From the UHGV virus genome UHGV-1544975: a stretch of DNA of 31,654 nucleotides; one strand, written 5' to 3'. Both the position numbers and the translations under genes were made by a program. Shown one piece after another: positions 1 to 31,654 of the stretch. How positions within the stretch are numbered: position 1 is the first letter of the stretch; every line of letters begins with the position of its first letter. The notes under the pieces are model-generated. The model had not been told where the DNA came from. It did no database searches and saw nothing but the letters and a program-made list of their open reading frames with translations. The DNA is from a virus.

Positions 1-2
1 TT

Positions 3-119
3 CATTATGCAAAAAATGATAATGAAATTGTCATTGTTGGATTTTCAAGAGAACACATACCTTTCCTTTCATCAGATGGAAACAACAATCCGCTTTTTAA
101 TGATGAAGAAGAAGAATAA
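3..119 (+). CDS. C-terminal fragment of an unidentified protein entering from the left edge (ends ...NDEEEE)
   Basis: Open frame from window start to TAA at 117..119, followed directly by a hairpin plus T-tract. Confidence 0.2.
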   Translation, partial: HYAKNDNEIVIVGFSREHIPFLSSDGNNNPLFNDEEEE

Positions 120-140
120 GCCCGCGCTGCGGGCTTTTTT
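120..140 (+). terminator. Rho-independent terminator (GCCCGC-gct-GCGGGC then TTTTTT)
   Basis: GC stem followed by a 6-T run immediately after the stop at 119. Confidence 0.5.
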
Positions 141-171
141 GTGGACGAAACAAAAGTCAGTGCTACACTCA

Positions 172-199
172 TTGACGCCACATTGAGGTGGCTTATAGA
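172..199 (+). promoter_or_regulatory. Possible sigma70-like promoter (TTGACG, 16-nt spacer, TATAGA)
   Basis: Hexamers read directly; the leader to the ATG at 213 would be very short, which weakens the call. Confidence 0.3.
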
Positions 200-212
200 T
201 GGAAATTTCACA

Positions 213-374
213 ATGAAAAAAGCATTTGCTGCACTGTTCGTTTTGTTGTCTCTGGTAGCTTCAACTCAGGCCTTTGCCGGTCGTTGTCAGCACGACAGCG
301 ATACTGCCGCTGACGGCTCCCGCTGCGGTGGGCGTTCTGCGGATTCCCGCCCGGGCGGCGGTGGCATTCGTTAA
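213..374 (+). CDS. Small secreted protein (53 aa) with N-terminal signal peptide
   Basis: Internal ATG of track ORF 141..374; MKKAFAALFVLLSLVASTQAFA is a signal-peptide-like N-terminus with an AxA site; Gly/Cys-rich mature part. Confidence 0.4.
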   Translation: MKKAFAALFVLLSLVASTQAFAGRCQHDSDTAADGSRCGGRSADSRPGGGGIR

Positions 375-396
375 AAACAAGGCCGCGAAAGCGGCC
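369..396 (-). terminator. Terminator at the end of the late operon (GGCCGC-GAAA-GCGGCC; U-tract on the minus strand)
   Basis: 6-bp GC stem with tetraloop; reverse complement is followed by TTGTTTTT; lies between convergent genes. Confidence 0.5.
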
Positions 397-397
397 T

Positions 398-409
398 GTG
401 ACATGTCAC
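398..409. repeat. 12-bp perfect palindrome GTGACATGTCAC, copy 1 of 3
   Basis: Exact match to copies at 17880..17891 and 20145..20156; overlaps the stop codon of 406..702. Confidence 0.8.
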
Positions 410-702
410 GCTCTTTTTCTGAATGATAGCCATTCGAAAAATGATGACATTCCACCGCAGACAATAGCAAAGATGATCCCACCAAAGAAGAGAAGGCCAG
501 CCTGCCACCACTCCCACCGCCATACATCCACAGCGCCAACCATACCAACAATAGCTCCAACAAATGGAATATAGCTCACGATGAAAGCAATGGGGGCTGC
601 AATTATCCAGTGCAATCCCCACCATGATTCAAGCCCAGCCATAATTGCTGCCAACTGAAAAAGACCAACGACGATATAAACAATGAATCCTATAGCTTGC
701 AT
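406..702 (-). CDS. Small membrane protein, about 3 predicted TM helices (holin-like or exclusion/conversion protein; function unknown)
   Basis: 98 aa, three long hydrophobic segments, AGGTGA RBS; last gene of the late operon. Confidence 0.55.
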   Translation of the reverse strand: MQAIGFIVYIVVGLFQLAAIMAGLESWWGLHWIIAAPIAFIVSYIPFVGAIVGMVGAVDVWRWEWWQAGLLFFGGIIFAIVCGGMSSFFEWLSFRKRA

Positions 703-714
703 GTAGTCACCTAT

Positions 715-888
715 TTACCCAGTAAAAATCAGAGGCCTCCCCTCAATAAGGCTTGCAACAAGAACTATTCCCTGCACAACAAAGATGAACCAGCAAATAG
801 CTTGAGTCTGAGGGTTAAGAAAATATTTGTAGCGGTCAATAAATAACAACCCACCAAAAATTATCACACTCAAAATAATTAAAAACAC
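715..888 (-). CDS. Small hydrophobic protein (57 aa, GTG start), two predicted TM segments
   Basis: Hand-translated; below the ORF-track size cutoff; AAGGAAG RBS overlapping the upstream stop; fills the gap between 898..3372 and 406..702. Confidence 0.35.
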   Translation of the reverse strand: MFLIILSVIIFGGLLFIDRYKYFLNPQTQAICWFIFVVQGIVLVASLIEGRPLIFTG

Positions 889-897
889 AACACTTCC

Positions 898-3372
898 TTA
901 TTGCGGAGTGACATCCTGAGGTCGCCACCAGTATGTCTGGTTAAACTCTTTCTTCGAACGTTGCTCCATTTTACGCAAATAGCCTGGTGAAAAATACTCC
1001 TGCATCTGGTTAAAAATCATGTGATCGAGAGCCGCCTTCAAGTACCAGAGATTCGCACCTGGCATCAAACCTTTCCCCAGCTTCACCAGATCACCACCAG
1101 TCTGCTCACTCTTCCCTTCCACAGCATTTAACGGTATGCCCTGAGCAATCTTCACTACGTCATCAACCAGACCAGCTACCGGGCCAAGCATCGACGCCAG
1201 CGCGCCGCTTCCGTACCTAGTGTGATCTGACAATAAAAAGTCACCGTAAAGGCCAAGACCACCACCTTTCAGTAGAGCACCAAGCCAAAATTTAGCAGCA
1301 TCTTCTCCTGTCATCTCGCGAGGATTACGACCAGACGCAAGGTCGTTAAGTTGCTGCGACAAAGCGCCAAGAATGGTCGTACTGGCAATAAACGTCGCAA
1401 TATATGCCGCACGCCCACCAGCAGACGGCATACCCATAGCGCGTGACCAGTGACGCATAACCACCGAGATAGGGAACGATTTAAACAGGAAAACACTTCT
1501 CGTTAATTCACCTTTCCATGTTCCACGCTGAATACCAGAACCGGTTATCAGTTGCTCACGTGCTCCTGGTGTAATAACAGCCATATCAACTTCTTCAGTT
1601 ACGGCACCGAGCAGTTTACGCATTGCCTCAAATTTCACGCGTTCAGGCTCACCAAGATGTTTAACTGCTGAATCAGGGATACGCATAATGCTTTCCGGTG
1701 TCAGCATCGTATTATTACCGTTCCCCCAGTCCTCCTGTTGCGCCAGCTTCCATACGCTCCAGTCTGTGTCAGTAATCCCTTTGCTTTTCAGGATACGAAA
1801 ATCAGAGTCATCGAGGCTACGAAGGTCTGGTGTCCGTGACACTACTTCTCCCAGGCTTCCCATCATGGTTACGCCATAGGCGCGCTTGTGCGCATCTGAC
1901 CATGCTGTAAGCCCACTGGCACGCATTACCGCCGTTGCCGCCCAACGAGACACTGACGGCCCCATATTATCCATCGCCCAGCGGTTAACGCTGCCAAGTA
2001 GAGATTCCATCGCCAGACCAGCGCGGCGCGCCCGCGCAAGTTCTGTACGGTTCGTTGGGTCCATAGCTTCAAGCTGGTTGCGGAATAACTGGTTCATTGG
2101 AAGGTTGGTCACCTTCGCAGACAGATACATGGTTCCAAGATCAGAGAACGATGATAGCAACGCAGATCCGAGTCTGCTGGCAACCAGCCAGTTGCGGATA
2201 TTGTCAGACCATCGCGCGATGTGCGGATTCGCTACAGGCTGTGTCTTTCCGGAAATAAAGTTGTACAGATTCTCTGTGTTGTTCGCCAGCCGCTCGACTT
2301 TACCGGTTTTACTCGGGTTAGCTGTTGCCGTTTCTGCCTTCACCTGATCAAGAAGAGAGCGGAAAACATGATCGGGGTTTGGGCCATATGTTTCCACCAG
2401 TGCAATATCTTTACTGATACCTTCCAGGTGACCGACCATGATTTCCCATAGAGAGCGATCGCCATAAAGTTGCTGATATTGCAGATAGGAATCTGCATCT
2501 TTGAAATGTATCTGTCGTGATGCATTACCACGGTTAGCACGTGCGCCGGAAATTCGCATTCCGGTATCAGTAAGCTTATTCAGCCCACCAGTAGCGATCG
2601 TGTTATAAGCCTCTCCAAGAAATGCAGACAACTCGGCATCGTTCATCAGTTGTCCATCGGCTCGGATATAATATTTGCGATCCAGCTTACCTATAACATC
2701 GCTAACCCACTTATCCTTTGATACCGCCCCAACCTTTTCCATAGAATGATGTTGAGGGAACCCCCAGTTTTCGAGATAGCCAATGTCCCCACCAGCATCA
2801 TTAAACCGGCGGCGCAGTAGATCTGTCACTTCTCTCCACGCCTTAGCACCTTTTCTTGCTTTAGCATTGCCAGTATTTTGCCCTCGCATTTCATATACCA
2901 GGTCACGTACGCCCGCTTCATCTTCAAACAGACCAAAAAAGCGAGGATCAACTGCTTCGAATGCCTCCTGCAATTGACTCAATGCATAATCACGAGTGGC
3001 TTTTGTTCTGGACTCAACAGAGAGGAAATTCGATTTACCGTCTGCATTAAAAGCAATAGTACGGTTAAGAGCGCCAAGTTTCCCATCAGCCCCTTGATAG
3101 CTATTGATAAATTTATCCAATCTCTGACGTGCGGCTATAGTGAGGGCCACACGACGTTTCTTTAATGCCGCTTCTCGCTGTAATTCTTCAGATGCCAATT
3201 GTGCTGCACGATATAGCCGCTCTGATTCGGAAAGTTGTCTCCACGACATCGGGTCATCACGAGCAATGGAGCGCATATTTCGATAAATGCGGTCTTCAAT
3301 GCTCTGTATTTCTCGCGCCGTTAACGTGCGCTGCGCCGCCTGCTGGACCGCTTGTATACATTCCTGTCTCAT
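898..3372 (-). CDS. Large internal virion / ejection protein (824 aa)
   Basis: Size and position at the distal end of the virion module; hydrophobic segments typical of ejection proteins; no specific family recognised. Confidence 0.45.
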   Translation of the reverse strand: MRQECIQAVQQAAQRTLTAREIQSIEDRIYRNMRSIARDDPMSWRQLSESERLYRAAQLASEELQREAALKKRRVALTIAARQRLDKFINSYQGADGKLGALNRTIAFNADGKSNFLSVESRTKATRDYALSQLQEAFEAVDPRFFGLFEDEAGVRDLVYEMRGQNTGNAKARKGAKAWREVTDLLRRRFNDAGGDIGYLENWGFPQHHSMEKVGAVSKDKWVSDVIGKLDRKYYIRADGQLMNDAELSAFLGEAYNTIATGGLNKLTDTGMRISGARANRGNASRQIHFKDADSYLQYQQLYGDRSLWEIMVGHLEGISKDIALVETYGPNPDHVFRSLLDQVKAETATANPSKTGKVERLANNTENLYNFISGKTQPVANPHIARWSDNIRNWLVASRLGSALLSSFSDLGTMYLSAKVTNLPMNQLFRNQLEAMDPTNRTELARARRAGLAMESLLGSVNRWAMDNMGPSVSRWAATAVMRASGLTAWSDAHKRAYGVTMMGSLGEVVSRTPDLRSLDDSDFRILKSKGITDTDWSVWKLAQQEDWGNGNNTMLTPESIMRIPDSAVKHLGEPERVKFEAMRKLLGAVTEEVDMAVITPGAREQLITGSGIQRGTWKGELTRSVFLFKSFPISVVMRHWSRAMGMPSAGGRAAYIATFIASTTILGALSQQLNDLASGRNPREMTGEDAAKFWLGALLKGGGLGLYGDFLLSDHTRYGSGALASMLGPVAGLVDDVVKIAQGIPLNAVEGKSEQTGGDLVKLGKGLMPGANLWYLKAALDHMIFNQMQEYFSPGYLRKMEQRSKKEFNQTYWWRPQDVTPQ

Positions 3373-3377
3373 TTAAT

Positions 3378-5180
3378 TTAACCTCTCAAGAAACACGCCA
3401 CAGCGACATCAAACAGGCTGGAATCCTGTATTGCCTGCTCACTTTCCCTGTTCGCTTCATCCAGTACTTCACGCGCACTGCGCGATTGTGGATTACCATC
3501 ATCATCCAGCACGGTGATTATCATGTCCGGAGATTCAAGCAGCGAGTCTTCAGCTATACGCAGATCAATATCTCCTGCCGGATCTGCCATCATTTTTTGT
3601 TCTGTCTGTTGCAATATCTTACCGGGCTCAAAAGGAGCTACTTCGTCTGGCGTCCTGACCTCTGCTGTTTTATAGAATGAAACAGCCTGAGCATTAAGTT
3701 CACTTTCTGCCTGCTGTCGTCGTGCCAGTTCTGCTCGAGCTTCAAAAAACTGACCTCCAGGCTCGTGCGGCGCCAACGCGTTACGAGAAAATTCCAGGCG
3801 TTCTTGTGCCTGCCGGATTCGTTGGTCAATATCGCGAAGTCTGGCCTGTTTATCTGATCGAGCACGAGATAAAGCCTTACCGCTACCGGTTGGCTCTTCT
3901 GCAAGAATTTGTGCGCGCTGTTCAGTGAGATTTTCAATAATTCGTTGGCTATTAGCGATTTCAGACTGGTAAACCTGTCTATCGCCACGCGACAAAAGCT
4001 GCGCGGCCTGTTCTTCAAGCAACCGATTTTCTATAGCGCGCGCCGTTACTCCATCATCTACAGATGACAGAGCCTCATTAACTGCCTGAGACAGCAGACT
4101 CTTGCGCCCAGGAATTTCACTGAAAGATGCAGACTCAACAATGCTGGCAACGTCTACAGGTCTCCCCTGGCTAACATCAGACATGGCTTTTCGCAGAGCC
4201 TGAATGTGCGAATTACGCGAAAGCACGTTGATCGGAACGCCGGGAGCAATATCAATTTCAGCATGATGAGCGGCATTCGCCGCCAGTGCAGCATCAATAT
4301 CAACTGGTGAAAAATTTGGTGTGCTTGTAGACTCGCCGCGAGAGTTAATAAATCTGCCGACACCACCAAACGCCACCCCAAGAACAGCATCAATAGCAAT
4401 TGCCTGTCGATCCAACACATCATACTGGTTAGCCATTTCGCTATAGCCACCATCACGAAGCGTTTTTGCAGTAAGCCCACGCTGTGCCATACCGAACGCA
4501 ATATTTGTACCTGCGGCATAGGCAATATCTGGCGTTGCACGTACTGCTGTTGCTGCGGCGCGTCGCACTGAACTTTCACCCGTCCGCGCAAGCTGAGCCG
4601 CCACACCTTCCGCCAGCGCACCACCAGCACGTAACCCGAGGCTCATAGGGATCAGTGTTCCGGCACCAGCAGTAATACCCTGCACTAATCCCGCTTCCTG
4701 CGCCGTCCTGAAATCAACACCCTGTGCTGTCAACCGTTCAAACTCAGAAAAACCCTGTAGAGAAGTTACCGCCGCAGCACCTCCGACCGGACCACCGAGC
4801 GTTGTACCGACAACAGCCTGCCCGCCCATATCGAACAACCCATAAAGGACCTGCCCGGCGGTTCCGGTTGTCGCGGCATCAGGCGTCAGCCGCTTAACCT
4901 GCTGCTCTGCTAGTTTTCTCTGCTCAGCAATGTATGAAACTGAAGTGTCATTGAGCGAGGTGTTTTCGTTAACAAGCTGAGCAATCGGTGATACGATTTT
5001 ATCCATCCCTGCCCATAGCAACTGATCTGGCTTTGCCACCAGCCCGGAGTACAAACCAGACAATGCCGCTCCTACAGCATTGTCGAAAAAACCAACATCG
5101 CTGTTAAAGCCAACTGGATTTGATGCTGCTTCGTCAAGCTGCTGATTCTGGTTTACTGGATTAAGGCCAAAGTAACTCAT
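3378..5180 (-). CDS. Internal virion protein (600 aa), Ala/Gly-rich with a coiled-coil C-terminal part
   Basis: Position between two other large virion proteins; 4-nt overlap with the upstream gene. Confidence 0.45.
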   Translation of the reverse strand: MSYFGLNPVNQNQQLDEAASNPVGFNSDVGFFDNAVGAALSGLYSGLVAKPDQLLWAGMDKIVSPIAQLVNENTSLNDTSVSYIAEQRKLAEQQVKRLTPDAATTGTAGQVLYGLFDMGGQAVVGTTLGGPVGGAAAVTSLQGFSEFERLTAQGVDFRTAQEAGLVQGITAGAGTLIPMSLGLRAGGALAEGVAAQLARTGESSVRRAAATAVRATPDIAYAAGTNIAFGMAQRGLTAKTLRDGGYSEMANQYDVLDRQAIAIDAVLGVAFGGVGRFINSRGESTSTPNFSPVDIDAALAANAAHHAEIDIAPGVPINVLSRNSHIQALRKAMSDVSQGRPVDVASIVESASFSEIPGRKSLLSQAVNEALSSVDDGVTARAIENRLLEEQAAQLLSRGDRQVYQSEIANSQRIIENLTEQRAQILAEEPTGSGKALSRARSDKQARLRDIDQRIRQAQERLEFSRNALAPHEPGGQFFEARAELARRQQAESELNAQAVSFYKTAEVRTPDEVAPFEPGKILQQTEQKMMADPAGDIDLRIAEDSLLESPDMIITVLDDDGNPQSRSAREVLDEANRESEQAIQDSSLFDVAVACFLRG

Positions 5181-7690
5181 TGCGGAATATCTCCGGAGAA
5201 TCTCTGACGCTTCTGTGTCAGATCAAGAACAACGGGAGAACCATCATCTTTTAGCAGATAACCAGTACCAAGTTTCACCAGGTACTGACTATCGCCGTAA
5301 CTTTGCAAACCATACTGACCAGGCGGTGTTTTTATCCCTGTGCCAACAACTTGTTCATTCCAAGCCTGATTAACCTGCTTATCGAATTGCTCTGCAGACA
5401 TTCCCCACGGCAAAAGAACATTCCCCATTCCGTTATAGTCATGCACGCCACCTGTAGCTACGTTAACAGCCTGTTTCCAGATATCATTGTCAATTTCGCC
5501 TGATACCACGCCTTTTTTCGCCATCACACCAGCGTAATAGTCCTTTGCGATCTCGTATGCCATTGATGCCCCCTGAGCATCACCAGCAAATGCATCCTTC
5601 ACCATGTCAGAAAACTCAAGGCGAAGATCAGCATCTTTAGGCATCGGAATACCTTTCGCGTCATCAGTACCTTTACGAGCCGCCGCGCCAGCAAGAATTG
5701 TCTGCGCAGCGGTTTCTGGAGACACGGAAACATCCGGATTAAACCAGTTTTTTTCTGCCAAAATACCACCTGGCTTATCCATCAGTATCCCGGCAACGGC
5801 AGCAGATGGAGCGTTGGCACTGATCTGCTGTAGTGCTGACATATACACCTGCCCACCACCAGTGCTCTGCCTGATGGTATCGAGATATGCTGCCTGTTGG
5901 GAAACGGGCGCATCACGAAAGAAAACACCGATCTGATTGGCCTCGTCTTTGGAAAAGAACGTCAGTGGAGTGCCATATGACTTAGCAAGGTCACTGACCT
6001 GAGCAGCACGCAAGGCAACGCTCTGTCCAAAGTTATCCTTATTGCTCATGTCGATAGGCTTTGCCTGTCCGGCGGCAAGAGAGAACTGTACAGGATCAGC
6101 CTGTCGCTGCTTTATCACCTGACTTGCAGCCGACACAACGTTGTCATAAAGAGCGGCTCGTGCCGCATAACCCTCCCCTGTCTCACCAGTATCCGGGCGT
6201 AATTGCTCAACATATGCTGTAATGCTGCTTGTCGGCATGTTGCGGAAAGAGCCTATATACTGTCCGGCGATTTGCGTATTTCTGAACTCGGTATATCGCA
6301 GGTTTCCTTCTCTTACTCCATAAGCTGCAATAAAATCAGCCTCACCAGGTGGGTTAGGAAATTCAACGCCACGCATATACGCAGCTGTCGCATCGCGAAC
6401 CTGGCTGTCAATCATCGTTTTATATTCAGCCTGCTGCTGCCGACGCAGTTGATCCGCCTGTCGCATAAAACTTGCCTGCGCCTCAGGAGATGCCGCATCG
6501 AATGCTGCATTACCGGTATAGCGTTTGGTGTTGGTTGGAATTGTTGATAAACCAAGTGCTGCACTGACACCAGCAGTTAACTGCTGATCACTGTATGGCT
6601 GGCTACCGTTCTCATGATGGATAATGGCTGCACAAAGCGCCTTCAGGGTATCAGGATTAGATGCATCGAGAGGCTCATCAGCAGAAACGCCAAGTTGTTC
6701 GCACACTGCTTTGATATACGACATAGTGTCATTTTTATCAGCAGGCGGTGCCCAGCGATTAATTATCTCGCTGACGGTATCAATACCCTGCCTCTGATAC
6801 GACATCAGGTTCCGCCCTAATGCACGAATCCCGTGTTCAGGTGTTTCGAATTTAGCAAATCGACCATCATCACCGGTCTGGCCTACCCACGGATTAGTTT
6901 TGCTGTATTCGAGATTTCCTGGGTTATTGTTGCGTATGCCACGGGCACGCTCGGAAGAGTCACTATCTGCTACAGCACGGCGAGCTCCAGCAGCAGTATC
7001 ACTTAACTCGCCATTACTTTGGATGAATGCGGTCGCATTGTTTGCCGACCACTGGGACAATGCAGCATCAGCAACCTTCTCTTTAAACTCGATTTTCTTG
7101 GCCTGGATTTGCTCGTTGCTCCAGCCATGTGCAACACCGTACTCCTCAATTTGCTGGAAAGTTTGCTTGTTAGCCAATACGTATGCGGCGTTGTCGCCAT
7201 ACAATGCTGCGGCATTTTTACCATTGTTCAGCAGTGTCGCCTGAAACTGGCCTTCTTCGTAGGCATTAATTTGCCCTATCTCGTGTCGCCCGGCCTGCGT
7301 AGTGAACTGAATGCGCTGCTGCTGCGCCTGCTGCATGAAAGCATTACGAGCCTGTTCATCCGGCAGCGACATAGCCAGTTGTTCGACCTGAGCATCAAAC
7401 TGCTGCGTATACTCATGGCCTTTTCCAATAGCATTTTTCCCTTTCAGGTTAAGCAATCCTGTTTCAGGATTATTCAGCAGATCGCTGCTTATCTGACTGA
7501 GGTTAAGAGATGCCTCCTGAGCCAGAGCGATATTGGCACGCTGTTTTGCCTGCCCCAAAACATCAATTGCCTCTGTCCCTGCCCGAACAAAAGCATCACC
7601 AATACCTTGCTGAGAAAACGTCTGCAAGCCTGCTGACTGAACTCCACGACTCTCAACCTGACGTCCGGATACTGTTGGTACGACTGGCAT
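5177..7690 (-). CDS. Internal virion protein (about 837 aa) with a possible cell-wall hydrolase segment
   Basis: Likely start at the internal ATG 7688..7690 (GGAGG RBS, overlaps the upstream stop) rather than track start 7765; conserved-looking segment GIRNNNPGNLEY... Confidence 0.45.
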   Translation of the reverse strand: MPVVPTVSGRQVESRGVQSAGLQTFSQQGIGDAFVRAGTEAIDVLGQAKQRANIALAQEASLNLSQISSDLLNNPETGLLNLKGKNAIGKGHEYTQQFDAQVEQLAMSLPDEQARNAFMQQAQQQRIQFTTQAGRHEIGQINAYEEGQFQATLLNNGKNAAALYGDNAAYVLANKQTFQQIEEYGVAHGWSNEQIQAKKIEFKEKVADAALSQWSANNATAFIQSNGELSDTAAGARRAVADSDSSERARGIRNNNPGNLEYSKTNPWVGQTGDDGRFAKFETPEHGIRALGRNLMSYQRQGIDTVSEIINRWAPPADKNDTMSYIKAVCEQLGVSADEPLDASNPDTLKALCAAIIHHENGSQPYSDQQLTAGVSAALGLSTIPTNTKRYTGNAAFDAASPEAQASFMRQADQLRRQQQAEYKTMIDSQVRDATAAYMRGVEFPNPPGEADFIAAYGVREGNLRYTEFRNTQIAGQYIGSFRNMPTSSITAYVEQLRPDTGETGEGYAARAALYDNVVSAASQVIKQRQADPVQFSLAAGQAKPIDMSNKDNFGQSVALRAAQVSDLAKSYGTPLTFFSKDEANQIGVFFRDAPVSQQAAYLDTIRQSTGGGQVYMSALQQISANAPSAAVAGILMDKPGGILAEKNWFNPDVSVSPETAAQTILAGAAARKGTDDAKGIPMPKDADLRLEFSDMVKDAFAGDAQGASMAYEIAKDYYAGVMAKKGVVSGEIDNDIWKQAVNVATGGVHDYNGMGNVLLPWGMSAEQFDKQVNQAWNEQVVGTGIKTPPGQYGLQSYGDSQYLVKLGTGYLLKDDGSPVVLDLTQKRQRFSGDIPQ

Positions 7691-8235
7691 TATAATCCTC
7701 CGGGTAATCTGGTTCCTGCTGCTGCCCCGATTGGCGCAGGAGTTCTTTGAGTAAACGGACTCCACGTCCCACCAAACATCTGGTATGCACCGTATGCCTT
7801 CAGAGGCGCAGTGAGCAATGTTGTTGCTGCTCCCACATTCCCCTGTTTACGGGCTGAACTGGCTTCTGCTTTATAGTTGGCAGCCTGAACCTGATAACCG
7901 TAAGCCTCGCGTTGCGCGTTATTCACCGTCGTCAGCGAATCAAGAGCGCCAAACTGGGCAGTGTCGCCAAATATATCCAGCGCGTTACCGGTAGATAAAT
8001 CGGCGCCGGTCGCCCCCATTGTCGCCGCCTGTGTACCAAGCCGCTGTCGTGTCTCTCTGCGCCGTTGCTCAGCTTCAGCGTTACCTCTGTTTATTGCATC
8101 ATTTGCCTGAGCTGTGGCTATATCTGCGTTCGCTTCTGCAACCTTCGAGGCATACTTTCCCTGTTGGTACTGGGTGTATGCCTGAATGCCACTCATGGCG
8201 AGCATTGCGCCACCAGCAATAACCGGATCGCACAT
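7690..8235 (-). CDS. T7 gp14-like internal virion protein B (181 aa)
   Basis: N-terminus MCDPVIAGGAMLAMSGIQA resembles T7 gp14 N-terminus MCWAAAIPIAISGAQA from memory; size and position fit. Confidence 0.4.
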   Translation of the reverse strand: MCDPVIAGGAMLAMSGIQAYTQYQQGKYASKVAEANADIATAQANDAINRGNAEAEQRRRETRQRLGTQAATMGATGADLSTGNALDIFGDTAQFGALDSLTTVNNAQREAYGYQVQAANYKAEASSARKQGNVGAATTLLTAPLKAYGAYQMFGGTWSPFTQRTPAPIGAAAGTRLPGGL

Positions 8236-8699
8236 TATTTTCTCTCCATGTGAAATCTGTGGAAATTAAGACCAAGAGCACCATAAGGCGCGGCTTCTTC
8301 AAGCCTGAATCCAAGCCAGTGCAGCCATGCTTTGGCAACATGGTTTCGCTCGTCGACGTAGTTTTCCAGGCGCGGATAAACTGCCAGCATCTGCTGCAAT
8401 ACAGGGCGGCAGTGGCGCAGAAATGTCTTCTGATATTTTTCAATACGGCTGGTTCCTACCAGCCAGGGCGTACCATTGCCACCGATCATTGACGCCGGAG
8501 ATACACCAAACATGGTCACCAGTTCTCCGTTCGCGAACCCTGACCAGGCCATAGTCGCAGTGCGAAGACCAACGCGCAGCGCATCTTCGGTAGTCATCAG
8601 CGATACCGCATACAGTTCGTCAATATCAGCCTGACGAACATCCGGCAAAATCATCTGAAGATGCTCTTCGGTAGCGGGAATAATTTGAACATCGATCAT
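8235..8699 (-). CDS. Virion-module protein (154 aa), possible GNAT-like fold; internal virion protein A position
   Basis: Segment NYVDERNHVAKAWLHWLGF resembles GNAT motif B; positional analogy to T7 gp13; translationally coupled to neighbours. Confidence 0.3.
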   Translation of the reverse strand: MIDVQIIPATEEHLQMILPDVRQADIDELYAVSLMTTEDALRVGLRTATMAWSGFANGELVTMFGVSPASMIGGNGTPWLVGTSRIEKYQKTFLRHCRPVLQQMLAVYPRLENYVDERNHVAKAWLHWLGFRLEEAAPYGALGLNFHRFHMERK

Positions 8700-11170
8700 C
8701 AGAATCCCCCAACAGTAAGGCGAGGAATAACGGCAAGAACAGACAGCGGCAACGGGTCAAGCTGACGGATTCTTACACGTCCGTTTTTGCCCCAGTTACT
8801 GTCAAGTTTCACTTCTACTTTTCCGGTAGCGTCATCAACAGGATCATCGTAGAACTCGAATTCACGCTGTTGATATTCGTACCATTTACCGCCGGGCGTA
8901 GTCGCCCAGATGCCGCGGCTGGCATTCACAACCAGAGTAACGGATGGGATCACCTGTTTTTTGTCCAGCAGCGTTTCCTGTCCGTTAATGTTGATATCCA
9001 GTGTTTCGAATTCAGCAGTTATTGGCAGGCCGATGTGCACTACAGCCCCCGGTGATTCCAGCGTGACGGCACCTCCGGAAACTACTTTCTGTGGTTCCAC
9101 GTTCGCATCAGAGAGGATGTTTACGGTCTGACCTTCAAGATGAGACAAGCCGCCAAATGCCCGGCGCGCCATCTGCCAGTTCGTGGTGGCCACATTCCTG
9201 ATGGATGGCGGGACGTTCCTGTTAGCACGAACCACTACAGCGGTGTTGCTGGTTACAGAAATAATGTCGCAACGTAATTCTTTTGACACTTCATCGCCAG
9301 TATCAGGATCAGTTCCGGTATAAGGGAACTGTAGTTGCGCACCGACATCACTACTGGTGAAGTACGCACCACCAGAAACACTGATTGTATATTCCGCGCG
9401 GTAATCCCATTCACCAGAACCACCAGTGATGGTCATCGTTCTGTCAGACGTATTTCTTCCATCATAGCTAAGGCCAGAATCAACAAAGAAAGCATCTTCA
9501 TCGCTGGTAAATAAACGGCTGGACAGTCGCTCGATGTATCTCACTGTTTGCCCGTTAACGGTTCGGTTAACGACGAAATACACCGCATCTTCATTGCCTT
9601 CGCTGATACTGCATGTGCTTTCATATTTTCCGGTACTGGACTGTGGTGCCCATGCAAAAACCTGTTGATCACGCAGATAGGTCATCACCAGTAATTTACC
9701 GTCATCACGAATGCAGAAGGCGCTGGAGTAAGGGACAATAGAGAAGCACCAGTCAACAATGCTGTGCTTCTGAAAAAGATGATTGGCAAGGATGGTCAGG
9801 TCGTTCCCCTGATAGCCGTCAACATCGAATGAGTAGGCCAGATCACGGACAACACTGCCTTTCTCCTGGACGAACAGAGCAATATTCGCCACGGCAATTG
9901 GTGGGACATTGCTCGAGCCATTTGATCCCTGAGAGCTGAATGCAAATGATGATGGGGTTAACACTTTGTTCTGGTCGCCGGTGATGACGTACTCACCTCC
10001 GGAAGTCAGTGCCACCAGCGAACCGACATCAATCAGGTGGCGGATCTCATTAACCTGACGCCCGGCATAGGTGTAGATAATTCTGTCGTCATCCTGCGTA
10101 GGATTGCTTTTGCCAAAATCCTTATAATCCCCGGTACGGCTGGCCCAGATAGTCTGAGGGAACGCAGTCGATGCGGCGAAGTAAAGGCGTTGTTGATAAT
10201 AAACAACAGTGCCAGGATAACCGTTAATACTGTTCCAGGCATATTTAGCCCATTTATAGCTGGCATTATCCTCGCCAACTACCTGCGAAGGGATATAGGA
10301 AATCACCTCGGCAGTTGCAGTAGTTCCATTTGCAGCAGAGATACGGGCAATGCCAAAACCACTGTGCAGATACTCCCACTCAATGCCGGTATCATCATCA
10401 CCGGATCCGCCCCAGCCATCCCATGATGTGCCTTCTGTATGCGAAGGGCGCAAAGTGCCTGTTTTGCCTGCTGTAACGGCGCGATAGTAGTTACTGTCTG
10501 CACGGCGAATATCGCCAATCGACGTACTCTTACTGGTTTCCCATACCGGCACAGAATCCACTGCAGGCTGTTCCAGATAGAACAATTTGCCTACCTGCTC
10601 CGCGCCAAAAATTGAGGCGCTTGCCGTTAACGTAATTGTCCCGGTGCTGGCGCTGGCATAAACCGTCACTGACTCGTCAATATTGATATCTTCAAATGGC
10701 CCGTTCTTCGTTACCACATCAACCAGTTGCCAGTTGTCATGCGCATAGCGGCGCAACTCTTTCGGCGGGTATGCCGGATGAACCAGCGTAAGCACGTCTG
10801 CGCTTTGCGTGAATTTAATTCGGAACAGATCGGCTTCAGTATATGGCGTGGCAATTTCATAAATAACATTGCTGCTGTTCAGCACCAACGCACCATCTTT
10901 GATAACGCGCATGTACTGGTGTCCGAACTCCAGAGCATAAGTCTGAACCGTCGAGAACTGGAACGGGATCAGGCGGCATTTCCGATTTGGGTATTTGGCG
11001 GCACCGACAAAACGCGTACCAGGTCGATTCTCAACGCCGCCATACTGCCGCACGATAAAGTTATCGCACTTGCGCAATGCCACCTGGTACTTCGCCATGT
11101 CGATACGACCGTACAACGACGGTCCAATCTCACCACCGGCAAAGCTGGGCTGGATCCAACTGATAGCCAT
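8699..11170 (-). CDS. Tail tubular protein B-like (nozzle), T7 gp12-like (823 aa)
   Basis: Follows the adaptor-like gene; N-terminus pattern GGEIG...NRPG resembles T7 gp12 from memory; size matches. Confidence 0.5.
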   Translation of the reverse strand: MAISWIQPSFAGGEIGPSLYGRIDMAKYQVALRKCDNFIVRQYGGVENRPGTRFVGAAKYPNRKCRLIPFQFSTVQTYALEFGHQYMRVIKDGALVLNSSNVIYEIATPYTEADLFRIKFTQSADVLTLVHPAYPPKELRRYAHDNWQLVDVVTKNGPFEDINIDESVTVYASASTGTITLTASASIFGAEQVGKLFYLEQPAVDSVPVWETSKSTSIGDIRRADSNYYRAVTAGKTGTLRPSHTEGTSWDGWGGSGDDDTGIEWEYLHSGFGIARISAANGTTATAEVISYIPSQVVGEDNASYKWAKYAWNSINGYPGTVVYYQQRLYFAASTAFPQTIWASRTGDYKDFGKSNPTQDDDRIIYTYAGRQVNEIRHLIDVGSLVALTSGGEYVITGDQNKVLTPSSFAFSSQGSNGSSNVPPIAVANIALFVQEKGSVVRDLAYSFDVDGYQGNDLTILANHLFQKHSIVDWCFSIVPYSSAFCIRDDGKLLVMTYLRDQQVFAWAPQSSTGKYESTCSISEGNEDAVYFVVNRTVNGQTVRYIERLSSRLFTSDEDAFFVDSGLSYDGRNTSDRTMTITGGSGEWDYRAEYTISVSGGAYFTSSDVGAQLQFPYTGTDPDTGDEVSKELRCDIISVTSNTAVVVRANRNVPPSIRNVATTNWQMARRAFGGLSHLEGQTVNILSDANVEPQKVVSGGAVTLESPGAVVHIGLPITAEFETLDININGQETLLDKKQVIPSVTLVVNASRGIWATTPGGKWYEYQQREFEFYDDPVDDATGKVEVKLDSNWGKNGRVRIRQLDPLPLSVLAVIPRLTVGGF

Positions 11171-11778
11171 CAGGACAACCTCGCAATGGTAAACTCGTCA
11201 ACCGGTGGCTGTGGTTCCTGTGATTCATTCTGGCTATGCGAGCCAGCACTAAGAATCACGCGATTGTACATATTGAGGGCAAACGTACCGAGGTCTGCAT
11301 TCCCAGTCAGCGCCATGTTAATAGCTGCCGCAAGACGCCAGGCCAACGCCTCCATAAAAATGGCATCAAACATGTTCACATCTGAAACGCGAGAGACATA
11401 CTTGAGCCATGCCTGCGGCTGGTCTGTGTAGATCAACTTTCCTGTTCCGTTGGTGTCTGCACCAACTTCGTACTGAACGCGCATTGCTGCTGTTGGATTG
11501 CGTACACCAGGAAGCATAATTTCAGTAATGCGCAGACAATCGGACGGGTACTGGTACGCATATTCCCAGTCAGGCGGTGGATTGCTCGTATCTGCAAGCG
11601 CCACGCGTTTGGTAGCAAAGTTCCAGTCAAAATCAGAAAGAACAGCATCACGGCAGGCCTCAAAGTGCAGCGAACATTCACCCGCTTCCTTGCTGGCTTC
11701 CGTCAGGCTGTTAATACTGCGGCTGTTGCCAATATTGGACAGCGCACGATTACAGATCTCTACTACAGAGGCCATCAC
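11170..11778 (-). CDS. Tail tubular protein A-like (adaptor), T7 gp11-like (202 aa)
   Basis: N-terminal CNRALSNIGNSRSINSLTE resembles T7 gp11 VNDILASIGEPPVSTLEG from memory; size and position fit. Confidence 0.5.
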   Translation of the reverse strand: MMASVVEICNRALSNIGNSRSINSLTEASKEAGECSLHFEACRDAVLSDFDWNFATKRVALADTSNPPPDWEYAYQYPSDCLRITEIMLPGVRNPTAAMRVQYEVGADTNGTGKLIYTDQPQAWLKYVSRVSDVNMFDAIFMEALAWRLAAAINMALTGNADLGTFALNMYNRVILSAGSHSQNESQEPQPPVDEFTIARLS

Positions 11779-12098
11779 TCACCTCCGTTACCGTACAGAG
11801 TTTCAGCCGCTGATTTTTCTACATCCCTGGAAACAGGAGCGATCGCCATATCAGTGATCTGCAGATCGGCGCTGCGATTAACACCATCGTCAGTTTCTCT
11901 GGCAGACAGGCCTCGAATAACAGCCTTTGCAGTTATCATCACTTCTGTTCCGACGCCCTGAGGTTGCGCCTTCAGCTTATTCAATGTGTCGTTATTAAGA
12001 GTGATGCACAGCCCCCACGGGTATTCATCGCGAGTTCTGGTTTCTCCGCTCTCATCCTGGTAGCTGTCAGTGCCGGTTTTGAGGTTTACGAGTTCCAT
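11775..12098 (-). CDS. Hypothetical virion morphogenesis protein (about 107 aa)
   Basis: Track ORF 11775..12104 begins with GTG; ATG at 12096..12098 has a GGAG RBS. Confidence 0.45.
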   Translation of the reverse strand: MELVNLKTGTDSYQDESGETRTRDEYPWGLCITLNNDTLNKLKAQPQGVGTEVMITAKAVIRGLSARETDDGVNRSADLQITDMAIAPVSRDVEKSAAETLYGNGGE

Positions 12099-12110
12099 AT
12101 ACACTCCTGC

Positions 12111-12130
12111 AATAAAGGGGCCGAAGCCCC
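12111..12130 (-). terminator. Intra-operon terminator/attenuator between head and tail genes (GGGGC-UUCG-GCCCC then UUUAUU)
   Basis: On the minus strand: 5-bp GC stem, UUCG tetraloop, then TTTATT, immediately before the next RBS. Confidence 0.45.
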
Positions 12131-12148
12131 TTGTCGGATTCGCGAGGC

Positions 12149-12493
12149 TTACACGCCCAGTTCTTTACGCTTATCTGCGATCTTCTCGCGGAGCGTTTCG
12201 GCTTTAGCGTTATGGTGTGGCTTCTCGTTAAAGAGCAATTCGTACTCTTCACGGAGCTTATCCAGTTCACCATCATCTGACACATCGTTGATGATTTTGG
12301 TGCTGGTTGCTGCCATAGACACCTTTCCTGCTACCTTTGCTTTTGCCTGTCTGGCTGCATCGTTAACAGGTTCCAGTGCGCTACCAGGCTCACCTTCGTA
12401 TTCGATTTCTTCCCCCTCCGGCCACAGTGTGTTATGGATATGAGAGAGGCGCAGAACGCGGTATCTTGGTTTCTCACCTGACATCGATATCAC
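12149..12493 (-). CDS. Hypothetical head-proximal protein (114 aa)
   Basis: ORF in the late operon, charged C-terminal helix; no family recognised. Confidence 0.4.
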   Translation of the reverse strand: MISMSGEKPRYRVLRLSHIHNTLWPEGEEIEYEGEPGSALEPVNDAARQAKAKVAGKVSMAATSTKIINDVSDDGELDKLREEYELLFNEKPHHNAKAETLREKIADKRKELGV

Positions 12494-12494
12494 C

Positions 12495-12932
12495 TTAACC
12501 AGTTACTTTTGAGCGGATCGGGTACGGCGTATTGGCATCAACATCCAGACTGATACCCGCAGTGAATTTGCCGGCCGTTAGTGGGCCAGTTGCGACGGAG
12601 TAGTTAACACGCAGATATCGCTGAACACCGGCAGGCACCTTTGCAGAAACAACTCGTTTACCTGCTGTCAGGGTAGCCTTTGCCAGTGCGCCACTATCAT
12701 AAATAGTGGACCATGAGCTGTTATTCTCACTCGTCTGCAACTGGATGTTTACAGTTGCCTCACCACTTGCCGTGGCGGCTTCGTTAACCAGCACCCAAAA
12801 CTCAAGCGGATAACCCACGCCGATATCGCGACGGTTTCCATCAATTGGACCGAGATCGATTACGTCAGTAGAAGCCGCGGTATTCGTAACCGCCTGAGCT
12901 TCGGAGAACATCAACAGTTTGTCGGTGATCAT
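12495..12932 (-). CDS. Hypothetical protein (145 aa), possible capsid decoration or accessory protein
   Basis: Immediately downstream of the capsid gene, GGAG RBS; composition suggests beta-rich protein. Confidence 0.4.
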   Translation of the reverse strand: MITDKLLMFSEAQAVTNTAASTDVIDLGPIDGNRRDIGVGYPLEFWVLVNEAATASGEATVNIQLQTSENNSSWSTIYDSGALAKATLTAGKRVVSAKVPAGVQRYLRVNYSVATGPLTAGKFTAGISLDVDANTPYPIRSKVTG

Positions 12933-12947
12933 CTTCTTTCTCCATTA

Positions 12948-12967
12948 GTGGGTCTGTTACGACCCAC
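12948..12967 (-). other. Stable stem-loop just after the capsid gene (GTGGGTC-N6-GACCCAC), no U-tract
   Basis: 7-bp perfect stem read directly; between the capsid stop (12984) and the next start (12932). Confidence 0.4.
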
Positions 12968-12983
12968 AGGTTAATAACAGGCG

Positions 12984-13976
12984 TTACACCACGCGGGCTT
13001 CTGTTTCCAGAAGCGCATCAGTTTCACGGATTGGTACACCACGGAATGAAGTCCACCACTCGCCTTCAGTCTCTTTTACGCTGATCGCCAGAGATGTTTT
13101 CTCCAGAGATTGCAGATCAAGAGCCTGGCCTACAGTGCGGTTCATGTAGAACACCGGGCGACCCATTCCACGGTTTGGAATGCGATGCAGTGCTTTAACC
13201 ATCAACTTCGCAATATTTGCGGCAGAGGAAGGTTCTGAAAGATTGCTGACATCGATGTTTGCAATGCGAACAACATAACGCCAGTCACGCAGAGCAAGTC
13301 CGTTGTCCCATTTGTAATGGGTGCGATAGCCTTCGTACTTGCCGCCATTAGCATCTTCCAGTGTCACCTGGCCTTTATCTTCCATCTGGATGCCAGCCTT
13401 CTGCCCTTTCGGGAAGATGCCATGCACGGTGTTTTCGCCCCACACCACTAACCAGATTGAGGTGTTATCTGTACCCGTGCCACCAGCATCAATGATGTTC
13501 TGAGCATTACCCGCAGACAGGCTGGAATAGCGGGAGGACAGTCCCATAAACTGCTGAGGGTTAACGCTGGAATCACCATAAAACAGCGTCTGCGCCATCT
13601 GCTGATTCATCGCTTCAATAAATGCGCGGTCTTCAGACAGGCGGAATTCAGCGGTATTGCCGTTCAGATCAGCCAGTGATTTATCGACTTCAGCATAGGT
13701 TTCCAGCATGCCAACGTAATCGGTTACCTGCACTGTGGTTGATTTGCTTGGCTGTACGCCATAGTTCAGCAAACGCCAGGTAGCTGAAGGTAAACCAGAA
13801 CGAATGGTGGTTCGGTGTCCGGTAGGAAGGTTCCCTTCGACAAAAGGCATATCCTGAAGGATCGGGTTAGTTTGACCGAGAAGCTCGATAATCTTATCGA
13901 CTTTCCCGTTTGGATCGACGCGCTTACCCCAGTCAGCCAGCGTTAGCGCAGTTAAGCCTTTAACAGCCATTGTCAT
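12984..13976 (-). CDS. Major capsid protein (330 aa)
   Basis: Position after portal and scaffold; size typical of podovirus capsid proteins; followed by a stem-loop. Confidence 0.7.
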   Translation of the reverse strand: MTMAVKGLTALTLADWGKRVDPNGKVDKIIELLGQTNPILQDMPFVEGNLPTGHRTTIRSGLPSATWRLLNYGVQPSKSTTVQVTDYVGMLETYAEVDKSLADLNGNTAEFRLSEDRAFIEAMNQQMAQTLFYGDSSVNPQQFMGLSSRYSSLSAGNAQNIIDAGGTGTDNTSIWLVVWGENTVHGIFPKGQKAGIQMEDKGQVTLEDANGGKYEGYRTHYKWDNGLALRDWRYVVRIANIDVSNLSEPSSAANIAKLMVKALHRIPNRGMGRPVFYMNRTVGQALDLQSLEKTSLAISVKETEGEWWTSFRGVPIRETDALLETEARVV

Positions 13977-13984
13977 TTCCTCTC

Positions 13985-14686
13985 TTATTTGCCATAGAGC
14001 ACTTCGGCCGCACTACGCTGGCCTTCATTACCACCGGTGACCATGCCATCTTCAGACATCGCCTTTCCGATTTTCACGAACGTTTTGACCAGATCAGGGT
14101 GATTACCCAGCCCGGTGGTGTTCAGATATTCTTTGAGTTCAGGTGTCCCGAACTGGTCAAGCGCACGCTGTGCGGCGCTAAGGTTAGAAATCAACTTGTC
14201 GCCACCGATTTCTTTGTCAGCTTTTACATCCGCAGCCCACTGCTCGGTTGTTTTCTGCCAGGCTTCTGCCTGGCGCTGCTGAACACCTGCCAGAATCTTC
14301 GGATAAGCATCAACCAGCTTTTGCGCTTGCTCGTTGGTCAGGTTAAGTTCTCGCGCCACCGGCTCGAATTCCTTCAACGCTTCTGTATCCAGCTCTACGC
14401 CTTCGGCAGCCTGAAACTCGTACTTCTCAGGCGCACCCTCTGGTTTATCGCCGTCCTTTTTTTCATCCTGCTTATCGTTTTCAGGCTTTTTGTCATCAGC
14501 AGGTTTATCGCCATCAGCAACAGGTTGTGGCTTATCACCTTCCTGTTGTGATGGATCACCAACTGGAGCAGGGTTATCACCTGCAGGCGCTGACGGTTCT
14601 GACGCAGCCGGAGCTGCTCCACCATCGACTGGTTGCTCATTGCAAAGACGGCGATACAGCAAACGCTCAAATAAACTCATGATCAC
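13985..14686 (-). CDS. Scaffolding protein (233 aa)
   Basis: Acidic, Pro/Asp/Lys-rich low-complexity N-terminal half and helical C-terminal half; lies between portal and capsid. Confidence 0.6.
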   Translation of the reverse strand: MIMSLFERLLYRRLCNEQPVDGGAAPAASEPSAPAGDNPAPVGDPSQQEGDKPQPVADGDKPADDKKPENDKQDEKKDGDKPEGAPEKYEFQAAEGVELDTEALKEFEPVARELNLTNEQAQKLVDAYPKILAGVQQRQAEAWQKTTEQWAADVKADKEIGGDKLISNLSAAQRALDQFGTPELKEYLNTTGLGNHPDLVKTFVKIGKAMSEDGMVTGGNEGQRSAAEVLYGK

Positions 14687-14979
14687 TCCTGTTCACTGGC
14701 CTCTTTGGCCATCTTCAAATACTGTTCAGGGCAATGCGCCATAACGCGCTGAAACAGTTCCAGCGCCAGATTGCGTTGCCCCTCATTAAATGCCATTGCC
14801 ATAGCGTCCATCGGTGAGATAGCGGAAAACACACGGCCTTTCTCCAGCACCGACCAGACAACGCGACGCCCCTGTTCACTGCTCATGACAAAGCGAATGT
14901 CATCAATTTCACGCTGCGCCATGTCACGTTGCTTACGGGCGTTTTCTTCTTTCAGTTGATCGTCTTCGTAATCTGTCAT
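14683..14979 (-). CDS. Hypothetical head-assembly-region protein (98 aa)
   Basis: 4-nt overlaps with both portal and scaffold genes. Confidence 0.45.
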   Translation of the reverse strand: MTDYEDDQLKEENARKQRDMAQREIDDIRFVMSSEQGRRVVWSVLEKGRVFSAISPMDAMAMAFNEGQRNLALELFQRVMAHCPEQYLKMAKEASEQE

Positions 14980-16655
14980 TGTGATTGCCCACCCTGACCA
15001 CTAACTGCATTCGCCATAGCTGACAAAACACTCGGATCCGAAGTTTTAGCTTCGCTTAGCGTCTTGGCCCCCTGTGCCGCCGCCATCCCCATCGCCATCA
15101 TTTGTTGCTGCTGTTGTTGCTGTGCCCGTTGCTGGCGAGCCTGCTCAACCTGTTCCTGCGGAACAATGACGGTTGGAGACACTCCGGACATATCAGCGAA
15201 TGCATCGATCGCCTGATCAACGTTGAGTTTGTCGAGAGCTTCTGGTTTCGCTTGCGCAAGTTGACCAATGAAGTTGACCGTAGACGCCAGACTGGACAGG
15301 CCGATAGACTTCTGCGCCTGAGCCATGACGGAAATGTATTCGACCTTCAGGGGCATACCTTCCATCGCGTCAGGCGGTGGCGGCAGCATGTTTTTACGCA
15401 CCATCATCGAGAAAGCGCGGTCAATGAGAGGATTAAGACATTCGTCGTTCAGACGCTCCAGAACCGGCCCCAACATCAGAAGTTTTTCTTCTTTCATTTC
15501 GATCACTGCTTCAACAGGCATCGAGCGGGTATTGATGTTCTGCAACATCATGAACAGATCGACAAAGTAGGCGCTGTTAATGATTTGACGAGTGTCCTGA
15601 ATGTCTGCTACCAGATCTGCTGTACTGGGGTTAACCAGATAAGCAGGCCTGAAGCCATCCTGACCAGTAATCTGATCGATATACGTGATGTCACCAGGAA
15701 GAAGGGAGGCGCGCTGATTCTTGAGGGAAGTCGGAGCAACCATCGGCGGATTGGTGGCTTTATCAATCAACTGCGACTTGCGCTCCTGGAGAAGTTGCAA
15801 TGCCTTAACAGGTCCAAGCGCCAGCATACCCGGGCATGATGATCCATAAACATCTTCGCCATTAACTTCCCAGCGCGGAGCCATAATTGGAAACTCATCA
15901 AATCCGGACTCACGCAACAACTTGTCGTTATCGCCACCAACCTCGTAATAAACCGATTTGAATGGCTTGTTCTTGCTATCCAGCTTCGATGTATCGCGGT
16001 CAATGTTCGGGTAAACCGAATGCATCACTTCAATCCACTTCTCGTAGGTGCCGCTTTCCCACATGCTTTTTACGGATTCGCTGACGTTATTTAGTCCGAA
16101 CTCCTGAACAAGCTGACGAACAGTCATAGAGAACTTGCGAAAACAGGTGTCCACACTGCCACGAGGTGAGTTAGCCAGGTAGTAACTTCCTATCGGGAAT
16201 GGCATTGTACGAATGATGTCCTCGTCATCCTCCAGCACCGCCATTGCGCCAGTGCTGTATGTGCCGAGGCTTCCGTATAACTGCGGCAGCGACTGATAGA
16301 GATTCGACTTATTGAACATATCGTTCATGCGGTTCTGCACCGCCTCAAGCCACAACTTAACAGGGCCATAATCCATCATTTCAGGATCTGGCGTAGCCAG
16401 GCGAAACCACGGACGCGCGGGGCTTGTGATGCATGACATCATGCCGCTGGCGAGAGTGCGCGCCGCCATAGTCCCGGTCGAATCAATAATGCGTGTATTG
16501 CGTCGATCGTTACGGTTGACCTCAGAAGTCAGAAAGCGGGAACCACGCGGGTTGATGTAATCACTCAACTCGCGCCAGTGCGGCTCGAACGACTGACGCT
16601 CGCTTTCAAGTTGTGCGAACTGTTTGTTCCATCGCTCTTTAGTTGTTTCCGCCAT
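14976..16655 (-). CDS. Portal protein (559 aa)
   Basis: Size, position after terminase and before scaffold, Gln/Ala-rich flexible C-terminus. Confidence 0.7.
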   Translation of the reverse strand: MAETTKERWNKQFAQLESERQSFEPHWRELSDYINPRGSRFLTSEVNRNDRRNTRIIDSTGTMAARTLASGMMSCITSPARPWFRLATPDPEMMDYGPVKLWLEAVQNRMNDMFNKSNLYQSLPQLYGSLGTYSTGAMAVLEDDEDIIRTMPFPIGSYYLANSPRGSVDTCFRKFSMTVRQLVQEFGLNNVSESVKSMWESGTYEKWIEVMHSVYPNIDRDTSKLDSKNKPFKSVYYEVGGDNDKLLRESGFDEFPIMAPRWEVNGEDVYGSSCPGMLALGPVKALQLLQERKSQLIDKATNPPMVAPTSLKNQRASLLPGDITYIDQITGQDGFRPAYLVNPSTADLVADIQDTRQIINSAYFVDLFMMLQNINTRSMPVEAVIEMKEEKLLMLGPVLERLNDECLNPLIDRAFSMMVRKNMLPPPPDAMEGMPLKVEYISVMAQAQKSIGLSSLASTVNFIGQLAQAKPEALDKLNVDQAIDAFADMSGVSPTVIVPQEQVEQARQQRAQQQQQQQMMAMGMAAAQGAKTLSEAKTSDPSVLSAMANAVSGQGGQSQ

Positions 16656-16669
16656 TTCAATGACTCCGG

Positions 16670-16876
16670 TTACTGACCAAGCAGCGTTTTACCGCTGGTA
16701 TTAGCGGTTGATGTGTCGCCCTGAGAACCGGTAAGCAGCGTAGAACTACGACCAGCAGCAGCGCGACGGCGACGAGTTTCTTCGTCGCGGGCATCAACAA
16801 CGGCGGCATCCTGCTCCTGTGGTGCTGCCTGAACTTCTGGTGTTGCAGGCACTGACGGTGAGCTACCCATGCACAT
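16670..16876 (-). CDS. Small Ala/Ser/Thr-rich protein (68 aa) preceding portal
   Basis: RBS context CGGAGTCATTGA before the ATG is repeated before the portal start; alternative frame 16657..16896 lacks this. Confidence 0.4.
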   Translation of the reverse strand: MCMGSSPSVPATPEVQAAPQEQDAAVVDARDEETRRRRAAAGRSSTLLTGSQGDTSTANTSGKTLLGQ

Positions 16877-16965
16877 ATCAATGACTCCGTACGCAATTAA
16901 ATTATTACCAATTTAACCACATATGATTTATTTATCGTAGACAGTTGACATTTAATGCACGAATT

Positions 16966-16982
16966 ATTACCTTTCAGGTAAG
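16966..16982. promoter_or_regulatory. Operator-like palindrome ATTACC-TTTCA-GGTAAG upstream of the portal operon
   Basis: One of about nine copies of the ATTACC-N5-GGTAA motif. Confidence 0.45.
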
Positions 16983-17303
16983 TAAATGGTTCATTCCGGT
17001 TATTAACCTGACTGGCTTGTCGTTAAATTGAACAGGTGGAGTGAGCTTTTATTTTGAGCAGTACGGCGTATGGCACATGCGCCGATAGCGGTCTGGATAC
17101 GTTTAAGGGGCACCCTCCCTTGCTCGGGCAAACGAACCAGGTAGCCGGAATGTGCAAGTCGAGCGGTTTTATTCCGCGCACGGGGATTCACCATCCCGGC
17201 GATTCGGTGTGACGCCTCGGAAGAGACGAGGGTACAACGATGAGAGCATTTATGGAGCCGCGACAAAGTGTGGCGCCTTAACAGGCTAAGTGCTCTCAGC
17301 GTT

Positions 17304-17380
17304 GTGGCATTAGCTCAGTTGGACAGAGCAACCGCCTTCTAAGCGGTTGGTCGCAGGTTCGAATCCTGCATGCCACGCCA
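17304..17380 (+). tRNA. tRNA-Arg (anticodon UCU), 77 nt including 3' CCA
   Basis: Folded by hand: perfect 7-bp acceptor stem GTGGCAT/ATGCCAC, D-stem GCTC/GAGC, anticodon stem ACCGC/GCGGT, loop CTTCTAA, T-arm GCAGG-TTCGAAT-CCTGC, discriminator G, CCA. Confidence 0.9.
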
Positions 17381-17423
17381 GAATCACGCCTAAGGACCGT
17401 GATGCCAGAAGTTCCAGGTGCTT

Positions 17424-17465
17424 GGCGGTGATGGTTTCCCTTGAAGGACTATCACCGCCCTTTTT
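17424..17465 (+). terminator. Rho-independent terminator after the tRNA (GGCGGTGAT...ATCACCGCC then CTTTTT)
   Basis: 9-bp stem plus T-run. Confidence 0.6.
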
Positions 17466-17543
17466 ACAGCAGGACGCCATTGCGATGACTTCATGCTGTA
17501 AACCAGTACAGCCACGGAAGGCATAACTCATTGCTTCCAGTTC

Positions 17544-17567
17544 GCCCGGTTCGCCGGGCATTTTTTT
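17544..17567 (+). terminator. Second terminator-like hairpin (GCCCGG-UUCG-CCGGGC then 7 T) directly upstream of the DUF2829-like gene RBS
   Basis: 6-bp GC stem, UUCG tetraloop, 7-T tract; RBS AAGGTGAG follows immediately. Confidence 0.6.
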
Positions 17568-17578
17568 AAGGTGAGATT

Positions 17579-17875
17579 ATGAGCGAAACATCAACAGTAT
17601 CTTTCTCCACTGCTTTGTCATCACTCAAAGATGGTAAGCGCATTGCACGTGCCGGATGGAATGGCAAAGGCATGTATCTGCAACTGGTTAAGCCACCGCA
17701 ATCGGCCACTCCGAACGAGTGGCGATTTGACGTTACATGCGGTGACGAGTATACATTTGTACCTGGCGTTAAACTTCTACCGTGGATTGGGATGAAAACT
17801 GCTGACGGTTGCTTTGTACCGTGGCTGGCATCTCAAACCGATCTGCTATCTGATGACTGGATTGTAATTCAATAA
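17579..17875 (+). CDS. DUF2829-like small protein (98 aa), candidate Tad2-like anti-Thoeris protein
   Basis: Strong RBS; motifs ARAGWNGKGMYL and PWLASQTDLLSDDW match my recollection of DUF2829; opposite strand to flanking late genes. Confidence 0.5.
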   Translation: MSETSTVSFSTALSSLKDGKRIARAGWNGKGMYLQLVKPPQSATPNEWRFDVTCGDEYTFVPGVKLLPWIGMKTADGCFVPWLASQTDLLSDDWIVIQ

Positions 17876-17879
17876 CACC

Positions 17880-17891
17880 GTGACATGTCAC
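17880..17891. repeat. 12-bp perfect palindrome GTGACATGTCAC, copy 2 of 3
   Basis: Exact match; between the DUF2829-like gene and the large terminase 3' end. Confidence 0.8.
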
Positions 17892-17895
17892 AAAC

Positions 17896-17922
17896 AGCCA
17901 GCCTATGAGCTGGCTTTGTTTT
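17896..17922. terminator. Terminator hairpin (AGCCAGC-N6-GCTGGCT then TTTGTTTT) at a convergent gene junction
   Basis: 7-bp stem with T-rich tail on the plus strand. Confidence 0.5.
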
Positions 17923-17965
17923 ATCCTCACCAGAGGATATCAACGACATTATCCCCACCAGCGGA

Positions 17966-19441
17966 TTAAGCATAGGGATCGTAATCTGTAATGGCCTTGC
18001 CTTGCTGGTTCTGCTGACCTGGAATTCGCAGACGCTTCGACACAGGGAAAGCAAACGTCAGCAATAGCGCATCGCCTTTACCAGGAGAACGCCCAAGCCG
18101 CTCCTTGATATCTTCCTTCGGTTCGATAACGATTTTACCGTCCACTCGAACTTTGTACTCTGCCGCCGACAGGTCGTCCGCTGTTTCCTGGTCATCAAGC
18201 ATGCCGCCCAGCCTCAGCCATGTCTTGCATGAGTTGAACATCTCCCCGCGCTTATTGAGCATCTGCGGGTCAGTAGACGCGCCACCGAACGGAACAAGTT
18301 GCCATGTACGACCCCAGCCATCACCGATTGACTTCAGACCAGTTCCGTAACCGAAGTCGATGAACACTGCGTCAGCCTGGTACTGGTCTTCAAAGTCAGC
18401 GATACGCTTCGCCATAATCAGATCGTCAGTGGTCTTGTTGCCGGTCCACAGCACCTTACTGTGCAGCCCCTGCCGCAGATATATCACCGCGTCATCAACA
18501 CCGGAGTATGCCGGGTCAACGCCGATTATCACCGGAGCATGTGCAACCTGCGCAGCGGTGACCACCCGTTTCATTGCCTCGTCAGTAAGTCCGGTAGGGA
18601 TAAACTGCAATTCAGATGCATCCGGGAATATGCCGCGCACACGGATTTTAACGAAGTCGCTATCTTCCCCGTAGTCATCAACCCATTTCTGCAACTGCTG
18701 TTTGTTAGTGCCTTCCACCGTCCGGCTGTCAATCTGCGCAGTTTTCCAGCGGTGTTTGTATTTGCGGAAACATTCGCGAAAACGCCCGGTATTACGTGTA
18801 GGGTTTCCGAACGCCACCCAGATAATCTCAGTGTCTTCGTCCGTAAGCGCACCCTCAGCAACTTCCCACACCAGATCCGCAATGTTCGACGCTTCATCGA
18901 ATACCACGATGATGCGTTTGCGCTCGTTGTGTAGTCCGGCGAATGCCTCAGTGTTGTGCTCAGACCAGGGGATTGCGTCAGCTCGCCACCGCTTGTCGTG
19001 CCCAGGATCATTGCTGTACATCGCAGTAGCGGTACAGGTAAACCAGTCTTTCGTGATAGCAAGGTTCGACCACTTGATAATTTCCGGCCAGGTCTTCGTT
19101 CGTAGCTGGTTGTCGGTGTTGGCGGTCACCACGACCTTACAATCCTCGCAAGTGGACATGCCCCAGTTGATCAGCATTGAGATGAATGCGGATTTACCAA
19201 TACCGTGACCCGAAGCACGTGCCAGCATAAGCGGCTGATAGCGCGTCTCTGGATTCTGCAGGTGATCACGTATCTCTCGGAACGCATCAGCCTGCCACTG
19301 ACGTGGGCCGGTAGCATGTGCCAGTTCAGTCCCCTCTTCCCCCCACGGGAACGCATAGAGGGCATAGCCAAGCGGATCGTGAGTGAACCCTGCAATATCC
19401 TCGATCAACTGCTCTTCAGGAGATAACGCTGTATCTGTCAC
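17966..19441 (-). CDS. Terminase large subunit (491 aa)
   Basis: Walker A-like GHGIGKS, Walker B-like IIVVFDEAS, acidic C-terminal nuclease-like region; overlaps the small-subunit stop. Confidence 0.9.
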   Translation of the reverse strand: MTDTALSPEEQLIEDIAGFTHDPLGYALYAFPWGEEGTELAHATGPRQWQADAFREIRDHLQNPETRYQPLMLARASGHGIGKSAFISMLINWGMSTCEDCKVVVTANTDNQLRTKTWPEIIKWSNLAITKDWFTCTATAMYSNDPGHDKRWRADAIPWSEHNTEAFAGLHNERKRIIVVFDEASNIADLVWEVAEGALTDEDTEIIWVAFGNPTRNTGRFRECFRKYKHRWKTAQIDSRTVEGTNKQQLQKWVDDYGEDSDFVKIRVRGIFPDASELQFIPTGLTDEAMKRVVTAAQVAHAPVIIGVDPAYSGVDDAVIYLRQGLHSKVLWTGNKTTDDLIMAKRIADFEDQYQADAVFIDFGYGTGLKSIGDGWGRTWQLVPFGGASTDPQMLNKRGEMFNSCKTWLRLGGMLDDQETADDLSAAEYKVRVDGKIVIEPKEDIKERLGRSPGKGDALLLTFAFPVSKRLRIPGQQNQQGKAITDYDPYA

Positions 19442-20034
19442 TGATTACCATCCTGACGTTCTTTGAGTCGCTTCCTGGCTGCTGCTATGCGATCAGCAAT
19501 TGTCACATTCACATTAACATCCAGACGTTCTTTGAACGCGTTGACATCAACATGCTTACCAATCAGCTCAAGGTTCTTCACCTTGTCAGGCCATTTAATT
19601 TTTTTGAGGATTGTCTCTATCGAATCCTCGTTCATGTTCATGATGGTCGATGACAGATCAAAGCCACTAAGCGTAGTGCGCCAGATTTTCGGCCACTCAC
19701 GGATTGGTTTAAGGCTCCCATCGTCGTTGAGGATGTCGATCACGTCCATCTGGTCGATCTGCACCAGGCGCATGAGAACGTAATCAGCACTGACGCGCAT
19801 TCGTTTGTTGCGCTCCTCCATCAACTCGGCAATCCGTTTTTGAATGCGTTCATCGCGCATCATGACACTGGCTTTAACTGCCGCTGTATTTGGGGAGAAT
19901 CCTGCGTTAATCGCTGCCTGAGTCTGGTTTTCAGGCGTTTTGATGTATGACTGGCAATAAGCCTCCTGCATTGCTGTTAGTGGCTTAAATTGCGTTGATT
20001 TGCGTTTATAGGTTTTAGGTTCAGCAGGCATCAT
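19438..20034 (-). CDS. Terminase small subunit (about 198 aa)
   Basis: Small-terminase-like DNA-binding N-terminus (TAMQEAYCQSYIKTPENQTQAAINAGFS); track start 20112 is probably over-extended; tandem ATGs at 20034 and 20031 follow GGTGG. Confidence 0.65.
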   Translation of the reverse strand: MMPAEPKTYKRKSTQFKPLTAMQEAYCQSYIKTPENQTQAAINAGFSPNTAAVKASVMMRDERIQKRIAELMEERNKRMRVSADYVLMRLVQIDQMDVIDILNDDGSLKPIREWPKIWRTTLSGFDLSSTIMNMNEDSIETILKKIKWPDKVKNLELIGKHVDVNAFKERLDVNVNVTIADRIAAARKRLKERQDGNQ

Positions 20035-20050
20035 AACCACCGTGGTAATA

Positions 20051-20067
20051 GTTACCGTTGTGGTAAT
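20051..20067. promoter_or_regulatory. Operator-like palindrome (minus-strand reading ATTACC-ACAAC-GGTAAC) with an extra GGTAAT half-site, just upstream of the terminase gene
   Basis: Motif copy read directly; lies inside the spurious N-terminal extension of the track ORF. Confidence 0.45.
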
Positions 20068-20069
20068 AG

Positions 20070-20103
20070 TACCATACAAAATAAAGCCGCCATAGTTGGC
20101 GGC
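20070..20103 (-). terminator. Rho-independent terminator (GCCGCCA-N4-TGGCGGC then UUUAUUUUGUAU on the minus strand) separating accessory genes from the terminase operon
   Basis: 7-bp perfect stem, T-rich tail on the minus strand. Confidence 0.55.
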
Positions 20104-20144
20104 AGTATTCAAAACCCATCAAATTCATCATGCATAATCTACTC

Positions 20145-20156
20145 GTGACATGTCAC
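20145..20156. repeat. 12-bp perfect palindrome GTGACATGTCAC, copy 3 of 3
   Basis: Exact match; overlaps the stop codon of 20153..20494 in the same register as copy 1. Confidence 0.8.
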
Positions 20157-20494
20157 ACTATTAATTTCGTTTCATGCCAGCCTTTAGTCACCCAGCATTG
20201 CGAGTCACCATTACACGGGCATGAATTAACTGGAACTCTCTCGCCGCACTTACCGCAACATTTTCTGCTGATCGATTTTATACGCCCGCGCACGCGTGCA
20301 TCATCCTGGCGGATCAGTAACGCTATATACTCACCAAATTCGTAAGGCGCACGCCCGGGGCGACGCGTGGCACAGTTACGCTCCAGCATTTCAATTTCCT
20401 GAGCATCCAGCACAATCTCCAGCTTACGTACACCGGATGCAGCTTGTCTGGCTCTCTGAGCGGCTTTGCGCTCTGCTGCTGATTTAGCCATCAA
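20153..20494 (-). CDS. Cys-rich small protein (113 aa), possible zinc-binding regulator
   Basis: Basic N-terminus; C-terminal cysteine cluster CCGKCGERVPVNSCPCNGDSQCW; sits where lambdoid phages carry Q. Confidence 0.4.
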   Translation of the reverse strand: MMAKSAAERKAAQRARQAASGVRKLEIVLDAQEIEMLERNCATRRPGRAPYEFGEYIALLIRQDDARVRGRIKSISRKCCGKCGERVPVNSCPCNGDSQCWVTKGWHETKLIV

Positions 20495-20765
20495 TATTTA
20501 CCTTTATCGCGAACACCTTTACCGGTTTATCGCCGAAGTGCGGATGTGTGATTGTCTTGATTTCATATCCGTCATACGGAATATCAATTCTGCGGCTGGA
20601 ATCGTCGCGCTTCGGATATCCCTTTGTGATAATCAGACGGTCATACTTACGGTTAACGAGTCGCTTTTTCCAGTAGTCATTACACAAGCGATACTCTTCC
20701 GTTTTCTCTCCGCGAATCATGGCATTGAAGTATTCACCTTTTACGGCAAGTTGCAGGTTAGCCAT
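20484..20765 (-). CDS. Small protein with possible ASCH/PUA-like fold
   Basis: Likely start at the internal ATG overlapping the upstream stop; LQLAVKGEYFNAMIRGEKTEEYR resembles ASCH-domain N-termini. Confidence 0.35.
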   Translation of the reverse strand: MANLQLAVKGEYFNAMIRGEKTEEYRLCNDYWKKRLVNRKYDRLIITKGYPKRDDSSRRIDIPYDGYEIKTITHPHFGDKPVKVFAIKVNIDG

Positions 20766-21025
20766 TACCGCACCTCCAGTCTCCATACCGCCTGACCAAT
20801 CCGGCTGGCATGGTTATCTTTAGATACTGTTCCGTCTTTAGCAATCTCCATAAGAATTTTGCGCAAATCTGCCGAGCGCCATTCTTCATCAGGAAATTCC
20901 TTCTCCATTGCCAACCGCAGATTCCAGGTTGCTATCGTGAATGGATATTCCCCGCCGAGAGCTTTCTCTTGCAAGGCAGCACGGGAACGCATCACCTGCA
21001 AAACCTTCTCTTTTACATCCATCAT
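20765..21025 (-). CDS. Hypothetical protein (86 aa)
   Basis: ORF translationally coupled to neighbours. Confidence 0.4.
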   Translation of the reverse strand: MMDVKEKVLQVMRSRAALQEKALGGEYPFTIATWNLRLAMEKEFPDEEWRSADLRKILMEIAKDGTVSKDNHASRIGQAVWRLEVR

Positions 21026-21840
21026 TTTGCCTCCTGCGGCGGTTCTGGTAGCTGCATCCAGTGGGTTACCTCTTTGAGATACAGGTCTTCGCCATCACCG
21101 TCATCCCAAGTGGGATTGCCATCATTAAACCAGTCGCCATATACGCCGACCTGAGTGTTGGGGATGTTTGGTGGGTAGTTGTTTTTAAAGTCAGCTGCTA
21201 ACACATAGCATTGTCGCTCTCCCATTTCTGGCATCTGCTCACTACAGCTTATCCAACCATCCGGAGTTACCGGAGAATTGCCACCCTGAACAGTAGGCAT
21301 ATCCGGACCTTTGCGAATCGCCCTGGCAAGATCGATTGGGTCGTCGTACAACCAGTCACCTGTTTGCGGATGATTGGCTTCTGCCAATTGTGCAGCCCAC
21401 TCCAGGCCGTCTTTGTGTCCTTGCAGATAGTCCAGCGGTAACTCATCACTATTACTTACAGGTTCGGCCTGAAGCATGGCGGCGCGGCAGGCGTTCCAGC
21501 CGACAGCTTTTCCGTGTTCAAACGCGCTGTCAAAGTCATCATCAATTTCCATCGCAGCGGGCACAGATACCGGCGCTGGCGGGGCGGTGTAAAGCGGCGT
21601 TACTTCTCGCAGCGGGTCGGCATAAGCATTGCCACTATCGAAGCTGACGTTGTTTTTTGCCCCGCCTCCTGACAGCAACCACGCCACCGGCTCCTGCTCC
21701 ATGCCAGCCGTCAGCGCTTCCAGTGCGATTTTGAAGATTTGCGCATCGAGTTGCGCTTCTTCAAAATCAGGGTAATGGGTTGTTACCGCAAGACGGCGCT
21801 CAAGCTCCTCAATCAACTGCTCTTTCGTAAATTCAGCCAT
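21022..21840 (-). CDS. DUF551-like C-terminal domain protein (272 aa)
   Basis: C-terminal ...GWISCSEQMPE...VTHWMQLPEPP matches my recollection of the DUF551 signature common in enterobacterial prophages. Confidence 0.5.
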   Translation of the reverse strand: MAEFTKEQLIEELERRLAVTTHYPDFEEAQLDAQIFKIALEALTAGMEQEPVAWLLSGGGAKNNVSFDSGNAYADPLREVTPLYTAPPAPVSVPAAMEIDDDFDSAFEHGKAVGWNACRAAMLQAEPVSNSDELPLDYLQGHKDGLEWAAQLAEANHPQTGDWLYDDPIDLARAIRKGPDMPTVQGGNSPVTPDGWISCSEQMPEMGERQCYVLAADFKNNYPPNIPNTQVGVYGDWFNDGNPTWDDGDGEDLYLKEVTHWMQLPEPPQEAK

Positions 21841-21844
21841 ATCC

Positions 21845-22216
21845 CTACTCCCCCTTGATGCCAGCGGCGCTAAGCTTGGTATTCACATCACCTTCAAAAA
21901 TAGGCAGTACACCAATTGCAGCGGCCCAGTTTTTAGCTAACTCAGGGTCAGATGTCTCGTCGGTGTAGTCTGATGCCCGCCACCCAATCAGTCGTTTCTG
22001 ACCAGGAATGTCAGAGTTTCGCTTCTCCGTTGCTTGCTCTAGAGCATTAAGAAGTGTACGTATTTCATGCTGCTGAGTAGAGATGCTTGAGTCTTTGGCT
22101 TCCAGCTCATCAAGCAGCGCCAGCACATCCCGAGTGGGGACCATAAAGTTCGGCATGAAGTTATCTTTTGCCTTTTCTGCTGTTAGGCGCAGCGCCTGTT
22201 TGTCGATGTTGCTCAT
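21845..22216 (-). CDS. Hypothetical coiled-coil protein (123 aa), possibly Ead/Ea22-like
   Basis: Position and composition only. Confidence 0.35.
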   Translation of the reverse strand: MSNIDKQALRLTAEKAKDNFMPNFMVPTRDVLALLDELEAKDSSISTQQHEIRTLLNALEQATEKRNSDIPGQKRLIGWRASDYTDETSDPELAKNWAAAIGVLPIFEGDVNTKLSAAGIKGE

Positions 22217-22866
22217 TGCGCGTCCCCCTTGCGAATCTGGGCGGCGATGTCTTCGAGTACACCATCAGCGAACGAGCGATCGAAATCGCCTTCCGGCGCA
22301 TCATCCATAAACTCTGTGGAGGTCAGTATCATTCGTGCGATGTCCGCAGCGTTCTTCGCTGTGTCTTCGATAAACCCAGCCTCCCATGCAGCCAGCATTC
22401 GGTTGGCAACAAAGTGAGCGCCTTCCTTGTGGGCTTGCGCCCGCACTTCAGCCAGGAAAGCATCGGTGGCTGGAATGGGCTTTTGTGGTGATATAGCAAT
22501 GCGAATTGTCTCAAGGTCTGGATCTGTTTCCGCTGCTGGCACCTTGATATAACCCACCTGCACCCCATTCATGATGAACCTGCGACGGTCATCACATATC
22601 GCCTTTAGCCCCGCATTCTCCGCCGCCAGCGCCGAAAACTTCTCGTGTGCCAACTTAACAGCTGCATCAGCCTGCTTAATTGACTCAATCGCTTTCTGTT
22701 GGTCTTCGGCCAGCGCATTAGCACGCACCAGTTGCACTTCCAGTTGCGTTGCCAAATCGCTGATCAGCTTTGCCACACTGCGCATATCAACGGCACCACA
22801 TTCTGCTTTCAGTTCCGAAGCCATCTCATGCCCGGCGGAAACTAACCATTTGATATTACCGTCCAT
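22213..22866 (-). CDS. Hypothetical protein (217 aa), Ala-rich coiled-coil N-terminal half
   Basis: ORF with 4-nt overlap to the next gene. Confidence 0.4.
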   Translation of the reverse strand: MDGNIKWLVSAGHEMASELKAECGAVDMRSVAKLISDLATQLEVQLVRANALAEDQQKAIESIKQADAAVKLAHEKFSALAAENAGLKAICDDRRRFIMNGVQVGYIKVPAAETDPDLETIRIAISPQKPIPATDAFLAEVRAQAHKEGAHFVANRMLAAWEAGFIEDTAKNAADIARMILTSTEFMDDAPEGDFDRSFADGVLEDIAAQIRKGDAQ

Positions 22867-22927
22867 CTTTACCCTCGCTTATCCACATAACTTATTGATT
22901 ACATTGATAACTAAAAAGATCGTCGAT

Positions 22928-23272
22928 TCAGAACTCTTCGATGTTCCAGCCACCACCTGCTTTCTTTGGCTTAACCGTTACCCCGATGATTCGGAACGGA
23001 TACTGATCTGCGGCGACTTTGGTTTTCACTCTGGCGTCATCGGTCCAGAAACCTTTCACTTCGTGTAGTTCCATCTCGCCGGTGGCGAGCATCACAGCAA
23101 AATCGGGCGTATAGAACGTGTTGTCAGCTAACCGCAGCTTGATACCCTCGAATCGATACCAGGCGATTTCCCCTGCACGTTTACGCAGCTCAAGGTGCTG
23201 GCAATACGCAGATTCTGTTTTGTTCATCTGGCCTGTTTTGAGTCGACCAAGAGCCTGTATCTGTTTTCTCAT
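22928..23272 (-). CDS. Small protein with PD-(D/E)xK nuclease-like motif (DUF1064-like?)
   Basis: Motif ...YTPDFAV...ELHEVKG consistent with a D...(D/E)xK core. Confidence 0.35.
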   Translation of the reverse strand: MRKQIQALGRLKTGQMNKTESAYCQHLELRKRAGEIAWYRFEGIKLRLADNTFYTPDFAVMLATGEMELHEVKGFWTDDARVKTKVAADQYPFRIIGVTVKPKKAGGGWNIEEF

Positions 23273-23274
23273 GA

Positions 23275-23353
23275 TTTACCTCTAAGGTAATTAAAAACCA
23301 CATAAGACACGAAATCAATAGAGTTTAGAATATTTTATTACCCAACAGGTAAT
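23275..23353. promoter_or_regulatory. Two operator-like palindromes (TTTACC-TCTAA-GGTAAT at 23275..23291; ATTACC-CAACA-GGTAAT at 23337..23353)
   Basis: Read directly; the first abuts the start codon of 22928..23272. Confidence 0.5.
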
Positions 23354-23389
23354 TATCAAGGCGTAAAAAAATGCGCTATCGCGCTGGTA

Positions 23390-24190
23390 TTACTTGATAA
23401 ATCCTGCCGCCTTTCCCCGCCTGTATTCCTCCATCAGCCACTGCGCCGGTGTTATTCCCCCAAGGGTGGCGGCGTTAGGCATGCACCCGAAACTTCGCCC
23501 TGGTGGATGGTAAACGTCTCTCCCTGTGTCCGGAGGCGTACTCATGGGTTCTGGCTTTGCCTGTATGCTGATCACCGGATCGGGTATCTGCTGTCCGGAA
23601 GCCACCTTTTTCGCCCAATCATCGAGCAGCCTGCGCGCGTGTTTCTCAACCTCTATCTCGCTAAGCTGGCGCTGATACATTGCACGGCGGGTATCACATA
23701 CGACCCAGTACATAACCGGATGCCGCCACGGGAATCTTTCGGGACCACCAGGATATAAACTTTTTTCCTTGCTGTACCGGTGAAACTCCGTCATCACATC
23801 GTCAATGGTGACGCCAAGAACCATCTTGCTGTCTTTGCACCACTTGATGAATTGCCCTGGCGACGGCCAGAACGGAGATTCACTGGCGCGGGCGTGGCGC
23901 ATACCAGCAGAAACCTGTTCACGGGTTCGGATCCCCCCTTCGGCAAACGCAGCAATCCACTGCTGTTTTGCAGCAACTTCCTGCTCTGGCGTCTTCAGGT
24001 TGGTTACCACTGCCGCCGGAAACAGTTGTTTCAGCTGTTTGAAAAGGGCATCAACAAGCCTCTCTGCTGACATGTTCACCACGTTGTCATTGTTGGTGTA
24101 CTGATGCTCATAACCTGACATGCGAGAAAGGGCTTCTCCGTCACGGTTTTGTATCGCGGTAAAAACGTTGTTCACAAGAAATCCTCCCAT
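23390..24190 (-). CDS. Replication protein P-like (helicase loader), lambda P family
   Basis: Segments FPAAVVTNLK...QQWIAAFAEGGIRTREQVSAGMRHARA...PFWPSPGQFIKWCKD align with remembered lambda P FPASLANRD...RRQWVLAFRENGITTMEQVNAGMRVARR...PFLPSPGQFVAWCRE. Confidence 0.75.
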   Translation of the reverse strand: MGGFLVNNVFTAIQNRDGEALSRMSGYEHQYTNNDNVVNMSAERLVDALFKQLKQLFPAAVVTNLKTPEQEVAAKQQWIAAFAEGGIRTREQVSAGMRHARASESPFWPSPGQFIKWCKDSKMVLGVTIDDVMTEFHRYSKEKSLYPGGPERFPWRHPVMYWVVCDTRRAMYQRQLSEIEVEKHARRLLDDWAKKVASGQQIPDPVISIQAKPEPMSTPPDTGRDVYHPPGRSFGCMPNAATLGGITPAQWLMEEYRRGKAAGFIK

Positions 24191-24987
24191 GCTTCAGGGC
24201 TGTTCCAGTGCGGAACGTTGTTATCAGGTAATGTTGATTGCTTCTGTCTGCTAATCTGCAGCCGCCTTGCCAGCTTCTGCTCCCACTGTGCCTGATGGTA
24301 TGCCTTACCCTCAGCCATCCAGTAAATTCTGAACTCTGCAAGTTCCTGTGCCGTTGGCAGACTGTCCAGGTAGATCCCCTGCAAGGAGCTTTTCCGAAGA
24401 AAGTCATCTGATGGCTGCCATTGTTCATGCATGACAAATTTGCCTAATTGCCCTGGCCCACCAGGAGGAACAAAGTTATTCATCACGGCGTTGTTTGCGC
24501 CGGGGTCATGAGGCACAGAATCCCCGTTTTTTGTCCTGCTCTCCCTCTCTTGGTTAAATGACTGGTTATATGACTGGTTCTGGATCCCGTTTTTGGGATC
24601 ATTCAACATCCCGTTTTTGGGATCATTCAACATCCCGTTTTTGGGTATATTCCCGTTTTCGGTAACATTACCGTTTTCGGGTTCATTGCCCCCCTCCCGG
24701 TTGCCTTTAATGTTCCCGTTTTTGGTTATATTAAGAGAGAAAACCCGCACTCTTTTCGTCGCTCCCTTTCTCTCTCCGGTATCTGAAATAAGCCCCATTT
24801 TCATGAGCGATATAAGCCCGGCCTGCACGGTTTTTTTATTCAGGCAAGTGTCTTTAACGAGGCGTTCTATGCTGGGGTAGCAGAGGTTATATTCATCGGC
24901 TCTGTCAGCCATCGAGAGCAGTATGAGCTTTAATGACGAGCTACCTGGATCTGTCTCCCAGGCCCAATCTGTTGCATGTCTGCTCAT
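24172..24987 (-). CDS. Replication initiator, lambda O-like (271 aa), with embedded iterons
   Basis: N-terminal HTH-like region; central Asn/Gly/Pro-rich repeats encoded by tandem DNA repeats; immediately upstream of the P-like gene. Confidence 0.65.
   Translation of the reverse strand: MSRHATDWAWETDPGSSSLKLILLSMADRADEYNLCYPSIERLVKDTCLNKKTVQAGLISLMKMGLISDTGERKGATKRVRVFSLNITKNGNIKGNREGGNEPENGNVTENGNIPKNGMLNDPKNGMLNDPKNGIQNQSYNQSFNQERESRTKNGDSVPHDPGANNAVMNNFVPPGGPGQLGKFVMHEQWQPSDDFLRKSSLQGIYLDSLPTAQELAEFRIYWMAEGKAYHQAQWEQKLARRLQISRQKQSTLPDNNVPHWNSPEAWEDFL
24585..24732. repeat. Iteron array (putative replication origin) inside the O-like gene
   Basis: TCCCGTTTTTGGGATCATTCAACA occurs twice in tandem, followed by degenerate copies (TCCCGTTTTTGGGTATAT, TCCCGTTTTCGGTAACATTA, CCGTTTTCGGGTTCATTGCC, TTCCCGTTTTTGGTTATATT). 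Confidence 0.65.
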
Positions 24988-25002
24988 GATTAATCTCCGC
25001 TA

Positions 25003-25203
25003 TCAGCTTGAATATTGTGGGGAGGAATTAATCATGATCTGCTTAATCTCTGCCCTGATGCGACGGTTTGATTCCATGGTGCACTCAACACAGTGTCCGT
25101 TGTAAACCCAGCGTTCACTGTCATGTCCGTGCTTACATGGTTTTCCGGTGTAGTAGCGTTTAAGTCCGCGCTTTGCGGCATCAATACGTGTAATGATTTC
25201 CAT
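25003..25203 (-). CDS. Small zinc-finger-like protein (about 66 aa) in the cII position
   Basis: Cys/His cluster YTGKPCKHGHDSERWVYNGHCVEC; start assumed at the internal ATG; track start 25266 possible. Confidence 0.35.
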   Translation of the reverse strand: MEIITRIDAAKRGLKRYYTGKPCKHGHDSERWVYNGHCVECTMESNRRIRAEIKQIMINSSPQYSS

Positions 25204-25282
25204 GGTAAGCCCTGTTATTAGTATTTGGATTACGGTTATTTTGTGCTGACACAAAAAAAAGATCAACCAGATTTGGTTTTTT

Positions 25283-25298
25283 ATTACCTTTGAGGTAC
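25283..25298. promoter_or_regulatory. Imperfect operator-like palindrome ATTACC-TTTGA-GGTAC
   Basis: Read directly. Confidence 0.35.
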
Positions 25299-25353
25299 GG
25301 ATAGATATGAAAAGACCGCCGGGTGGCGGTCTACAGAGGGTTGTAGCTGGATA

Positions 25354-25584
25354 TCATGAGTAGAAGAAGTATGCCAGTTCTGCTTTTGAGCGCAGCCATT
25401 GTCTTGTTTTACAGGCTTTAAAAAGCCCATTCATCAATACTTTACCTGGCATTTTGCGCTTACCTGTTAAGTGAGTCTGGATATAGTGACTCGTCGTTCC
25501 GGCTTCCTGTGCGAAGGCTTCACGCTCATCCGGAGTAAGTGCAAGCCAGTGCTTTTTGAAATCGAAATGTCCGTTATCGCTCAT
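25354..25584 (-). CDS. Cro-like small HTH regulator (76 aa)
   Basis: First gene of the minus-strand replication operon, divergent from the repressor-like gene; helix-turn-helix-like segment. Confidence 0.45.
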   Translation of the reverse strand: MSDNGHFDFKKHWLALTPDEREAFAQEAGTTSHYIQTHLTGKRKMPGKVLMNGLFKACKTRQWLRSKAELAYFFYS

Positions 25585-25738
25585 AGCTATTGCCTGATAT
25601 TTATTTCAGATAATAAATATTCACCCATAAGGTAACAAAAATCAAGGATAGTTACCTATGGGGTGCATTTACCTGTTGGGTAATATTGCTTTAAATTGAA
25701 TCATCTACTGATTCATATATGAGGCGATTTTCCAGAAA
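25585..25738. promoter_or_regulatory. Immunity switch intergenic region with divergent promoters and operators
   Basis: AT-rich inverted repeat ATATTTATT-N6-AATAAATAT (25597..25620); half-sites GGTAAC (25631..25636) and GTTACC (25651..25656); palindrome TTTACC-TGTTG-GGTAAT (25668..25684); possible minus-strand promoter TTGTTA-17-TATTAT. Confidence 0.55.
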
Positions 25739-26323
25739 ATGAAAAGTATCCAGGACGTCCGCAGGCAAAATCTCAACGACTTGATCGACCGTGAATTCAA
25801 TGGTGTTCAGACGCGGATGGCAGAAAAACTTGGAACTCAGGCAAATCTGGTAAACCGCTGGGCTCTTGGCAAGAAGGTTATCGGCGACCAGGTTGCACGA
25901 AAAATTGAAGCTGCCGCCAATAAACCCCGTAACTGGCTTGATATTGATCGTTCGCTTTCTCAGGAGGGTTTTCAGCCTGTCGGACCAAGCGACATTGGTC
26001 AACTGGCGGCTCACAACCTGGAACGCTGGATGAGCGAAAGCCGCGACCTTTCAACACAGGGAAAACTTCACCGCGCATCCGGCGTAGCCCAGGTGACAAT
26101 CAGCCGCCTGTTAAACAATGAGGTCAGCGTTTCCATTTCCACCCTGGAGAATGTTGCATCCGCATTCGGGCGTCATGGCTATGAATTACTGATTCACCCG
26201 CACGACCCTGCGACCATCAACTATGATCGCTCGCGCTACGCATTGTTACCCGAAACCGAGAAAGCAAAGATCGAAAGTTACATTGAATTTGTCATCAACC
26301 AGAACGAAAAAAGCAAACAATAA
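25739..26323 (+). CDS. Repressor-like protein with two HTH domains (194 aa), no S24 peptidase domain
   Basis: N-terminal and central segments both look HTH-like; divergent from the Cro-like gene; followed by a terminator. Confidence 0.5.
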   Translation: MKSIQDVRRQNLNDLIDREFNGVQTRMAEKLGTQANLVNRWALGKKVIGDQVARKIEAAANKPRNWLDIDRSLSQEGFQPVGPSDIGQLAAHNLERWMSESRDLSTQGKLHRASGVAQVTISRLLNNEVSVSISTLENVASAFGRHGYELLIHPHDPATINYDRSRYALLPETEKAKIESYIEFVINQNEKSKQ

Positions 26324-26345
26324 AACCATAGTTTTCAGTAAGTAA

Positions 26346-26370
26346 GCCGCCTCATGGCGGCTTTTTTATT
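26346..26370 (+). terminator. Rho-independent terminator after the repressor-like gene (GCCGCC-TCAT-GGCGGC then TTTTTT)
   Basis: 6-bp GC stem plus 6-T run. Confidence 0.65.
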
Positions 26371-26379
26371 GCCAGATAG

Positions 26380-26458
26380 ATTACCTTACGGGTAATTTTT
26401 TTAACTCATATCTATTGACACCAAACCAAATAAGCATAATTATTACCCCAACGGTAAC
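26380..26458 (+). promoter_or_regulatory. Early-operon promoter flanked by two operator palindromes
   Basis: ATTACC-TTACG-GGTAAT (26380..26396); -35 TTGACA (26415..26420), 17-nt spacer, -10 AATTAT; ATTACC-CCAAC-GGTAAC (26442..26458) over the -10/+1. Confidence 0.5.
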
Positions 26459-26476
26459 AGACCGAGGTAACAAGTT

Positions 26477-26629
26477 ATGCAGTGGAAAATCATCAACGGT
26501 TGGTACTGCGTTACTGCATGCGGATTCATGAGCTGGAAGTTCCGCACCTTACAGGAAGGCATTAAGTGGGCTTTCGTCAGCAAAGAAGCTCGCGATGTGG
26601 CCAACGATAACGAGATATGGGAGGGCTGA
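26477..26629 (+). CDS. Small protein (50 aa), first gene of the early operon
   Basis: Hand-translated ATG..TGA with GAGG RBS; below track cutoff; stop 2 nt before the next start. Confidence 0.35.
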   Translation: MQWKIINGWYCVTACGFMSWKFRTLQEGIKWAFVSKEARDVANDNEIWEG

Positions 26630-26631
26630 TA

Positions 26632-26931
26632 ATGAACGTTAATCAGCAGAAAAATCTTCAAAAAATCATGCTGGCATTCGACAAGGACTACCGCCTGTCA
26701 GAACAGCTATATGACCGACAAGTTGAACTGATTGAGAGCATCCGACTTCATCAACTGTCCTCAACTTTCGACGTTGTAACAGGCAAAGGCGTTCGTCAGG
26801 AAGTACTGGAGGCTGCTAAAGACAGCCCTGAGTTCGAAGAACTGATGGATGCCTATCGGCGAGAGGCAATGGCAATTATCGCCCGCTGGGATCTGGCGGA
26901 TCAGCTTGATGGGCAGAGGGACGCGGCATGA
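26632..26931 (+). CDS. Hypothetical early protein (99 aa)
   Basis: Internal ATG of track ORF 26617..26931 with GGGAGGG RBS; overlaps the exonuclease start. Confidence 0.45.
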   Translation: MNVNQQKNLQKIMLAFDKDYRLSEQLYDRQVELIESIRLHQLSSTFDVVTGKGVRQEVLEAAKDSPEFEELMDAYRREAMAIIARWDLADQLDGQRDAA

Positions 26932-27827
26932 TGCGGAACGCTGGAATCATGGATAGAACAAAATACATCGGAGGAAGCGATGTTGCAGGGATTCTTGGAA
27001 TTAGCCCATGGCGCACCCCGCTTGAGGTTTATCTGGATAAGGTCCAGCCACGTGTCAAACCAGTAGACCCAAGCAAGCAGAAAGTTTTCACGCGTGGCCA
27101 GCGTATGGAGCCATACGTAATAGACCTGCTTTCTGAGGAAACAGGGATGGAAATCGTTCATCGCGGAAACCGCTATATCCACCGTGATTACGATTTTATT
27201 GCAGCTGAGATCGATGCAGAAGCAGCGTCAGGCGAGAACATTGAGATCAAAACAGTTAGTCCGTTCAAAGCCAAAGAATGGGGAGAAATCCAGACAGATG
27301 CAATTCCTGTGCATTACACGGCCCAGGCCATGCACGGGTTGATGGTTACAAACAAACAGGTATGCGTTTTCGGTGTGCTTATCGGTGGCGACGACTTCCG
27401 AATCTATCGGGTTGAGCGTGATGAAGAAACTATCCAGGCGATCTTAGAAAAAGAAATCGCTTTCTGGGACCGAGTGAAAAATCTTAACCCGCCGGAAGCT
27501 ACCAGCGTAAGCGATGTATCGCTGATGTTTGAGAAAGATGCCGGGACAAGTATCGAGGCTGACGGAAAGGCACTCGCACTATTCAACAATCTACGAGACA
27601 TGAAATCACGCAGAAAATCACTGGAAGAAGAAATAGCTATATCAGAAGAGAAGCTGAAGATGTACATGCAAGAGCACTCAGTCCTGACCCTGGACGGAAA
27701 GCCGCTCTGCACATGGAAATCTCAGATCAGCAACAGATTCGACCAGAAGCTATTCCAGTCAGTACACCCTGAGTTATTCGAAAAATTCAAAACAACAACG
27801 ACACAACGCGTCTTCAGAATGAAGTAA
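26928..27827 (+). CDS. YqaJ-like recombination exonuclease (lambda Exo fold) with C-terminal extension
   Basis: N-terminal GGSDVAGILGISPW and D...E.K-type motif (AEIDAEAASGENIEIK); directly upstream of recT. Confidence 0.75.
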   Translation: MMRNAGIMDRTKYIGGSDVAGILGISPWRTPLEVYLDKVQPRVKPVDPSKQKVFTRGQRMEPYVIDLLSEETGMEIVHRGNRYIHRDYDFIAAEIDAEAASGENIEIKTVSPFKAKEWGEIQTDAIPVHYTAQAMHGLMVTNKQVCVFGVLIGGDDFRIYRVERDEETIQAILEKEIAFWDRVKNLNPPEATSVSDVSLMFEKDAGTSIEADGKALALFNNLRDMKSRRKSLEEEIAISEEKLKMYMQEHSVLTLDGKPLCTWKSQISNRFDQKLFQSVHPELFEKFKTTTTQRVFRMK

Positions 27828-27836
27828 GGAGAAAAA

Positions 27837-28859
27837 ATGTCTATCAATGCACTTAAGGCAGCGGCTACCGGTAACCAAGTTGCACATCATAATGAGAAAC
27901 CAACAACTCTGGCCGGACTTCTGGCAGACCCAAAAATTAAAGCTCAGATGGCTTTGGCACTTCCAAAGCACATGACAGCAGACCGTCTGGCGCGCATAGC
28001 AACCACAGAGATCAGAAAGGTTCCAAAACTTGCATCATGCGACCAAGCCAGCTTCCTGGGGGCAATTATGCAATGTGCCCAATTGGGTCTTGAACCAGGC
28101 GGAGCTCTTGGACACGCTTACCTGATACCGTTCGACAAACGCCAGAAAGTAAATGGAAGATGGGAAACCGTATCTACAGAAGCACAGCTGATTATCGGCT
28201 ATCGCGGAATGATTGACCTTGCCCGCCGCTCTGGGCAGATCCTGAGTATCTCGGCTCGTACCGTACATACAAACGACAAATTCAGCTACTCATACGGCCT
28301 GGAAGAAACGCTCGAGCATTTACCTTGCGAAACAGGTGACAGCGGAGAATTAACGCACGTTTACGCCGTTGCACGACTGAAAGATGGCGGAGTCCAATTT
28401 GAAGTTATGAGCCGGGCAGACGTTGAGAAAGTTCGTGCACTGAGCAAAGCCGGTAGCAGTGGCCCATGGGTTGATCACTTCGATGAGATGGCTAAAAAAA
28501 CAGTAATTCGCCGACTGTTCAAATATCTTCCTGTTTCTATTGAAATGCAGAAGGCTGTTGTTATGGATGAGCGCGCTGAAGCTGGACTTAGCCAAGATAA
28601 CGCAGCTGTTATCACTGGTGAATATTCCGTAGTTGACGATGAGCGTCAACACCTGTCGCCAATTTCAGATTCAGAACGAGAAGAAGCTCGAGAATATATC
28701 ATCGCGATACTTAATAGCCTGGATCCATCTGCTGAAGATGCAAAAACGATGTTCAAGCGCGCTGAAAATGAAATTAACACCATGGCTGAAAAGCTCGGTG
28801 ATGAATATCACCAAAAATTCATGATGACGCTTAACGATATGCGTCCAGAATTCGAGTAA
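27837..28859 (+). CDS. recT: RecT-family single-strand annealing protein
   Basis: Characteristic segments LGLEPGGALGHAYLIPF and KKTVIRRLFKYLP; paired with the exonuclease. Confidence 0.85.
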   Translation: MSINALKAAATGNQVAHHNEKPTTLAGLLADPKIKAQMALALPKHMTADRLARIATTEIRKVPKLASCDQASFLGAIMQCAQLGLEPGGALGHAYLIPFDKRQKVNGRWETVSTEAQLIIGYRGMIDLARRSGQILSISARTVHTNDKFSYSYGLEETLEHLPCETGDSGELTHVYAVARLKDGGVQFEVMSRADVEKVRALSKAGSSGPWVDHFDEMAKKTVIRRLFKYLPVSIEMQKAVVMDERAEAGLSQDNAAVITGEYSVVDDERQHLSPISDSEREEAREYIIAILNSLDPSAEDAKTMFKRAENEINTMAEKLGDEYHQKFMMTLNDMRPEFE

Positions 28860-28908
28860 CCACCACCGCGGCGCCACGTGCGCCGCACTGCAACCAAGAG
28901 AGGTATTC

Positions 28909-29157
28909 ATGAAAGGTGCATTAGGTAAGAAAGAACTCCTGGCGGTGGTGCCACTGTCATGGAGCACTATCGACCGTATGGAGCGCGCAGGGGAATTTCC
29001 TAAACGCTGGTATATCACCGATAAACGCTGCGCATGGAACCGTGATGAAGTTGAGCGTTGGCTTGATGAACGTCAGGCAGCAAGCCCGGCAGAGTTCCAG
29101 GGTAAAAAGCCTCCTGTTCAGCAACGTGTATATCGTCCCGTGAGCAACGCTGCATGA
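28909..29157 (+). CDS. AlpA-like small DNA-binding protein (excisionase/regulator-like)
   Basis: Segment LLAVVPLSWSTIDRMERAGEFPKRWYITDKRCAWNRDEVERWLD fits the AlpA/Xis-type HTH pattern. Confidence 0.55.
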   Translation: MKGALGKKELLAVVPLSWSTIDRMERAGEFPKRWYITDKRCAWNRDEVERWLDERQAASPAEFQGKKPPVQQRVYRPVSNAA

Positions 29158-29266
29158 GTGCGCTGCTAAGGCACTGGAGCAAATGGTCAGGATGGTACTT
29201 ATTCCTGGCCTCTGTTTCAGCATGGCTTTATCTGCTGGCATTAATTTTCAGAGAGGGTTGGATTAA

Positions 29267-29566
29267 GTGAGAAAGTTAAGCCGACTTGAAAAATATCACA
29301 TGAATAAGGTTTCAATGCGCAGTCCGTCAAAGATTGTCGCCGTTACTCCTGCGGCGATAGAGATCGAAAAACGCGCGATTGAAAGAGAGAAAAAAGGGCA
29401 ATTCCGCATTGCCGCTCACCTTTGGCTTCAGTGTATGGATGTTGCTTCTGGTGATGTTGAACGTGCAAGGATCGCGGTTCGCAGGGACCAATGTATCACA
29501 AAAGGTAACGGCCTTCGCCGTGGCGACTATAGCGGTATAGGATGTTGCGGGGTGGTTTATGACTAA
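29267..29566 (+). CDS. Possible PerC/Pch-like (ANR family) transcriptional regulator
   Basis: Segment FRIAAHLWLQCMDVASGDVERARIAVRRDQC resembles my recollection of the PerC core pattern; GTG start per track. Confidence 0.3.
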   Translation: MRKLSRLEKYHMNKVSMRSPSKIVAVTPAAIEIEKRAIEREKKGQFRIAAHLWLQCMDVASGDVERARIAVRRDQCITKGNGLRRGDYSGIGCCGVVYD

Positions 29567-30209
29567 GAAATACACACTAATCTATGCAGATCCACCCTGG
29601 GTATACCGGGACAAAGCCGCAGATGGTAATCGCGGTGCCGGTTTTAAATATCCGGTTATGAGTGTGATGGATATCTGCCGCCTTCCTGTGTGGGATTTGG
29701 CCGATGAAAACTGTCTGTTGGCCATGTGGTGGGTGCCAACACAACCACTCGAAGCACTAAAAGTTGTTGAAGCCTGGGGATTCCGTCTGATGACCATGAA
29801 GGGATTCACGTGGATAAAATGTGGTAGTCGACAACCAGATAAACTGGTTATGGGTATGGGTCACATGACTCGCGCCAATAGTGAAGATTGCCTGTTTGCA
29901 GTAAAGGGAAAACTACCTCCGCGCATTAATGCAGGGATCGTTCAGTCATTTACCGCACCGCGGCTTGAGCATTCAAGAAAACCAGATGTCGTTCGTGAAA
30001 AACTTGTGCAATTGTTAGGCGATGTTTCTCGCATTGAACTGTTCGCCCGCCAGTCGTCTCATGGCTTCGATGTTTGGGGTAATCAGTGCGAAGACCCGGC
30101 AGTGCAACTACACCCTGGATACGCGTTGGATATTGCCAGATTAACAAATGCATTCAGCAATGCTCCGCTGTCACCAACAGACAACCAGGGGCGGGAGCGT
30201 GCAGCATGA
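29559..30209 (+). CDS. MT-A70 family DNA N6-adenine methyltransferase (orphan)
   Basis: Catalytic DPPW motif in IYADPPWVY; no adjacent restriction endonuclease candidate. Confidence 0.8.
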   Translation: MTKKYTLIYADPPWVYRDKAADGNRGAGFKYPVMSVMDICRLPVWDLADENCLLAMWWVPTQPLEALKVVEAWGFRLMTMKGFTWIKCGSRQPDKLVMGMGHMTRANSEDCLFAVKGKLPPRINAGIVQSFTAPRLEHSRKPDVVREKLVQLLGDVSRIELFARQSSHGFDVWGNQCEDPAVQLHPGYALDIARLTNAFSNAPLSPTDNQGRERAA

Positions 30210-30400
30210 ACCGGGCATCACCAGCAGATTTAAGGAAATGCCTTGAAACTGCAAACATGCTTGCACACAGCGGGATCAGGTTTGTTCCAATTCCCGCTGT
30301 CACCGATGCTGAATTTGCAACGCTGTCAGCAATATTCGAAGACAAAATTGAATCACTGGCAGCAGAAGCCGAGATGGAAGAAAATCAGCAGAATAATTAA
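30206..30400 (+). CDS. Hypothetical small protein (64 aa) coupled to the methyltransferase
   Basis: ATG overlaps the methyltransferase TGA (ATGA); track ORF 30086..30400 is the same frame over-extended. Confidence 0.4.
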   Translation: MNRASPADLRKCLETANMLAHSGIRFVPIPAVTDAEFATLSAIFEDKIESLAAEAEMEENQQNN

Positions 30401-30403
30401 ACG

Positions 30404-31654
30404 TTATTCCCCCGCCATCCACTTCTCAAACTTCGACGGGGAGAACGGAATCAGATCCGTATGCTCCCCGTCAATCCAAGAATCAATCATATCGGCCCAC
30501 TGCTGCAACATGTAGGCGCGCTGTCTGGCGTATTCCGCTTTGTTATATACGGCGCGCACACCTTTCTGCTCATGTGCCAGAGCCTTTTCAATCCAGTCTG
30601 AAGGATAACCAGCCTCATGCAACAACGTACTGGCTGTACGGCGCATATCGTGTACGGTGAAGTCCTGAATATGCTCACCATCTTCATTTATTATTTTCAC
30701 CGTTCTGTCGATCAGAGAGTTCAGTGCGGCATTAGATAATGGCTTCCGGAAATTGTAACGACCAGGAACCAGGTATTCACTTCCACCAGCGCACATCTGC
30801 AACCCGACCAATATATCCTGTGCCTGTTTAGGCAGGTAAATAACGTGCGCCCGGCTTCCTTTCATGCGGTCTGAAGGAATTGTCCATGTCCATTTTTTAA
30901 AATCTATTTCATCCCACGTTGCATTGGTGAATTCGCCCTTACGAACCATAGTGATAAGCACCAGTTTTAAAGCCATTTTCATAGTGCCCATAGCACCAAT
31001 GGCATCCAGCGTGCGGAAGAACAGGCCAATTTCTTCTGGTGTCAGTGTTCGCTCTCGTGGTTTAAATATGGCGATAGACGAAGGTTTAATGTCAGCCGCA
31101 GGATTAAACAAACCATGACCACGGTCATTGGCGTGACGGTATACGCTGCTGATGATCTCCCTGGCCTGCACTGCTGTTGCCCGGCCACCGCGTTCGACAA
31201 TCCGGTCACACAAATCACGAACCATCGATGTGGTAATTTCAGCCATCATTTTATTGCCAAGAACCGGAAGTATGTCACGGTCGATCACCGCCTGTTTCAT
31301 TGCGCGGGTACTGTCAGCCAGGATGACGTGTTTCATATAACTGTCGGTATGTACCGCAAACGTCTCGGCACCACGAATCTTTTTGATACCGTCACGTTTA
31401 GCCGCAGCCGGTGACTGGCCTGCTTTAAGCAGCTTCTTTGCAGCAATCAGTTCTTCTCGCGCTTCTGCCAGGCTGATACCGTCACGCCCATACTGCCCGA
31501 TTACCAGCGTTTCGCGGCGACCGTTGATACGGTAGTCGTAGCGAAACGAGACCGTGCCTGACGTAAGCACAGCCACATACAGCCCGTCACGATCGGAAAC
31601 TTTGTACAGTTTGTCCTGTGGCTTGAGGTTTTTTAATTTTGTATCGGTAAGCAC
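30404..31654 (-). CDS. int: Tyrosine integrase, P4-type; start at or just beyond the window edge
   Basis: N-terminal LTDTKLKNLKP...DGLYV arm-binding-type domain; C-terminal catalytic region with HDMRRT and terminal Y; first codon in window is GTG at 31652..31654. Confidence 0.9.
   Translation of the reverse strand: MLTDTKLKNLKPQDKLYKVSDRDGLYVAVLTSGTVSFRYDYRINGRRETLVIGQYGRDGISLAEAREELIAAKKLLKAGQSPAAAKRDGIKKIRGAETFAVHTDSYMKHVILADSTRAMKQAVIDRDILPVLGNKMMAEITTSMVRDLCDRIVERGGRATAVQAREIISSVYRHANDRGHGLFNPAADIKPSSIAIFKPRERTLTPEEIGLFFRTLDAIGAMGTMKMALKLVLITMVRKGEFTNATWDEIDFKKWTWTIPSDRMKGSRAHVIYLPKQAQDILVGLQMCAGGSEYLVPGRYNFRKPLSNAALNSLIDRTVKIINEDGEHIQDFTVHDMRRTASTLLHEAGYPSDWIEKALAHEQKGVRAVYNKAEYARQRAYMLQQWADMIDSWIDGEHTDLIPFSPSKFEKWMAGE

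Follow-up and report, generated by a model that had tools for sequence, protein, structure and literature searches.

Phage morons such as bor and lom of lambda are autonomous accessory transcription units, and the moron concept itself is said to come from Hendrix, Juhala and colleagues. In Salmonella phage P22 the immI region (mnt-arc-ant, with sieA nearby) lies between the genes for the ejection proteins and the gene for the tailspike. T4 Spackle and T5 Llp are small periplasmic proteins or lipoproteins that act as superinfection-exclusion factors.

Here we describe the first 409 bases of a stretch of 31,654 nucleotides from UHGV virus genome UHGV-1544975; the whole stretch is referred to as the window. 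Bases 1-409 are probably the distal end of a plus-strand accessory block consisting of two independent cargo units. We hold this to be the best explanation of the region as a whole, and it builds on the location within a phage, modularity, conservation, purifying selection, a predicted fold and terminators. It would also involve use of a candidate promoter, export and cleavage of a small protein, toxin activity of a second protein, and a role of the exported peptide as an envelope lysogenic-conversion factor. The following features were identified at the left end of the window.

3-119, plus strand: last 38 codons and stop (HYAKNDNEIVIVGFSREHIPFLSSDGNNNPLFNDEEEE*) of a 147-aa gene; the full gene is at 11676-12119 of locus L002
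118-141, plus strand: intrinsic terminator with an 8-bp stem (6 G-C pairs), a 3-nt loop and T6, from scan and folding
142-169, plus strand: best-supported promoter candidate, TGGACG (142-147), 16-nt spacer, TACACT (164-169), from conservation
172-199, plus strand: promoter-like element proposed earlier, overlapping the conserved hairpin
177-192, plus strand: conserved hairpin GCCAC-ATTGAG-GTGGC, from covariation
213-374, plus strand: 53-aa gene, ATG at 213 and stop at 372-374
213-278, plus strand: predicted signal peptide, residues 1-22, cleavage after AFA, from sequence layout
279-371, plus strand: predicted mature peptide GRCQHDSDTAADGSRCGGRSADSRPGGGGIR, residues 23-53, with invariant C25 and C38, from alignment
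352-361, plus strand: CGGGCGGCGG, one copy of a 10-bp direct repeat; its partner closely follows the antirepressor stop, 957 bp upstream
380-397, no strand assigned: bidirectional terminator hairpin AGGCCGC-GAAA-GCGGCCT (AGGCCGCGAAAGCGGCCT), from scan and folding
406-702, minus strand: 98-aa membrane protein gene (phrog_3075), the last of a convergent minus-strand operon

In E. coli ECSC054 the DNA of the window is a Uetakevirus (phiV10/epsilon15-like) prophage, inserted at the 3' end of guaA. The ECSC054 chromosome matches bases 1-1000 at 100% identity. Over bases 1-3400, identity to the deposited complete genomes of phages phiv142-3 and HEMP4, both of which are Uetakevirus, is 98.6-98.7%. 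To the left of base 1 the ECSC054 DNA is still phage for 6.5 kb. Reading leftward, the rest of the 147-aa gene is followed by a 55-aa gene, a BRO-N antirepressor gene and an 85-aa gene, and then by the tailspike gene (on the opposite strand), two holin-like genes, an endolysin gene, the gene for a DUF2514 protein, and host yfgI. At the other end, the window stops where the integrase gene starts, and the integrase adjoins guaA. The earlier note on this DNA had advised a search for att repeats near the integrase, and these were found as a 17-bp direct repeat, ATTGAGTGGGAATGATT, with one copy just beyond the integrase at the 3' end of guaA and the other beside yfgI, between this gene and the lysis genes. 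The repeat is the published attP/attB sequence of phiV10, epsilon15 and ZX5 (PMC9782041). From the positions of the two copies, the prophage is about 38.4 kb long and base 1 of the window lies about 6.5 kb inside it.

These positions bear on a suggestion of the earlier note, that the left end of the window could be a prophage boundary and its two plus-strand genes the start of host DNA. The suggestion drew on the switch of strand and on the separate terminators alone. However, phage genes continue to the left of the window up to the att site, the same block is present in the deposited complete phages phiv142-3 and HEMP4, and neither an attachment-core repeat nor host genes occur at the left end of the window. 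The boundary reading is refuted by these observations, and we assign it next to no probability. The window therefore begins within a prophage cargo hotspot, and the genes that flank this point are to be read as phage accessory genes, not as host genes.

The accessory block is flanked by the tailspike gene and by the operon for the internal virion proteins. The other possibility raised in the earlier note, that these genes are phage cargo or morons, is well supported: the block is variable, phiV10 is without the stretch that carries the two genes, and the upstream gene differs among prophages. The phiV10 genome matches the window only from base 352 on, the first base of the 10-mer CGGGCGGCGG. 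This 10-mer occurs just twice in the 25-kb locus and as a single copy at the phiV10 junction, which indicates an indel of 957 bp with a short direct repeat at its ends. Contained in this indel are the 55-aa gene, the 147-aa gene, the terminator that follows it, the promoter region and the greater part of the 53-aa gene. The moron is present in phiv142-3, HEMP4, TL-2011b and BUCT711 and absent from phiV10.

A set of 5426 complete E. coli genomes includes 532 with a match to some part of bases 1-409. The small-gene cassette (at least 80% of the stretch from 141 to 409) is found in 422 genomes of the set (about 8%), and at least 80% of the whole of 1-409, in which the cassette is joined to the end of the 147-aa gene, in only 60. 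Most matches to 1-409 begin at positions 108-135, that is, at the terminator hairpin (evenly spaced sample; 535 matching E. coli records). In four sampled prophages the slot upstream of the cassette has other occupants: a YafO-family toxin in two, a DUF2335 membrane protein in one and a DUF4760 protein in one. One of the two YafO-carrying prophages also has a small ORF upstream of the toxin gene. The 53-aa protein is identical in all four (WP_000708858.1). From the match starts and the swapped upstream genes we distinguish two separable units, a variable slot and a conserved cassette that extends from the terminator rightwards. The cassette contains the promoter candidate, the covarying hairpin, the 53-aa gene and a common bidirectional terminator. 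PADLOC reported nothing for the alternative slot occupants, so a known defence system is not supported. The slot in Uetakevirus prophages swaps toxin-like genes and membrane-protein genes, with the terminator as the fixed boundary. The G+C content is 31-41% in the 147-aa gene versus about 57-61% in the stretch that holds most of the small gene and its terminator, a contrast that agrees with the division into two units.

The terminator at this boundary follows directly on the 147-aa gene. Both the ORF fragment that had been seen to end at 119 (frame 3-119, with TAA at 117-119) and the terminator that had been placed after it at 120-140 were recovered, the latter by the terminator scan, which found 6 terminator-like sites in 2 kb compared with 1.8 +/- 0.9 in shuffled sequences. 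The hairpin AAGCCCGCGCTGCGGGCTT at 118-136 is followed by TTTTTT and has a folding energy of -14.1 kcal/mol (z = -2.3). It is kept in the Klebsiella loci. In addition to its place at the end of the 147-aa gene, this strong terminator at 118-141 is the recombination boundary that separates the variable slot from the conserved small-gene cassette. Sub-threshold Rfam matches to Trp and Phe leaders at 32-142 are caused by the terminator hairpin and were rejected as chance.

The ORF at 213-374 and the layout expected of a signal-peptide protein, which had been noted before, were both confirmed. The leader consists of MKK, a 13-residue hydrophobic stretch (AFAALFVLLSLVA) and STQAFA, followed by G, and thus has the n-, h- and c-regions of a signal peptide. 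Small residues at positions -3 and -1 (A-F-A or A-x-A) are found in nearly all of the 64 aligned members. The leader is variable, and the mature part is almost fixed: C25, A32, G35, S36, R37, C38, G39, R41, R46, G48 and G49 are invariant in the 64 sequences, and D30 and D34 are nearly so. We compared a 25-codon core with homologues from Klebsiella, Cronobacter, Pectobacterium, Enterobacter, Rahnella, Rouxiella and Tolumonas and found 11-16 synonymous and 0-5 non-synonymous codon differences. This large excess of synonymous changes shows that the ORF is a real protein-coding gene under strong purifying selection. In the Uetakevirus-type prophages of E. coli, Klebsiella and Cronobacter the series of plus-strand genes always ends with the 53-aa gene, after which comes the convergent terminator; in Cronobacter the accessory block has shrunk to the 85-aa gene and the 53-aa gene. 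The gene is present in other phage backgrounds too.

The 53-aa product looks like a Sec-exported precursor, cleaved by signal peptidase I, of a 31-residue peptide with two cysteines. The precursor would be exported by Sec, cut after Ala22 and freed into the periplasm, and the released product, made by the lysogen, would be a 31-residue peptide with a disulfide between Cys25 and Cys38. The protein matches phrog_14503 (category 'moron', label 'membrane associated protein'), and its homologues have been named 'transmembrane anchored protein' by NCBI and by phage annotators. This name suggests another arrangement, in which an uncleaved N-terminal helix anchors the product in the membrane and displays the 31-residue domain on the periplasmic side. 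An AF2 model likewise has a single leader helix (residues 2-21) followed by coil, at a pLDDT of 75 that makes it too uninformative for a fold search. However, the canonical n-h-c layout, with a variable hydrophobic part and an invariant core, is the pattern of a cleaved signal, and cyanobacterial members carry the lipobox-like sequence L-I-[VI]-T-S-C instead. We consider a membrane anchor improbable and favor the cleaved precursor.

The peptide family extends well beyond these phages. A profile search found at least 1110 clusters of proteins of about 48-53 aa with the core C..D.A.DGSRCG.R....R.GG, and a scan of one genome per species located the core in Rhizobiales, cyanobacteria, Bacteriovorax, Vibrio and Polyangiaceae. 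The non-phage members are almost always precursors of 45-60 aa with a signal peptide or a lipobox-like leader. None of the at least 1110 clusters has a Pfam domain, and a profile search of PDB sequences gave no solved structure for the family. The 85 neighbors of non-enterobacterial peptide genes that we examined with Pfam are heterogeneous and include no recurrent partner; Rap1a was seen twice among them, along with scattered mobile-element genes. A part of the peptide, DSDTAADGSRCG, resembles the motif of the Excalibur calcium-binding domain (PF05901), DxDxDGxxCE; the 53-aa product has no match to this Pfam family at E <= 1. HxsA3 and MarB were considered as relatives of the peptide and rejected, as both are weak matches far below the cut-offs. 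The searched library holds no papers on 'transmembrane anchored protein' together with phage, or on the motif DGSRCG. In short, this is a widespread family of predicted secreted mini-proteins that has neither a Pfam model nor a solved structure.

The sequence upstream of the small gene was aligned for 18 loci from about 12 genera, using the 113 bases before the start codon and the first 12 coding bases. T164 and A165 are invariant and T169 is found in 17 of the 18 loci, forming a -10 hexamer of the type TAnnnT, and in many loci TTG-type -35 elements lie 16-18 nt upstream of it. The corresponding candidate in the window, TGGACG-16-TACACT, agrees with the consensus at 8 of 12 positions and is missing from the calls of the consensus scan. 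The promoter-like element described in the earlier note, TTGACG-16-TATAGA, is present as stated (TTGACG at 172-177, TATAGA at 194-199), but it is not conserved in related loci. The -35 sequence TTGACG is conserved in no other genus, and the block of TATAGA reads TACACA in most relatives. It agrees with the consensus at 9 of 12 positions; an A instead of a T at the end of its -10 keeps the scan from calling it. Its -10 lies 30 nt downstream of TACACT.

Between these two -10 sequences is a hairpin with compensatory changes that preserve its stem in different genera (CCAC/GTGG, CCGC/GCGG and CTGC/GCAG). In the RNAalifold consensus all 4 stem pairs are changed on both sides, and one pair occurs as AU in 7, GC in 6 and GU in 2 sequences. 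The minimum free energy of the hairpin is -9.6 kcal/mol (z = -1.6). Since it begins 8 nt after the conserved -10, it would stand at the 5' end of the predicted transcript. A sigma-70 promoter with the -10 hexamer TACACT (164-169) would drive the small gene, and the transcript would begin at about 175-177 with the 5' stem-loop, followed by a weak GGA-type ribosome-binding site and the ATG. We infer promoter use from conservation, since neither candidate passes the consensus scan. The simplest reading of the alignment is a putative TACACT promoter and a transcript with a 5' stem-loop.

Alternatively, TTGACG-16-TATAGA could be the working promoter, with a start at about 206, and the inverted repeat could act as an operator bound by a protein, not as an RNA hairpin. 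This element has the 9 of 12 consensus positions and a good -35, and an inverted repeat between -35 and -10 occupies the classical position of an operator, as in the Arc operator of P22 Pant. However, its -35 is unconserved, its supposed -10 is mostly TACACA without the final T, the scan rejects it, and a start at about 206 would leave a leader of only about 7 nt. The compensatory changes in the stem, which are found in stand-alone cassettes of unrelated phages, fit RNA pairing better than joint evolution with a repressor. We therefore judge this alternative unlikely, and retain TACACT as the candidate promoter of a transcript that would start with the stem-loop. A longer version of the small protein, from a GTG at 141 (77 aa, phrog_3117), was also rejected; this start comes right after the T-run of the terminator, the sequence upstream of the ATG is not conserved as protein, and indels break its frame.

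Downstream, the 53-aa gene converges on the terminator of the late operon, as had been proposed; this terminator is the hairpin at 380-397. It was called on the minus strand, with the tail TGTTTTTAAC, directly after the stop of the 98-aa gene. The hairpin is flanked by an A-tract and a T-tract, one on each side, and it is followed by a 12-bp palindrome, GTGACATGTCAC (398-409), and a T-run. It is conserved in the Klebsiella and Cronobacter loci. The hairpin would end both the small-gene transcript and that of the convergent late virion-protein operon. The cassette thus has its own flanking terminators, which is a test of a moron, at 118-141 upstream and at 380-397 downstream.

The cut gene at the left edge of the window encodes the end of a 147-aa protein that belongs to phrog_5954, of unknown function. 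Its AF2 model (pLDDT 90.3) has a predicted RelE/ParE fold, and the fold neighbors of the model are exclusively toxins. The fragment in the window spans the last strands, which include the family-invariant residues Y111, S124, H127 and P129 and the near-invariant H110. A word-seeded search gave a family of 36 clusters, and an HMM run exhaustively against 1.84 billion representatives gave 119. His77, His79 and His127 are invariant across the family, distant members included, and a G-x-N-K motif and two tyrosines are nearly invariant. Despite the predicted fold, no membership of a known family was found by sequence. Pfam, NCBIfam and PADLOC gave no significant match for the 147-aa, 55-aa or 53-aa proteins. 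The 147-aa protein had no Pfam or NCBIfam match at E <= 1 and did not belong to the curated toxin families (PF13957 YafO_toxin and the ParE, YafQ and HigB models). A Pfam scan of 51 distant relatives returned no domain and no bridge to a known family. Comparison of the family by hhalign with the YafO toxins of the same slot gave no similarity (probability 0.2%), a profile search of PDB sequences gave chance matches only, and a Foldseek search of the model against the BFVD viral structures gave nothing significant.

Immediately upstream of the 147-aa gene there is always a small ORF whose product is related to the 55-aa protein. This arrangement was seen in four settings: the 55-aa gene of the present E. 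coli prophage; the same position in a Uetakevirus-like prophage of Pectobacterium; the nin region of lambdoid prophages of Klebsiella, where the C-terminus of a 102-aa ORF corresponds to the partner; and a filamentous phage (inovirus) of Vibrio. Apart from the C-terminus of the 102-aa ORF, the partner ORFs are 50-56 aa long, and their pairwise similarity is weak (E 0.005-0.008). The two genes form a mobile cassette, which would be a pair of the toxin-antitoxin type, probably an RNase and its neutralizer. Given the mobility of the two genes together, the RelE-like predicted fold, the invariant histidines and the slot that is shared with YafO, a predicted toxin-antitoxin-like pair is the best reading of the 147-aa and 55-aa genes.

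Part of this gene has been studied under another name. The 'orf10' annotated in phiv142-3 (6498-6656) is an out-of-frame ORF within the 147-aa gene. It was reported to rank second in strength of serum induction among the genes of that prophage (2^4.12-fold), and its deletion lowered serum survival, reduced kps capsule transcripts about 2-fold and led to fewer bacteria in chicken blood and heart (PMC7724020). The 53-aa gene (orf11) was not listed among the serum-induced genes of phiv142-3 in this study, the only one on transcripts of the phage (PMC7724020). The knockout primer arms printed in that study match codons ~24-43 and ~106-116 of the 147-aa gene, and the right arm overlaps bases 1-22 of the window. 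From these positions, the deletion removes the core of the conserved 147-aa gene. Since orf10 is out of frame inside this gene, the most likely source of the phenotype is the RelE-fold protein or its transcript, and not the 52-aa orf10 product. An origin in the 147-aa gene is not considered in PMC7724020. A published virulence locus of APEC, concerned with serum resistance and capsule-gene expression, is thereby re-interpreted, and its phenotype has likely been mis-assigned.

The same experiments allow a different view of the pair, in which the 147-aa protein has the RelE fold and is not a toxin, for instance a regulator that raises capsule-gene expression, with the 55-aa protein as a co-factor rather than an antitoxin. 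Deletion of the region affected kps transcripts and serum survival, with normal growth in LB (PMC7724020), and the lack of toxin-family membership by sequence and the negative PADLOC result agree with such a role. However, the fold neighbors of the model are solely toxins, the histidines are invariant, the small upstream partner is kept in four types of element, and YafO toxins occupy the same slot in other prophages. A non-toxin role is possible but is the less probable choice, and we continue to regard the two genes as a predicted toxin-antitoxin-like pair.

As a type of feature, the locus is ordinary. The new elements are modest: two uncharacterized families, one of them very widespread, a defined cargo slot of Uetakevirus that has a terminator as its fixed boundary, and the likely mis-assignment of the orf10 phenotype. 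Two further proposals are tentative: that the 53-aa product represents an unrecognized class of periplasmic mini-proteins spread by phages and, separately, that the orf10 phenotype is due to a new family of RelE-fold toxins. If the first were true, an ultra-conserved, disulfide-bridged core of about 25 residues (C-x4-D-x-A-x-DGSRCG-x-R-x4-R-x-GG) would extend from enterobacterial phages to Rhizobiales and cyanobacteria. Such a mini-protein would bind a universal envelope component or a metal ion, and it would alter the surface physiology of the lysogen or its susceptibility to phages or toxins.

Compared with the RelE/ParE toxins (YafQ, YoeB, RelE, HigB and YafO), the 147-aa protein is about 55 residues longer, with an N-terminal extension; the predicted fold is common to both, but there is no Pfam or hhalign match between them. 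By analogy, the 53-aa product is like T4 Spackle and T5 Llp in being a small, predicted Sec-exported envelope product of a prophage or early gene. However, the peptide is much smaller and has no sequence or structural relation to either of them. The accessory block as a whole is similar to the immI region of P22, as it includes an antirepressor and has the genes for internal virion proteins on one side and the tailspike gene on the other. Arc and antirepressor genes directly adjoin the same small-gene cassette in E. coli 13E0780. Unlike immI, the block described here is transcribed towards the virion operon and its antirepressor is of the BRO-N type, and the prophage showed no homologue of Arc or Mnt. 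The small-gene cassette differs from lambda bor and lom in that its candidate promoter is derived from conservation only, and in that the peptide family is common outside phages too. However, it is like these morons in having a terminator and a promoter candidate upstream and a terminator downstream, in lying between conserved phage modules, in being present or absent among related phages, and in encoding a product that is predicted to be directed to the envelope.

The open reading frame published as 'orf10' of phage phiv142-3 (6498-6656) is out of frame and lies inside a conserved gene that encodes a 147-aa protein with a predicted RelE fold (MN187550 6368-6808). 'orf10' has been described as virulence-associated, with a serum-resistance and capsule phenotype (PMC7724020). 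Because the knockout arms printed in that study, the right one overlapping window 1-22, remove the core of the 147-aa gene, the phenotype ascribed to 'orf10' probably belongs to the RelE-fold gene. The same two-gene cassette, consisting of a 50-aa ORF and a homologue of the 147-aa protein (42% identity), was identified in the filamentous Vibrio phage 10N.261.55.B9_PE002 (Tubulavirales; 2333-2935).

The Rfam models for the Trp and Phe leaders match window 32-142 at approximately 25.6 bits, below their gathering scores of 41 and 55. A leader was rejected at this position, as the matches are accounted for by the terminator hairpin.

The cassette encoding the 53-aa product also adjoins a P22-like Arc/antirepressor block in E. 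coli 13E0780 (L071 3103-5100). In Pectobacterium the cassette (L009 5001-5168) lies in another type of phage, where its neighbour encodes a 1366-aa protein with a MuF_C domain. Given these two settings, the cassette is mobile between phage lineages. A Klebsiella prophage has a gene for Rap1a, a T6SS immunity protein (L010 5711-6094), near its copy of the small peptide gene, and Rap1a genes are also found near that gene in two non-enterobacterial genomes. This proximity may be coincidence.

A 10-bp direct repeat has just two copies in the 25-kb E. coli ECSC054 locus (L002), where they flank a 957-bp segment. This segment is absent from phiV10, which retains one copy of CGGGCGGCGG at the junction. 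The features are:

window 352-361 and L002 11395-11404, the two copies of CGGGCGGCGG
L002 10106-10363, 85-aa gene preceding that of the BRO-N antirepressor
L002 10684-11394, BRO-N antirepressor gene

Both the 85-aa product and the antirepressor match phrog_450 and phrog_15539. The 85-aa gene is a paralogue of the C-terminal domain of the antirepressor itself, and its product may modulate the antirepressor.

The virion-protein operon terminates with two small membrane-protein genes, listed here with a palindrome at its end:

window 398-409, perfect 12-bp palindrome GTGACATGTCAC, overlapping the 98-aa gene at its stop codon
window 406-702, minus strand, small membrane-protein gene (98 aa; phrog_3075)
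window 715-888, minus strand, second small membrane-protein gene

The palindrome is retained in the aligned Klebsiella and Cronobacter loci, and the 98-aa product has a weak holin-like Pfam match (E 0.027). The 98-aa gene appears to be absent from phiV10, since only one 46-aa membrane protein is annotated at the operon end and the match to the window is broken into two pieces. The two genes occupy the position of sieA in P22.

Follow-up and report, generated by a model that had tools for sequence, protein, structure and literature searches.

A conserved 12-bp palindrome at transcription-unit ends of an epsilon15-like podophage and its association with a small gp49-family gene

The matS site of E. 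coli and its relatives is a 13-bp motif, GTGAC[AG]N[TC]GTCAC, which is reported to be missing from prophages, presumably owing to counter-selection (PMC3603311). Its consensus has been given as GTGACATTGTCAC, and it is read by MatP, the organiser of the Ter macrodomain, through the basic helix alpha4 and the ribbon-helix-helix strand beta1 (PMC8669397). Other small DNA-binding proteins of the ribbon-helix-helix type, such as Arc, Mnt, CopG, omega, ParD and related antitoxins, recognise short palindromic operators that are inherited jointly with the gene, and in phage lambda the Q/qut/tR' system is arranged in the order of last early gene, site, intrinsic terminator and late genes. Short conserved regulatory sequences found on either side of variable ORFs and at the same points as mosaic junctions have reportedly been described as PeSL cassettes in T4-type phages by Arbiol et al. 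in 2010 and, in lambdoid phages, as "boundary/linker sequences" by Clark et al. in 2001.

The stretch of DNA analysed here (hereafter referred to as the window) is the 31,654-nucleotide virus genome UHGV-1544975. It belongs to an epsilon15/phiV10-like podophage (Uetakevirus) whose late genes are read from the minus strand, and it carries three copies of the 12-bp palindrome GTGACATGTCAC, which, judged from sequence, are most likely the cognate sites of a small phage-encoded DNA-binding protein, with the 112-aa product of the adjacent gp49-family gene as the candidate binder.

At the level of sequence, the phage site is the host matS shortened by one base (GTGAC-N2-GTCAC against GTGAC-N3-GTCAC). 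The two share identical half-sites, the same dyad symmetry, a degenerate centre and a distribution as few dispersed sites per replicon; unlike matS, all three window copies have a spacer of two bases rather than three and hence fall outside the 13-bp motif. The model of the 112-aa protein follows MatP in the order of its elements, a basic helix preceding a strand-like segment and then two helices, but the protein lacks helices 1-3 and the C-terminal coiled-coil, has a four-cysteine module instead, and shows neither the Pfam MatP domains nor significant sequence similarity. The phage system also differs in residing on phage genomes, with one site on the stop codon of the gene itself. With the ribbon-helix-helix pairs it shares the small size of the protein, a short palindromic target and, tentatively, a predicted beta-alpha-alpha core, and joint inheritance of operator and gene was found in Uetakevirus, P2-like and N15-like phages; however, the phage sites lie at 3' ends or within genes and not at the promoter of their own operon, and the protein has an extra basic helix and the Cys4 module. 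The order of elements around the early-to-late junction is that of lambda Q/qut/tR', but the 112-aa protein falls outside the Q family, the site has no conserved promoter, the commonest relatives have an ORF right after it, and further sites occur at operon ends. In contrast to the promoter-plus-stem-loop repeats of the PeSL and boundary/linker type, the conserved core here is a 12-bp palindrome that accompanies a single protein family.

Copies of the palindrome, neighbouring terminators and conservation in Uetakevirus

The three sites and the features around them are listed in Table 1.

Table 1. Palindrome copies, terminator hairpins and adjacent genes in the window
Feature	Position	Strand	Remarks
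Site A (copy 3), GTGACATGTCAC	20145..20156		Early-to-late junction; overlaps TGA stop of gp49-family gene
Site B (copy 2)	17880..17891		Between terL terminator and 3' end of convergent plus-strand moron
Site C (copy 1)	398..409		Overlaps TGA stop of last gene of structural block
Terminator hairpin tA, GCCGCCAACTATGGCGGC then TTTATTTTG	20086..20103	-	Between site A and terS; kept in relatives
Terminator hairpin tB, then TTGTTTTAT	17896..17915	+	Copy 2 sits 4 nt upstream
Terminator hairpin tC, AGGCCGCTTTCGCGGCCT then TGTTTTT (tail TTGTTTTT)	380..397	-	Abuts site C, 0 nt
Terminase small subunit (terS)	19438..20034	-	First late gene; probable start ATG 20034
Terminase large subunit (terL)	17966..19441	-	Closes first late block, before tB and site B
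Tad2-like (anti-Thoeris) moron	17579..17875	+	TAA 4 nt before site B
98-aa gene, PHROG 3075	406..702	-	Stop inside site C; last structural-operon gene in this phage
gp49-family protein, 112 aa, PHROG 536	20153..20491	-	Candidate palindrome binder; copy 3 on its TGA

The original prediction, made from the sequence of the window, held that the 12-mer occurs as three exact copies and is far too rare for this to be expected. Both points were confirmed: the window contains no further copies, none of 100 dinucleotide-preserving shuffles contained any copy, and a uniform model expects 0.002. When up to two mismatches were allowed, one extra match was found at 14916, which is at chance level, and with one arm mismatch there was one extra match against 0.9 expected. 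Copies 1 and 3 do, as claimed, overlap stop codons in the same register, the TGA occupying palindrome positions 2-4 on the minus strand and ending the minus-strand ORFs 406..702 (copy 1) and 20153..20494 (copy 3).

The placement of every copy beside a terminator hairpin was likewise borne out, the hairpins being 0, 4 and 41 nt away; the largest distance is that of site A, which lies upstream of the hairpin 20103..20086 on the minus strand. A GC-rich hairpin followed by a U-tract, as expected of an intrinsic terminator, is present in the three neighbouring hairpins and not in the 12-mer itself. The hairpin tB has a good U-tract on the plus (moron) strand only, and transcription in the late direction meets this hairpin first and the palindrome downstream of it. 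Its stem varies among relatives by compensatory changes (AGCCAGC/GCTGGCT against AGCCCGC/GCGGGCT). A longer terS ORF starting at TTG would extend through tA. A terminator was found within 60 nt in 63 of the 78 unique Uetakevirus site contexts, as compared with 15% of random positions. No such enrichment was seen in the P2-like, N15-like, Vibrio or Xenorhabdus-type loci, and a general link between site and terminator was dropped as being true of Uetakevirus only.

A search of related phages, which had been proposed along with the prediction, located the 12-mer at three syntenic places in relatives from E. coli, Salmonella, Enterobacter and Klebsiella; it is invariant across the phages of these four host genera while the flanking DNA is divergent. 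Site A recurs at the corresponding position of 78 of 80 related IMG/VR loci, as well as in phiV10, SPN1S, Tyrion and BUCT711. Site B is present in about three quarters of the related loci at a spacing of 3-4 nt from the hairpin, and equivalents of site C were identified in phiV10 (19493), SPN1S (19662), Tyrion (20377) and BUCT711 (18526). The 80 loci (1.31 Mb) hold 129 sites against 1.25 expected, every one of them at A or B, and the upstream early DNA has none. The frequency controls comprised this early phage DNA (425.7 kb), 84 kb of matP loci and the genomes of lambda, P22 and P2.

Association of the site with a gp49-family gene in unrelated phages

The gp49-family gene at site A is the last early gene, and its family comprises more than 700 clusters at 90% identity. 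The 112-aa protein has no Pfam or NCBIfam match, and 40 family members gave no Pfam match even at E<=10, the MatP domains PF06303 and PF17414 included. Its structural model consists of a basic, arginine-rich N-terminal helix, an extended segment and two helices, with four invariant cysteines; the arrangement resembles a ribbon-helix-helix protein to which a basic helix has been added at the N-terminus and a four-cysteine module at the C-terminus. MatP-matS was the best structural match. Foldseek searches against PDB and BFVD returned nothing useful, a profile search of PDB sequences did not find MatP, and the hhalign comparisons of the family with MatP (E 0.38 and 0.34) were not significant. 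A homologue search with the E. coli MatP yielded almost only copies of 97-100% identity (one of 69%), which were useless for a profile, and a set of MatP sequences from the genome contigs of 80 species (87-100% identical) was too uniform to lift the hhalign signal.

Distant homologues of the protein (31-41% identity) occur in P2-like Yersinia phages, in N15 and phiKO2, and in Vibrio and Xenorhabdus-type phages. GTGAC-N2-GTCAC is enriched about 60-100 times where these homologues occur, and often lies on the homologue's stop codon in the same register. The Yersinia P2-like phages have 58 sites in 0.94 Mb, nearly all on the TGA of the homologue in that register and essentially one per phage; N15 and phiKO2 have three sites each, one of them on the stop codon; and 32 sites were counted in 0.50 Mb of the Vibrio and Xenorhabdus types. 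A site overlaps or closely follows the stop of the gene in Uetakevirus as well as in P2-like and N15-like phages, and sites may also fall within genes (repA, the gene at the cII position) in the P2-like, N15-like, Vibrio and Xenorhabdus-type loci. Lambda, P22 and P2, which are without the gene, have zero N2 sites. In some homologue-bearing loci, such as that of an Aeromonas phage, the site was not found in the locus DNA examined. The two-base spacing is seen in more than 220 sites and N3 in just two; the spacings N0, N1 and N3-N7 are represented by three sites or fewer each, which is the background level.

The central dinucleotide differs with the protein clade, being AT, GC, TG or NC. The sequence of the predicted strand is x-K-[LIV]-E-[LI] with AT (about 150 sites), TTRRDWVLE with TG, IQE[LV]RLK with NC and INEIRARLE with GC, a covariation of four clades that are not independent. 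The variable centre also speaks against the core of a type II restriction site, which had been listed for checking. The early suggestion of a protein-binding boundary element emerges as the best supported of those offered, since the palindrome is invariant at syntenic operon ends across genera and co-occurs, across unrelated phage families, with one small gene for a ribbon-helix-helix-like protein, on whose stop it lies.

That suggestion had missed both the link to the adjacent 112-aa gene and the near-identity to matS. Among the papers searched, none contained the 12-mer, named phage "matS-like" or "MatP-like" elements or described a phage system of this kind, and the motif is absent from the text of the vB_EcoP_ZX5 paper.

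Probable function and alternative explanations

The 112-aa protein probably binds the palindrome, to judge from the association of gene and site. It would do so as a homodimer on duplex DNA at each copy, and, because one site lies across the stop codon of the gene itself, gene and site are inherited as a single module. The extra sites in Uetakevirus lie at the 3' ends of three transcription blocks (the early operon that precedes terS, the moron that faces terL, and the block of structural genes), directly upstream of one-directional intrinsic terminators. The bound protein would act on RNA polymerase reaching these boundaries, controlling how far transcription continues past tA into the late genes and whether tB and tC insulate or are read through, and protein and sites together would constitute the early-to-late switch element of this phage. 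The early genes matched no antiterminator family in Pfam, NCBIfam or PHROG, and neither a Q- or N-like protein nor an obvious late promoter was found. The explanation taken as a whole, from sites through protein to a boundary function, is favoured by somewhat better than even odds, while control at transcription boundaries as the specific function is put forward tentatively. This function is specific to the genus, the other phage types being without terminator enrichment and having sites within genes; N15 and the P2-like phages possess late regulators of their own (Q, Ogr). The order at site B, where late-direction transcription passes the hairpin before the palindrome, also speaks against it.

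The protein and its sites may instead form a MatP-like organiser that bridges dispersed sites or sister copies, folds or pairs DNA, or disturbs the host Ter or MukBEF, the terminators being merely the non-coding DNA available. This function is possible but doubtful. It accords with the likeness of the sites to matS, with their low number and dispersal in each genome, with their location within genes in N15, phiKO2 and Xenorhabdus-type phages and the lack of any association with promoters, and with MatP-matS as the best structural match; the P2-like phages, however, have essentially one site, the protein lacks the N-terminal bundle and coiled-coil of MatP, and the abutment of terminators in Uetakevirus is very regular (0-4 nt). 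A wider conjecture, less likely still, is that temperate phages of MatP-bearing bacteria carry a host-independent MatP/matS-like system of their own, in which a pared-down DNA reader of the MatP type is combined with a matS signal minus one base. This system would be evolutionarily related to the Ter organiser and possibly its source, and during lytic growth it would serve to fold or pair phage genomes or to interfere with MukBEF or Ter.

Recognition by the host MatP itself, which the sites would recruit by mimicking matS so that, for instance, MukBEF is driven off the phage DNA or this DNA is brought close to the divisome, is improbable. The palindrome arms are identical to those of matS and, as far as is known, the hosts of these phages all belong to taxa possessing MatP. 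Nevertheless, the near-exclusive N2 spacing does not suit a reader of N3 sites, the motif tracks the phage gene and not the host, and phages of different clades differ in the centre even within one host: E. coli is the host of both N15 and phiV10, and the MatP sequences of 80 Enterobacteriaceae species are 87-100% conserved. True matS is, moreover, reported to be absent from prophages (PMC3603311).

The window was also thought to show a module boundary or recombination hotspot, and this reading stands as an evolutionary pattern, while nothing points to a dedicated site-specific recombination mechanism. Mosaic junctions begin 2-5 nt from sites A and B, with at least five different contents after A and at least eight different antisense morons ending 3-5 nt from B (other genes occupy the position of the Tad2-like gene in other relatives), and both flanks of site C vary between phages. 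These junctions, together with the RecET-like recombination genes of the phage, would agree with a conserved linker that provides micro-homology for module exchange and has no cognate protein. Such a role is decidedly improbable: the 12 bases remain perfect across genera while the nearby terminator stems drift with compensatory changes, which indicates sequence-specific selection, the same arms recur beside one gene family in unrelated phage families, and any conserved island would show junctions. Integron attC sites are imperfect palindromes of 57-141 bp recombined by the IntI integrase. An attC reading was rejected, the core here being a 12-bp perfect palindrome and the variable genes facing the site from either strand; the only annotated integrase of the close relative phiV10 is of the P4 type.

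An action as RNA, be it a 3' UTR processing or stability signal or a loading site for an RNA-binding antiterminator, is very improbable, for although the site is transcribed at unit 3' ends, lies just upstream of a Shine-Dalgarno sequence in several lineages and neighbours a gene whose protein has an arginine-rich N-terminal helix that would resemble N proteins, its hairpin has only 4 bp (-1.2 kcal/mol), no alternative pairing with the terminators is predicted, no Rfam family matches, and perfect two-fold symmetry around a variable centre typically reflects a dimer that recognises duplex DNA. The processing site offered in the original prediction is not supported, in view of the same weak fold, the symmetric arms and fixed spacer fitting a dimer that recognises duplex DNA.

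If binding by the 112-aa protein is true, it would provide a function and a DNA target for the widespread PHROG 536 family, which had none, as well as a candidate for the element controlling the early-to-late transition, so far missing in epsilon15-like phages, and it would explain the build-up of morons, including the anti-defence Tad2, at fixed points of the genome. It would also raise the question of a shared origin of, or mutual interference between, the host Ter organiser and the phage module. A near-copy of matS and a small dedicated gene are conserved as a unit despite the reported avoidance of matS by prophages (PMC3603311), and the carriers span podo-, myo- and siphoviruses and phage-plasmids of Enterobacterales and Vibrio.

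Some further readings of the palindrome were examined and set aside. A pac or terminase site does not fit three dispersed copies, and the motif is present in cos phages (N15, P2-like). An ATGA shared at 13 nt from each window copy is attributed to chance, as relatives do not conserve it. A late promoter with its -35 element in the palindrome was also considered, since GTGACA matches TTGACA at five of six positions, and -10-like hexamers occur 17-18 bp from GTGACA in the window, SPN1S, Tyrion and BUCT711. The promoter was dropped because in the commonest relatives a -10 element is lacking and an ORF begins only 10 nt beyond the site; the -10-like CATGAT of the window falls within an 8-codon remnant of this ORF.

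The palindrome in the window and among Uetakevirus

The window derives from an epsilon15/phiV10-like podophage (Uetakevirus) and is 95-99% identical to phiV10, the O157 typing phages 9 and 10, HEMP4 and phiv142-3. The late genes, from terS, terL and portal down to the ORF at site C, occupy the minus strand in blocks that opposite-strand morons interrupt, and the gene for the 112-aa protein is the last early gene. The tRNA-Arg and Tad2-like genes look like one such moron unit.

Three exact copies of the palindrome GTGACATGTCAC are present in the window, at the positions originally predicted, and none of 100 dinucleotide-preserving shuffles contained any copy; allowing up to two mismatches added a single match, which is at the level of chance. 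Each copy lies upstream of a hairpin and U-tract terminator, as read along the unit ending there, and the common register of copies 1 and 3 on a TGA stop codon holds once the strand is specified as minus.

Coordinates of the palindromes and neighbouring features in the window
Feature	Position	Strand	Remarks
Site C (copy 1)	398..409		contains TGA of minus-strand ORF 406..702; 0 nt upstream of hairpin 397..380
Site B (copy 2)	17880..17891		4 nt past TAA of plus-strand Tad2-like gene; 4 nt upstream of hairpin 17896..17915
Site A (copy 3)	20145..20156		contains TGA of minus-strand ORF 20153..20494; 41 nt upstream of hairpin 20103..20086
Terminator tC	380..397	-	
Terminator tB	17896..17915	+	
Terminator tA	20086..20103	-	
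112-aa protein gene	20153..20491	-	stop codon overlapped by site A
tRNA-Arg	17304..17380	+	anticodon TCT; inside minus-strand late region, just upstream of Tad2-like gene
Tad2-like anti-Thoeris gene	17579..17875	+	
terS, longest ORF	TTG start 20112	-	as annotated in phiV10; reads through tA
terS, alternative start	ATG 20034	-	better fit to Pfam domain and Tyrion annotation
Direct repeat ACTATTACCAC (minus-strand reading)	20042..20052, 20060..20070		two copies, period 18
ATGCATGATGAATTTGATGGGTTTTGA	20109..20135	-	8-codon remnant of ~70-aa ORF

The identical 12-mer occupies the same syntenic places in phiV10, Salmonella SPN1S, Enterobacter Tyrion and Klebsiella BUCT711, the kind of relatives in which the original prediction had proposed to look; the flanks differ, DNA identity to the window is only ~80% in places, and the third copy in phiV10 and Tyrion straddles the junction of the linear record. 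A fourth copy with one mismatch, GTGACATGTCAT, is present in SPN1S (L002, 26722..26733), where the lysis block closes with the Rz spanin gene; it overlaps that gene's TGA in the stop-codon register of the other copies. Across 80 related IMG/VR loci (1.31 Mb), GTGAC-NN-GTCAC was observed 129 times against 1.25 expected, every one of them either where the 112-aa gene ends (site A, 78 of the 80 loci) or past terL (site B); the 425.7 kb of early DNA lying upstream contained none. The palindrome is a real and strongly selected cis element.

The accompanying gene and the likeness to matS

The 112-aa protein falls in PHROG 536 ('transcriptional regulator') and matches no Pfam or NCBIfam family; over 700 relatives of it reach E<=0.001. 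Searches of phage genomes with tblastn recovered distant homologues (31-41% identity) in unlike phages, namely P2-like Yersinia myophages, the linear phage-plasmids N15 and phiKO2, many Vibrio phages and Aeromonas phages; outside phiKO2- and N15-like phage-plasmids, the family hardly occurs in plasmid collections. The motif accompanies the gene in the Yersinia P2-like, N15/phiKO2 and Vibrio/Xenorhabdus-type lineages. In the Yersinia phage GTGACGCGTCAC encloses the TGA of the homologue, in the register of site A; in N15 and phiKO2 the enclosing sequence is GTGACTGGTCAC, of which each of these two genomes has two more copies, in repA and upstream of the antirepressor operon. Sites with the two-base spacer (N2) number 58 in 57 P2-like loci (0.94 Mb) and 32 in 30 Vibrio and Xenorhabdus-type loci (0.50 Mb), while spacers N0, N1 and N3-N7 stay at background in homologue-bearing loci (at most 3 each) and lambda, P22 and P2, phages without the gene, have no N2 site. 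Lambda (L259) does have two GTGAC-N1-GTCAC copies, at 9747 in G and 19010 in lom, which may be chance, although none of 100 shuffles had two.

The E. coli site matS is GTGAC[AG]N[TC]GTCAC (PMC3603311), so the phage site is matS minus one central base; MatP reads its consensus GTGACATTGTCAC with helix alpha4 and strand beta1 (PMC8669397). An AlphaFold model of the 112-aa protein, built from a 40-sequence alignment (mean pLDDT 72.8, core 84-93), has a basic helix (5-19), an extended segment (20-29), helices at 30-40 and 52-75 and a poorly defined Cys-rich tail. With hhalign, the phage helix-strand-two helices were placed over MatP alpha4-beta1-alpha5-alpha6 at non-significant E-values (0.38 and 0.34); the Pfam MatP domain was undetected in the phage family even at E<=10, and Foldseek with the model gave no useful match. 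It is plausible that the protein acts like the DNA-reading core of MatP, a likeness in working and not a family assignment. Bobay et al. reported that matS is entirely absent from prophages (PMC3603311), which is in keeping with a deliberate offset of the spacing in these phages, and our literature search found no description of phage matS-like or MatP-like elements. True 13-bp matS-type sites occur only twice in ~2.9 Mb of gene-carrying phage DNA (GTGACACCGTCAC and GTGACGCCGTCAC; Vibrio phage K308 (L007) at 6769 and one Yersinia-type locus).

Each of four protein clades has its own central dinucleotide: AT (~150 sites) goes with strand type x-K-[LIV]-E-[LI], TG with TTRRDWVLE (N15 group), NC with IQE[LV]RLK (Vibrio) and GC with INEIRARLE (Yersinia). 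Since N15 and phiV10 share E. coli as host, one host factor does not account for the differing centres, which a phage-encoded reader would explain. The most likely reading of the palindrome is a cognate, matS-like site, predicted to be bound by this phage-encoded protein of putative ribbon-helix-helix type.

Mosaic junctions and probable function

Immediately right of site A, the DNA of related phages has at least five alternative contents: a short leader with tA, as in the window; an intact ~70-aa ORF; umuD-like genes under LexA-box promoters; a further, unrelated gene; and an SPN1S-type leader. The ~70-aa ORF is intact in at least 17 related phages (e.g. L020 10358..10570). Perfect LexA boxes (CTGT-N8-ACAG) lie in the umuD-like gene promoters of BUCT711 (L004, ~370-430) and of L079-L082 (just after ~10348), these genes being SOS-controlled morons inserted directly past site A, at the early/late junction. 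The left side of site B does not vary in content (terL and terminator), its two hairpin versions being related by compensatory changes, and on the right no fewer than eight kinds of antisense moron end 3-5 nt from the palindrome; at site C the genes on both sides vary and the site and its terminator persist. In these comparisons the palindromes thus stand as conserved islands at the junctions of the mosaic. Module exchange at the sites agrees with the recombination hotspot once suggested, but a dedicated recombinase is unnecessary, because homologous exchange between related phages leaves such junctions around essential non-coding elements of any kind.

Of 78 unique Uetakevirus site contexts, 63 contain a terminator no more than 60 nt away, against 15% of random positions. 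Such adjacency was not enriched in the other lineages with the gene, where sites can sit in frame inside genes; therefore the protein-site pair is the general property and boundary placement is particular to Uetakevirus. The proposed protein-binding boundary element accordingly stands as a predicted binding site, its boundary placement being confined to this group. In Xenorhabdus-/Proteus-type lambdoid phages, GTGACATGTCAC lies in frame (R-D-M-S) within a gene at the cII position (L095 5916..6392, site at 6322; related loci likewise) and is invariant though neighbouring codons vary.

Among the early genes of the window phage, of which the 112-aa gene comes last, no Q- or N-like protein was found; no convincing promoter was found between tA and terS, and the late blocks are interrupted; control of polymerase passage is therefore the preferred mechanism. 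The bound protein would control passage at tA, tB and tC, combining an early-to-late switch with boundary control. The main rival is a MatP-like DNA-organising role of the protein-site pair, with which the matS-like arms and the intragenic sites agree. Action of the palindrome as RNA, including the processing site once envisaged, is unlikely, and the idea that the palindrome itself serves as a promoter was rejected because this is not conserved in relatives.

Between tA and the probable terS start, the ACTATTACCAC repeat is for the most part preserved in SPN1S and Tyrion; candidate roles are a leader of terS, a site related to pac and an activator site.

What the first reader, a model, noticed from the sequence alone, without database searches (positions are those of the whole stretch)
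406..888. No recognisable lysis cassette or Q antiterminator; two small membrane proteins end the late operon
Between the P-like gene and terminase, where lambdoid phages carry nin, Q and lysis genes, there are only small soluble proteins and no endolysin-like ORF. The late operon ends with a 57-aa two-TM ORF (715..888, GTG start) and a 98-aa three-TM protein (406..702). These could be holins placed as in T7, or superinfection-exclusion or O-antigen conversion proteins. An endolysin is either off-window or unrecognised.
Basis: partly seen in the sequence, partly recalled or inferred. Interest (0 to 1): 0.5.

Follow-up and report, generated by a model that had tools for sequence, protein, structure and literature searches.

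The report
Accessory membrane genes after ejection genes
The "missing" lysis genes simply lie just outside this window, and the two small membrane-protein genes are real but optional extras of unknown function in a swappable slot, more likely to protect the host cell from related phages than to lyse it.

Summary
The window is an epsilon15/phiV10-like prophage (Uetakevirus), 100% identical over window 1-1500 to one in E. coli ECSC054. Both ORFs are real. They sit at the stated coordinates, have ribosome-binding sites, are under purifying selection, and end the late operon at a terminator (397..370).

The absence of a lysis cassette is a window-edge effect. In the identical prophage, two holin-type genes, a GH19 endolysin and a spanin lie 5.0-6.4 kb left of the window, beyond the tail-fibre gene. 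This is the normal Uetakevirus layout.

Neither ORF matches a holin, SieA, O-antigen-conversion or defence family. The 98-aa protein belongs to a large unnamed membrane family (PHROG 3075; 728 clusters). In every phage or prophage locus examined it lies in the accessory region just after the last ejection-protein gene, directly adjacent to that gene in all but one. It also occurs alone in chromosomes and mobile elements. phiV10 lacks it despite 99% identical flanking proteins.

The slot carries interchangeable small envelope proteins and is empty in some relatives, so these genes are accessory. My best guess, by inference only, is envelope-level superinfection exclusion analogous to P22 SieA. 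Interest is low to moderate.

The parts
898..3372 (-). 824-aa internal virion / ejection protein. It is the homolog of epsilon15 gp17 (T7 gp16-class 'IVP-D') and is the last large gene of the late structural operon. It anchors the accessory slot.
   Evidence: ORF. It is 99% identical to phiV10 p20, annotated 'virion structural protein'. The IVP-D assignment of epsilon15 gp17 comes from PMC4819975.
715..888 (-). 57-aa protein with two hydrophobic segments. GTG start 888..886, RBS GGAAG 897..893, stop TAA 717..715. It belongs to a small Enterobacteriaceae-only family and always lies 9-10 nt after the 824-aa gene.
   Evidence: There are 12 homolog clusters of 56-58 aa at 75-96% identity. dN/dS is 0.20 against BUCT711. 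It occurs with or without the 98-aa gene. It has no Pfam, NCBIfam or PADLOC hit. It shows no similarity to phiV10 p21, epsilon15 gp18, gp22 or the holin.
406..702 (-). 98-aa membrane protein of the PHROG 3075 family. ATG 702..700, RBS AGGTGA 712..707. Predicted layout: TM1 (about 3-24), central helix-break-helix hairpin (32-42 / 48-59), Trp-rich loop DVWRWEWWQ (58-67), TM2 (about 65-88), basic C-tail RKRA.
   Evidence: phrog_3075 E 2e-54 over the full length. 52 close homologs. Invariant residues G13 Q16 A19 G29 P46 G53 G56 A57 W63 W65 Q67 A68 L71 F72. 728 representative clusters. AF2 pLDDT 92. dN/dS 0.019. Topology inference.
370..397 (-). Intrinsic terminator ending the late operon: stem AGGCCGC-TTTC-GCGGCCT followed by TGTTTTTAAC. 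It is conserved in phiV10 and phiv142-3. Its stem can also serve the convergent + strand ORF 213..374.
   Evidence: terminator scan. (alignment shows the flank is conserved while the cargo differs). phiV10 annotates a terminator at the same place.

Best explanation
The two ORFs are accessory ('moron'-type) inner-membrane proteins. They sit in a hypervariable cargo slot at the 3' end of the ejection-protein operon of an epsilon15/phiV10-like prophage. They are not the phage's lysis system, which lies off-window after the tail-fibre gene.

**What is shown**
- The genes are transcribed in the same direction as the late operon and end at its terminator.
- The slot between the conserved end of the 824-aa gene and the conserved terminator holds different, unrelated small envelope proteins in different relatives.
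- The 98-aa protein belongs to a widespread, unnamed membrane family that can exist without any phage partner.

**What is inferred**
- The 98-aa protein sits in the inner membrane with N- and C-termini in the cytoplasm and two acidic, Trp-rich loops at the periplasmic face.
- There it interferes with the trans-envelope DNA-delivery conduit built by the ejection proteins of incoming related podophages, or with a conserved host factor that conduit needs. This would be superinfection exclusion.
- This would be functionally analogous to P22 SieA, which occupies the same genomic position. SieA is a ~162-aa inner-membrane protein with three predicted TM segments, encoded right after ejection gene 16 and before ant and the tailspike gene.
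- The 57-aa peptide is a second, independent cargo gene of the same slot and probably of the same functional class.
For: **The lysis cassette is elsewhere**
- Identical prophage in E. coli ECSC054.
- Relatives phiV10, phiv142-3, epsilon15, BUCT711 and SPN1S.
- More distant prophages that carry the family gene: Cronobacter, Salmonella and Yersinia.

**The genes are accessory**
- phiV10 has the same flanks (its p20 is 99% identical to the 824-aa protein) but lacks the 98-aa gene and carries an unrelated 46-aa 2-TM ORF instead.
- The slot is empty in BcepC6B, Ab31 and VP5, where the tail-fibre gene follows directly.

**The slot cargo is always envelope-targeted and swappable**
- epsilon15 gp18.
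- phiV10 p21 and SPN1S_0020.
- A 93-aa membrane protein plus the 98-aa gene in L030; the 57-aa type plus a gp18-type ORF in L031.
- Signal-peptide proteins or a 103-aa 2-TM protein in 13 of 79 viral contigs.
- Lipoprotein-like genes in MPK9, YeP5 and ST11phi3.2.

**The family repeatedly lies next to the IVP-D gene despite deep divergence**
- Cronobacter: 1 nt after the stop codon.
- Salmonella L006: 36 nt after.
- Acinetobacter TPWB-05: overlaps the stop codon; family membership by hhalign 98%, E 6e-14.
- MAG L022: convergent with the IVP-D gene, as sieA is with gene 16.
- In all 79 IMG/VR loci with intact upstream sequence, an 824-like gene lies upstream.
- In about 50,700 phage records the family was found only in this slot.

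**The protein can act autonomously**
- Members occur next to umuC, aconitase/GntR, MutS, a resolvase, an integrase, and on plasmid-like contigs.

**SieA facts**
- Inner membrane, three TM segments, blocks DNA injection, escape mutations map to gp16 and gp20: PMC10883804.
- Position of sieA.
Against: - There is no functional data of any kind.
- There is no sequence relationship to SieA (hhalign 0.2%), and no PADLOC defence-model hit.
- Unlike sieA, the genes here are co-oriented with the late operon, and no sigma-70-like promoter was detected upstream. Expression in the lysogen, which a classical exclusion gene needs, is unproven. Translational coupling in Cronobacter (1-nt gap) points to late expression.
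- The slot is a general hot spot that also holds Bro/antirepressor genes and toxin-antitoxin genes. Adjacency to the ejection gene may therefore reflect a permissive insertion site rather than a functional link.
- The family protein is far more conserved (58-61%) than the neighbouring ejection protein (24-27%). It does not co-evolve with that protein.
Confidence: 0.4

Rival explanations
1. **Generic membrane cargo.** The 98-aa protein is a self-sufficient small membrane module, for example an oligomeric ion-conducting or stress-related protein. It would alter host membrane physiology (lysogenic conversion, or a viroporin-like late function) rather than act on incoming phages. Its position would only reflect a permissive insertion site.
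For: - The family is large and mostly non-phage: 728 clusters, stand-alone in chromosomes, on plasmid-like contigs and islands. It occurs as tandem repeats or fused to DUF805, RDD or MORN.
- It is under very strong purifying selection, independent of ejection-protein divergence.
- The predicted TM / re-entrant hairpin / TM layout has conserved small-residue motifs.
Against: - All fold matches are below meaningful thresholds.
- There is no K+ selectivity-filter motif (by inspection of the alignment).
- This reading does not explain why every phage-borne copy found sits next to the IVP-D gene in at least five deeply diverged lineages, including one on the opposite strand.
Confidence: 0.25
2. **Partner of the ejection proteins.** One or both small proteins are late-expressed helpers. 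They might protect the producing cell's inner membrane from newly made membrane-active ejection proteins, assist their folding or packaging, or be packaged and ejected themselves.
For: - The genes are co-transcribed and tightly spaced with the IVP-D gene: 9-10 nt for the 57-aa gene, and a 1-nt gap or overlap for the family gene in Cronobacter and TPWB-05.
- Adjacency recurs across deep divergence.
- Every Uetakevirus examined has at least one small membrane ORF there.
Against: - phiV10 has a 99% identical IVP-D without the 98-aa or 57-aa gene.
- The slot is empty in BcepC6B, Ab31 and VP5.
- The cargo types are mutually unrelated.
- The family exists in non-phage contexts.
- In MAG L022 the gene is on the opposite strand.
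Confidence: 0.15
3. **Holin, antiholin or pinholin-like lysis factor** placed at the end of the structural operon.
For: - Small size, 2-3 hydrophobic segments, a short basic C-terminus, and late co-transcription.
- A sub-threshold hit to Phage_holin_5_2 (E 0.027).
- Non-orthologous replacement of cargo in the slot resembles the diversity of holins.
Against: - A complete cassette with two holin-type genes, an endolysin and a spanin exists elsewhere in the same prophage and in every relative.
- The hit is 14 bits below Pfam's cutoff, and there is no PHROG or NCBIfam holin match.
- There is no similarity to the Uetakevirus holin-type proteins gp23 and gp24.
- The gene is dispensable in phiV10, and the slot is empty in some relatives.
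- The family occurs in chromosomal and plasmid contexts and as multi-domain fusions.
Confidence: 0.1
4. **O-antigen / serotype-conversion factor**, such as a small inhibitor of the host O-antigen polymerase like epsilon15 gp22.
For: - Epsilon15-like phages do encode a 66-aa 2-TM polymerase inhibitor and other conversion genes.
- The ORFs have a similar size and class.
Against: - There is no similarity to gp22 and no GtrA or acyltransferase hit.
- Conversion genes in this phage group lie beside the tail-fibre gene, not here.
- The 98-aa protein is 58-94% identical across E. coli, Klebsiella, Salmonella, Cronobacter and Yersinia, whose O-antigen machineries differ.
Confidence: 0.03

Closest known systems
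P22 SieA (superinfection exclusion A)
   Same: - Same genomic position: immediately after the last ejection-protein gene and before the antirepressor region and tailspike gene.
- Same class: a small inner-membrane protein with about three hydrophobic segments.
- It is accessory, and it comes in several mutually dissimilar sequence types (PMC10883804).
- In MAG L022 the family gene is convergent with the ejection gene, as sieA is with gene 16.
   Different: - No sequence relationship (hhalign 0.2%), and the FxRYPxEAxxFNK motif is absent.
- 98 aa rather than about 162 aa.
- In this window the gene is co-oriented with the late operon and has no detectable promoter of its own.
- The family is also common outside phages.
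- No exclusion phenotype is known.
epsilon15 gp18 / phiV10 p21 / SPN1S_0020 (small 2-TM ORFs after gp17)
   Same: - Same slot, same orientation, same two-TM architecture, same terminator downstream.
- All are of unknown function.
   Different: - No detectable sequence similarity to the 57-aa ORF.
- The gp18 type can co-occur with the 57-aa type (L031). They are separate cassettes, not alleles.
Phage holins (class I lambda S, class II S21, Uetakevirus gp23/gp24)
   Same: Small size, 2-3 hydrophobic segments, basic C-terminus, late expression.
   Different: - Not adjacent to an endolysin.
- Below all holin model thresholds.
- Unrelated to the resident holin-type proteins.
- Dispensable in phiV10.
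- A full cassette is present elsewhere in the prophage.
Other phage injection-blocking membrane proteins (T4 Imm, HK97 gp15)
   Same: From my own knowledge, not tested here: these are small inner-membrane proteins encoded inside or beside structural-gene clusters, and they block DNA entry by related phages.
   Different: - No sequence comparison was run against them.
- They belong to different phage types.

Membership tests
PHROG 3075 (unknown function) | Full-length match to the family profile | tested here: met
   E 2.2e-54, residues 1-97 against profile positions 1-97 of 98.
Holin (any Pfam / PHROG / NCBIfam holin family) | Profile match at or above the curated threshold | tested here: not met
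   Best hit is PF16079 at 15.2 bits against a cutoff of 29.2. The 57-aa ORF has no hit. There is no NCBIfam hit, and the PHROG hits are 'unknown function'. hhalign of the 98-aa profile against epsilon15 gp23 gives 0.1%, and of the 57-aa profile against gp24 gives 0.1%.
Holin | Encoded in a cassette with an endolysin (and spanin) | tested here: not met
   The nearest endolysin is about 5.3-5.9 kb away, beyond the tail-fibre gene, and already has two holin-type genes of its own. The same holds in all relatives.
Holin | At least one TMD plus a charged cytoplasmic C-terminus | tested here: inconclusive
   Hydrophobic segments are present. The C-tail is only 11 residues with 3 basic and 1 acidic residue in the 98-aa protein, and 'EGRPLIFTG' in the 57-aa protein.
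Holin | Causes timed membrane permeabilisation or lysis | not testable with these tools
   Needs inducible expression.
P22 SieA family | Sequence homology, including the cytoplasmic FxRYPxEAxxFNK motif | tested here: not met
   hhalign probability 0.2%. The motif is described in PMC10883804 and is absent from the alignment.
P22 SieA family | Gene located just after the last ejection-protein gene, before ant and the tailspike gene | tested here: met
   P22; this prophage.
P22 SieA family | Own promoter and expression from the prophage | tested here: inconclusive
   No sigma-70-like site was found on the - strand between 700 and 1500. Consensus scans miss weak promoters, and no transcript data were found.
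P22 SieA family | Blocks DNA injection by related phages | not testable with these tools
   Needs plating-efficiency and K+ efflux assays.
Known anti-phage defence systems (PADLOC-DB) | Match to a defence-protein model | tested here: not met
   No hits at E<=1 for either ORF.
Serotype-conversion small membrane proteins (epsilon15 gp22; GtrA) | Homology to gp22 or GtrA, and location in the conversion locus beside the tailspike gene | tested here: not met
   hhalign gives 0.2% and 0.5%. There is no GtrA Pfam hit. The conversion genes lie elsewhere.
Pore-loop cation channels (Kcv-like miniature K+ channels) | TM / pore helix / TxGYG filter / TM, with a significant fold match | tested here: not met
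   [not shown]

The most novel reading that the evidence does not exclude
The 98-aa protein represents an undescribed, widespread family of miniature membrane proteins with a TM / re-entrant hairpin / TM layout (about 95 aa; 728 clusters; absent from Pfam). The family would form an oligomeric pore or gate in the inner membrane. Epsilon15-like and related podophages have repeatedly kept it beside their IVP-D ejection-protein gene. This could be because it controls passage of DNA or ejection proteins through the inner membrane. That would make it a new, sequence-unrelated class of injection-blocking (or injection-gating) protein whose target is conserved across Enterobacterales.
Probability: 0.15. 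Interest if true: 0.55.

Novelty: new member of a known kind. Interest (0 to 1): 0.3.

Why it matters
As posed, the puzzle of a temperate phage without a recognisable lysis system disappears. The cassette is simply outside the window, in the standard Uetakevirus position.

Two modest points remain of interest:
- The 3' end of the ejection-protein operon in this phage group is a hot spot. It exchanges small envelope-targeted genes between otherwise near-identical phages.
- One of those genes belongs to a large uncharacterised membrane family that was found in the accessory region just after the ejection-protein gene, directly beside it in all but one locus, in every phage or prophage locus examined, across very distant lineages.

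If this family blocks DNA entry, it would be a second, independent example of the P22 SieA strategy. It would also be a cheap marker for predicting cross-immunity among O-antigen-specific podophages that are used for typing and biocontrol of E. coli, Salmonella and Klebsiella.

Tried and rejected
**Family and defence-model scans**
- Pfam, NCBIfam and PADLOC scans of both ORFs gave nothing above threshold.

**Structure-based searches on the AF2 model**
- BFVD: best E 2.4.
- afdb50 was not available.
- PDB sequence and profile search: nothing.

**Profile comparisons (hhalign)**
- The 98-aa profile against P22 SieA, epsilon15 gp23, Tyrion gp19 and epsilon15 gp22: all at or below 0.5%.
- The 57-aa profile against phiV10 p21, gp22 and the gp24 holin: all below 0.5%.
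- BLASTP of the 57-aa ORF against p21 and gp18: nothing.

**Fusion partners**
- Long family members are fused only to DUF805 (3), RDD (1) and MORN (1). This is not informative about function.

**Literature**
- The phiv142-3 papers do not treat orf12.
- There were no hits for WP_001147905.
- Nothing relevant came up for Uetakevirus plus superinfection.

**Other searches**
- Rfam on window 1-1200 gave only sub-threshold leader-like hits at the + strand terminator.
- The context look-up for P0020 was not on record.
- The IMG/VR scan returned only close relatives (at least 89% identity), so it did not widen the diversity sample.

**Idea rejected**
- I considered that a small membrane ORF after IVP-D is universally required. 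The slot is empty in BcepC6B, Ab31 and VP5, so I rejected this.

Full report
**What the window is**

Megablast of window 1-4000 gives 98% identity to Escherichia phages phiv142-3 and HEMP4 and about 98% to phiV10, all genus Uetakevirus (epsilon15-like podophages). A 100% match over window 1-1500 lies in the chromosome of E. coli ECSC054.

The window's right end is exactly the integrase start codon. The window covers 31.6 kb of a genome of about 39 kb. The missing part is the stretch between the integrase and the window's left edge.

**Checking the observation**

ORFs 406..702 (-) of 98 aa and 715..888 (-) of 57 aa are present as described. Their signals are:

| Feature | Position |
|---|---|
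| RBS of the 57-aa ORF (GGAAG) | 897..893, 4 nt before the GTG |
| RBS of the 98-aa ORF (AGGTGA) | 712..707, 4 nt before the ATG |
| Gap between the two ORFs | 12 nt |
| Intrinsic terminator after the 98-aa stop | stem 397..380 plus T-run |

Both ORFs are genuine genes. Against Klebsiella phage BUCT711, dN/dS is 0.019 for the 98-aa gene (dS 1.4, so this is constraint and not recent transfer) and 0.20 for the 57-aa gene. Both shifted frames give values above 1. BUCT711 uses TTG where the window uses GTG for the 57-aa start. The N-terminus MFLIILSV is conserved in 12 homolog clusters.

Hydropathy shows three hydrophobic segments in the 98-aa protein and two in the 57-aa protein.

That region contains DnaT/HTH_36, lambda-P, DUF1064, Ead/Ea22, DUF551 and TerS hits only. 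tblastn with lysis proteins of four related phages finds nothing in the window.

**Where the lysis genes are**

In the identical ECSC054 prophage, the sequence to the left of the window reads, going leftwards from the window edge:
- small + strand genes, a BRO-N gene and a gp19-like gene;
- the tail-fibre gene;
- a putative holin (Phage_holin_8 type);
- a holin;
- a GH19 endolysin;
- a DUF2514 spanin;
- the host gene yfgI.

The cassette lies 5.0-6.4 kb left of window position 1. phiV10, phiv142-3, epsilon15, SPN1S and BUCT711 have the same layout. So do the more distant Cronobacter, Salmonella and Yersinia prophages that carry a homolog of the 98-aa gene, even where the lysis genes are of different families.

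The "missing lysis cassette" is therefore a window-edge effect.

**What the two proteins are not**

Neither reaches any Pfam, NCBIfam or PADLOC model. The only Pfam line is Phage_holin_5_2 at 15.2 bits against a cutoff of 29.2.

Profile comparisons give probabilities of at most 0.5% in every case. The 98-aa profile was compared with P22 SieA, the epsilon15 membrane protein gp23 (Phage_holin_8 type) and the epsilon15 serotype-conversion protein gp22. The 57-aa profile was compared with the epsilon15 holin gp24, gp22 and phiV10 p21.

**What the 98-aa protein is**

It matches PHROG 3075 (unknown function) over its full length, E 2e-54. It has 52 close homologs across Enterobacterales. An exhaustive profile search finds 728 representative clusters, 294 of them at E<=1e-10. 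Most are stand-alone proteins of about 100 aa. A few have the domain in tandem or fused to extra TM segments, DUF805, RDD or MORN.

The conserved features are:
- G13, Q16, A19, G29;
- a Y-I-P tip at residues 44-46;
- a G49xxxG53xxG56A57 packing motif;
- the W-x-W-x-W-W-Q-A loop.

Charge statistics on 197 homologs show a K/R-rich N-flank and C-tail. Both loops are acidic and Trp-rich, and the mid-segment tip is uncharged. Together with the broken middle helix in the AF2 model, this favours N-in/C-in with two TM helices and a re-entrant hairpin, rather than three full passes. This is an inference, not a measurement.

**Genomic context, the most informative evidence**

(a) phiV10 shares the flanks but differs in the cargo. 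The shared flanks are the end of the 824-aa gene, whose protein is 99% identical, and the terminator. Between them phiV10 has an unrelated 46-aa 2-TM ORF and no 98-aa gene.

(b) Across relatives the same slot holds different cargo:

| Phage or locus | Cargo after the ejection-protein gene |
|---|---|
| epsilon15 | gp18 (64 aa, 2 TM) |
| phiV10, SPN1S | p21 type (46 aa, 2 TM) |
| Klebsiella oxytoca prophages | 57-aa type alone |
| L031 (Salmonella) | 57-aa type plus a gp18-type ORF |
| L030 (Salmonella) | 57-aa type, a 93-aa membrane protein, the 98-aa family gene |
| 13 of 79 viral contigs | signal-peptide proteins or a 103-aa 2-TM protein, then the family gene |
| Tyrion | an unrelated 103-aa 2-TM protein |
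| MPK9, YeP5, ST11phi3.2 | lipoprotein-like genes |
| BcepC6B, Ab31, VP5 | nothing |

The slot is thus a cargo site for interchangeable, envelope-targeted accessory genes. It is not a site for a core function.

(c) The 98-aa family nonetheless keeps turning up in this slot in very distant lineages:

| Lineage | Position relative to the IVP-D gene | IVP-D identity to the window | Family protein identity to the window |
|---|---|---|---|
| Cronobacter | 1 nt after the stop codon | 24% | 61% |
| Salmonella L006 | 36 nt after | 27% | 58% |
| Yersinia L024 | one gene away | 27% (partial alignment) | 60% |
| Acinetobacter TPWB-05 | overlaps the stop codon | 31% | 32% |
| MAG L022 | convergent, opposite strand | 30% | 40% |

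Family membership of the TPWB-05 protein was confirmed by hhalign (98%, E 6e-14).

In about 50,700 phage records the family was found only in this slot.

(d) More distant members occur in non-phage settings, so the protein can act without phage partners. They lie beside umuC, aconitase/GntR, MutS, a resolvase, an integrase, and on plasmid-like contigs.

**The 57-aa protein**

This is a small family restricted to Enterobacteriaceae. It always lies 9-10 nt after the 824-aa gene. It occurs with or without the 98-aa gene, so the two are independent cassettes. It is not annotated in ECSC054 or phiv142-3.

**Mechanism**

The closest functional analogue is P22 SieA. It is an accessory inner-membrane protein of about 162 aa with three predicted TM segments. 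It is encoded immediately after ejection gene 16 and before ant and the tailspike gene. It blocks DNA injection by related phages, and escape mutations map to ejection proteins gp16 and gp20. [quoted passage not shown]

By position, protein class, dispensability and cassette diversity, the ORFs here fit that pattern. I therefore rank envelope-level superinfection exclusion first, at 0.4.

Three points weaken this:
- There is no homology to SieA.
- No promoter is detectable upstream, and the genes are co-oriented with the late operon. Lysogen expression is therefore unproven.
- The slot is a general hot spot that also accepts Bro and toxin-antitoxin genes.

The family protein is much more conserved than the neighbouring ejection protein. 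Its constraint is therefore a conserved host component or its own assembly, not the ejection protein's sequence.

The rivals are:
- a generic membrane or viroporin-like module (0.25);
- a late helper of the ejection proteins (0.15);
- a holin or antiholin (0.1);
- an O-antigen conversion factor (0.03).

**Verdict**

The headline of the finding is explained by the window boundary and is ordinary. The two ORFs are real, conserved, accessory membrane-protein genes of unknown function. They are best filed as new members of the known kind "phage moron / exclusion-type small envelope proteins".

The recurrent pairing of an unnamed 728-cluster membrane family with the IVP-D ejection gene is a modestly interesting lead. 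A simple plating-efficiency experiment could test it.

Noticed in passing
window 213..374 (+); longest ORF 141..374: A convergent small gene encodes a 53-aa secreted peptide. It has the signal sequence MKKAFAALFVLLSLVASTQAFA followed by a Gly/Arg/Asp-rich tail. It matches phrog_3117 and phrog_14503 ('membrane associated protein', moron category). It ends at the same hairpin (380-397) that terminates the late operon. PGAP annotates it as WP_000708858.1.
   Followed up: partly
window 17304..17380 (+): A tRNA-Arg (anticodon TCT) lies on the + strand inside the - strand late region, between the terminase and portal-side genes. It overlaps ORF 17310..17561 (-).
   Followed up: no
window 1..119 (+) and 30404..31654 (-): The window boundaries are not biological. 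The right end is exactly the integrase start codon. The left end cuts a + strand ORF (...NPLFNDEEEE*, WP_000671196.1 in ECSC054), which is followed by a terminator at 118..136.
   Followed up: yes
L002 (phiv142-3) 7094..7450; L044 (ECSC054) 10702..10898: Public annotations are inconsistent. phiv142-3 Orf12 is called as 118 aa, which is an N-terminally over-extended version of the 98-aa gene. The 57-aa ORF is not annotated in phiv142-3 or ECSC054, although NCBI annotates it in other E. coli genomes.
   Followed up: partly
window 731..752 (-): A weak terminator-like hairpin (AGGGGAGGCCTCT followed by GATTTTT) lies inside the last codons of the 57-aa ORF, just upstream of the 98-aa start. It could attenuate read-through into the 98-aa gene.
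   Followed up: no
L056 4121..4492; L112 4184..4492; L058 4185..4496 (IMG/VR contigs): In 13 of 79 viral contigs the 57-aa ORF is replaced. The replacement is either a signal-peptide (periplasmic) protein of 102-123 aa or a 103-aa 2-TM protein. These are further cargo types in the same slot.
   Followed up: partly
L037 4045..4455 (MPK9); L038 4028..4375 (YeP5); L040 4442..4792 (ST11-OXA245phi3.2): In more distant relatives the gene next to IVP-D encodes a small, mutually similar protein. Two of them have lipobox-like N-termini (LGGC, LSGC). This protein class is known from other phages' exclusion systems. The resemblance was judged by eye, not tested.
   Followed up: no
L006-L008 (Salmonella prophage); L043 (Acinetobacter TPWB-05): A different genome architecture. 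The ejection-protein module plus the family gene is followed by the terminase large subunit. In Salmonella there is a Bro-N gene in between. The lysis cassette is of other types (Phage_holin_2_1 plus Phage_lysozyme).
   Followed up: no
P0057 (427 aa) and other long homologs: The ~95-aa membrane domain occurs 3-4 times in tandem in one protein. It is fused to DUF805, RDD or MORN domains in a few others. The domain has no Pfam entry.
   Followed up: partly
[not shown]
   Followed up: partly

What the first reader, a model, noticed from the sequence alone, without database searches (positions are those of the whole stretch)
898..31654. Mosaic temperate phage: lambda-like replication and recombination genes, T7-like tail and core, P4-type integrase
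The O/P replication pair and exo/RecT are lambdoid. The virion module follows a T7-like order (capsid, gp11-like adaptor, gp12-like nozzle, gp14-like protein, large internal proteins), yet terminase precedes portal as in P22 or epsilon15-type phages. The integrase is P4-type with an AlpA-like regulator nearby. Short-tailed temperate phages with a T7-like core are comparatively poorly characterised.
Basis: partly seen in the sequence, partly recalled or inferred. Interest (0 to 1): 0.5.

Follow-up and report, generated by a model that had tools for sequence, protein, structure and literature searches.

The report
phiV10/epsilon15-type prophage of E. coli
The window is most of an ordinary, already well-described short-tailed temperate phage of the phiV10/epsilon15 group (genus Uetakevirus), integrated next to guaA in an E. 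coli chromosome.

Summary
The window is 100% identical to E. coli ECSC054 and covers 31.65 kb of a 38.4-kb prophage bounded by the published phiV10/epsilon15 att core at the 3' end of guaA. It is 98% identical in DNA to isolated Uetakevirus phages (PAS61, O157 typing phages 9/10, phiv142-3, ZX5, phiV10). Structural proteins are 94-100% identical to phiV10.

Confirmed:
- P4-type integrase with an AlpA-like Xis.
- Lambda P homologue.
- YqaJ exonuclease plus RecT.
- Terminase genes before the portal.
- Portal of the T7 gp8 family.
- Adaptor with the T7 gp11 fold.
- Nozzle homologous to solved podophage nozzles and remotely to T7 gp12.
- T7 gp14-family protein.

Not confirmed:
- The "O" gene is a wHTH + DnaT-domain initiator, not lambda O.
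- The repressor is SPC32H-type, not lambda CI-type.
- The three large proteins show no similarity to T7 gp15/gp16 that I could detect.
- The group is not poorly characterised.

All of this is already in the phiV10 and epsilon15 records and papers, so interest is low. One minor extra: a rare Tad2-family (anti-Thoeris/AcrIIA7-like) gene replaces the usual gene in a cargo (moron) slot at 17579-17875.

The parts
898..3372 (-). 824-aa virion protein, orthologue of phiV10 gp20 and epsilon15 gp17 (proposed equivalent of T7 gp16, IVP-D)
   Evidence: 99% aa identity to phiV10. 28% identity over the full length to epsilon15 gp17, E 3e-109. PHROG 684 'virion structural protein'. No Pfam, NCBIfam or PDB sequence hit. 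hhalign against T7 gp16 was negative. The IVP-D assignment comes from PMC4819975.
3378..5180 (-). 600-aa protein, orthologue of phiV10 gp19 and epsilon15 gp16; function unproven
   Evidence: 98% aa identity to phiV10. PHROG 1145, function unknown. No Pfam or PDB hit.
5177..7690 (-). 837-aa virion protein with an internal lysozyme-like (peptidoglycan hydrolase) domain, orthologue of phiV10 gp18 and epsilon15 gp15
   Evidence: Residues 249-398 match 9vvp_L Gp29 (E 5.5e-38) and the endolysin 7q47 (E 2.8e-17). PHROG 992 'head protein', plus endolysin and injection-transglycosylase PHROGs. No BLASTP similarity to T7 gp16.
7690..8235 (-). 181-aa internal virion protein of the T7 gp14 family
   Evidence: Pfam PF24072 T7_gp14, E 2.9e-7, 31 bits against a cut-off of 27. 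T7 gp14 hits the same family. PHROG 418 'internal virion protein'.
8235..8699 (-). 154-aa internal virion protein in the position of T7 gp13 (IVP-A)
   Evidence: PHROG 308 'internal virion protein', E 9e-63. 99% identity to phiV10 gp16. No Pfam hit, so it is not in Phage_T7_Gp13.
8699..11170 (-). 823-aa tail nozzle (equivalent of T7 gp12, tubular tail protein B)
   Evidence: PDB 8ck1_A 'Tail Nozzle' of phage Carin-1, E 8e-217. A profile search also finds the LME-1 nozzle (E 3e-57) and 'nozzle gp13' 23sh_T (E 4e-6). hhalign to T7 gp12: E 3e-5, probability 73%, residues 321-439 against 350-466. 18,281 cluster representatives at E<=0.001.
11170..11775 (-). 201-aa tail adaptor (equivalent of T7 gp11, tubular tail protein A)
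   Evidence: AF2 model with pLDDT 87. Foldseek against PDB: Carin-1 connector E 2e-16, TM 0.85; T7 gp11 (7box_N) E 2e-6, TM 0.60; P22 gp4 E 0.73. 100% identity to phiV10 gp14 and 85% to epsilon15 gp11.
11775..12098 (-). capsid staple protein (epsilon15 gp10 type)
   Evidence: Pfam PF21628 Gp10-like, E 6.5e-52.
12149..12484 (-). 111-aa protein, orthologue of phiV10 gp12 and epsilon15 gp9; function unknown
   Evidence: PHROG 590. 99% identity to phiV10.
12495..12932 (-). Bbp16-family capsid cement-like protein
   Evidence: Pfam PF21190 Bbp16, E 3.6e-49.
12984..13970 (-). major capsid protein (epsilon15 gp7 family, HK97 fold)
   Evidence: Pfam PF20911 GP7, E 5e-149.
13985..14680 (-). 231-aa putative prohead protease or scaffold
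   Evidence: PHROG 458 'protease', E 1e-110. No Pfam hit.
14683..14979 (-). Bbp19-like small head protein
   Evidence: Pfam PF25181, E 2.8e-17.
14976..16655 (-). portal protein of the T7 gp8 family
   Evidence: Pfam PF12236 Head-tail_con, E 2.7e-186. T7 gp8 hits the same family, whereas P22 gp1 hits P22_portal.
17304..17380 (+). tRNA-Arg (anticodon TCT)
   Evidence: ARAGORN. Annotated at the same place in O157 typing phages 9/10 and phiv142-3.
17579..17875 (+). 98-aa Tad2-like (DUF2829) cargo (moron) gene, a candidate anti-defence protein
   Evidence: Pfam PF11195 Tad2-like, E 3e-24. Solved Tad2, ModTad2 and AcrIIA7 chains at E 3e-15 to 2e-11. Absent from phiV10. Found in 3 of 506 E. coli genomes that carry the flanking sequence.
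17966..19441 (-). terminase large subunit
   Evidence: PHROG 2 'terminase large subunit', E 1e-52. 99% identity to phiV10 gp2. No Pfam, NCBIfam or PDB sequence hit.
19438..20112 (-). terminase small subunit
   Evidence: Pfam PF03592 Terminase_2, E 1.4e-29.
20153..23272 (-). accessory early-right genes: regulator-like 112 aa, ASCH, eaa, DUF551, Ea22-like, 217 aa, DUF1064. This is the most mosaic stretch.
   Evidence: Pfam and PHROG hits. 20765-22420 does not align to phiV10.
23390..24175 (-). lambda P-type replication protein (DnaB helicase loader)
   Evidence: Pfam PF06992, E 1.5e-56. 31% identity to lambda P, E 1e-36.
24172..24987 (-). replication initiator with an N-terminal wHTH (HTH_36) and a C-terminal DnaT domain; not a lambda O-family protein
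   Evidence: Pfam HTH_36 + DnaT. PHROG 1032 'replication initiation protein'; the N-terminal half also matches PHROGs named O-like. No BLASTP similarity to lambda O.
25354..25584 (-). 76-aa Cro-like first gene of the rightward operon
   Evidence: PHROG 35 'transcriptional repressor', E 6e-13. It diverges from the repressor gene.
25739..26323 (+). prophage repressor of the SPC32H Rep type (two HTH domains, no S24 peptidase domain)
   Evidence: PDB 5d50 'Repressor', E 3.5e-42. Pfam finds HTH domains only. 99% identity to phiV10 gp40.
26928..27827 (+). YqaJ-family 5'-3' exonuclease, a distant relative of lambda Exo
   Evidence: Pfam PF09588, E 2.7e-23. 90% identity to epsilon15 gp35. Lambda Exo E 2e-4. 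No match in phiV10.
27837..28859 (+). RecT single-strand annealing protein
   Evidence: Pfam PF03837, E 7e-57. 93% identity to epsilon15 gp34. Not related to the phiV10 RecET fusion.
28909..29157 (+). AlpA-family HTH protein, the likely excisionase
   Evidence: Pfam PF05930, E 3e-5, 24.2 bits against a cut-off of 21. 100% identity to phiV10 gp36 'AlpA family regulatory protein'. The epsilon15 orthologue is annotated as an excisionase.
29315..30400 (+). PerC-family regulator, MT-A70 adenine methyltransferase and DUF1382 protein
   Evidence: Pfam PF06069, PF05063, PF07131.
30404..31654 (-). P4-type tyrosine integrase. The window ends at its start codon.
   Evidence: Pfam Arm-DNA-bind_3 (E 4e-20), Phage_int_M, Phage_integrase. 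99% identity to phiV10 integrase, which is annotated INT_P4. The att core lies 191 bp beyond the window end.

Best explanation
The window is 31.65 kb of an apparently intact 38.4-kb prophage of the genus Uetakevirus (phiV10/epsilon15-like temperate podophages) in E. coli ECSC054.

Shown here:
- It sits between yfgI and guaA, flanked by direct copies of the published 17-bp att core.
- It is collinear with phiV10 gene for gene, apart from a few swapped cassettes.

Inferred from family membership and the literature:
- Integration and excision. A P4-type tyrosine integrase, with an AlpA-like Xis, recombines attP with the 3' end of guaA.
- Lysogeny switch. An SPC32H-type repressor holds lysogeny. 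It is probably relieved by an SOS-controlled BRO-N antirepressor encoded just outside the window.
- Replication. A wHTH/DnaT-domain initiator and a lambda-P-type loader recruit host DnaB.
- Recombination. A YqaJ exonuclease and RecT carry out single-strand-annealing recombination.
- Head. TerS and TerL package DNA into a capsid built from a gp7-family (HK97-fold) major capsid protein with a gp10-type staple protein. The T=7 geometry is known from epsilon15; it was not tested here.
- Tail. It is built on a T7-gp8-type portal by a gp11-fold adaptor and a gp12-like nozzle that carries the tailspikes.
- DNA delivery. The gp13-like and gp14-like proteins and three large proteins are packaged as an internal core. 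At infection they are ejected, digest peptidoglycan and form the channel across the cell envelope.
For: - Identity. The window is 100% identical to NZ_AP024112.1. 281 of 5426 complete E. coli genomes hold at least 80% of window 1-25000.
- Isolated relatives. For window 898-25000, DNA identity is 98.1-98.5% over 79-91% of the query to PAS61, O157 typing phages 9/10, phiv142-3 and phiV10.
- Whole prophage against phiV10: 81% aligned at 97.1% identity.
- Proteins. 32 of the 41 genes I delimited in the window are at least 88% identical in protein to phiV10.
- Ends. The att core ATTGAGTGGGAATGATT is present at both ends, as published for phiV10, epsilon15 and ZX5 (PMC9782041).
- Solved structures. 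Nozzle and adaptor match the Carin-1 and LME-1 tail structures. The adaptor has the T7 gp11 fold. The nozzle aligns to T7 gp12 by hhalign.
- Portal and gp14-like protein share their Pfam families with T7 gp8 and gp14.
- The repressor matches the SPC32H Rep structure 5d50.
- A perfect CTGT-N8-ACAG palindrome lies upstream of the BRO-N operon.
- Literature. Epsilon15 tail and internal proteins were related to T7 (PMC4819975, PMC8954989). ZX5 lysogeny, integration at guaA and the repressor/antirepressor roles were shown experimentally (PMC9782041).
Against: - No experiment shows that this particular prophage is inducible.
- The three large proteins have no similarity to T7 gp15/gp16 that I could detect, and the AF2 model of the 824-aa protein failed with pLDDT 37. 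Their role as core or ejection proteins is inferred from gene order, size, the lysozyme-like domain and published epsilon15 work.
- As PMC12391199 summarises it, genetic work on epsilon15 (Guichard 2013) places gp15 and gp17/16 in the tail packaging/injection device. Their location before ejection is therefore not settled.
- The packaging mode (headful or not) was not tested.
Confidence: 0.96

Rival explanations
1. It is a defective or cryptic prophage remnant that keeps phage genes but can no longer form particles.
For: Inducibility was not tested. Many E. coli prophages are defective. Unlike phiV10, it has no serotype-conversion gene beside the tail fibre gene.
Against: Both att cores are intact. 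At 38.4 kb it is full length, against 39.1 kb for phiV10. RefSeq flags no pseudogene in the stretch. Structural proteins are 94-100% identical to those of plaque-forming phages.
Confidence: 0.08
2. It is a true T7-group (Autographiviridae) phage that acquired lysogeny genes.
For: Gene order from portal to the internal proteins, and protein sizes, match T7 gp8-gp16. It shares the portal and gp14 Pfam families with T7.
Against: No phage RNA polymerase appears among the 41 proteins scanned. Terminase genes lie upstream of the portal. Capsid and terminase belong to other families. BLASTP against T7 gp8, gp11 and gp12 is not significant. The adaptor and nozzle do not reach the Pfam Tube and Phage_nozzle models.
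Confidence: 0.01
3. It is a P22-like (Lederbergvirus) or lambdoid phage with a P22-type tail.
For: Terminase-then-portal order. Lambda P homologue. Ea22, eaa and DUF1382 accessory genes shared with lambdoid phages.
Against: The portal is not in the P22_portal family. The adaptor model matches P22 gp4 only at E 0.73, TM 0.32. Pfam scans found no lambda O, no CI with an S24 domain and no N- or Q-family hit. No tape-measure or tail-tube gene is present.
Confidence: 0.01

Closest known systems
Escherichia phage phiV10 (NC_007804, Uetakevirus phiV10) and close relatives vB_EcoP_PAS61, O157 typing phages 9/10, phiv142-3, vB_EcoP_ZX5
   Same: Same gene order throughout. DNA identity is about 97-98.5%, and 94-100% at the protein level for all structural proteins, TerS, TerL, P, the initiator, the repressor, the AlpA-like protein and the integrase. 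Same att core and guaA integration site. Same tRNA-Arg.
   Different: Only 81% of the prophage aligns to phiV10 (identity x coverage 0.79), so by the usual 95% rule it is another species. Cassettes that differ from phiV10:
- the recombination module, which is epsilon15-type YqaJ + RecT instead of the phiV10 RecET fusion;
- the ea/nin-like stretch 20765-22420;
- small genes at 1-894;
- the Tad2-like cargo gene;
- outside the window, the receptor-binding part of the tail fibre and the missing O-acetyltransferase gene.
Salmonella phage epsilon15 (NC_004775), type member of the group
   Same: Same genome architecture. The adaptor is 85% identical, YqaJ 90% and RecT 93%. The capsid gp7, gp10 staple and Bbp16-like families are shared.
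   Different: Much more diverged overall. The ZX5 paper reports 37% coverage at 82% identity between ZX5 and epsilon15 (PMC9782041). The 824-aa protein is only 28% identical to gp17. Epsilon15 has no lambda P-type gene annotated beside its initiator and carries serotype-conversion genes.
Phage T7 tail and internal core (gp8, gp11, gp12, gp13, gp14, gp15, gp16)
   Same: Same order and nearly the same sizes: 559/536, 201/196, 823/794, 154/138, 181/196, 837/747 and 600+824/1318 aa. Same Pfam families for portal and gp14. Same adaptor fold. Remote nozzle homology in the central region.
   Different: No significant pairwise sequence similarity. The adaptor and nozzle fall outside the Pfam Tube and Phage_nozzle families. 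The peptidoglycan-hydrolase domain sits in the middle of the first large protein rather than at the N-terminus of gp16, and it is not an SLT domain by Pfam. The large proteins are not demonstrably homologous. There is no phage RNA polymerase, and the phage is temperate.
Marine phage Carin-1 (PDB 8CK1) and Legionella phage LME-1 (PDB 9EFK) tails
   Same: These are the closest solved structures for the nozzle (E 8e-217 and 2e-15) and the adaptor (E 3e-26 and 4e-5; Foldseek TM 0.85 and 0.68).
   Different: Different hosts and genomes. Only the tail proteins were compared.
Phage lambda replication and recombination genes
   Same: P homologue (31% identity). The exonuclease is a distant relative of Exo. 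The divergent repressor/cro layout has the recombination genes downstream of the repressor.
   Different: The initiator is not O. The annealase is RecT, not Bet. The repressor lacks the S24 domain and is SPC32H-type. The integrase is P4-type and transcribed convergently.

Membership tests
Uetakevirus (phiV10/epsilon15-like temperate podophages) | At least 70% nucleotide similarity (identity x aligned fraction) to a member of the genus | tested here: met
   Whole prophage against phiV10: 81% aligned at 97.1% identity, product 0.787, measured in one direction only. Window 898-25000 against PAS61: 91% coverage at 98.3% identity.
Uetakevirus (phiV10/epsilon15-like temperate podophages) | Collinear gene order from TerS to the gp17-like protein, and the early region with repressor, recombination genes and integrase | tested here: met
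   Gene-by-gene correspondence with the phiV10 and epsilon15 annotation.
Uetakevirus (phiV10/epsilon15-like temperate podophages) | Integration at the 3' end of guaA through the core ATTGAGTGGGAATGATT | tested here: met
   Exact copies at L001 5450-5466 and 43845-43861, the latter overlapping the end of guaA. 0.02 matches expected by chance. The core sequence is published in PMC9782041.
Uetakevirus (phiV10/epsilon15-like temperate podophages) | Epsilon15-type capsid: gp7 major capsid protein plus gp10 staple | tested here: met
   PF20911, E 5e-149, and PF21628, E 6.5e-52.
Uetakevirus (phiV10/epsilon15-like temperate podophages) | Short-tailed virion morphology | not testable with these tools
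   Inferred from 94-100% protein identity to phages with published podovirus morphology (PMC9782041).
T7-type tail and core module | Portal of the T7 gp8 family (Pfam PF12236) | tested here: met
   Window portal E 2.7e-186. T7 gp8 E 2.8e-113 in the same family.
T7-type tail and core module | Adaptor homologous to gp11 (Pfam PF17212 Tube, or the gp11 fold) | tested here: inconclusive
   Sequence tests are not met: no Pfam hit, BLASTP E 25, hhalign E 0.59. The fold test is met: Foldseek against T7 gp11 (7box_N) gives E 2e-6, probability 1.00, TM 0.60.
T7-type tail and core module | Nozzle homologous to gp12 (Pfam PF25675 Phage_nozzle) | tested here: inconclusive
   No Pfam hit and BLASTP E 1.7. 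However, hhalign of a 32-sequence profile against T7 gp12 gives E 3e-5, probability 73%, over 113 columns in the region published as conserved (PMC4819975). The profile also finds the solved 'nozzle gp13' 23sh_T at E 4e-6.
T7-type tail and core module | gp14-family internal protein (Pfam PF24072) | tested here: met
   E 2.9e-7, 31 bits against a cut-off of 27, covering 1-172 of 187 profile positions.
T7-type tail and core module | gp15 and gp16 homologues | tested here: not met
   BLASTP of the 837-aa protein against gp16: E 0.32. hhalign of an 824-aa alignment against gp16: E 0.18. The AF2 model was unusable, pLDDT 37. Published HMM-HMM chains do link epsilon15 gp17 to the gp16 family but could not confirm a gp15 homologue (PMC4819975).
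Autographiviridae (true T7-like phages) | Phage-encoded single-subunit RNA polymerase | tested here: not met
   No RNA polymerase family appears among the Pfam hits of the 41 window proteins, and none is annotated in the rest of the prophage.
Lambdoid replication module (O + P) | Lambda P-family helicase loader | tested here: met
   PF06992, E 1.5e-56. BLASTP to lambda P, E 1e-36.
Lambdoid replication module (O + P) | Lambda O-family initiator | tested here: not met
   Pfam gives HTH_36 + DnaT only. BLASTP to lambda O, E 0.07. Only the N-terminal wHTH half matches PHROGs labelled 'O-like'.
Lambda-type immunity | CI repressor with a LexA-like S24 autocleavage domain | tested here: not met
   The repressor has HTH domains only and matches the SPC32H Rep structure 5d50 at E 3.5e-42.
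P4-type tyrosine integrases | N-terminal Arm-DNA-bind_3 (DUF4102) domain, central domain and tyrosine recombinase catalytic domain | tested here: met
   PF13356 E 3.9e-20, PF22022 E 5e-12, PF00589 E 1.4e-19. NCBIfam PRK09692 domain hit at 148 bits, below its 434-bit cut-off.
P4-type tyrosine integrases | Integration into a tRNA gene (typical of the family, not obligatory) | tested here: not met
   The target is the 3' end of guaA.
P22-like tail | P22 portal family and gp4 adaptor fold | tested here: not met
   The portal hits PF12236, not PF16510. The adaptor model against P22 gp4 gives E 0.73, TM 0.32.

The most novel reading that the evidence does not exclude
The only element that known relatives do not already account for is the cassette at 17579-17875. 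A Tad2/AcrIIA7-family (DUF2829) gene precisely replaces the usual gene in a cargo (moron) slot between terminase and portal. It sits between conserved terminator-like hairpins, with a CTGT-N8-ACAG palindrome 68 bp upstream. The most novel reading is that this slot in Uetakevirus prophages is an exchange site for anti-defence cargo, and that this rare allele (3 of 506 E. coli genomes carrying the flanks) is a working signal-sponge inhibitor of Thoeris-type or related defence, possibly switched on with the SOS response at induction.
Probability: 0.3. Interest if true: 0.3.

Novelty: already known. Interest (0 to 1): 0.08.

Why it matters
It matters little for discovery. This is one more copy of a prophage type present in about 5% of complete E. 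coli genomes, whose genome, virion structure, infection process and lysogeny switch are published.

The check is useful as calibration.

Two small points have practical value:
- Within the genus, the recombination module and several accessory cassettes are exchanged between the phiV10 and epsilon15 lineages.
- A rare Tad2-family gene rides in a cargo slot, which may interest people who catalogue anti-defence genes.

Tried and rejected
- Pairwise BLASTP of portal, adaptor and nozzle against T7 gp8, gp11 and gp12 found nothing significant. Profile or fold methods were needed.
- hhalign of the adaptor alignment against T7 gp11 failed, E 0.59, because the alignment was too shallow (Neff 2.1).
- The search for homologous proteins for the nozzle and for the 824-aa protein returned only relatives at 81% identity or more in the listed top 120. 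They were of no use for deep profiles. The search of 50%-identity cluster representatives gave the diverse set used for the nozzle profile.
- The AF2 model of the 824-aa protein, built on a 13-sequence alignment at 88-96% identity, had pLDDT 37. It was not used for a fold search.
- BLASTP and hhalign of the 837-aa and 824-aa proteins against T7 gp16 were negative.
- NCBIfam found nothing for the structural proteins or TerL.
- The first script, a tblastn table against T7, epsilon15, P22 and lambda, failed because loci fetched by accession are not copied to the script machine. It was replaced by single comparisons and by a phiV10 locus fetched through a hit id.
- The Carin-1 paper (PMC10134823) and the Guichard 2013 epsilon15 paper (PMC3832910) are not held. 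A text search for phage E1004 was uninformative.
- Considered and rejected: T7-group membership, P22-like membership, a long-tailed lambdoid phage. See the rival explanations.

Full report
**What the window is.** A megablast of window 1-25000 against complete E. coli genomes gives a 100% identical match over its full length in strain ECSC054 (NZ_AP024112.1). 281 of 5426 genomes hold at least 80% of it. Against the phage collection, window 898-25000 matches isolated phages at 98.1-98.5% identity. These are vB_EcoP_PAS61 (91% coverage), O157 typing phages 9 and 10 (90%), phiv142-3 (90%), vB_EcoP_ZX5 and HEMP4 (85% coverage at 98.4% and 97.5% identity) and phiV10 (79%). More distant matches go to Enterobacter phage Tyrion and to the Salmonella SPN1S/SPC32H group. 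All are Uetakevirus, the epsilon15/phiV10 genus.

**Limits of the element.** In the RefSeq context phage genes run from just after yfgI to just before guaA. The published attachment core of phiV10, epsilon15 and ZX5, ATTGAGTGGGAATGATT (PMC9782041), occurs exactly twice in the 49-kb locus, at L001 5450-5466 and 43845-43861, where 0.02 matches are expected by chance. That bounds a 38,412-bp prophage. The window corresponds to L001 12001-43654. It therefore starts inside the prophage, so bases 1-897 are also phage. It lacks the left arm: lysis genes, tail fibre and BRO-N antirepressor. It ends at the integrase start codon, 191 bp short of the right att core. The core is absent from the window itself.

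**Gene content.** I delimited 41 protein genes using the ORF list and the RefSeq calls, and scanned them against Pfam, PHROGs and NCBIfam.
- Late operon, minus strand:
  - TerS (Terminase_2).
  - TerL (PHROG 2 only; no Pfam, NCBIfam or PDB sequence hit).
  - A short plus-strand insert carrying tRNA-Arg(TCT) and a 98-aa DUF2829 gene.
  - A 68-aa gene.
  - Portal (PF12236).
  - Bbp19-like protein.
  - A 231-aa 'protease' PHROG.
  - Major capsid protein (PF20911 GP7, E 5e-149).
  - Bbp16-like cement protein.
  - A 111-aa gene.
  - gp10 staple (PF21628).
  - 201-aa adaptor.
  - 823-aa nozzle.
  - 154-aa internal virion protein.
  - 181-aa T7_gp14-family protein.
  - Three large proteins of 837, 600 and 824 aa.
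- Early-right operon, minus strand: a Cro-like gene, a 66-aa gene, the initiator (HTH_36 + DnaT), lambda P (PF06992), DUF1064, then a variable set (217 aa, Ea22-like, DUF551, eaa, ASCH, and a 112-aa regulator-like protein).
- Early-left operon, plus strand: the repressor, two small genes, YqaJ, RecT, the AlpA-like protein, PerC-like protein, MT-A70 methyltransferase and DUF1382.
- The integrase converges on the early-left operon from the right end.

**Comparison with phiV10.**
- tblastn against phiV10 gives 94-100% identity for every structural protein, and 97-100% for TerS, TerL, P, the initiator, the repressor, the AlpA-like protein, PerC, MT-A70, DUF1382 and the integrase.
- These stretches do not align: 1-351, 414-894, 17583-17869, 20765-22420 (apart from two short aligned patches) and 26935-28855.
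- The last of these is the recombination module. phiV10 carries a RecE-RecT fusion unrelated to the window's genes. The window's YqaJ and RecT are 90% and 93% identical to epsilon15 gp35 and gp34.
- For the whole prophage against phiV10, the aligned fraction is 0.81, identity 0.971 and their product 0.787. That means the same genus, and by the usual 95% threshold a different species.
- The mosaicism is real, but it is ordinary cassette exchange within a known genus.

**The T7-like tail and core claim.** I fetched T7 and ran its proteins through Pfam as a control.
- Portal: T7 gp8 and the window portal fall in the same family (PF12236), while P22 gp1 falls in P22_portal. The portal is T7-type.
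- gp14: T7 gp14 defines PF24072. The window's 181-aa protein reaches it at 31 bits against a cut-off of 27.
- Adaptor: the window adaptor does not reach T7 gp11's Pfam family, Tube. BLASTP is not significant, and hhalign with a shallow adaptor profile fails.
- Adaptor fold: an AF2 model with pLDDT 87, searched with Foldseek against the PDB, gives:
  - Carin-1 connector, E 2e-16, TM 0.85;
  - LME-1 adaptor, E 2e-9;
  - T7 gp11 (7box, 6r21, 7ey7), E 2e-6 to 8e-5, TM about 0.6;
  - gp11-type adaptors of KP32, Kp7, P-SCSP1u, PhiM1 and SU10;
  - P22 gp4, only E 0.73, TM 0.32.
- Nozzle:
  - It does not reach T7 gp12's Pfam family, Phage_nozzle, and BLASTP to gp12 is not significant.
  - It matches the solved Carin-1 'Tail Nozzle' 8ck1_A at E 8e-217, and LME-1 orf18.
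  - The family is very large, with 18,281 cluster representatives.
  - A 32-sequence profile also finds a solved 'nozzle gp13' at E 4e-6.
  - The same profile aligns to T7 gp12 with hhalign at E 3e-5, probability 73%, residues 321-439 against 350-466. That is the region Hardies et al. reported as conserved between epsilon15 gp12 and T7 gp12 (PMC4819975).

**The large proteins.** Here the claim is weaker.
- The 837-aa protein has a lysozyme-like domain at residues 249-398 (9vvp_L Gp29, E 5.5e-38; endolysin 7q47). This fits a virion-borne wall-digesting function like that of T7 gp16, but the domain is in a different protein position and is not an SLT domain by Pfam.
- The 824-aa protein is the orthologue of epsilon15 gp17 (28% identity, E 3e-109). 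PMC4819975 links gp17 to the gp16 (IVP-D) family only through chained HMM comparisons. That paper could not confirm a gp15 (IVP-C) homologue in the epsilon15 group.
- My own tests were negative or failed: BLASTP E 0.32, hhalign E 0.18, AF2 pLDDT 37, and no PDB sequence hits for the 824- and 600-aa proteins.
- Order and size do agree with T7: 837 against 747 aa, and 600+824 against 1318 aa.
- PMC8954989 lists epsilon15 among podophages with gp14/15/16-like ejection proteins and a T7-like core stack.
- The ejection-channel role is thus inferred, not shown.

**The lambda-like claim.**
- P is a clear lambda P homologue (31% identity over 204 residues, E 1e-36).
- The gene before it is not O. There is no BLASTP similarity, and Pfam finds HTH_36 plus the DnaT DNA-binding domain, as already annotated for phiV10 gp43 and epsilon15 gp42. 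Only its N-terminal winged-helix half resembles initiators that PHROGs label 'O-like'.
- The exonuclease is YqaJ-family and only distantly related to lambda Exo (E 2e-4).
- The annealing protein is RecT, not Bet.
- The repressor has no S24 peptidase domain and matches the solved SPC32H repressor 5d50 at E 3.5e-42.
- A perfect CTGTATAAATATACAG palindrome lies upstream of the operon holding the BRO-N antirepressor, outside the window. This fits an SOS-controlled antirepressor switch. For ZX5, the repressor and antirepressor roles were shown by overexpression (PMC9782041).

**Integrase.** It has the Arm-DNA-bind_3, Phage_int_M and catalytic domains, and phiV10's identical-length orthologue is annotated INT_P4. 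The 82-aa protein reaches Phage_AlpA (24.2 bits, cut-off 21) and is 100% identical to phiV10 gp36, 'AlpA family regulatory protein'. Its epsilon15 orthologue is annotated as an excisionase. Unlike most P4-type integrases, the target is the end of guaA rather than a tRNA gene.

**Verdict.** The object is an already known kind of phage, nearly identical to sequenced isolates, and each 'mosaic' feature is already written in the phiV10 and epsilon15 records or in the papers cited. Interest is therefore low.

**The one item that is not routine.** The 98-aa gene at 17579-17875 belongs to Pfam Tad2-like (E 3e-24). It matches solved Tad2, ModTad2, SptTad2, SPO1 Gp34.65 and AcrIIA7 chains at E 3e-15 to 2e-11. 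It replaces exactly one ORF between conserved flanks and has no similarity to the phiV10 gene at that place. It is found in only 3 of 506 E. coli genomes that carry the flanks, the others having a 'Gp49 family protein' there. No phage record shares it at the DNA level. I recorded it as a side observation and did not test its function.

Noticed in passing
window 17579-17875 (+): A 98-aa DUF2829 (Pfam 'Tad2-like') gene sits in a cargo (moron) slot between TerL and the tRNA/portal. It matches solved Tad2, ModTad2, SptTad2, SPO1 Gp34.65 and AcrIIA7 chains (E 3e-15 to 2e-11). It precisely replaces the unrelated phiV10 gp3-type gene. It is present in only 3 of 506 E. coli genomes that carry the flanks, and in no phage record at the DNA level.
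   Followed up: partly
window 17496-17511 (+): A CTGTAAACCAGTACAG palindrome (LexA-box pattern CTGT-N8-ACAG) lies 68 bp upstream of the Tad2-like gene, between two terminator-like hairpins (17424-17459 and 17544-17559). Another terminator-like hairpin follows the gene at 17896-17915. Three matches to the pattern were found in the 49-kb locus against 0.83 expected, so this one may be chance.
   Followed up: no
L001 10068-10083 (about 1.9 kb left of the window start): A near-consensus LexA-box palindrome, CTGTATAAATATACAG, lies between the tail-fibre gene and the small gene that precedes the BRO-N antirepressor gene. This fits SOS-controlled antirepression as the induction route.
   Followed up: partly
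window 26935-28855 (+): The recombination module (YqaJ exonuclease + RecT) is the epsilon15 type (90% and 93% aa identity), not the RecE-RecT fusion of phiV10, in an otherwise phiV10-like backbone. This is a clean cassette exchange within the genus.
   Followed up: yes
window 17304-17380 (+): A tRNA-Arg (anticodon TCT, reading the rare AGA codon) is encoded on the strand opposite to the late operon, between terminase and portal. It is shared with O157 typing phages 9/10 and phiv142-3.
   Followed up: partly
window 17966-19441 (-): The large terminase subunit has no Pfam, NCBIfam or PDB sequence hit and is annotated 'hypothetical protein' in this RefSeq genome. Only PHROG 2 and the phage records identify it.
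   Followed up: partly
window 5177-7690 (-), residues 249-398: The peptidoglycan-hydrolase (lysozyme-like) domain of the virion lies in the middle of the first large protein. In T7 an SLT domain sits at the N-terminus of gp16. The domain content of the large proteins is therefore arranged differently from T7.
   Followed up: partly
L001 6970-9909 (left of the window): Unlike phiV10 (oac), PAS61 (O-antigen acetylase) and epsilon15 (serotype-conversion genes), this prophage has no O-antigen-modifying gene between the tail-fibre gene and the holin genes; only 73 bp separate them. The receptor-binding part of the tail fibre does not align to phiV10.
   Followed up: no
window 1-897: Small prophage genes lie outside the finding's coordinates: a 53-aa 'membrane associated protein' cargo-gene PHROG (213-374, +) and a 98-aa protein of unknown function (406-702, -). 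Neither aligns to phiV10.
   Followed up: partly
window 29315-30209 (+): A PerC-family transcriptional activator and an MT-A70 adenine methyltransferase are carried in the early-left operon, as in phiV10.
   Followed up: no

Follow-up and report, generated by a model that had tools for sequence, protein, structure and literature searches.

A candidate leaky intrinsic terminator and a covarying post-capsid stem-loop in the late operon of a phiV10/epsilon15-like phage

In phage T7, the hairpin terminator T-phi is located in the late structural region, between the capsid gene, which it directly follows, and the tail tubular genes, and acts on the single-subunit RNA polymerase of the phage. Read-through of post-capsid terminators of the T7 type supplies the tail genes and leads to differential dosage, as also reported for LUZ100 and other Autographiviridae (PMC10134795, PMC9163698), and inefficient terminators with stepwise extension of transcripts are common in phages according to long-read transcriptomics (PMC9163698, PMC10134795). 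Closer in genome organization are epsilon15 and BPP-1. The GenBank/RefSeq record of epsilon15 (NC_004775.2) annotates a ‘rho-independent terminator’ stem_loop on both strands (7664..7686, plus; 7647..7681, minus) of the gap between gp9 and gp10, and the phiV10 and Tyrion records are without a terminator annotation in this gap. In BPP-1, a hairpin with a U-tract, unannotated in its record, lies between bbp15 and bbp14, after the capsid gene, the cement-protein gene and a small ORF, and directly before a tail tubular A-like gene. A literature search found no late-transcript, 3'-end or transcript-abundance data for Uetakevirus (epsilon15, phiV10, SPC32H).

Here, two hairpins are described in the late operon of the UHGV virus genome UHGV-1544975, of which the whole stretch of 31,654 nt analysed is referred to as the window. 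In the 1.4 kb around the hairpins, identity is 97-99% to Escherichia phage phiV10 and its relatives and 81.5% to Enterobacter phage Tyrion, all members of the genus Uetakevirus. The window is a Uetakevirus phage or prophage of the phiV10/epsilon15 kind, its late genes being encoded by the minus strand. The genes and elements around the hairpins are as follows, in the direction of transcription:

14976..16655, minus strand: portal gene (ORF table and profile matches)
Between the portal and protease/scaffold genes, minus strand: Bbp19-like gene, 98 aa
13985..14686, minus strand: protease/scaffold gene
12984..13976, minus strand: major capsid protein gene, 330 aa (phrog_212, E 1.7e-112)
12948..12967, minus strand: stem-loop 2 (GUGGGUC at 12967..12961, loop GUAACA at 12960..12955, GACCCAC at 12954..12948)
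12495..12932, minus strand: gp8-like gene, 145 aa, homologue of the BPP-1 cementing protein Bbp16
12149..12484, minus strand: gp9-like gene, 111 aa (phrog_590), the last gene before hairpin 1
12117..12130, minus strand: hairpin 1 (GGGGC at 12130..12126, loop UUCG at 12125..12122, GCCCC at 12121..12117)
12111..12116, minus strand: U-tract UUUAUU, immediately 3' of hairpin 1
12108..12104 and 12098..12096, minus strand: Shine-Dalgarno sequence AGGAG, preceded by GC, and ATG of the gp10-like gene
11775..12098, minus strand: gp10-like gene, 107 aa, the first gene after hairpin 1
11170..11778, minus strand: gp11-like tail gene (T7 tubular protein A-like, or adaptor; phrog_394, phrog_9239)
8699..11170, minus strand: gp12-like large tail gene, 823 aa (phrog_376)

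The homologue of the capsid gene is named ‘major head protein’ in the phiV10 and Tyrion records, and a note in the epsilon15 record describes gp11 as ‘HHpred 3j4b_A Tail tubular protein A’. The start codon of the gp9-like gene was chosen in accordance with the Tyrion and phiV10 annotations, and its product had no match in Pfam, NCBIfam or the PDB. Internal virion and ejection protein genes follow the gp12-like gene, down to position ~898 (ORF table and epsilon15 gene order). Throughout this ~16-kb portal-to-tail operon, genes overlap (the gp11-like start with the gp10-like stop, for example) or are spaced by at most ~15 nt. From the portal gene to the last of the ejection-protein genes there are only two longer gaps, one of 51 nt following the capsid gene and one of 50 nt following the gp9-like gene (ORF table). 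These two gaps are the sites of stem-loop 2 (capsid/gp8) and hairpin 1 (gp9/gp10), respectively.

Hairpin 1 is a cUUCGg tetraloop hairpin of five G-C pairs, extendable to 7 bp (AAGGGGC/GCCCCUU), located between genes on the coding (minus) strand, in the orientation of the transcription unit. It ends 8 nt before the AGGAG, leaving no room for a promoter between it and the gp10-like gene. Its folding energy is -12.7 kcal/mol with the A-U extension (range -9.6 to -12.7; z = -3.5; 1/200 shuffles as stable), and its d'Aubenton-Carafa-type score is d = +7.4 (threshold 0), where d values are approximate, the formula following d'Aubenton-Carafa et al. 1990 but being combined with modern energy parameters. 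Chance would provide 0.175 sites per strand with d >= 7.4 (40 dinucleotide shuffles). In its stem and loop, U-tract, score, orientation and intergenic position, hairpin 1 thus has the properties of an intrinsic terminator. Five minus-strand sites have d > 0, of which hairpin 1 is the weakest, and the sole one inside the portal-to-tail operon. Its U-tract (T-weight 3.20) is short and interrupted, and weak to moderate termination is expected from it. Hairpin 1 was not listed by a consensus terminator scan, whose hits overall were not enriched (24 found versus 18 expected), because the stem was extended through two Ts and too few were left in the tail. A bidirectional terminator was considered for the phiV10-type hairpin and rejected, the plus-strand tail being TTGTCGG and no plus-strand site with d > 0 being present there.

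The original prediction gave coordinates and sequences for both hairpins that proved exact on checking against the sequence, and described hairpin 1 as a terminator-like element of the late operon that comes after the head genes and immediately precedes a ribosome-binding site (RBS), a description which its score and the conservation of both hairpin and U-tract bear out. The further claim that hairpin 1 separates capsid-proximal genes from tail genes needs correction: the gene immediately after it is the gp10-like gene (PF21628), with the tail genes coming thereafter.

Conservation of hairpin 1 was followed over two ranges of divergence. Over the 60 nt preceding the gp10 start codon, 80 near-identical IMG/VR loci fall into eight haplotypes, with all variable sites located 5' of the stem, except for a loop change seen in one locus; no variation occurs in the stem, the U-tract or the RBS. 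These relatives, being 98-100% identical at gp10, show where variation falls but are not usable for covariation. The comparison set comprised Klebsiella, Enterobacter, Salmonella, Scandinavium, Kluyvera, Pseudocitrobacter, Superficieibacter, Ca. Erwinia dacicola, Cronobacter and Dickeya phages or prophages and one Logan metagenome assembly, with identities of 61-88% for gp10 and down to 50% for gp9. Across the phiV10-clade lineages the 14-nt core of hairpin 1 is invariant despite the divergence of gp9, which at 50-82% identity is far more divergent than the flanking capsid and gp10 genes. Below the core, the sixth pair changes from A-U to G-C in the Superficieibacter, Cronobacter and Logan sequences and to G.U in Erwinia; the tract after the stem stays T-rich with a variable fourth base (TTTATT, TTTCTT, TTTTTT, TTCTT); and the AGGAG and ATG of the gp10-like gene are invariant in the alignment.

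Outside the phiV10 clade, the same position is occupied by other hairpins. The clade of epsilon15, SPN1S and Citrobacter has GCCGGGGCC-AUUC-GGCCCCGC followed by UUUUCUAU (d = 16), an E. albertii prophage has AGGGCC-GCAA-GGCCCU followed by UUUCUUUUU (d = 27), and BPP-1, at the equivalent position, has CGGGGGC-UUCGU-GCCCCCG followed by CUUUUUCUU (d = 8). A hairpin with a U-tract therefore fills the gp9/gp10 gap in almost every relative examined, in the form of four unrelated hairpin sequences, and d > 0 in 16/18 lineage types, the exceptions being a borderline Dickeya site (d = -4.5) and a Herminiimonas prophage whose hairpin lacks a U-tract. Nothing argues more strongly for selection on a termination signal, as opposed to one particular sequence, than the retention of a U-tract by unrelated hairpins.

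Hairpin 1 is not new, as the orthologous terminator is already annotated in epsilon15, in the same gap, between the same flanking genes and in the same orientation. In both, a GC hairpin with a 4-nt loop is followed by a U-tract close to the gp10 RBS, on its upstream side, and both are predictions only; the hairpin sequences differ (GCCGGGGCC-AUUC-GGCCCCGC versus GGGGC-UUCG-GCCCC), and the epsilon15 version is stronger (d = 16 versus 7) and has an upstream A-tract, hence its annotation as bidirectional.

The original prediction also likened hairpin 1 to T-phi as a device that raises capsid mRNA relative to tail mRNA. The likeness stands as a functional analogy, each being a hairpin terminator of the late structural region that lies between the capsid gene and the tail tubular genes, but it does not extend to the polymerase or to the exact position. 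The complete epsilon15 genome has no annotated phage RNA polymerase, and no ORF in the window matched the polymerase families searched, so host RNA polymerase must be the target of hairpin 1, unlike T-phi. Moreover, T-phi directly follows the capsid gene, whereas hairpin 1 follows the capsid, cement-protein and gp9 genes, with two genes between the capsid gene and the hairpin, and the gp10-like gene intervenes between it and the tail tubular A-like gene. The two have no sequence relationship. Assignment of hairpin 1 to the T-phi type was rejected, given its host polymerase and its distance from the capsid gene, although the functional logic is similar. BPP-1 shares the two-element architecture of a U-tract-less post-capsid hairpin and a later terminator-like hairpin; it differs in having a GC-rich host and in its gp10-like gene, bbp20, which adjoins the portal gene, so that the terminator falls exactly at the head/tail junction. 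The conserved order is capsid gene, cement-protein gene, small ORF, terminator and tail genes, with the Uetakeviruses inserting the gp10-like gene after the terminator.

Stem-loop 2 begins 16 nt past the capsid stop codon (12986..12984), and 4 nt lie between its end and the GGAG of the following gene. It had been predicted as a 7-bp stem-loop without a U-tract past the capsid stop, which is confirmed here, with covariation in addition. The structure is stable (-13.6 kcal/mol; z = -5.0; 0/200 shuffles as stable), and its tail, UAAUGGAGAAAG, has a T-weight of 1.19, giving d = -35. Post-capsid hairpins have d < 0 in 14/14 lineages, and none has a U-tract, so that stem-loop 2 is not a canonical terminator. 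At least four versions of the stem occur (GUGGGUC/GACCCAC, AUGGGCC/GGCCCAU, AGCGGCCCG/CGGGCUGCU and GGCGGGC/GCCCGCC), with varying loops (GUAACA, UUAACC, the GNRA-type GUAA, GUGA and GCGA, UGCU, UGCGU). In an alignment of 16 distinct sequences, including three mismatch singletons, with N-padded loops and the register set by hand, 5/7 pairs change on both sides, and 97.3% of cells pair (shuffles, 77%; slid controls, 27-47%). Covariation scores 0.619, compared with 0.251 +/- 0.042 in shuffles (0/500 reach 0.619) and 0.04-0.09 with the partner columns slid. RNAalifold agrees on a subset of the sequences, and eight G.U cells in the alignment are valid on the mRNA strand only. Judged by this alignment, stem-loop 2 is a conserved structured RNA element whose pairing is kept by compensatory substitutions.

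A U-tract-less hairpin also follows the capsid genes of BPP-1, BcepC6B and the Herminiimonas prophage, and the capsid/gp8 gap is wholly lost in the epsilon15 clade and in the E. albertii lineage. Rfam 15 had no match in 11900..13100 at E <= 1, and across the whole window at the gathering threshold a tRNA was the sole hit; stem-loop 2 is thus a small RNA structure with good support but no entry in Rfam. RNase III processing sites consist of roughly 20 bp of double-stranded RNA, and an RNase III site was rejected for stem-loop 2, the 7-9 bp stem being too short in every lineage. Strong termination between the capsid and gp8-like genes would be counter-productive, as the equivalent proteins of BPP-1 are both shell components. 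Stem-loop 2 is probably an mRNA-level element rather than a terminator, its most likely role being to shield the capsid part of the transcript against 3'-to-5' decay or to serve as a processing mark. Intercistronic hairpins that stabilize segments of polycistronic mRNAs include the REP elements of malEFG and the hairpins of the puf operon; stem-loop 2 is likewise stable, intergenic, U-tract-less and downstream of the most-required gene, but differs from them in having a stem of only 7-9 bp and no Rfam match.

The position of the gp10-like gene after hairpin 1 bears on the function of its product. The gp10-like protein has a sequence match to PDB 3J40 chain N (gp10; E 2e-22), belongs to Pfam PF21628, a family named ‘capsid staple protein’ by NCBI, and gave an AF2 model with no structural match. 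A staple equimolar with the capsid protein would make a preceding attenuation counter-productive; however, this assignment is disputed by Hryc and Baker, who found that an AlphaFold2 model of the 111-aa epsilon15 gp10 misfits the staple density, and that a 130-aa protein fits it (PMC9207676). From its CDS length, the 130-aa protein would be epsilon15 gp8. The gp8-like protein of the window matches PDB 3j4u_H (E 2e-29) and 8cjz_B, as well as Pfam PF21190 (Bbp16), a note in the epsilon15 record links gp8 to the BPP-1 cementing protein, and the gp8-like protein is probably the real capsid decoration protein. In BPP-1, BcepC6B and CP2 the gp10-like gene is found at other locations. Its placement in the window, past the candidate attenuator and overlapping the tail adaptor gene, provides indirect genomic support for the published suggestion that gp8, and not gp10, is the staple.

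The other terminator-class sites, and the regulator gene next to the late leader, are as follows:

20153..20494: gene for a Cys-rich, zinc-finger-like regulator, 112 aa, adjoining the late leader
20086..20103, minus strand: terminator-class hairpin in the late leader, between the regulator gene (112 aa) and terS, d = 24.4
381..396, minus strand: terminator-class hairpin past the last co-directional ORFs, a candidate operon end, d = 17.0
25331..25314, minus strand: site with d > 0 after a cro-like gene
134..120, minus strand: bidirectional site with d > 0

All four hairpin sites are intergenic, placed where transcription units end or past that point. The site at 20086..20103, the strongest minus-strand terminator in the window, has its counterpart in the epsilon15 terminator at 39646..39672, after the gp49 regulator gene, and the 396..381 site corresponds to the epsilon15 terminator after gp18. 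The region before terS contains a weak promoter-like site with a -35 region that overlaps a perfect palindrome (GTGACATGTCAC); the 20086..20103 terminator lies ~20 nt downstream of this site, and two direct repeats just precede the terS start codon. The operator motif GGTAACTATTACCAC is found only upstream of terS and is therefore uninformative about the promoter of the portal operon. The 112-aa regulator has a basic N-terminus and an invariant CxxC...CPC...C motif; it had no match in Pfam, NCBIfam or the PDB, and its AF2 model is poor (pLDDT 56). Profile searches detected no antiterminator family of the Q or N type. The portal operon has an apparent AT-rich control region of its own (16900..17000); between this region and the terminase genes lies an opposite-strand island with a tRNA-Arg gene. 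The polymerase that reaches hairpin 1 may start at this control region. If the 112-aa regulator is an antiterminator, hairpin 1 might be bypassed in lytic growth and act mainly at the RNA level.

Taken together, the evidence favours, with a confidence somewhat above even, hairpin 1 being an intrinsic terminator for host polymerase that serves as a leaky attenuator in the portal-to-tail late operon, and stem-loop 2 being a separate, non-terminator mRNA hairpin, most likely a decay barrier or processing mark. Some host polymerases would release at UUUAUU after the cUUCGg hairpin, giving abundant transcripts that end after the portal, protease/scaffold, capsid, cement-protein and gp9 genes, and the remaining polymerases would read through into the gp10-like, tail adaptor, nozzle and ejection-protein genes, whose products are expected, by analogy, to be needed in far fewer copies. 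Termination would have to be partial or relieved, as the genes that follow include essential ones and the next RBS begins only 8 nt past the hairpin. The anatomy, the better-than-chance score, the conservation and the covariation are observed; termination at hairpin 1, its efficiency and the mRNA-stability role of stem-loop 2 we infer. A U-tract that is almost always present at the hairpin 1 position (16/18 lineage types score as terminators) and never at the stem-loop 2 position favours real termination. Several points count against this reading. A stem of 5-7 bp and a short, interrupted U-tract might terminate with very low efficiency; the U-rich tract might owe its conservation to translation, as an A/U-rich enhancer preceding the Shine-Dalgarno sequence; and the invariance of the 14-nt core exceeds the structural requirement. 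The late region also begins with a promoter-like site and a strong terminator beside the gene for the zinc-finger-like regulator and, if late transcription were antiterminated, hairpin 1 would be read through in lytic growth.

Antitermination of this kind would suit an alternative in which both hairpins are mainly RNA-decay barriers or processing landmarks: polymerase would read through hairpin 1, which would protect the upstream head-gene mRNA from 3'-to-5' exonucleases after endonucleolytic cleavage, and dosage would be set by segmental mRNA stability. The arrangement of the leader (promoter-like site, strong terminator, terS and unclassified regulator) is compatible with it, and the conserved U-tract-less hairpins (stem-loop 2 and those of BPP-1, BcepC6B and Herminiimonas) point to hairpins being selected for a role other than termination. 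The cUUCGg loop, moreover, is exceptionally stable, as reportedly described by Tuerk et al. in 1988. By contrast, the U-tract survives at least four independent replacements of the hairpin at the hairpin 1 position and never appears at that of stem-loop 2, an asymmetry predicted by termination but not by a pure decay barrier, and no antiterminator family of the Q or N type was detected; this alternative is considered unlikely, though not negligible.

The proximity of both hairpins to ribosome-binding sites (8 nt before AGGAG for hairpin 1, 4 nt before GGAG for stem-loop 2) leads to another alternative, in which hairpin 1 belongs to the signals for translation initiation of the gp10-like gene, either insulating the RBS from structure farther upstream, with the U-rich tract as an enhancer for ribosomal protein S1, or taking part in a weak anti-Shine-Dalgarno pairing. 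A GCCUC after the gp9 stop codon and the AGGAG are both invariant, and RNAalifold pairs CUC with GAG, but this outer helix has just 3 invariant bp and no covariation, and the 56-nt region folds no better than shuffles (z = -0.7). RBS proximity is itself unconserved, as the post-capsid hairpins of BPP-1 and BcepC6B lie 17-28 nt from the RBS, and the epsilon15 and E. albertii hairpins are without the GCCUC context, making a translational role on this model improbable. The sequence invariance of the core, which goes beyond conservation of structure, could also reflect a recombination linker at a module boundary, or hitch-hiking, with no regulatory role. Such an origin would accord with the divergence of gp9 (50-82% identity) relative to its capsid and gp10 neighbours, and with the presence of the gp10-like gene elsewhere in BPP-1, BcepC6B and CP2, which makes the gap a rearrangement junction. 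It is nonetheless highly improbable in view of the unrelated U-tract hairpins at the same position in the epsilon15, E. albertii and BPP-1 lineages, the compensatory change at the sixth pair, and the variation among the 80 close relatives, which avoids the stem, U-tract and RBS.

A bolder proposal, which we regard as quite doubtful, is that the post-capsid stem-loop and its counterparts in BPP-1, BcepC6B and Herminiimonas constitute an undescribed covarying cis-regulatory motif of the epsilon15/BPP-1 podophage supergroup, forming part of a two-step dosage device. If so, stem-loop 2 would set the capsid-to-cement ratio through segmental mRNA stability or a bound factor, hairpin 1 would set the head-to-tail ratio by attenuation, and the gp10-like protein would be a low-copy virion component and not a capsid staple. 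Tuning head-to-tail dosage with a leaky terminator is a textbook strategy of phages, and the findings have little consequence for general biology. For the phages concerned, they provide a conserved, testable regulatory map of the late operons of Uetakevirus and BPP-1-type phages, and in the engineering of phiV10 reporter phages, insertions beside the hairpin gaps would alter the expression of downstream genes.

The portal-to-tail late operon, which holds both the proposed leaky terminator between gp9 and gp10 and the stem-loop after the capsid gene, is separated from the terminase genes by an island of opposite-strand features, into which late transcripts starting at terS would run:
16900..17966, opposite-strand island between terL and the gp3/portal operon
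17304..17380, plus strand, tRNA-Arg(TCT) inside the island
17579..17875, plus strand, 98-aa ORF inside the island
17424..17459, 17544..17559 and 17897..17914, plus strand, three terminator-like hairpins inside the island

This arrangement suggests that the portal operon has a promoter of its own. An AT-rich stretch just 5' of the gp3 start (16899..16972, minus strand) contains two copies of GGTAATAATT, a repeat that could serve as operator or activator site of the portal-to-tail operon; in epsilon15, IHF, repressor and RNase III sites are annotated in the equivalent region.

Further candidate control elements lie before terS and in the early region, where hairpins with d > 0 (a d'Aubenton-Carafa-type score) are terminator-class:
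20040..20160, minus strand, late leader
20153..20494, minus strand, 112-aa regulator (phrog_536)
25314..25331, minus strand, terminator-class hairpin directly 3' of the cro-like gene (d = 16)
26346..26361, plus strand, terminator-class hairpin directly 3' of the cI-like repressor gene (d = 44)

In the late leader, a promoter-like site shares bases of its -35 region with the perfect palindrome GTGACATGTCAC. A strong terminator (20103..20086, minus strand, d = 24) comes after this site, and the direct repeats GGTACTATTACCAC and GGTAACTATTACCAC (20074..20042, minus strand) directly precede the terS start. The epsilon15 record carries an annotated repressor site at the equivalent position, and the arrangement of the leader is reminiscent of lambda pR'-tR'.

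Within the portal operon, GCCUC directly 3' of the gp9 stop (within 12141..12148, minus strand) is invariant in most phiV10-clade lineages, with Dickeya as the exception, while the remainder of the spacer is variable. RNAalifold proposes a pairing between the CUC of this motif and the GAG of the gp10 Shine-Dalgarno sequence, through just three base pairs, all invariant. The distant betaproteobacterial relative L096, a Herminiimonas contaminans prophage locus (60% identity in the capsid protein, 33% in gp10), has a hairpin at each of the two equivalent positions (2235..2300 and 2935..3000 in its own coordinates), both lacking a U-tract.

For the gp10-like 'capsid staple' protein (11775..12098, minus strand), the AF2 model (pLDDT 74) consists of one long beta-hairpin, and a structural comparison with the PDB gave no match; its 145-aa neighbour (12495..12932, minus strand) is clearly homologous to the BPP-1 cementing protein. 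Both observations agree with the published suggestion that the epsilon15 staple is gp8, not gp10 (PMC9207676), and the Pfam family PF21628 and the NCBI 'capsid staple' name may therefore be mislabelled.

The N-terminus of the 112-aa regulator is basic, and its cysteines form an invariant motif (C79xxC82...C91PC93...C99) that looks like a zinc finger; the protein has no family match in Pfam, NCBIfam or PDB, and AF2 models it poorly (pLDDT 56). It could act as a late activator or antiterminator. A terminator immediately 3' of the cro-like gene would require read-through or antitermination in the early operon as well.

Follow-up and report, generated by a model that had tools for sequence, protein, structure and literature searches.

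The question raised by this locus is which protein reads a 17-bp palindrome, ATTACC-N5-GGTAAT, that recurs along the phage genome, and what its copies control. The window, meaning the whole stretch of 31,654 nucleotides that was analyzed, is a Uetakevirus (epsilon15/phiV10-like) prophage of E. coli integrated at guaA. A motif scan of the whole window revealed 10 matches at two or fewer mismatches against 0.79 expected from shuffled sequences, and none of the shuffles reached 10; two copies, at 23337 and 26380, are exact. Nine of the 10 are intergenic, although intergenic DNA makes up only 7.6% of the window (binomial p = 8e-10). The remaining match (7692..7708, two mismatches) lies in a coding sequence and is probably due to chance, because its orthologous counterpart was found only in phiV10 (12525) and was absent from the eps15 and SPC32H genomes that we scanned. 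A first-pass annotation had described all copies as intergenic; this holds for nine of the 10 and fails for 7692, and the pair before terS is intergenic if ATG 20031 is the start. Its positions for the sites at 16966, 20051, 23275, 23337, 25283, 25668, 26380, and 26442 were all correct, with the exception that the 17-mer at 25283 ends at 25299 and not at 25298. The extra half-sites it placed at 25631..25656 form the ends of two full, though degenerate, sites (25620..25636 and 25651..25667). A second terS site (20033..20049) and a conserved lone half-site ATTACC at 16904 had been overlooked. Operator coordinates are given without strand throughout.

The motif is also strongly enriched in phiV10, eps15, BUCT554, Kp4865-1, and SPC32H (15-18 sites each vs. 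about one expected), and it is the same whether the phage comes from Escherichia, Salmonella, Enterobacter, or Klebsiella. Among 60 sites compared, positions 2-6 and 12-16 of the symmetric motif were nearly invariant. Repressor-binding sites of Salmonella phage epsilon15 were reportedly predicted by Kropinski et al. in 2007 (Virology 369:234). In the RefSeq record of this phage (NC_004775), seven motif sites in orthologous places are annotated as protein_bind "repressor / lysogeny": one site each precedes terS, gp3/portal, and the tail fibre, the early-left promoter has three, and a single one follows the replication genes. The window carries the motif before terS and gp3/portal, at the early-left promoter, and downstream of the replication genes, with the same 17-bp consensus and in less perfect copies (two exact vs. 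seven in eps15). Absent from the eps15 record are the switch-region sites, the partner site in each pair, the 62-bp module, and the promoter direction at the gp3 site.

A control scan of 111.6 kb of non-prophage DNA from the same E. coli chromosome gave seven matches at two or fewer mismatches, one of them at one or fewer, which overall is nothing above chance; the 38.4-kb prophage has 16 and 10, respectively. The concern that the motif might be as frequent in coding and host DNA is therefore not borne out, as it is enriched between genes and rare in the host. Our preferred reading, to which we assign a probability of about 0.85, is that the palindromes are operators of the lysogeny repressor Rep (25739..26323), that a Cro-like protein probably shares them, and that they form one circuit with release by the antirepressor Ant. 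Its direct basis is the sites themselves, their enrichment, their conservation, their placement relative to promoter hexamers and terminators, the homology of Rep and Ant to those of SPC32H, and the eps15 annotation. The earlier interpretation of the palindrome as an operator is supported.

Rep (194 aa, + strand) matched the SPC32H Repressor (5D50) in a phmmer search against the PDB (E=3.5e-42, residues 1-190), a homology that spans the N-terminal HTH DNA-binding domain, the middle dimerisation domain, and the C-terminal tetramerisation/Ant-binding domain. In eps15 the repressor of this immunity system is gp38. A Pfam search with Rep returned only HTH families (HTH_3, XRE type) and no S24 peptidase. 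The divergently transcribed Cro-like HTH protein (25354..25584, - strand, 76 aa) matched PHROG 35, "transcriptional repressor" (E=5.6e-13). The recognition helices of both proteins are invariant or nearly so in five phages, while the remainder diverges: Rep keeps the helix NLVNRW at overall identities of 42-76%, and Cro keeps the HTH segment AGTTSHYIQ.HLTG, invariant except for one T/V position. These two proteins had been named as the candidate regulators, and the choice was right. Among Rep homologues in genomes of other species, the motif adjoined all six with a retained (N/T)LVNRW helix and none of the five distant ones with a different helix. Because every locus with the motif encodes both Rep and Cro, these comparative data do not separate which one binds.

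The prophage also encodes a small antirepressor under a LexA box. Ant, 88% identical to SPC32H Ant, and the box, CTGTATATTTATACAG, lie outside the window in the same prophage (positions 39195..39452 and 39476..39491 of locus L007). The Rep/Ant/LexA antirepression system of SPC32H is said to have been described by Kim and Ryu (J Virol, 2013) and by Kim et al. (PNAS, 2016). Its components are represented by PDB 5D50 and 5D4Z, and the same operator motif occurs in the SPC32H genome; the differences are that Rep is only about 42% identical overall and that its binding in the E. coli phage studied here is a prediction. According to secondary accounts, the SPC32H Rep tetramer binds palindromic DNA and is taken apart by Ant (Kim et al., 2016). 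Overexpression of the ORF21 repressor of ZX5, reported to be identical in sequence to the phiV10 repressor, reduced lysis-gene transcripts by more than 99.9%.

Most of the sites fall into a conserved module in which two operators 62 bp apart enclose a sigma-70 promoter. This spacing was seen 11 times in six genomes, plus one case of 63 bp, and five phages share four conserved promoter/operator modules. At the early-left module, the promoter scan found the PL-like promoter TTGACA-17-AATTAT (26415..26443, + strand; conserved in the five phages), bracketed by two operators as the first-pass annotation had stated. The perfect distal operator (26380..26396) directly follows the rep terminator (26344..26363), and the proximal one (26442..26458), 62 bp away, overlaps the -10 element and start site. 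The module after gene P has a perfect distal operator (23337..23353) and, 62 bp from it, a proximal one (23275..23291) that overlaps the -10 element and the Shine-Dalgarno sequence and stops 2 nt before ATG 23272. Between them, TTGATT-17-TTTAAT (23290..23318, - strand) aligns in the PL register and is the putative promoter of a DUF1064 (resolvase-like) gene and the genes downstream. The operator at 25283..25299 follows the cro terminator (25332..25313, - strand) and is the distal element of the fourth module. Its predicted promoter (25237..25266, - strand), with TTGATC (25266..25261), 18 nt, and AAAATA (25242..25237), would serve the replication operon, whose first gene starts at ATG 25203. 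Here the -10 element carries a decayed ATTACC half-site, and GGTTGATCTTTTTT and CAAAAT.ACC are invariant in the five phages.

Three operators lie between the divergent rep and cro genes (25620..25684). O1 (TTCACCcataaGGTAAC, 25620..25636; three mismatches) is situated in the spacer and -10 element of the rightward promoter, and its ortholog in eps15 is TTCACCAGAAAGGTAAT. This putative PR-like promoter of cro (25617..25645, - strand) consists of TTGATT (25645..25640), 17 nt, and GAATAT (25622..25617), hexamers that are conserved in the five phages; the promoter scan also offers an overlapping alternative, TTGTTA-17-TATTAT (25638..25610). O2 (GTTACCtatggGGTGCA, 25651..25667), with four mismatches, is degenerate in the window yet a good site in eps15 and SPC32H. 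It adjoins O3 (TTTACCTGTTGGGTAAT, 25668..25684) on the rep side, 17 bp from centre to centre. The poor match of both O1 and O2 in this phage is a point against our preferred reading.

The site at 16966..16982 had been taken for an operator of the portal operon, and probably is not, because the promoter whose -10 region it overlaps is conserved, lies on the + strand, and reads away from the portal gene. This module, Pm (16904..16973, + strand), contains the lone half-site ATTACC (16904..16909), conserved and exactly 62 bp from 16966, a TTGACA (16945..16950) conserved in the five phages, and as -10 element either AATTAT (16962..16967) or TACCTT (16968..16973). Pm most likely transcribes an unclassified, conserved structured RNA (about 17055..17303, + strand; RNAalifold covariation, Rfam) and tRNA-Arg(UCU) (17304..17380, + strand; ARAGORN), together 17055..17380. 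A terminator follows (17424..17459, + strand; terminator scan), and beyond it lies a Tad2-like anti-Thoeris gene (17579..17875; Pfam Tad2-like, E=3e-24). The broader statement that copies precede late and other transcription units was confirmed.

Two tandem operators (20051..20067 and 20033..20049, 18 bp apart) are located between a terminator (20103..20086) and ATG 20031 of terS, and the pair is kept in phiV10, eps15, SPC32H, and BUCT554. The RefSeq terS start, TTG at 20112, would place both sites within the gene; when eps15 and BUCT554 are aligned with it, ATG 20031 is favored as the true start. No sigma-70 -35 element was recognizable at the pair, and classical promoter occlusion is at most a candidate mechanism at this locus. 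For these sites and the one after the cro terminator, an explanation compatible with Rep binding is that they act as "stoperator"-like roadblocks, at which bound Rep would halt terminator read-through. Both loci are indeed a few bases past an intrinsic terminator on the gene strand, and the terS sites abut the start codon. However, an activator-dependent late promoter would likewise have no -35, and downstream of the post-cro site lies the conserved TTGATC / AAAATA promoter, whose register agrees with that of the other modules. We therefore regard the roadblock as a tentative proposal, somewhat doubtful on balance.

Other explanations concern the identity of the binder. One proposal is that Rep does not bind the palindrome and that the Cro-like protein, or else another conserved phage regulator, is its sole reader. 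This proposal draws on the nearly invariant Cro HTH throughout the genus and on the conservation of gp49-like (20153..20494), AlpA-like (28909..29157), and PerC-like (29267..29566) regulators. We consider it unlikely: the sites carry a repressor label in the eps15 annotation, SPC32H Rep is described in secondary accounts as a binder of palindromic sites, and the best and densest sites flank rep. Binding of Cro to the operators of the repressor is moreover the usual arrangement and hence no real alternative. A host transcription factor whose motif the phage borrows could explain why the same sequence is found across phages of four host genera, but the host DNA gave a single match at one or fewer mismatches and no overall excess, and we are not aware of an enterobacterial factor that has such a consensus; such a factor is very improbable. 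Least credible is a role as RNA hairpins in processing or attenuation. A 6-bp stem with a 5-nt loop could form, but it would be weak (mean MFE -3.9 kcal/mol), the half-site sequence itself is conserved beyond complementarity in the 60 sites, and several copies lie upstream of the -35 element, where they would not be transcribed.

In this genus, Rep is a tetramer whose N-terminal HTH domains form two pairs, either of which can read one ATTACC-N5-GGTAAT. Nearly all terminator-delimited transcription units begin with such sites, and at four of them 62-bp operator pairs surround a sigma-70 promoter, with the proximal operator covering the -10 element and start site. Since 62 bp corresponds to about six helical turns, both sites lie on the same face of the DNA. 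If the palindromes are Rep operators, Rep at all sites would silence the whole lytic programme in the lysogen, including replication, packaging, and the accessory RNA/tRNA/anti-defence cassette. DNA damage would lead to LexA cleavage and release of Ant, which would dismantle the Rep tetramer and free all units together. We infer the binding of Rep and Cro at each site, the bridging of 62-bp pairs by one tetramer, and the promoter start positions. A stronger version is possible but rather unlikely. In it, Rep is the single direct gatekeeper of every unit through a 62-bp two-operator "clamp" bridged by one tetramer, and the counter-defence cassette is included, made up of tRNA-Arg, Tad2, and the unclassified structured RNA that P1 and lambdoid phages have as well. 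The invariant recognition helices and half-site would then give one immunity specificity to the whole genus across four host genera, and the late-operon sites would be roadblocks after terminators.

The arrangement resembles that of lambda CI/Cro: the repressor and cro genes diverge, three operators separate them, the operators are 17-bp palindromes, and the same repressor acts on an early-left promoter. It differs in that Rep has no S24 autocleavage domain by Pfam and induction would go through an antirepressor, in that the Uetakevirus repressor is tetrameric and has two pairs of DNA-binding domains, and in that operators occur at eight or more loci, packaging and accessory units included. 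They are not confined to OL/OR, being also found at 25283, 23275/23337, 20033/20051, and 16966 and, beyond the window, ahead of the tail fibre and int. The first-pass annotation had favored a global regulator over a lambda-style CI; this is a false contrast, as the lysogeny repressor itself is the genome-wide regulator in the genus. In P1, a single lysogeny repressor, C1, likewise silences many dispersed operons by means of an operator at every promoter (e.g., Op72, ban operon; P1 annotation), and an antirepressor is used there as well. However, the 17-bp operators of P1 lack symmetry and the C1 protein is unrelated, whereas the sites described here are symmetric and their repressor is of the HTH_3/XRE type. 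L5 stoperators are 13-bp, asymmetric elements that are orientation-dependent within transcribed DNA. Many such repressor sites are distributed across the genome of mycobacteriophage L5/L1, late regions included (PMC1934351). The window shares this genome-wide spread but has palindromic sites, most of which lie on or beside promoter hexamers.

The operator set was already known, as it is annotated in eps15 and the repressor family has a solved structure, and the finding is a rediscovery. Beyond the eps15 annotation, our analysis adds the 62-bp modules, the three switch operators, the terS pair after a terminator and abutting the start codon, and the promoter direction at 16966. The immunity region is present in about 10% of complete E. 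coli genomes (561/5426). In the RefSeq annotations of phiV10 and ECSC054 that we examined, the operators are missing and terS begins with a TTG codon that precedes two of these sites. The practical use of the finding lies in annotation. For the biology of these phages, the 62-bp modules and the operator at the promoter of the RNA/tRNA/anti-defence cassette lead to testable predictions on how a tetrameric Rep may engage DNA.

In the window, the 17-bp palindrome ATTACC-N5-GGTAAT occurs twice exactly and ten times with up to two mismatches, against 0.79 occurrences expected from dinucleotide-preserving shuffles, none of which (0/100) reached ten. On a gene map that combines the listed ORFs with how close relatives are annotated, intergenic DNA makes up 7.6% of the window and holds nine of the ten sites (binomial p = 8e-10). 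The site coordinates of the first-pass annotation were all correct on rescanning; it had overlooked a second site at 20033..20049 and a lone conserved half-site at 16904, and what it had read as half-sites at 25631..25656 belong to full but degenerate sites at 25620..25636 and 25651..25667. Across 60 sites, the half-site TTACC (positions 2-6 and 12-16) is nearly invariant.

The window is 100% identical to the prophage at guaA of Escherichia coli ECSC054 and 97-98% identical to Uetakevirus genomes (e.g., PAS61, phiv142-3, TL-2011b, ZX5, and phiV10); among 5426 complete E. coli genomes, 561 carry its immunity region. The 38.4-kb prophage contains 16 matches at two mismatches or fewer and 10 at one or fewer. 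The 111.6 kb analyzed of the same chromosome outside the prophage contain seven (one at one mismatch or fewer), which is about the chance level.

The near-perfect host site between ychF and ycgV might have been a phage remnant; its similarity to the phage ends at the 17-mer, and we attribute it to chance. The same holds for the tenth window site, at 7692 in the end of a structural gene, which has an orthologous match in phiV10 and was rejected as an operator because it has no counterpart in eps15 or SPC32H. A role as an RNA hairpin was rejected because the folding energies are weak and the sequence is kept rather than the pairing. With the host matches near chance and no wider phage similarity at the only good one, the refuting condition named in the first-pass annotation, equal frequency of the motif in coding and host DNA, does not refute the proposed phage-wide operator.

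The protein encoded at 25739..26323 (+), the lysogeny repressor Rep (194 aa), aligns along its full length with the SPC32H Repressor (PDB 5D50; E=3.5e-42); its Pfam matches include HTH domains and no S24 peptidase. In secondary accounts, the SPC32H protein is described as having an N-terminal DNA-binding, a middle dimerisation, and a C-terminal tetramerisation domain, and as binding palindromic DNA as a tetramer in which each DNA-binding pair is drawn from different dimers; its tetrameric antirepressor, Ant, is described as splitting the Rep tetramer into dimers. Overexpression of the ZX5 ORF21 repressor, reported to have the same sequence as the repressor of phiV10, lowered lysin and holin transcripts by >99.9% (ZX5 paper). 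The ECSC054 prophage encodes an Ant homologue with 88% identity to that of SPC32H, at 39195..39452 of L007, a record of this prophage that reaches beyond the window. Upstream of this gene is a LexA box, CTGTATATTTATACAG (L007 39476..39491), and a perfect Rep site (L007 39529..39545) lies between the LexA box/Ant and the tail-fibre gene; further sites outside the window are at L007 5846 (before int), 38082, and 39148. With Rep and Ant homologues and the LexA box, the whole Rep/Ant/LexA system is therefore present in the prophage. The gene at 25354..25584 (-) encodes a Cro-like HTH protein of 76 aa.

The RefSeq record of the Salmonella phage epsilon15 (eps15), the founding phage of the genus, lists seven "protein_bind: repressor (lysogeny)" features, and our scan showed that all seven are perfect ATTACC-N5-GGTAAT sites. 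Their places (before terS, gp3/portal, and the tail fibre, three at the early-left promoter by the repressor gene, and one after the replication genes) match the locations of the sites in the window. Among the relatives, phiV10 and BUCT554 have 15 sites each, Kp4865-1 has 17, and SPC32H 18, with about one expected in each. A full-text search of the available literature for the motif string returned nothing relevant. The system in the window is a member of the eps15/SPC32H Rep/Ant family and agrees with it in every feature that could be compared. Because of this membership and the eps15 annotation, the operator finding as first written is already known in kind; the 62-bp modules, the anatomy of the switch, the direction of the promoter at 16966, and the probable true start of terS are minor refinements.

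An alignment of five phages revealed three paralogous modules common to all of them, each with an operator, 45 nt, and a second operator (62 bp from centre to centre), a TTGA.. -35 element at a fixed position, and a -10 element ending within the first bases of the proximal operator. The early-left module (PL-like, + strand) has operators at 26380 and 26442 around TTGACA-17-AATTAT, as found by alignment and promoter scan. The module after gene P (- strand) has operators at 23337 and 23275 and TTGATT-17-TTTAAT; its proximal operator (23275) extends over the ribosome-binding site of the DUF1064 gene as well. The third, Pm (+ strand), combines the half-site at 16904 with the site at 16966 and keeps TTGACA in 5/5 phages. 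A fourth, decayed module lies 3' of the cro terminator, with an operator at 25283..25299, an invariant GGTTGATC -35, and CAAAAT.ACC as a -10 with a remnant half-site. Over six genomes, a spacing of 62 bp between neighbouring sites was counted 11 times and one of 63 bp once, and spacings of 17-18 bp six times. Within the switch between rep and cro, O1 (25620..25636) overlies the cro promoter TTGATT-17-GAATAT at its spacer and -10, and O2 (25651..25667) and O3 (25668..25684) adjoin each other on the rep side.

The 16966 site had been assigned to the portal operon, and the eps15 record likewise lists its counterpart before gp3. The evidence points the other way: the + strand carries the conserved TTGACA, arranged like those of the other modules, and it is followed on that strand by a conserved RNA, a tRNA-Arg, a + strand terminator, and a Tad2-like gene. 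The predicted helices of the RNA hold G-U pairs valid on the + strand only, the SPC32H annotation orients its tRNA-Arg against the structural genes, and no convincing portal-side promoter was found. The promoter at 16966 probably reads away from the portal; the site could additionally hinder transcription entering gp3.

The structured RNA (17055..17303, +) lies just 3' of the operator-bearing promoter and just 5' of the tRNA-Arg. Searches with three copies matched no Rfam 15 family. It is present, unannotated, in 86 phage records, including lambdoid phages and P1/P7: in cdtI directly after cI, and in P1/P7 within the ban operon, which C1 controls, between trnI and ban. Five copies folded with RNAalifold gave 41 pairs, nine with compensatory double changes. 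The tRNA-Arg(UCU) at 17304..17380 (+) is missing from the phiV10 annotation, though phiV10 has an identical sequence throughout the gene. The Tad2-like anti-Thoeris gene (17579..17875, +; Pfam PF11195, E=3e-24) lies between terL and portal, in the opposite orientation to the structural genes.

Before terS, an intrinsic terminator (20103..20086) and ATG 20031 enclose the pair of operators, which are 18 bp apart. In RefSeq and several phage records, terS begins at TTG 20112 (-), which would place the terminator and both operators within the gene; ATG 20031 (-) lines up with where the gene starts in eps15 and BUCT554 and is the probable true start. No sigma-70 promoter or -35 element was found at this pair in the three phages examined. 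A late promoter that needs an activator may be the target of these sites, or they may form a roadblock past the terminator.

A second genus-wide palindrome, GTGACATGTCAC, occurs at 398..409, 17880..17891, and 20145..20156 (three exact copies against 0.05 expected). Most copies lie at the same operon boundaries in eps15, phiV10, SPC32H, BUCT554, and Kp4865-1, where accessory genes also differ between phages. They mostly adjoin an intrinsic terminator, and two of the window copies overlap a TGA stop codon.

In the lysogen, Rep tetramers most likely sit on the operators and keep every terminator-delimited unit silent. With about six helical turns between them, the two operators of a 62-bp pair would suit a tetramer that carries two DNA-binding pairs, and a single tetramer may bridge them. 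The promoter start sites are predicted ones, and Cro probably uses the same operators. By homology to the SPC32H system, induction would run from LexA through Ant to Rep. The switch region would work like that of lambda CI/Cro, but Rep has no self-cleaving domain and its operators reach beyond OL and OR. In having one repressor for operators at many operons, Rep resembles P1 C1, whose annotation places an operator at the ban operon, and the L5/L1 repressors with their many sites; unlike those of the window, the C1 and L5/L1 operators are asymmetric and their proteins are unrelated to Rep.

Rep homologue loci were checked for the motif in a set with a single genome for each bacterial species. 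All six homologues with the (N/T)LVNRW helix (Superficieibacter, Erwinia, Klebsiella, two Citrobacter species, and Scandinavium) are flanked by the motif, which is missing at 5/5 distant homologues with a different helix, a weak presence/absence test in which Cro travels with Rep. No other repeated palindrome was found in these five loci. A scan of viral contigs gave only Rep loci 99-100% identical, useless for covariation. Among the five phages, the Rep helix NLVNRW is invariant at an overall Rep identity of only 42-76%, and the Cro HTH segment AGTTSHYIQ.HLTG is conserved but for one T/V difference, which fits the invariant TTACC half-site. Phages of Escherichia, Salmonella, Enterobacter, and Klebsiella share the half-site and near-identical Rep/Cro recognition helices. 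This suggests that one immunity specificity is common to the genus, unlike in lambdoid phages.

Follow-up and report, generated by a model that had tools for sequence, protein, structure and literature searches.

Why a block of plus-strand elements should lie between terminase and head genes that are read from the minus strand is the question raised by this locus of a viral genome of 31,654 nucleotides (UHGV-1544975; the whole stretch is called the window here). On the minus strand, TerS/TerL occupy 20112-17966, and the gp3-like and portal genes 16876-14976. The first-pass annotation had described terminase and portal/capsid genes as co-oriented on that strand with a plus-strand block between them, and our gene map agrees; the elements that it placed within 17304-17922, namely a tRNA-Arg(UCU), two hairpin terminators with U-tracts, the second running into the ribosome-binding site (RBS), a DUF2829 gene, and a last hairpin, were all recovered at those positions. 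It had also taken the block for an insertion that splits one late operon and is absent from some relatives, and this part did not survive comparison. We consider the block to be probably a conserved plus-strand accessory transcription unit, spanning about 16945-17923, of an epsilon15/phiV10-like (Uetakevirus) prophage, rather than an insertion. On balance, 17304-17922 seems to be the 3' two-thirds of this unit, whose start lies upstream, at about 16945; the span first assigned was too narrow, and the structured RNA at 17063-17303 had gone unlisted. The elements run in the following 5' to 3' order, with the last of them lying downstream of terL:

16945-16973, plus strand: promoter-like TTGACA-17 nt-TACCTT, inferred by reading the sequence, with a weak -10 element
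16967-16981, no strand assigned: operator-like palindrome TTACCTTTCAGGTAA, overlapping the -10 element and the start site
17063-17303, plus strand: previously undescribed, pseudoknotted leader RNA of about 240 nt, supported by covariation and abutting the tRNA
17304-17380, plus strand: tRNA-Arg (anticodon UCU) with encoded CCA (ARAGORN; Rfam RF00005, 73.3 bits against a gathering score of 29)
17383-17403, plus strand: conserved trailer hairpin ATCACGCC-TAAGG-ACCGTGAT, which recurs in unrelated phages, whether a tRNA or a tRNA-like module precedes it
17424-17466, plus strand: predicted terminator T1, a 14-bp stem and CUUUUUA (stem 17424-17459, then CTTTTTACAG; -22.8 kcal/mol, z -4.35), ending the RNA/tRNA module
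17466-17543, plus strand: second leader of about 80 nt, with an invariant-loop hairpin CGCCATTGCGATGAC (17475-17489) and a hairpin GGAAGGCA...TTGCTTCC (17516-17538)
17544-17567, plus strand: predicted terminator T2, GCCCGG-UUCG-CCGGGC + A + U7, from scan and folding (hairpin 17544-17559, A+T7 17560-17567; -12.7 kcal/mol)
17568-17574, plus strand: Shine-Dalgarno (SD) AAGGTGA, immediately 3' of the U-tract and the same in all leaders
17579-17875, plus strand: exchangeable cargo ORF of 98 aa with its ATG at 17579, here a predicted sponge of the Tad2/AcrIIA7 family (DUF2829; PF11195)
17880-17891, no strand assigned: 12-bp palindrome GTGACATGTCAC, the 3' limit of the exchangeable ORF, the same in four phages
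17896-17923, no strand assigned: predicted terminator T3, an A-tract, hairpin, and U-tract, from scan and folding (hairpin 17896-17915, then TTGTTTTAT; -15.7 kcal/mol)

The leader/slot/terminator layout was seen in every relative examined (epsilon15, phiV10, the SPN1S group, and Klebsiella and Enterobacter phages) and is the same as that annotated in phiV10, epsilon15, and SPC32H; phiV10 is 98.5% identical across the flanks. Among 104 Uetakevirus-like loci, the RNA core was present in 97 and the tRNA in 76, with six deletion forms, so that the block is essentially the conserved ancestral core that the first-pass annotation had itself set against an insertion. Epsilon15 is a deletion derivative, in which most of the RNA and the tRNA is deleted (the remnant scores 38.6 bits with our covariance model) and the plus-strand gene slot is still kept. 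In the terL-gp3 region of epsilon15 and phiV10 (epsilon15p50/PhiV10p03), position, strands, second leader, T2, T3, and operator are the same as here, and the records annotate terminators and repressor, IHF, and RNase III sites in it. They differ in that the slot holds PF13876 (N4 gp49/Sf6 gp66) where a Tad2-family gene stands here, and in that the 240-nt RNA is not annotated, the phiV10 record also lacking the tRNA and carrying a probably spurious antisense CDS there.

A recent opposite-strand insertion into a single late operon, whose mRNA would read through the block, is therefore very improbable: the co-orientation of terminase and head genes around an opposite block would suit it, as would the weak minus-strand U-tract of T3 (GUUUGUG), but conservation of the block in all relatives examined already contradicts it, and a conserved, operator-bearing intergenic region precedes gp3/portal. 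Two routes had been offered for the late transcript, read-through of the block or a restart near 16900-17000. Restart is the likelier of these, given that 16880-16985 is almost unchanged across phiV10, epsilon15, and SPC32H and holds sites annotated as repressor and IHF binding in the epsilon15 record, and that the hairpin at the T3 position after terL is annotated in the phiV10 record, on the terminase strand, as the terminase-operon terminator. T3 probably works both ways, as the end point of transcripts from terS-terL and from the cargo gene. With a plus-strand unit between them, the terminase and head genes form separate minus-strand units and not a simple single operon.

The TTGACA of the promoter-like site is kept in phiV10, epsilon15, and SPC32H (3/3); a simple promoter scan called only an overlapping TAGACA-18-AATTAT and gave no call for the TTGACA/TACCTT hexamer pair itself. 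The overlapping palindrome TTACCTTTCAGGTAA is the motif that the epsilon15 record marks twice as a "repressor" protein_bind feature, and 15 matches to it (at most 3 mismatches) were found in the window, against 0.57 expected, clustering round a Cro/C1-type HTH gene at 25739-26323. The motif also stands upstream of terS, at 20052-20066, so that the operator does not prove an "early" timing of the plus-strand unit, and the copy at 16967 could act on a divergent minus-strand promoter instead. A sequence scan found no promoter-like site between the tRNA and the ORF (17380-17578), nor inside the second leader.

The leader RNA between this site and the tRNA is composed of the following elements:

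17064-17071/17077-17084, plus strand: helix P1
17092-17095/17138-17141, plus strand: helix P2
17140-17158, plus strand: conserved 19-mer GGTAGCCGGAATGTGCAAG
17183-17186/17194-17197, plus strand: helix P4
17189-17192/17206-17209, plus strand: pseudoknot
17215-17219/17227-17231, plus strand: helix P5
17236-17250/17289-17303, plus strand: helix P6, with compensatory variants

Across 60 sequences, 96.8% of the cells in this structure were paired, versus 28-54% when the partners were slid; both sides had changed in 11 of the 25 pairs, and the covariation score of 0.300 (0.134 in shuffles) was reached by none of 500 shuffles. The leader RNA matches the covariance model at 154 bits, and a search with this model detected no second or diverged copy in the window. 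Rfam 15 gave no match to the leader RNA in the window, whether at the gathering score or with the limit relaxed to E 10, Rfam gave none at 12 related loci, and for mEp460 there was none at E up to 5. A full-text literature search, whose range did not include the epsilon15 genome paper, found no account of it. A protein-coding reading of 17003-17266 on the minus strand, or as a CDS of the phiV10p04 type, was not favored, because indels are not multiples of three; compensatory substitutions in the helices and a tolerance of G-U pairs on the plus strand only also speak against coding. A boxA/nut reading of AGTGCTCTCAGCGTT, which is one strand of a covarying helix, was rejected, and the boxA-like GTGCTCTCAGCG, which forms the 3' side of P6 and has compensatory changes opposite it, falls short of a lambda N/nut element.

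The leader RNA is present in 1840 of 5426 complete E. coli genomes, or about a third, and carries no database annotation. The invariance of the 19-mer among the IMG/VR and GTDB copies is partly by construction, these having been fetched by the exact 19-mer; copies fetched by BLAST (P1, lambdoids, SPC32H) also retain it. The RNA occurs once per phage. Besides Uetakeviruses, it is found in the ban operon of P1 and, in lambdoid phages whose annotation lists no N, in the leader at the pL position. At the lambdoid-type loci (four annotated and seven of seven from IMG/VR), it follows just after cI, a terminator, and a pL-position promoter, which is the place of lambda nutL/N, and no conserved ORF was found in the gap there; mEp460 has a Q-like protein, and N is not annotated. 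The RNA closely follows an early promoter under repressor control and precedes terminators: in 89 of 113 copies, the next 500 nt or so contain one or more terminator-like hairpins. In mEp460, the leader RNA is followed by a T1 homologue, missed by a simple terminator scan because its loop is too long and detected by folding, and then, ahead of the first gene, by a second long stem with A/U flanks. In P1, the leader RNA domain is directly preceded by a tRNA and leads into the ban RBS, with no terminator. As a separate observation, copies of C4 and isrK sit elsewhere in the same lambdoid loci; the leader RNA does not match Rfam C4 (RF01695).

The leading ideas on its role, both drawn from sequence comparison, are that the leader RNA may help polymerase read through downstream terminators, or that it may be a trans-acting RNA released by RNase P. 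Under the first idea, it would be a cis-acting, put-like processive antiterminator that modifies its own polymerase, so that T1, T2, and later terminators are passed, a reading that we put forward tentatively and think somewhat unlikely. Equally tentatively, it would refine and not exclude the explanation by a conserved accessory unit, since cargo expression would then hang on the plus-strand promoter. In HK022 and HK639, put is likewise a structured RNA that opens an early operon under repressor control, before terminators and with no annotated N. The leader RNA always lies close to where a repressor-controlled operon begins and on the strand of the genes that follow, which agrees with this, as do the lambdoid-type copies in the nutL/N place (mEp460 among them), and the terminators that follow, whether T1 homologue and second stem in mEp460 or T1 and T2 in Uetakeviruses. 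A pseudoknot and high conservation over three unrelated phage groups would also fit binding to a conserved host machine. Set against these points is the lack of any sequence or covariance-model likeness to the HK022/HK639 put RNAs: homology was rejected, as BLAST and nhmmer of the leader RNA versus HK022 gave nothing significant, and an unfiltered covariance-model search of HK022 and of the HK639 region with an annotated putL-like RNA returned only E values above 1. The leader RNA is also about three times longer than put, pseudoknotted, present once per phage where HK022 has putL and putR, and followed by a tRNA or tRNA-like module, and its antitermination is putative. Furthermore, an RNase P cut at the adjoining module should sever the polymerase tether, the P1 copy leads to the ban RBS with no terminator in between, and the boxA-like string is accounted for by P6.

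The tRNA-Arg that abuts the leader RNA ends in ATGCCAC-G-CCA (17371-17380), with discriminator base and CCA, and its allele is specific to the phage, with 85.9% identity to the closest host tRNA-Arg. Phage tRNA-Arg(UCU) genes such as argN/argO of Stx phages serve rare AGA codons. In 31 ORFs of the window, AGA accounts for 6.3 of every 1000 codons, which would be raised relative to host AGA usage. Anticodon, enterobacterial host, and raised AGA in phage genes are thus shared with argN/argO; unlike those, the tRNA here is one interchangeable option 3' of a structured RNA, a place taken mostly by scaffolds that ARAGORN does not call. A true tRNA-Arg occupies it in 28 of 121 unique copies, and tRNA-like, non-tRNA scaffolds often replace it in lambdoid copies. 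These scaffolds retain acceptor, D, and T-like arms and a CCA-like tail, displaced by one base, around hypervariable centers. One of them folds into a cloverleaf whose anticodon loop is like that of tRNA-Lys, and a hairpin on another seems, by eye, to be similar to helix 11 of the E. coli 16S rRNA. That the scaffolds are real tRNAs was rejected, since ARAGORN with relaxed settings and introns allowed returned noise only.

This module bears on the second idea, in which the 5' domain would persist as a stable RNA that acts in trans (for example as a regulator, an anti-defense decoy, or a sponge for a host factor) and the tRNA or scaffold would serve mainly as an RNase P handle that sets its 3' end, while the variable center of the scaffold might present decoy hairpins. 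We regard it as rather unlikely. The sharing of one position by tRNA-Arg and by arm-keeping scaffolds with hypervariable centers points toward it, as do the tRNA-Lys-like cloverleaf, the presumed helix 11-like hairpin, the tRNA immediately 5' of the P1 domain, and an anti-defense gene as the neighboring cargo; but the P1 domain remains fused to the ban 5' UTR, and the one-base displacement of the CCA-like tail is unfavorable to such a handle. P1/P7 C4, P4 CI, and MALAT1-mascRNA are likewise functional RNAs beside a tRNA-like structure, with an end possibly set by RNase P; the immunity or early-operon phage context of C4 and CI is common to the leader RNA, for which RNase P processing is only a candidate. 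Wider still, and doubtful at present, is the proposal that the leader RNA and its interchangeable tRNA/tRNA-like 3' module form a new class of early leader, by which Uetakeviruses, lambdoids with no annotated N, and P1 would pass terminators without N or put.

T1, T2, and T3 are all G+C-rich hairpins with a direct U-tract, predicted to be intrinsic (Rho-independent) terminators; a scan called 4 terminator-like sites in the region, where shuffles gave 1.9 +/- 1.4. Homologues of T1 in lambdoid copies have compensatory stems (GGCGGTACCAG/CTGGTACCGC), which are complementary in Uetakevirus copies too, and in the T2 stem two base pairs change with pairing kept (GCCCGG/CCGGGC in 71 sequences, GCCCAC/GTGGGC in 31). 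The second leader between them is kept irrespective of the downstream gene, both in 35 phage records and in over 100 contigs of IMG/VR. Together with T2, it has a shape typical of sRNAs; RyhB-like and other sRNA-like Rfam matches were weak, with E above 2 only. T2 looks strong (six G-C pairs, a UUCG loop, and U7), so that read-through may be negligible without a helper, and it is plausible from its position that a terminator adjoining the RBS lowers expression of the small gene. If T1 and T2 were efficient full stops, the block would amount to a long-leader tRNA gene plus a short terminated leader-2 RNA, with Tad2 made as a trickle or from an unrecognized promoter or activator. The canonical form of both hairpins, their maintenance by selection, and the sRNA-like shape would accord with this unlikely reading, but 17380-17578 holds no promoter-like site, and an SD placed right after the U-tract in every relative, along with a cargo ORF intact in 117 of 124 copies, argues for expression via the second leader.

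The family assignment of the small gene as DUF2829-like was right, and a function has since been described for the domain, PF11195 now being named "Tad2-like": the cargo ORF matches it at E 3e-24 (85.7 bits against a cut-off of 25) over residues 8-97 of 98, placing it in the Tad2/AcrIIA7 family. By phmmer, the solved Tad2 proteins were matched at E 3e-15 (8kbi), 2e-14 (9eib), 3e-14 (8v3e), and 1e-11 (8sme). Tad2 is an anti-Thoeris sponge for gcADPR, and such sponges were argued to be produced early in infection (10.1101/2023.05.01.538930). We suggest that the cargo gene may encode a Tad2-type Thoeris inhibitor with an anti-immunity role. Tad2 of Bacillus phage SPO1 (gp34.65) and AcrIIA7 are likewise single-domain PF11195 proteins of about 90-100 aa, homologous to solved structures; the cargo ORF is only distantly related to solved Tad2 and differs in sitting between terminase and portal genes of an enterobacterial temperate podovirus, behind two terminators.

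Of 5426 complete E. coli genomes, 3 carry this Tad2 allele; a Klebsiella phage has, in the same slot, a Tad2-like gene that is 44% identical. Directly 3' of the invariant SD, at least nine unrelated protein families were found among 117 contigs, PF13876 in 72 and Tad2-like in 6; apart from PF13876, the other cargo families had no Pfam match. Unrelated ORFs thus occupy one position between conserved non-coding flanks, as in a moron or hot-swap slot. The 12-bp palindrome that closes it occurs three times in the window, against 0.05 expected, the other two copies lying at the ends of small genes. T4-type PeSL promoter/stem-loop motifs mediate modular gene shuffling (PMC4122927). Morons and PeSL cassettes likewise present one variable ORF between conserved regulatory stem-loops, with many unrelated genes per slot; the 5' flank of PeSL is a promoter and stem-loop, where here it is a terminator and SD, and the 3' flank here includes the repeated palindrome. 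Cassette exchange through recombination of the flanks would explain this pattern, from which we infer it.

As a conserved accessory unit, the block might work as follows. In the absence of the repressor, upon infection or induction, the plus-strand promoter would fire, and RNase P and 3' processing would free the tRNA, which may aid AGA decoding in phage genes. T1 and T2 would halt most polymerases, and a read-through fraction, possibly aided by the leader RNA, would make the Tad2 sponge, which would capture the gcADPR signals of Thoeris and so protect the infection. Recombination within the conserved sequence on either side of the ORF (5', the second leader, T2, and SD; 3', the palindrome and T3) would allow a precise swap of cargo.

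In such a unit, the cassette would be a natural plug-in slot for counter-defense genes with fixed regulatory flanks, which may help to find new anti-defense genes. The leader RNA is an unannotated, covariation-supported RNA that reaches beyond these prophages, to the 1840 E. coli genomes and to model phages (P1, Stx-converting, and SfV-like lambdoids). If it controls read-through or acts in trans, it would bear on the early program of lambdoids with no N gene, as well as on expression of the neighboring cargo in these prophages; if the proposed antitermination class holds true, it would constitute a third, previously undescribed early antitermination route, carried by roughly one in three complete E. 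coli genomes. Over the leader RNA and the tRNA, several public records show CDSs that are probably spurious.

All elements of the plus-strand block that the first-pass annotation had placed at 17304-17922, between the terminase and portal/capsid genes, were found to be present, and TerS/TerL (20112-17966) and the gp3-like/portal genes (16876-14976) were confirmed to lie on the minus strand. Besides the 98-aa ORF, the block contains the following features, where T1, T2 and T3 are predicted intrinsic terminators found as hairpin-plus-T sites in a consensus scan.

17304-17380, plus strand: tRNA-Arg(UCU), called by ARAGORN and Rfam
17424-17459, plus strand: T1
17544-17559, plus strand: T2
17568-17574, plus strand: Shine-Dalgarno (SD) sequence AAGGTGA, directly 3' of T2, with the ATG at 17579
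17896-17915, plus strand: T3

The scan returned four terminator-like sites in the region, versus 1.9 +/- 1.4 in shuffled sequences. T1 has a fold energy of -22.8 kcal/mol (z -4.35); in T2, six G-C pairs form a stem capped by a UUCG loop, with A and U7 3' of it.

The finding is real; its interpretation as an insertion is in need of correction. Over the flanks of the block, identity is 98-99% with E. coli phage phiV10 and ~81% with the Salmonella SPN1S/epsilon15 group (genus Uetakevirus), and the records of these phages share a common layout, with terS-terL, an opposite-strand small gene, and then gp3, portal and head genes. A hairpin 3' of terL is labelled as the terminase-operon terminator in the phiV10 record, and the epsilon15 record places a terminator 5' of the small gene and assigns sites for the repressor, IHF and RNase III to the intergenic region. 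In a four-genome alignment, the sequence was near-invariant at 16880-16985 (divergent promoter region), at 17466-17578 (the second leader, which lies between T1 and T2, plus T2 itself and the SD) and in the post-stop stretch TAACACC-GTGACATGTCAC-T3. The ORF between the near-invariant flanks is unrelated from genome to genome. When IMG/VR was scanned for the leader/T2 pattern, 124 copies were recovered, and the ORF directly 3' of the invariant SD belonged to at least nine unrelated families, including PF13876 N4-gp49/Sf6-gp66 (72), a 140-aa protein (23), a 143-aa protein (7), Tad2-like proteins (6), an 85-aa protein (3) and an SPFH-like protein (2), plus several singletons. The T2 stem shows a double compensatory change between GCCCGG/CCGGGC (71 copies) and GCCCAC/GTGGGC (31 copies). 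Upstream of the tRNA lies a structured RNA of ~240 nt (17063-17303, plus strand; hereafter the leader RNA). The block is ancestral among relatives, the outcome that the first-pass annotation itself had set against its insertion reading, since among the 104 copies with sufficient upstream sequence the RNA core was present in 97 and the tRNA in 76, and deletion forms, epsilon15 included, numbered only 6. The slot is thus conserved and only the ORF is exchanged; the cassette is an accessory unit, conserved and repressor-linked, whose counter-defence slot is of the hot-swap type, and its logic is similar to that of morons and of T4 PeSL-mediated shuffling (PMC4122927). The epsilon15 remnant of the RNA scores 38.6 bits with a covariance model. 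There (L002 3547-3638; L-numbers denote the loci or contigs compared), the first hairpin of the RNA is joined to the 3' half of T1, the deletion having taken the remaining RNA and the tRNA, and the annotated RNase III site (L002 3450-3549) is located just upstream, overlapping only the first bases of the remnant. The loop CGCCATTGCGATGAC of the second leader (17475-17489) is unchanged across Escherichia, Salmonella, Klebsiella and Enterobacter relatives, and the surrounding stem differs.

Judged by its sequence, the cargo gene is a clear member of the Tad2 family, as DUF2829 is now called: the 98-aa ORF matches PF11195 (E 3e-24), and its product is homologous to the solved Tad2/AcrIIA7 structures 8kbi, 9eib, 8v3e and 8sme. 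Tad2 proteins act as sponges for the Thoeris signal 1''-3' gcADPR, and such sponges were argued by the authors to be produced early in infection (10.1101/2023.05.01.538930). The allele of the window is rare: of 5426 complete E. coli genomes, 3 carry it, labelled only as a DUF2829 protein, and the nearest phage protein shows 76% identity. Klebsiella phage ST512-KPC3phi13.3 carries a 44%-identical Tad2-like gene in the same slot, which indicates that the slot took up this family at least twice.

The plus-strand unit begins upstream of the block, at a candidate promoter with a perfect -35 hexamer TTGACA (16945) 17 nt from TACCTT; a region scan found no promoter-like site between the tRNA and the ORF. 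Repressor-type sites are as follows.

16967-16981: palindrome TTACCTTTCAGGTAA, overlapping the -10 and start site; a motif marked as a repressor site in the epsilon15 record
16967, 20052, 23276, 23338, 25284, 25669, 26381 and 26443: copies of TTACC-N5-GGTAA, the repressor operator annotated in epsilon15

The operator-like motif has 15 matches in the window versus 0.57 expected, grouped around a Cro/C1-type HTH gene (25739-26323) and the replication genes. One copy also lies upstream of terS, and hence the motif marks repressor control and leaves timing unsettled. The site at 20052-20066 falls inside the 224-aa terS ORF as mechanically extended, so that terS in fact probably starts downstream of 20052, and an operator probably lies in the terminase promoter too. 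Three copies of a perfect 12-bp palindrome, GTGACATGTCAC, are present in the window (398-409, 17880-17891 and 20145-20156, versus 0.05 expected). Small ORFs of accessory appearance (406-702 on the minus strand, Tad2 on the plus strand and 20153-20494 on the minus strand) each have their stop codon at or just before a copy, and a terminator hairpin comes directly after the copies at 398 and 17880. The palindrome might mark the edge of a cassette or serve as a binding site for a protein.

Beyond its counter-defence slot, the cassette gains interest from an unannotated RNA family that is contiguous with it. The leader RNA, a G+C-rich stretch adjoining the tRNA 5' end, is not confined to Uetakeviruses: copies ~80% identical occur in lambdoid mEp460, cdtI, Ayreon, 2H10, Stx2c and Stx2a phages and in P1/P7, and further copies in Klebsiella, Enterobacter and Stenotrophomonas phages. 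Of 5426 complete E. coli genomes, 1840 carry it, unannotated in all matches listed, and its 19-nt core (17140-17158) was found in species representatives from a dozen Enterobacterales genera. The exact core also matches two Firmicutes MAG contigs (L248 and L260; GTDB 'Oscillospiraceae' and 'Bacillota'), most likely bins contaminated by enterobacterial phage contigs. No Rfam 15 family matched, whatever the threshold, and the literature searched in full text yielded no description; on these negative searches the family is apparently new. A model of five helices that includes an H-type pseudoknot was 96.8% paired across 60 distinct sequences, versus 28-54% with partners slid; 11 of 25 pairs changed on both sides, and the covariation score was 0.300, compared with 0.134 for shuffled alignments, none of which (0 of 500) scored as high. 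The pseudoknot varies from CACC:GGUG to AACC:GGUU, and a sixth long helix (17236-17250 with 17289-17303), which closes a variable insert, also has compensatory variants. Tolerated G-U pairs assign the RNA to the plus strand. RNAalifold also offers an alternative in which GCACAU of helix P1 pairs long-range with AUGUGC of the core, both sides of which are invariant. Membership of the put family was tested and not found, and a nut-site reading was rejected. In SPC32H (L003 ~3090-3150), the variable region holds an extra ~57-nt insert with T-arm-like hairpins CTGGTTCAATTCCAG and GGTCAGTTCGATTCGGAC, which suggests that tRNA fragments accumulate there.

The position 3' of the leader RNA is occupied by tRNA-Arg(UCU) in 28 of 121 unique copies. 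Most others carry a scaffold that starts with the same GUGG and has a hypervariable centre; its acceptor stem and D arm are retained, as are a T-like arm, whose loop has 9 nt, and a ..CCA-like tail. Because the conserved features are those that RNase P recognises, the module is suggested to be a processing handle; a decoy role is possible. One scaffold (L012, IMG/VR 3300011501_000023), which occupies the ~100 nt 3' of helix P6 on the minus strand (RNA 5' domain at L012:4033-4214, minus strand), has a class-II cloverleaf fold with the loop CUUUUAA (Lys-like anticodon) and a 9-nt T-loop, and ARAGORN makes no tRNA call for it. Its GACUUUUAAUC has the sequence of the anticodon arm of E. coli tRNA-Lys, and the module could divert anticodon nucleases from tRNA-Lys as a decoy, or be no more than a degenerate tRNA. 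The variable centre holds GATGGTGAGGTAATGGCTCACCATGGCGACGA in L069 and L100 (IMG/VR), a hairpin that, judged by eye, resembles helix 11 of E. coli 16S rRNA in sense orientation. The tRNA-Arg of the window is a phage allele (best host tRNA-Arg, 85.9% identical), and across 31 ORFs of the window AGA accounts for 6.3 per 1000 codons and for 10.5% of those for Arg, a usage roughly three times the E. coli average.

The architecture of the unit follows from this evidence; its working we infer. In the lysogen the plus-strand unit would be silent, and on loss of the repressor the plus promoter would fire. The released tRNA would supply AGA decoding, T1 and T2 would restrict transcription into the cargo, with a read-through fraction yielding Tad2, and T3 would stop both the cargo transcript and the convergent terS-terL transcript. 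Head-gene transcription would restart from the conserved divergent region, where minus-strand sigma-70 signals are weak, so that an activator may be needed for these genes. The leader RNA might act as a cis-antiterminator, as its position and the downstream terminators would fit, but against this idea stand the RNase P handle, the presence of one copy per phage, and the context in phage P1, where the 5' domain of the RNA lies between trnI and the ban RBS within the C1-controlled ban operon. The leader RNA might alternatively act in trans, which would fit the handle.

In four annotated lambdoid phages and 7/7 IMG/VR lambdoid-type loci, the leader RNA comes right after a cI-like gene, co-oriented with the early-left genes, in a ~780-nt gap without an annotated same-strand gene, a position occupied in lambda by pL-nutL-N; in two records, the RNA is overlaid by short CDSs. 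In the Ayreon record, cI and the RNA are separated by an annotated terminator and promoter. In mEp460, a Q-like gene is present and N is not annotated, and the order is leader RNA, tRNA-like module, T1 homologue, a second long A/U-flanked stem and the first gene. Rfam C4 antisense RNA and isrK matches lie in the same lambdoid immunity regions as the leader RNA, ~2 kb from it (L004 206-394 and L006 276-464, minus strand), so that these phages carry several RNA regulators. The hypothetical CDSs over the tRNA or RNA, namely PhiV10p04 (L001 3211-3462, minus strand), F853_gp37 and F853_gp36 of mEp460 (L004 2443-2811 and 2853-2996, minus strand) and SJJBTUD_0037 of Ayreon (L127 2061-2180, plus strand), are probably spurious.
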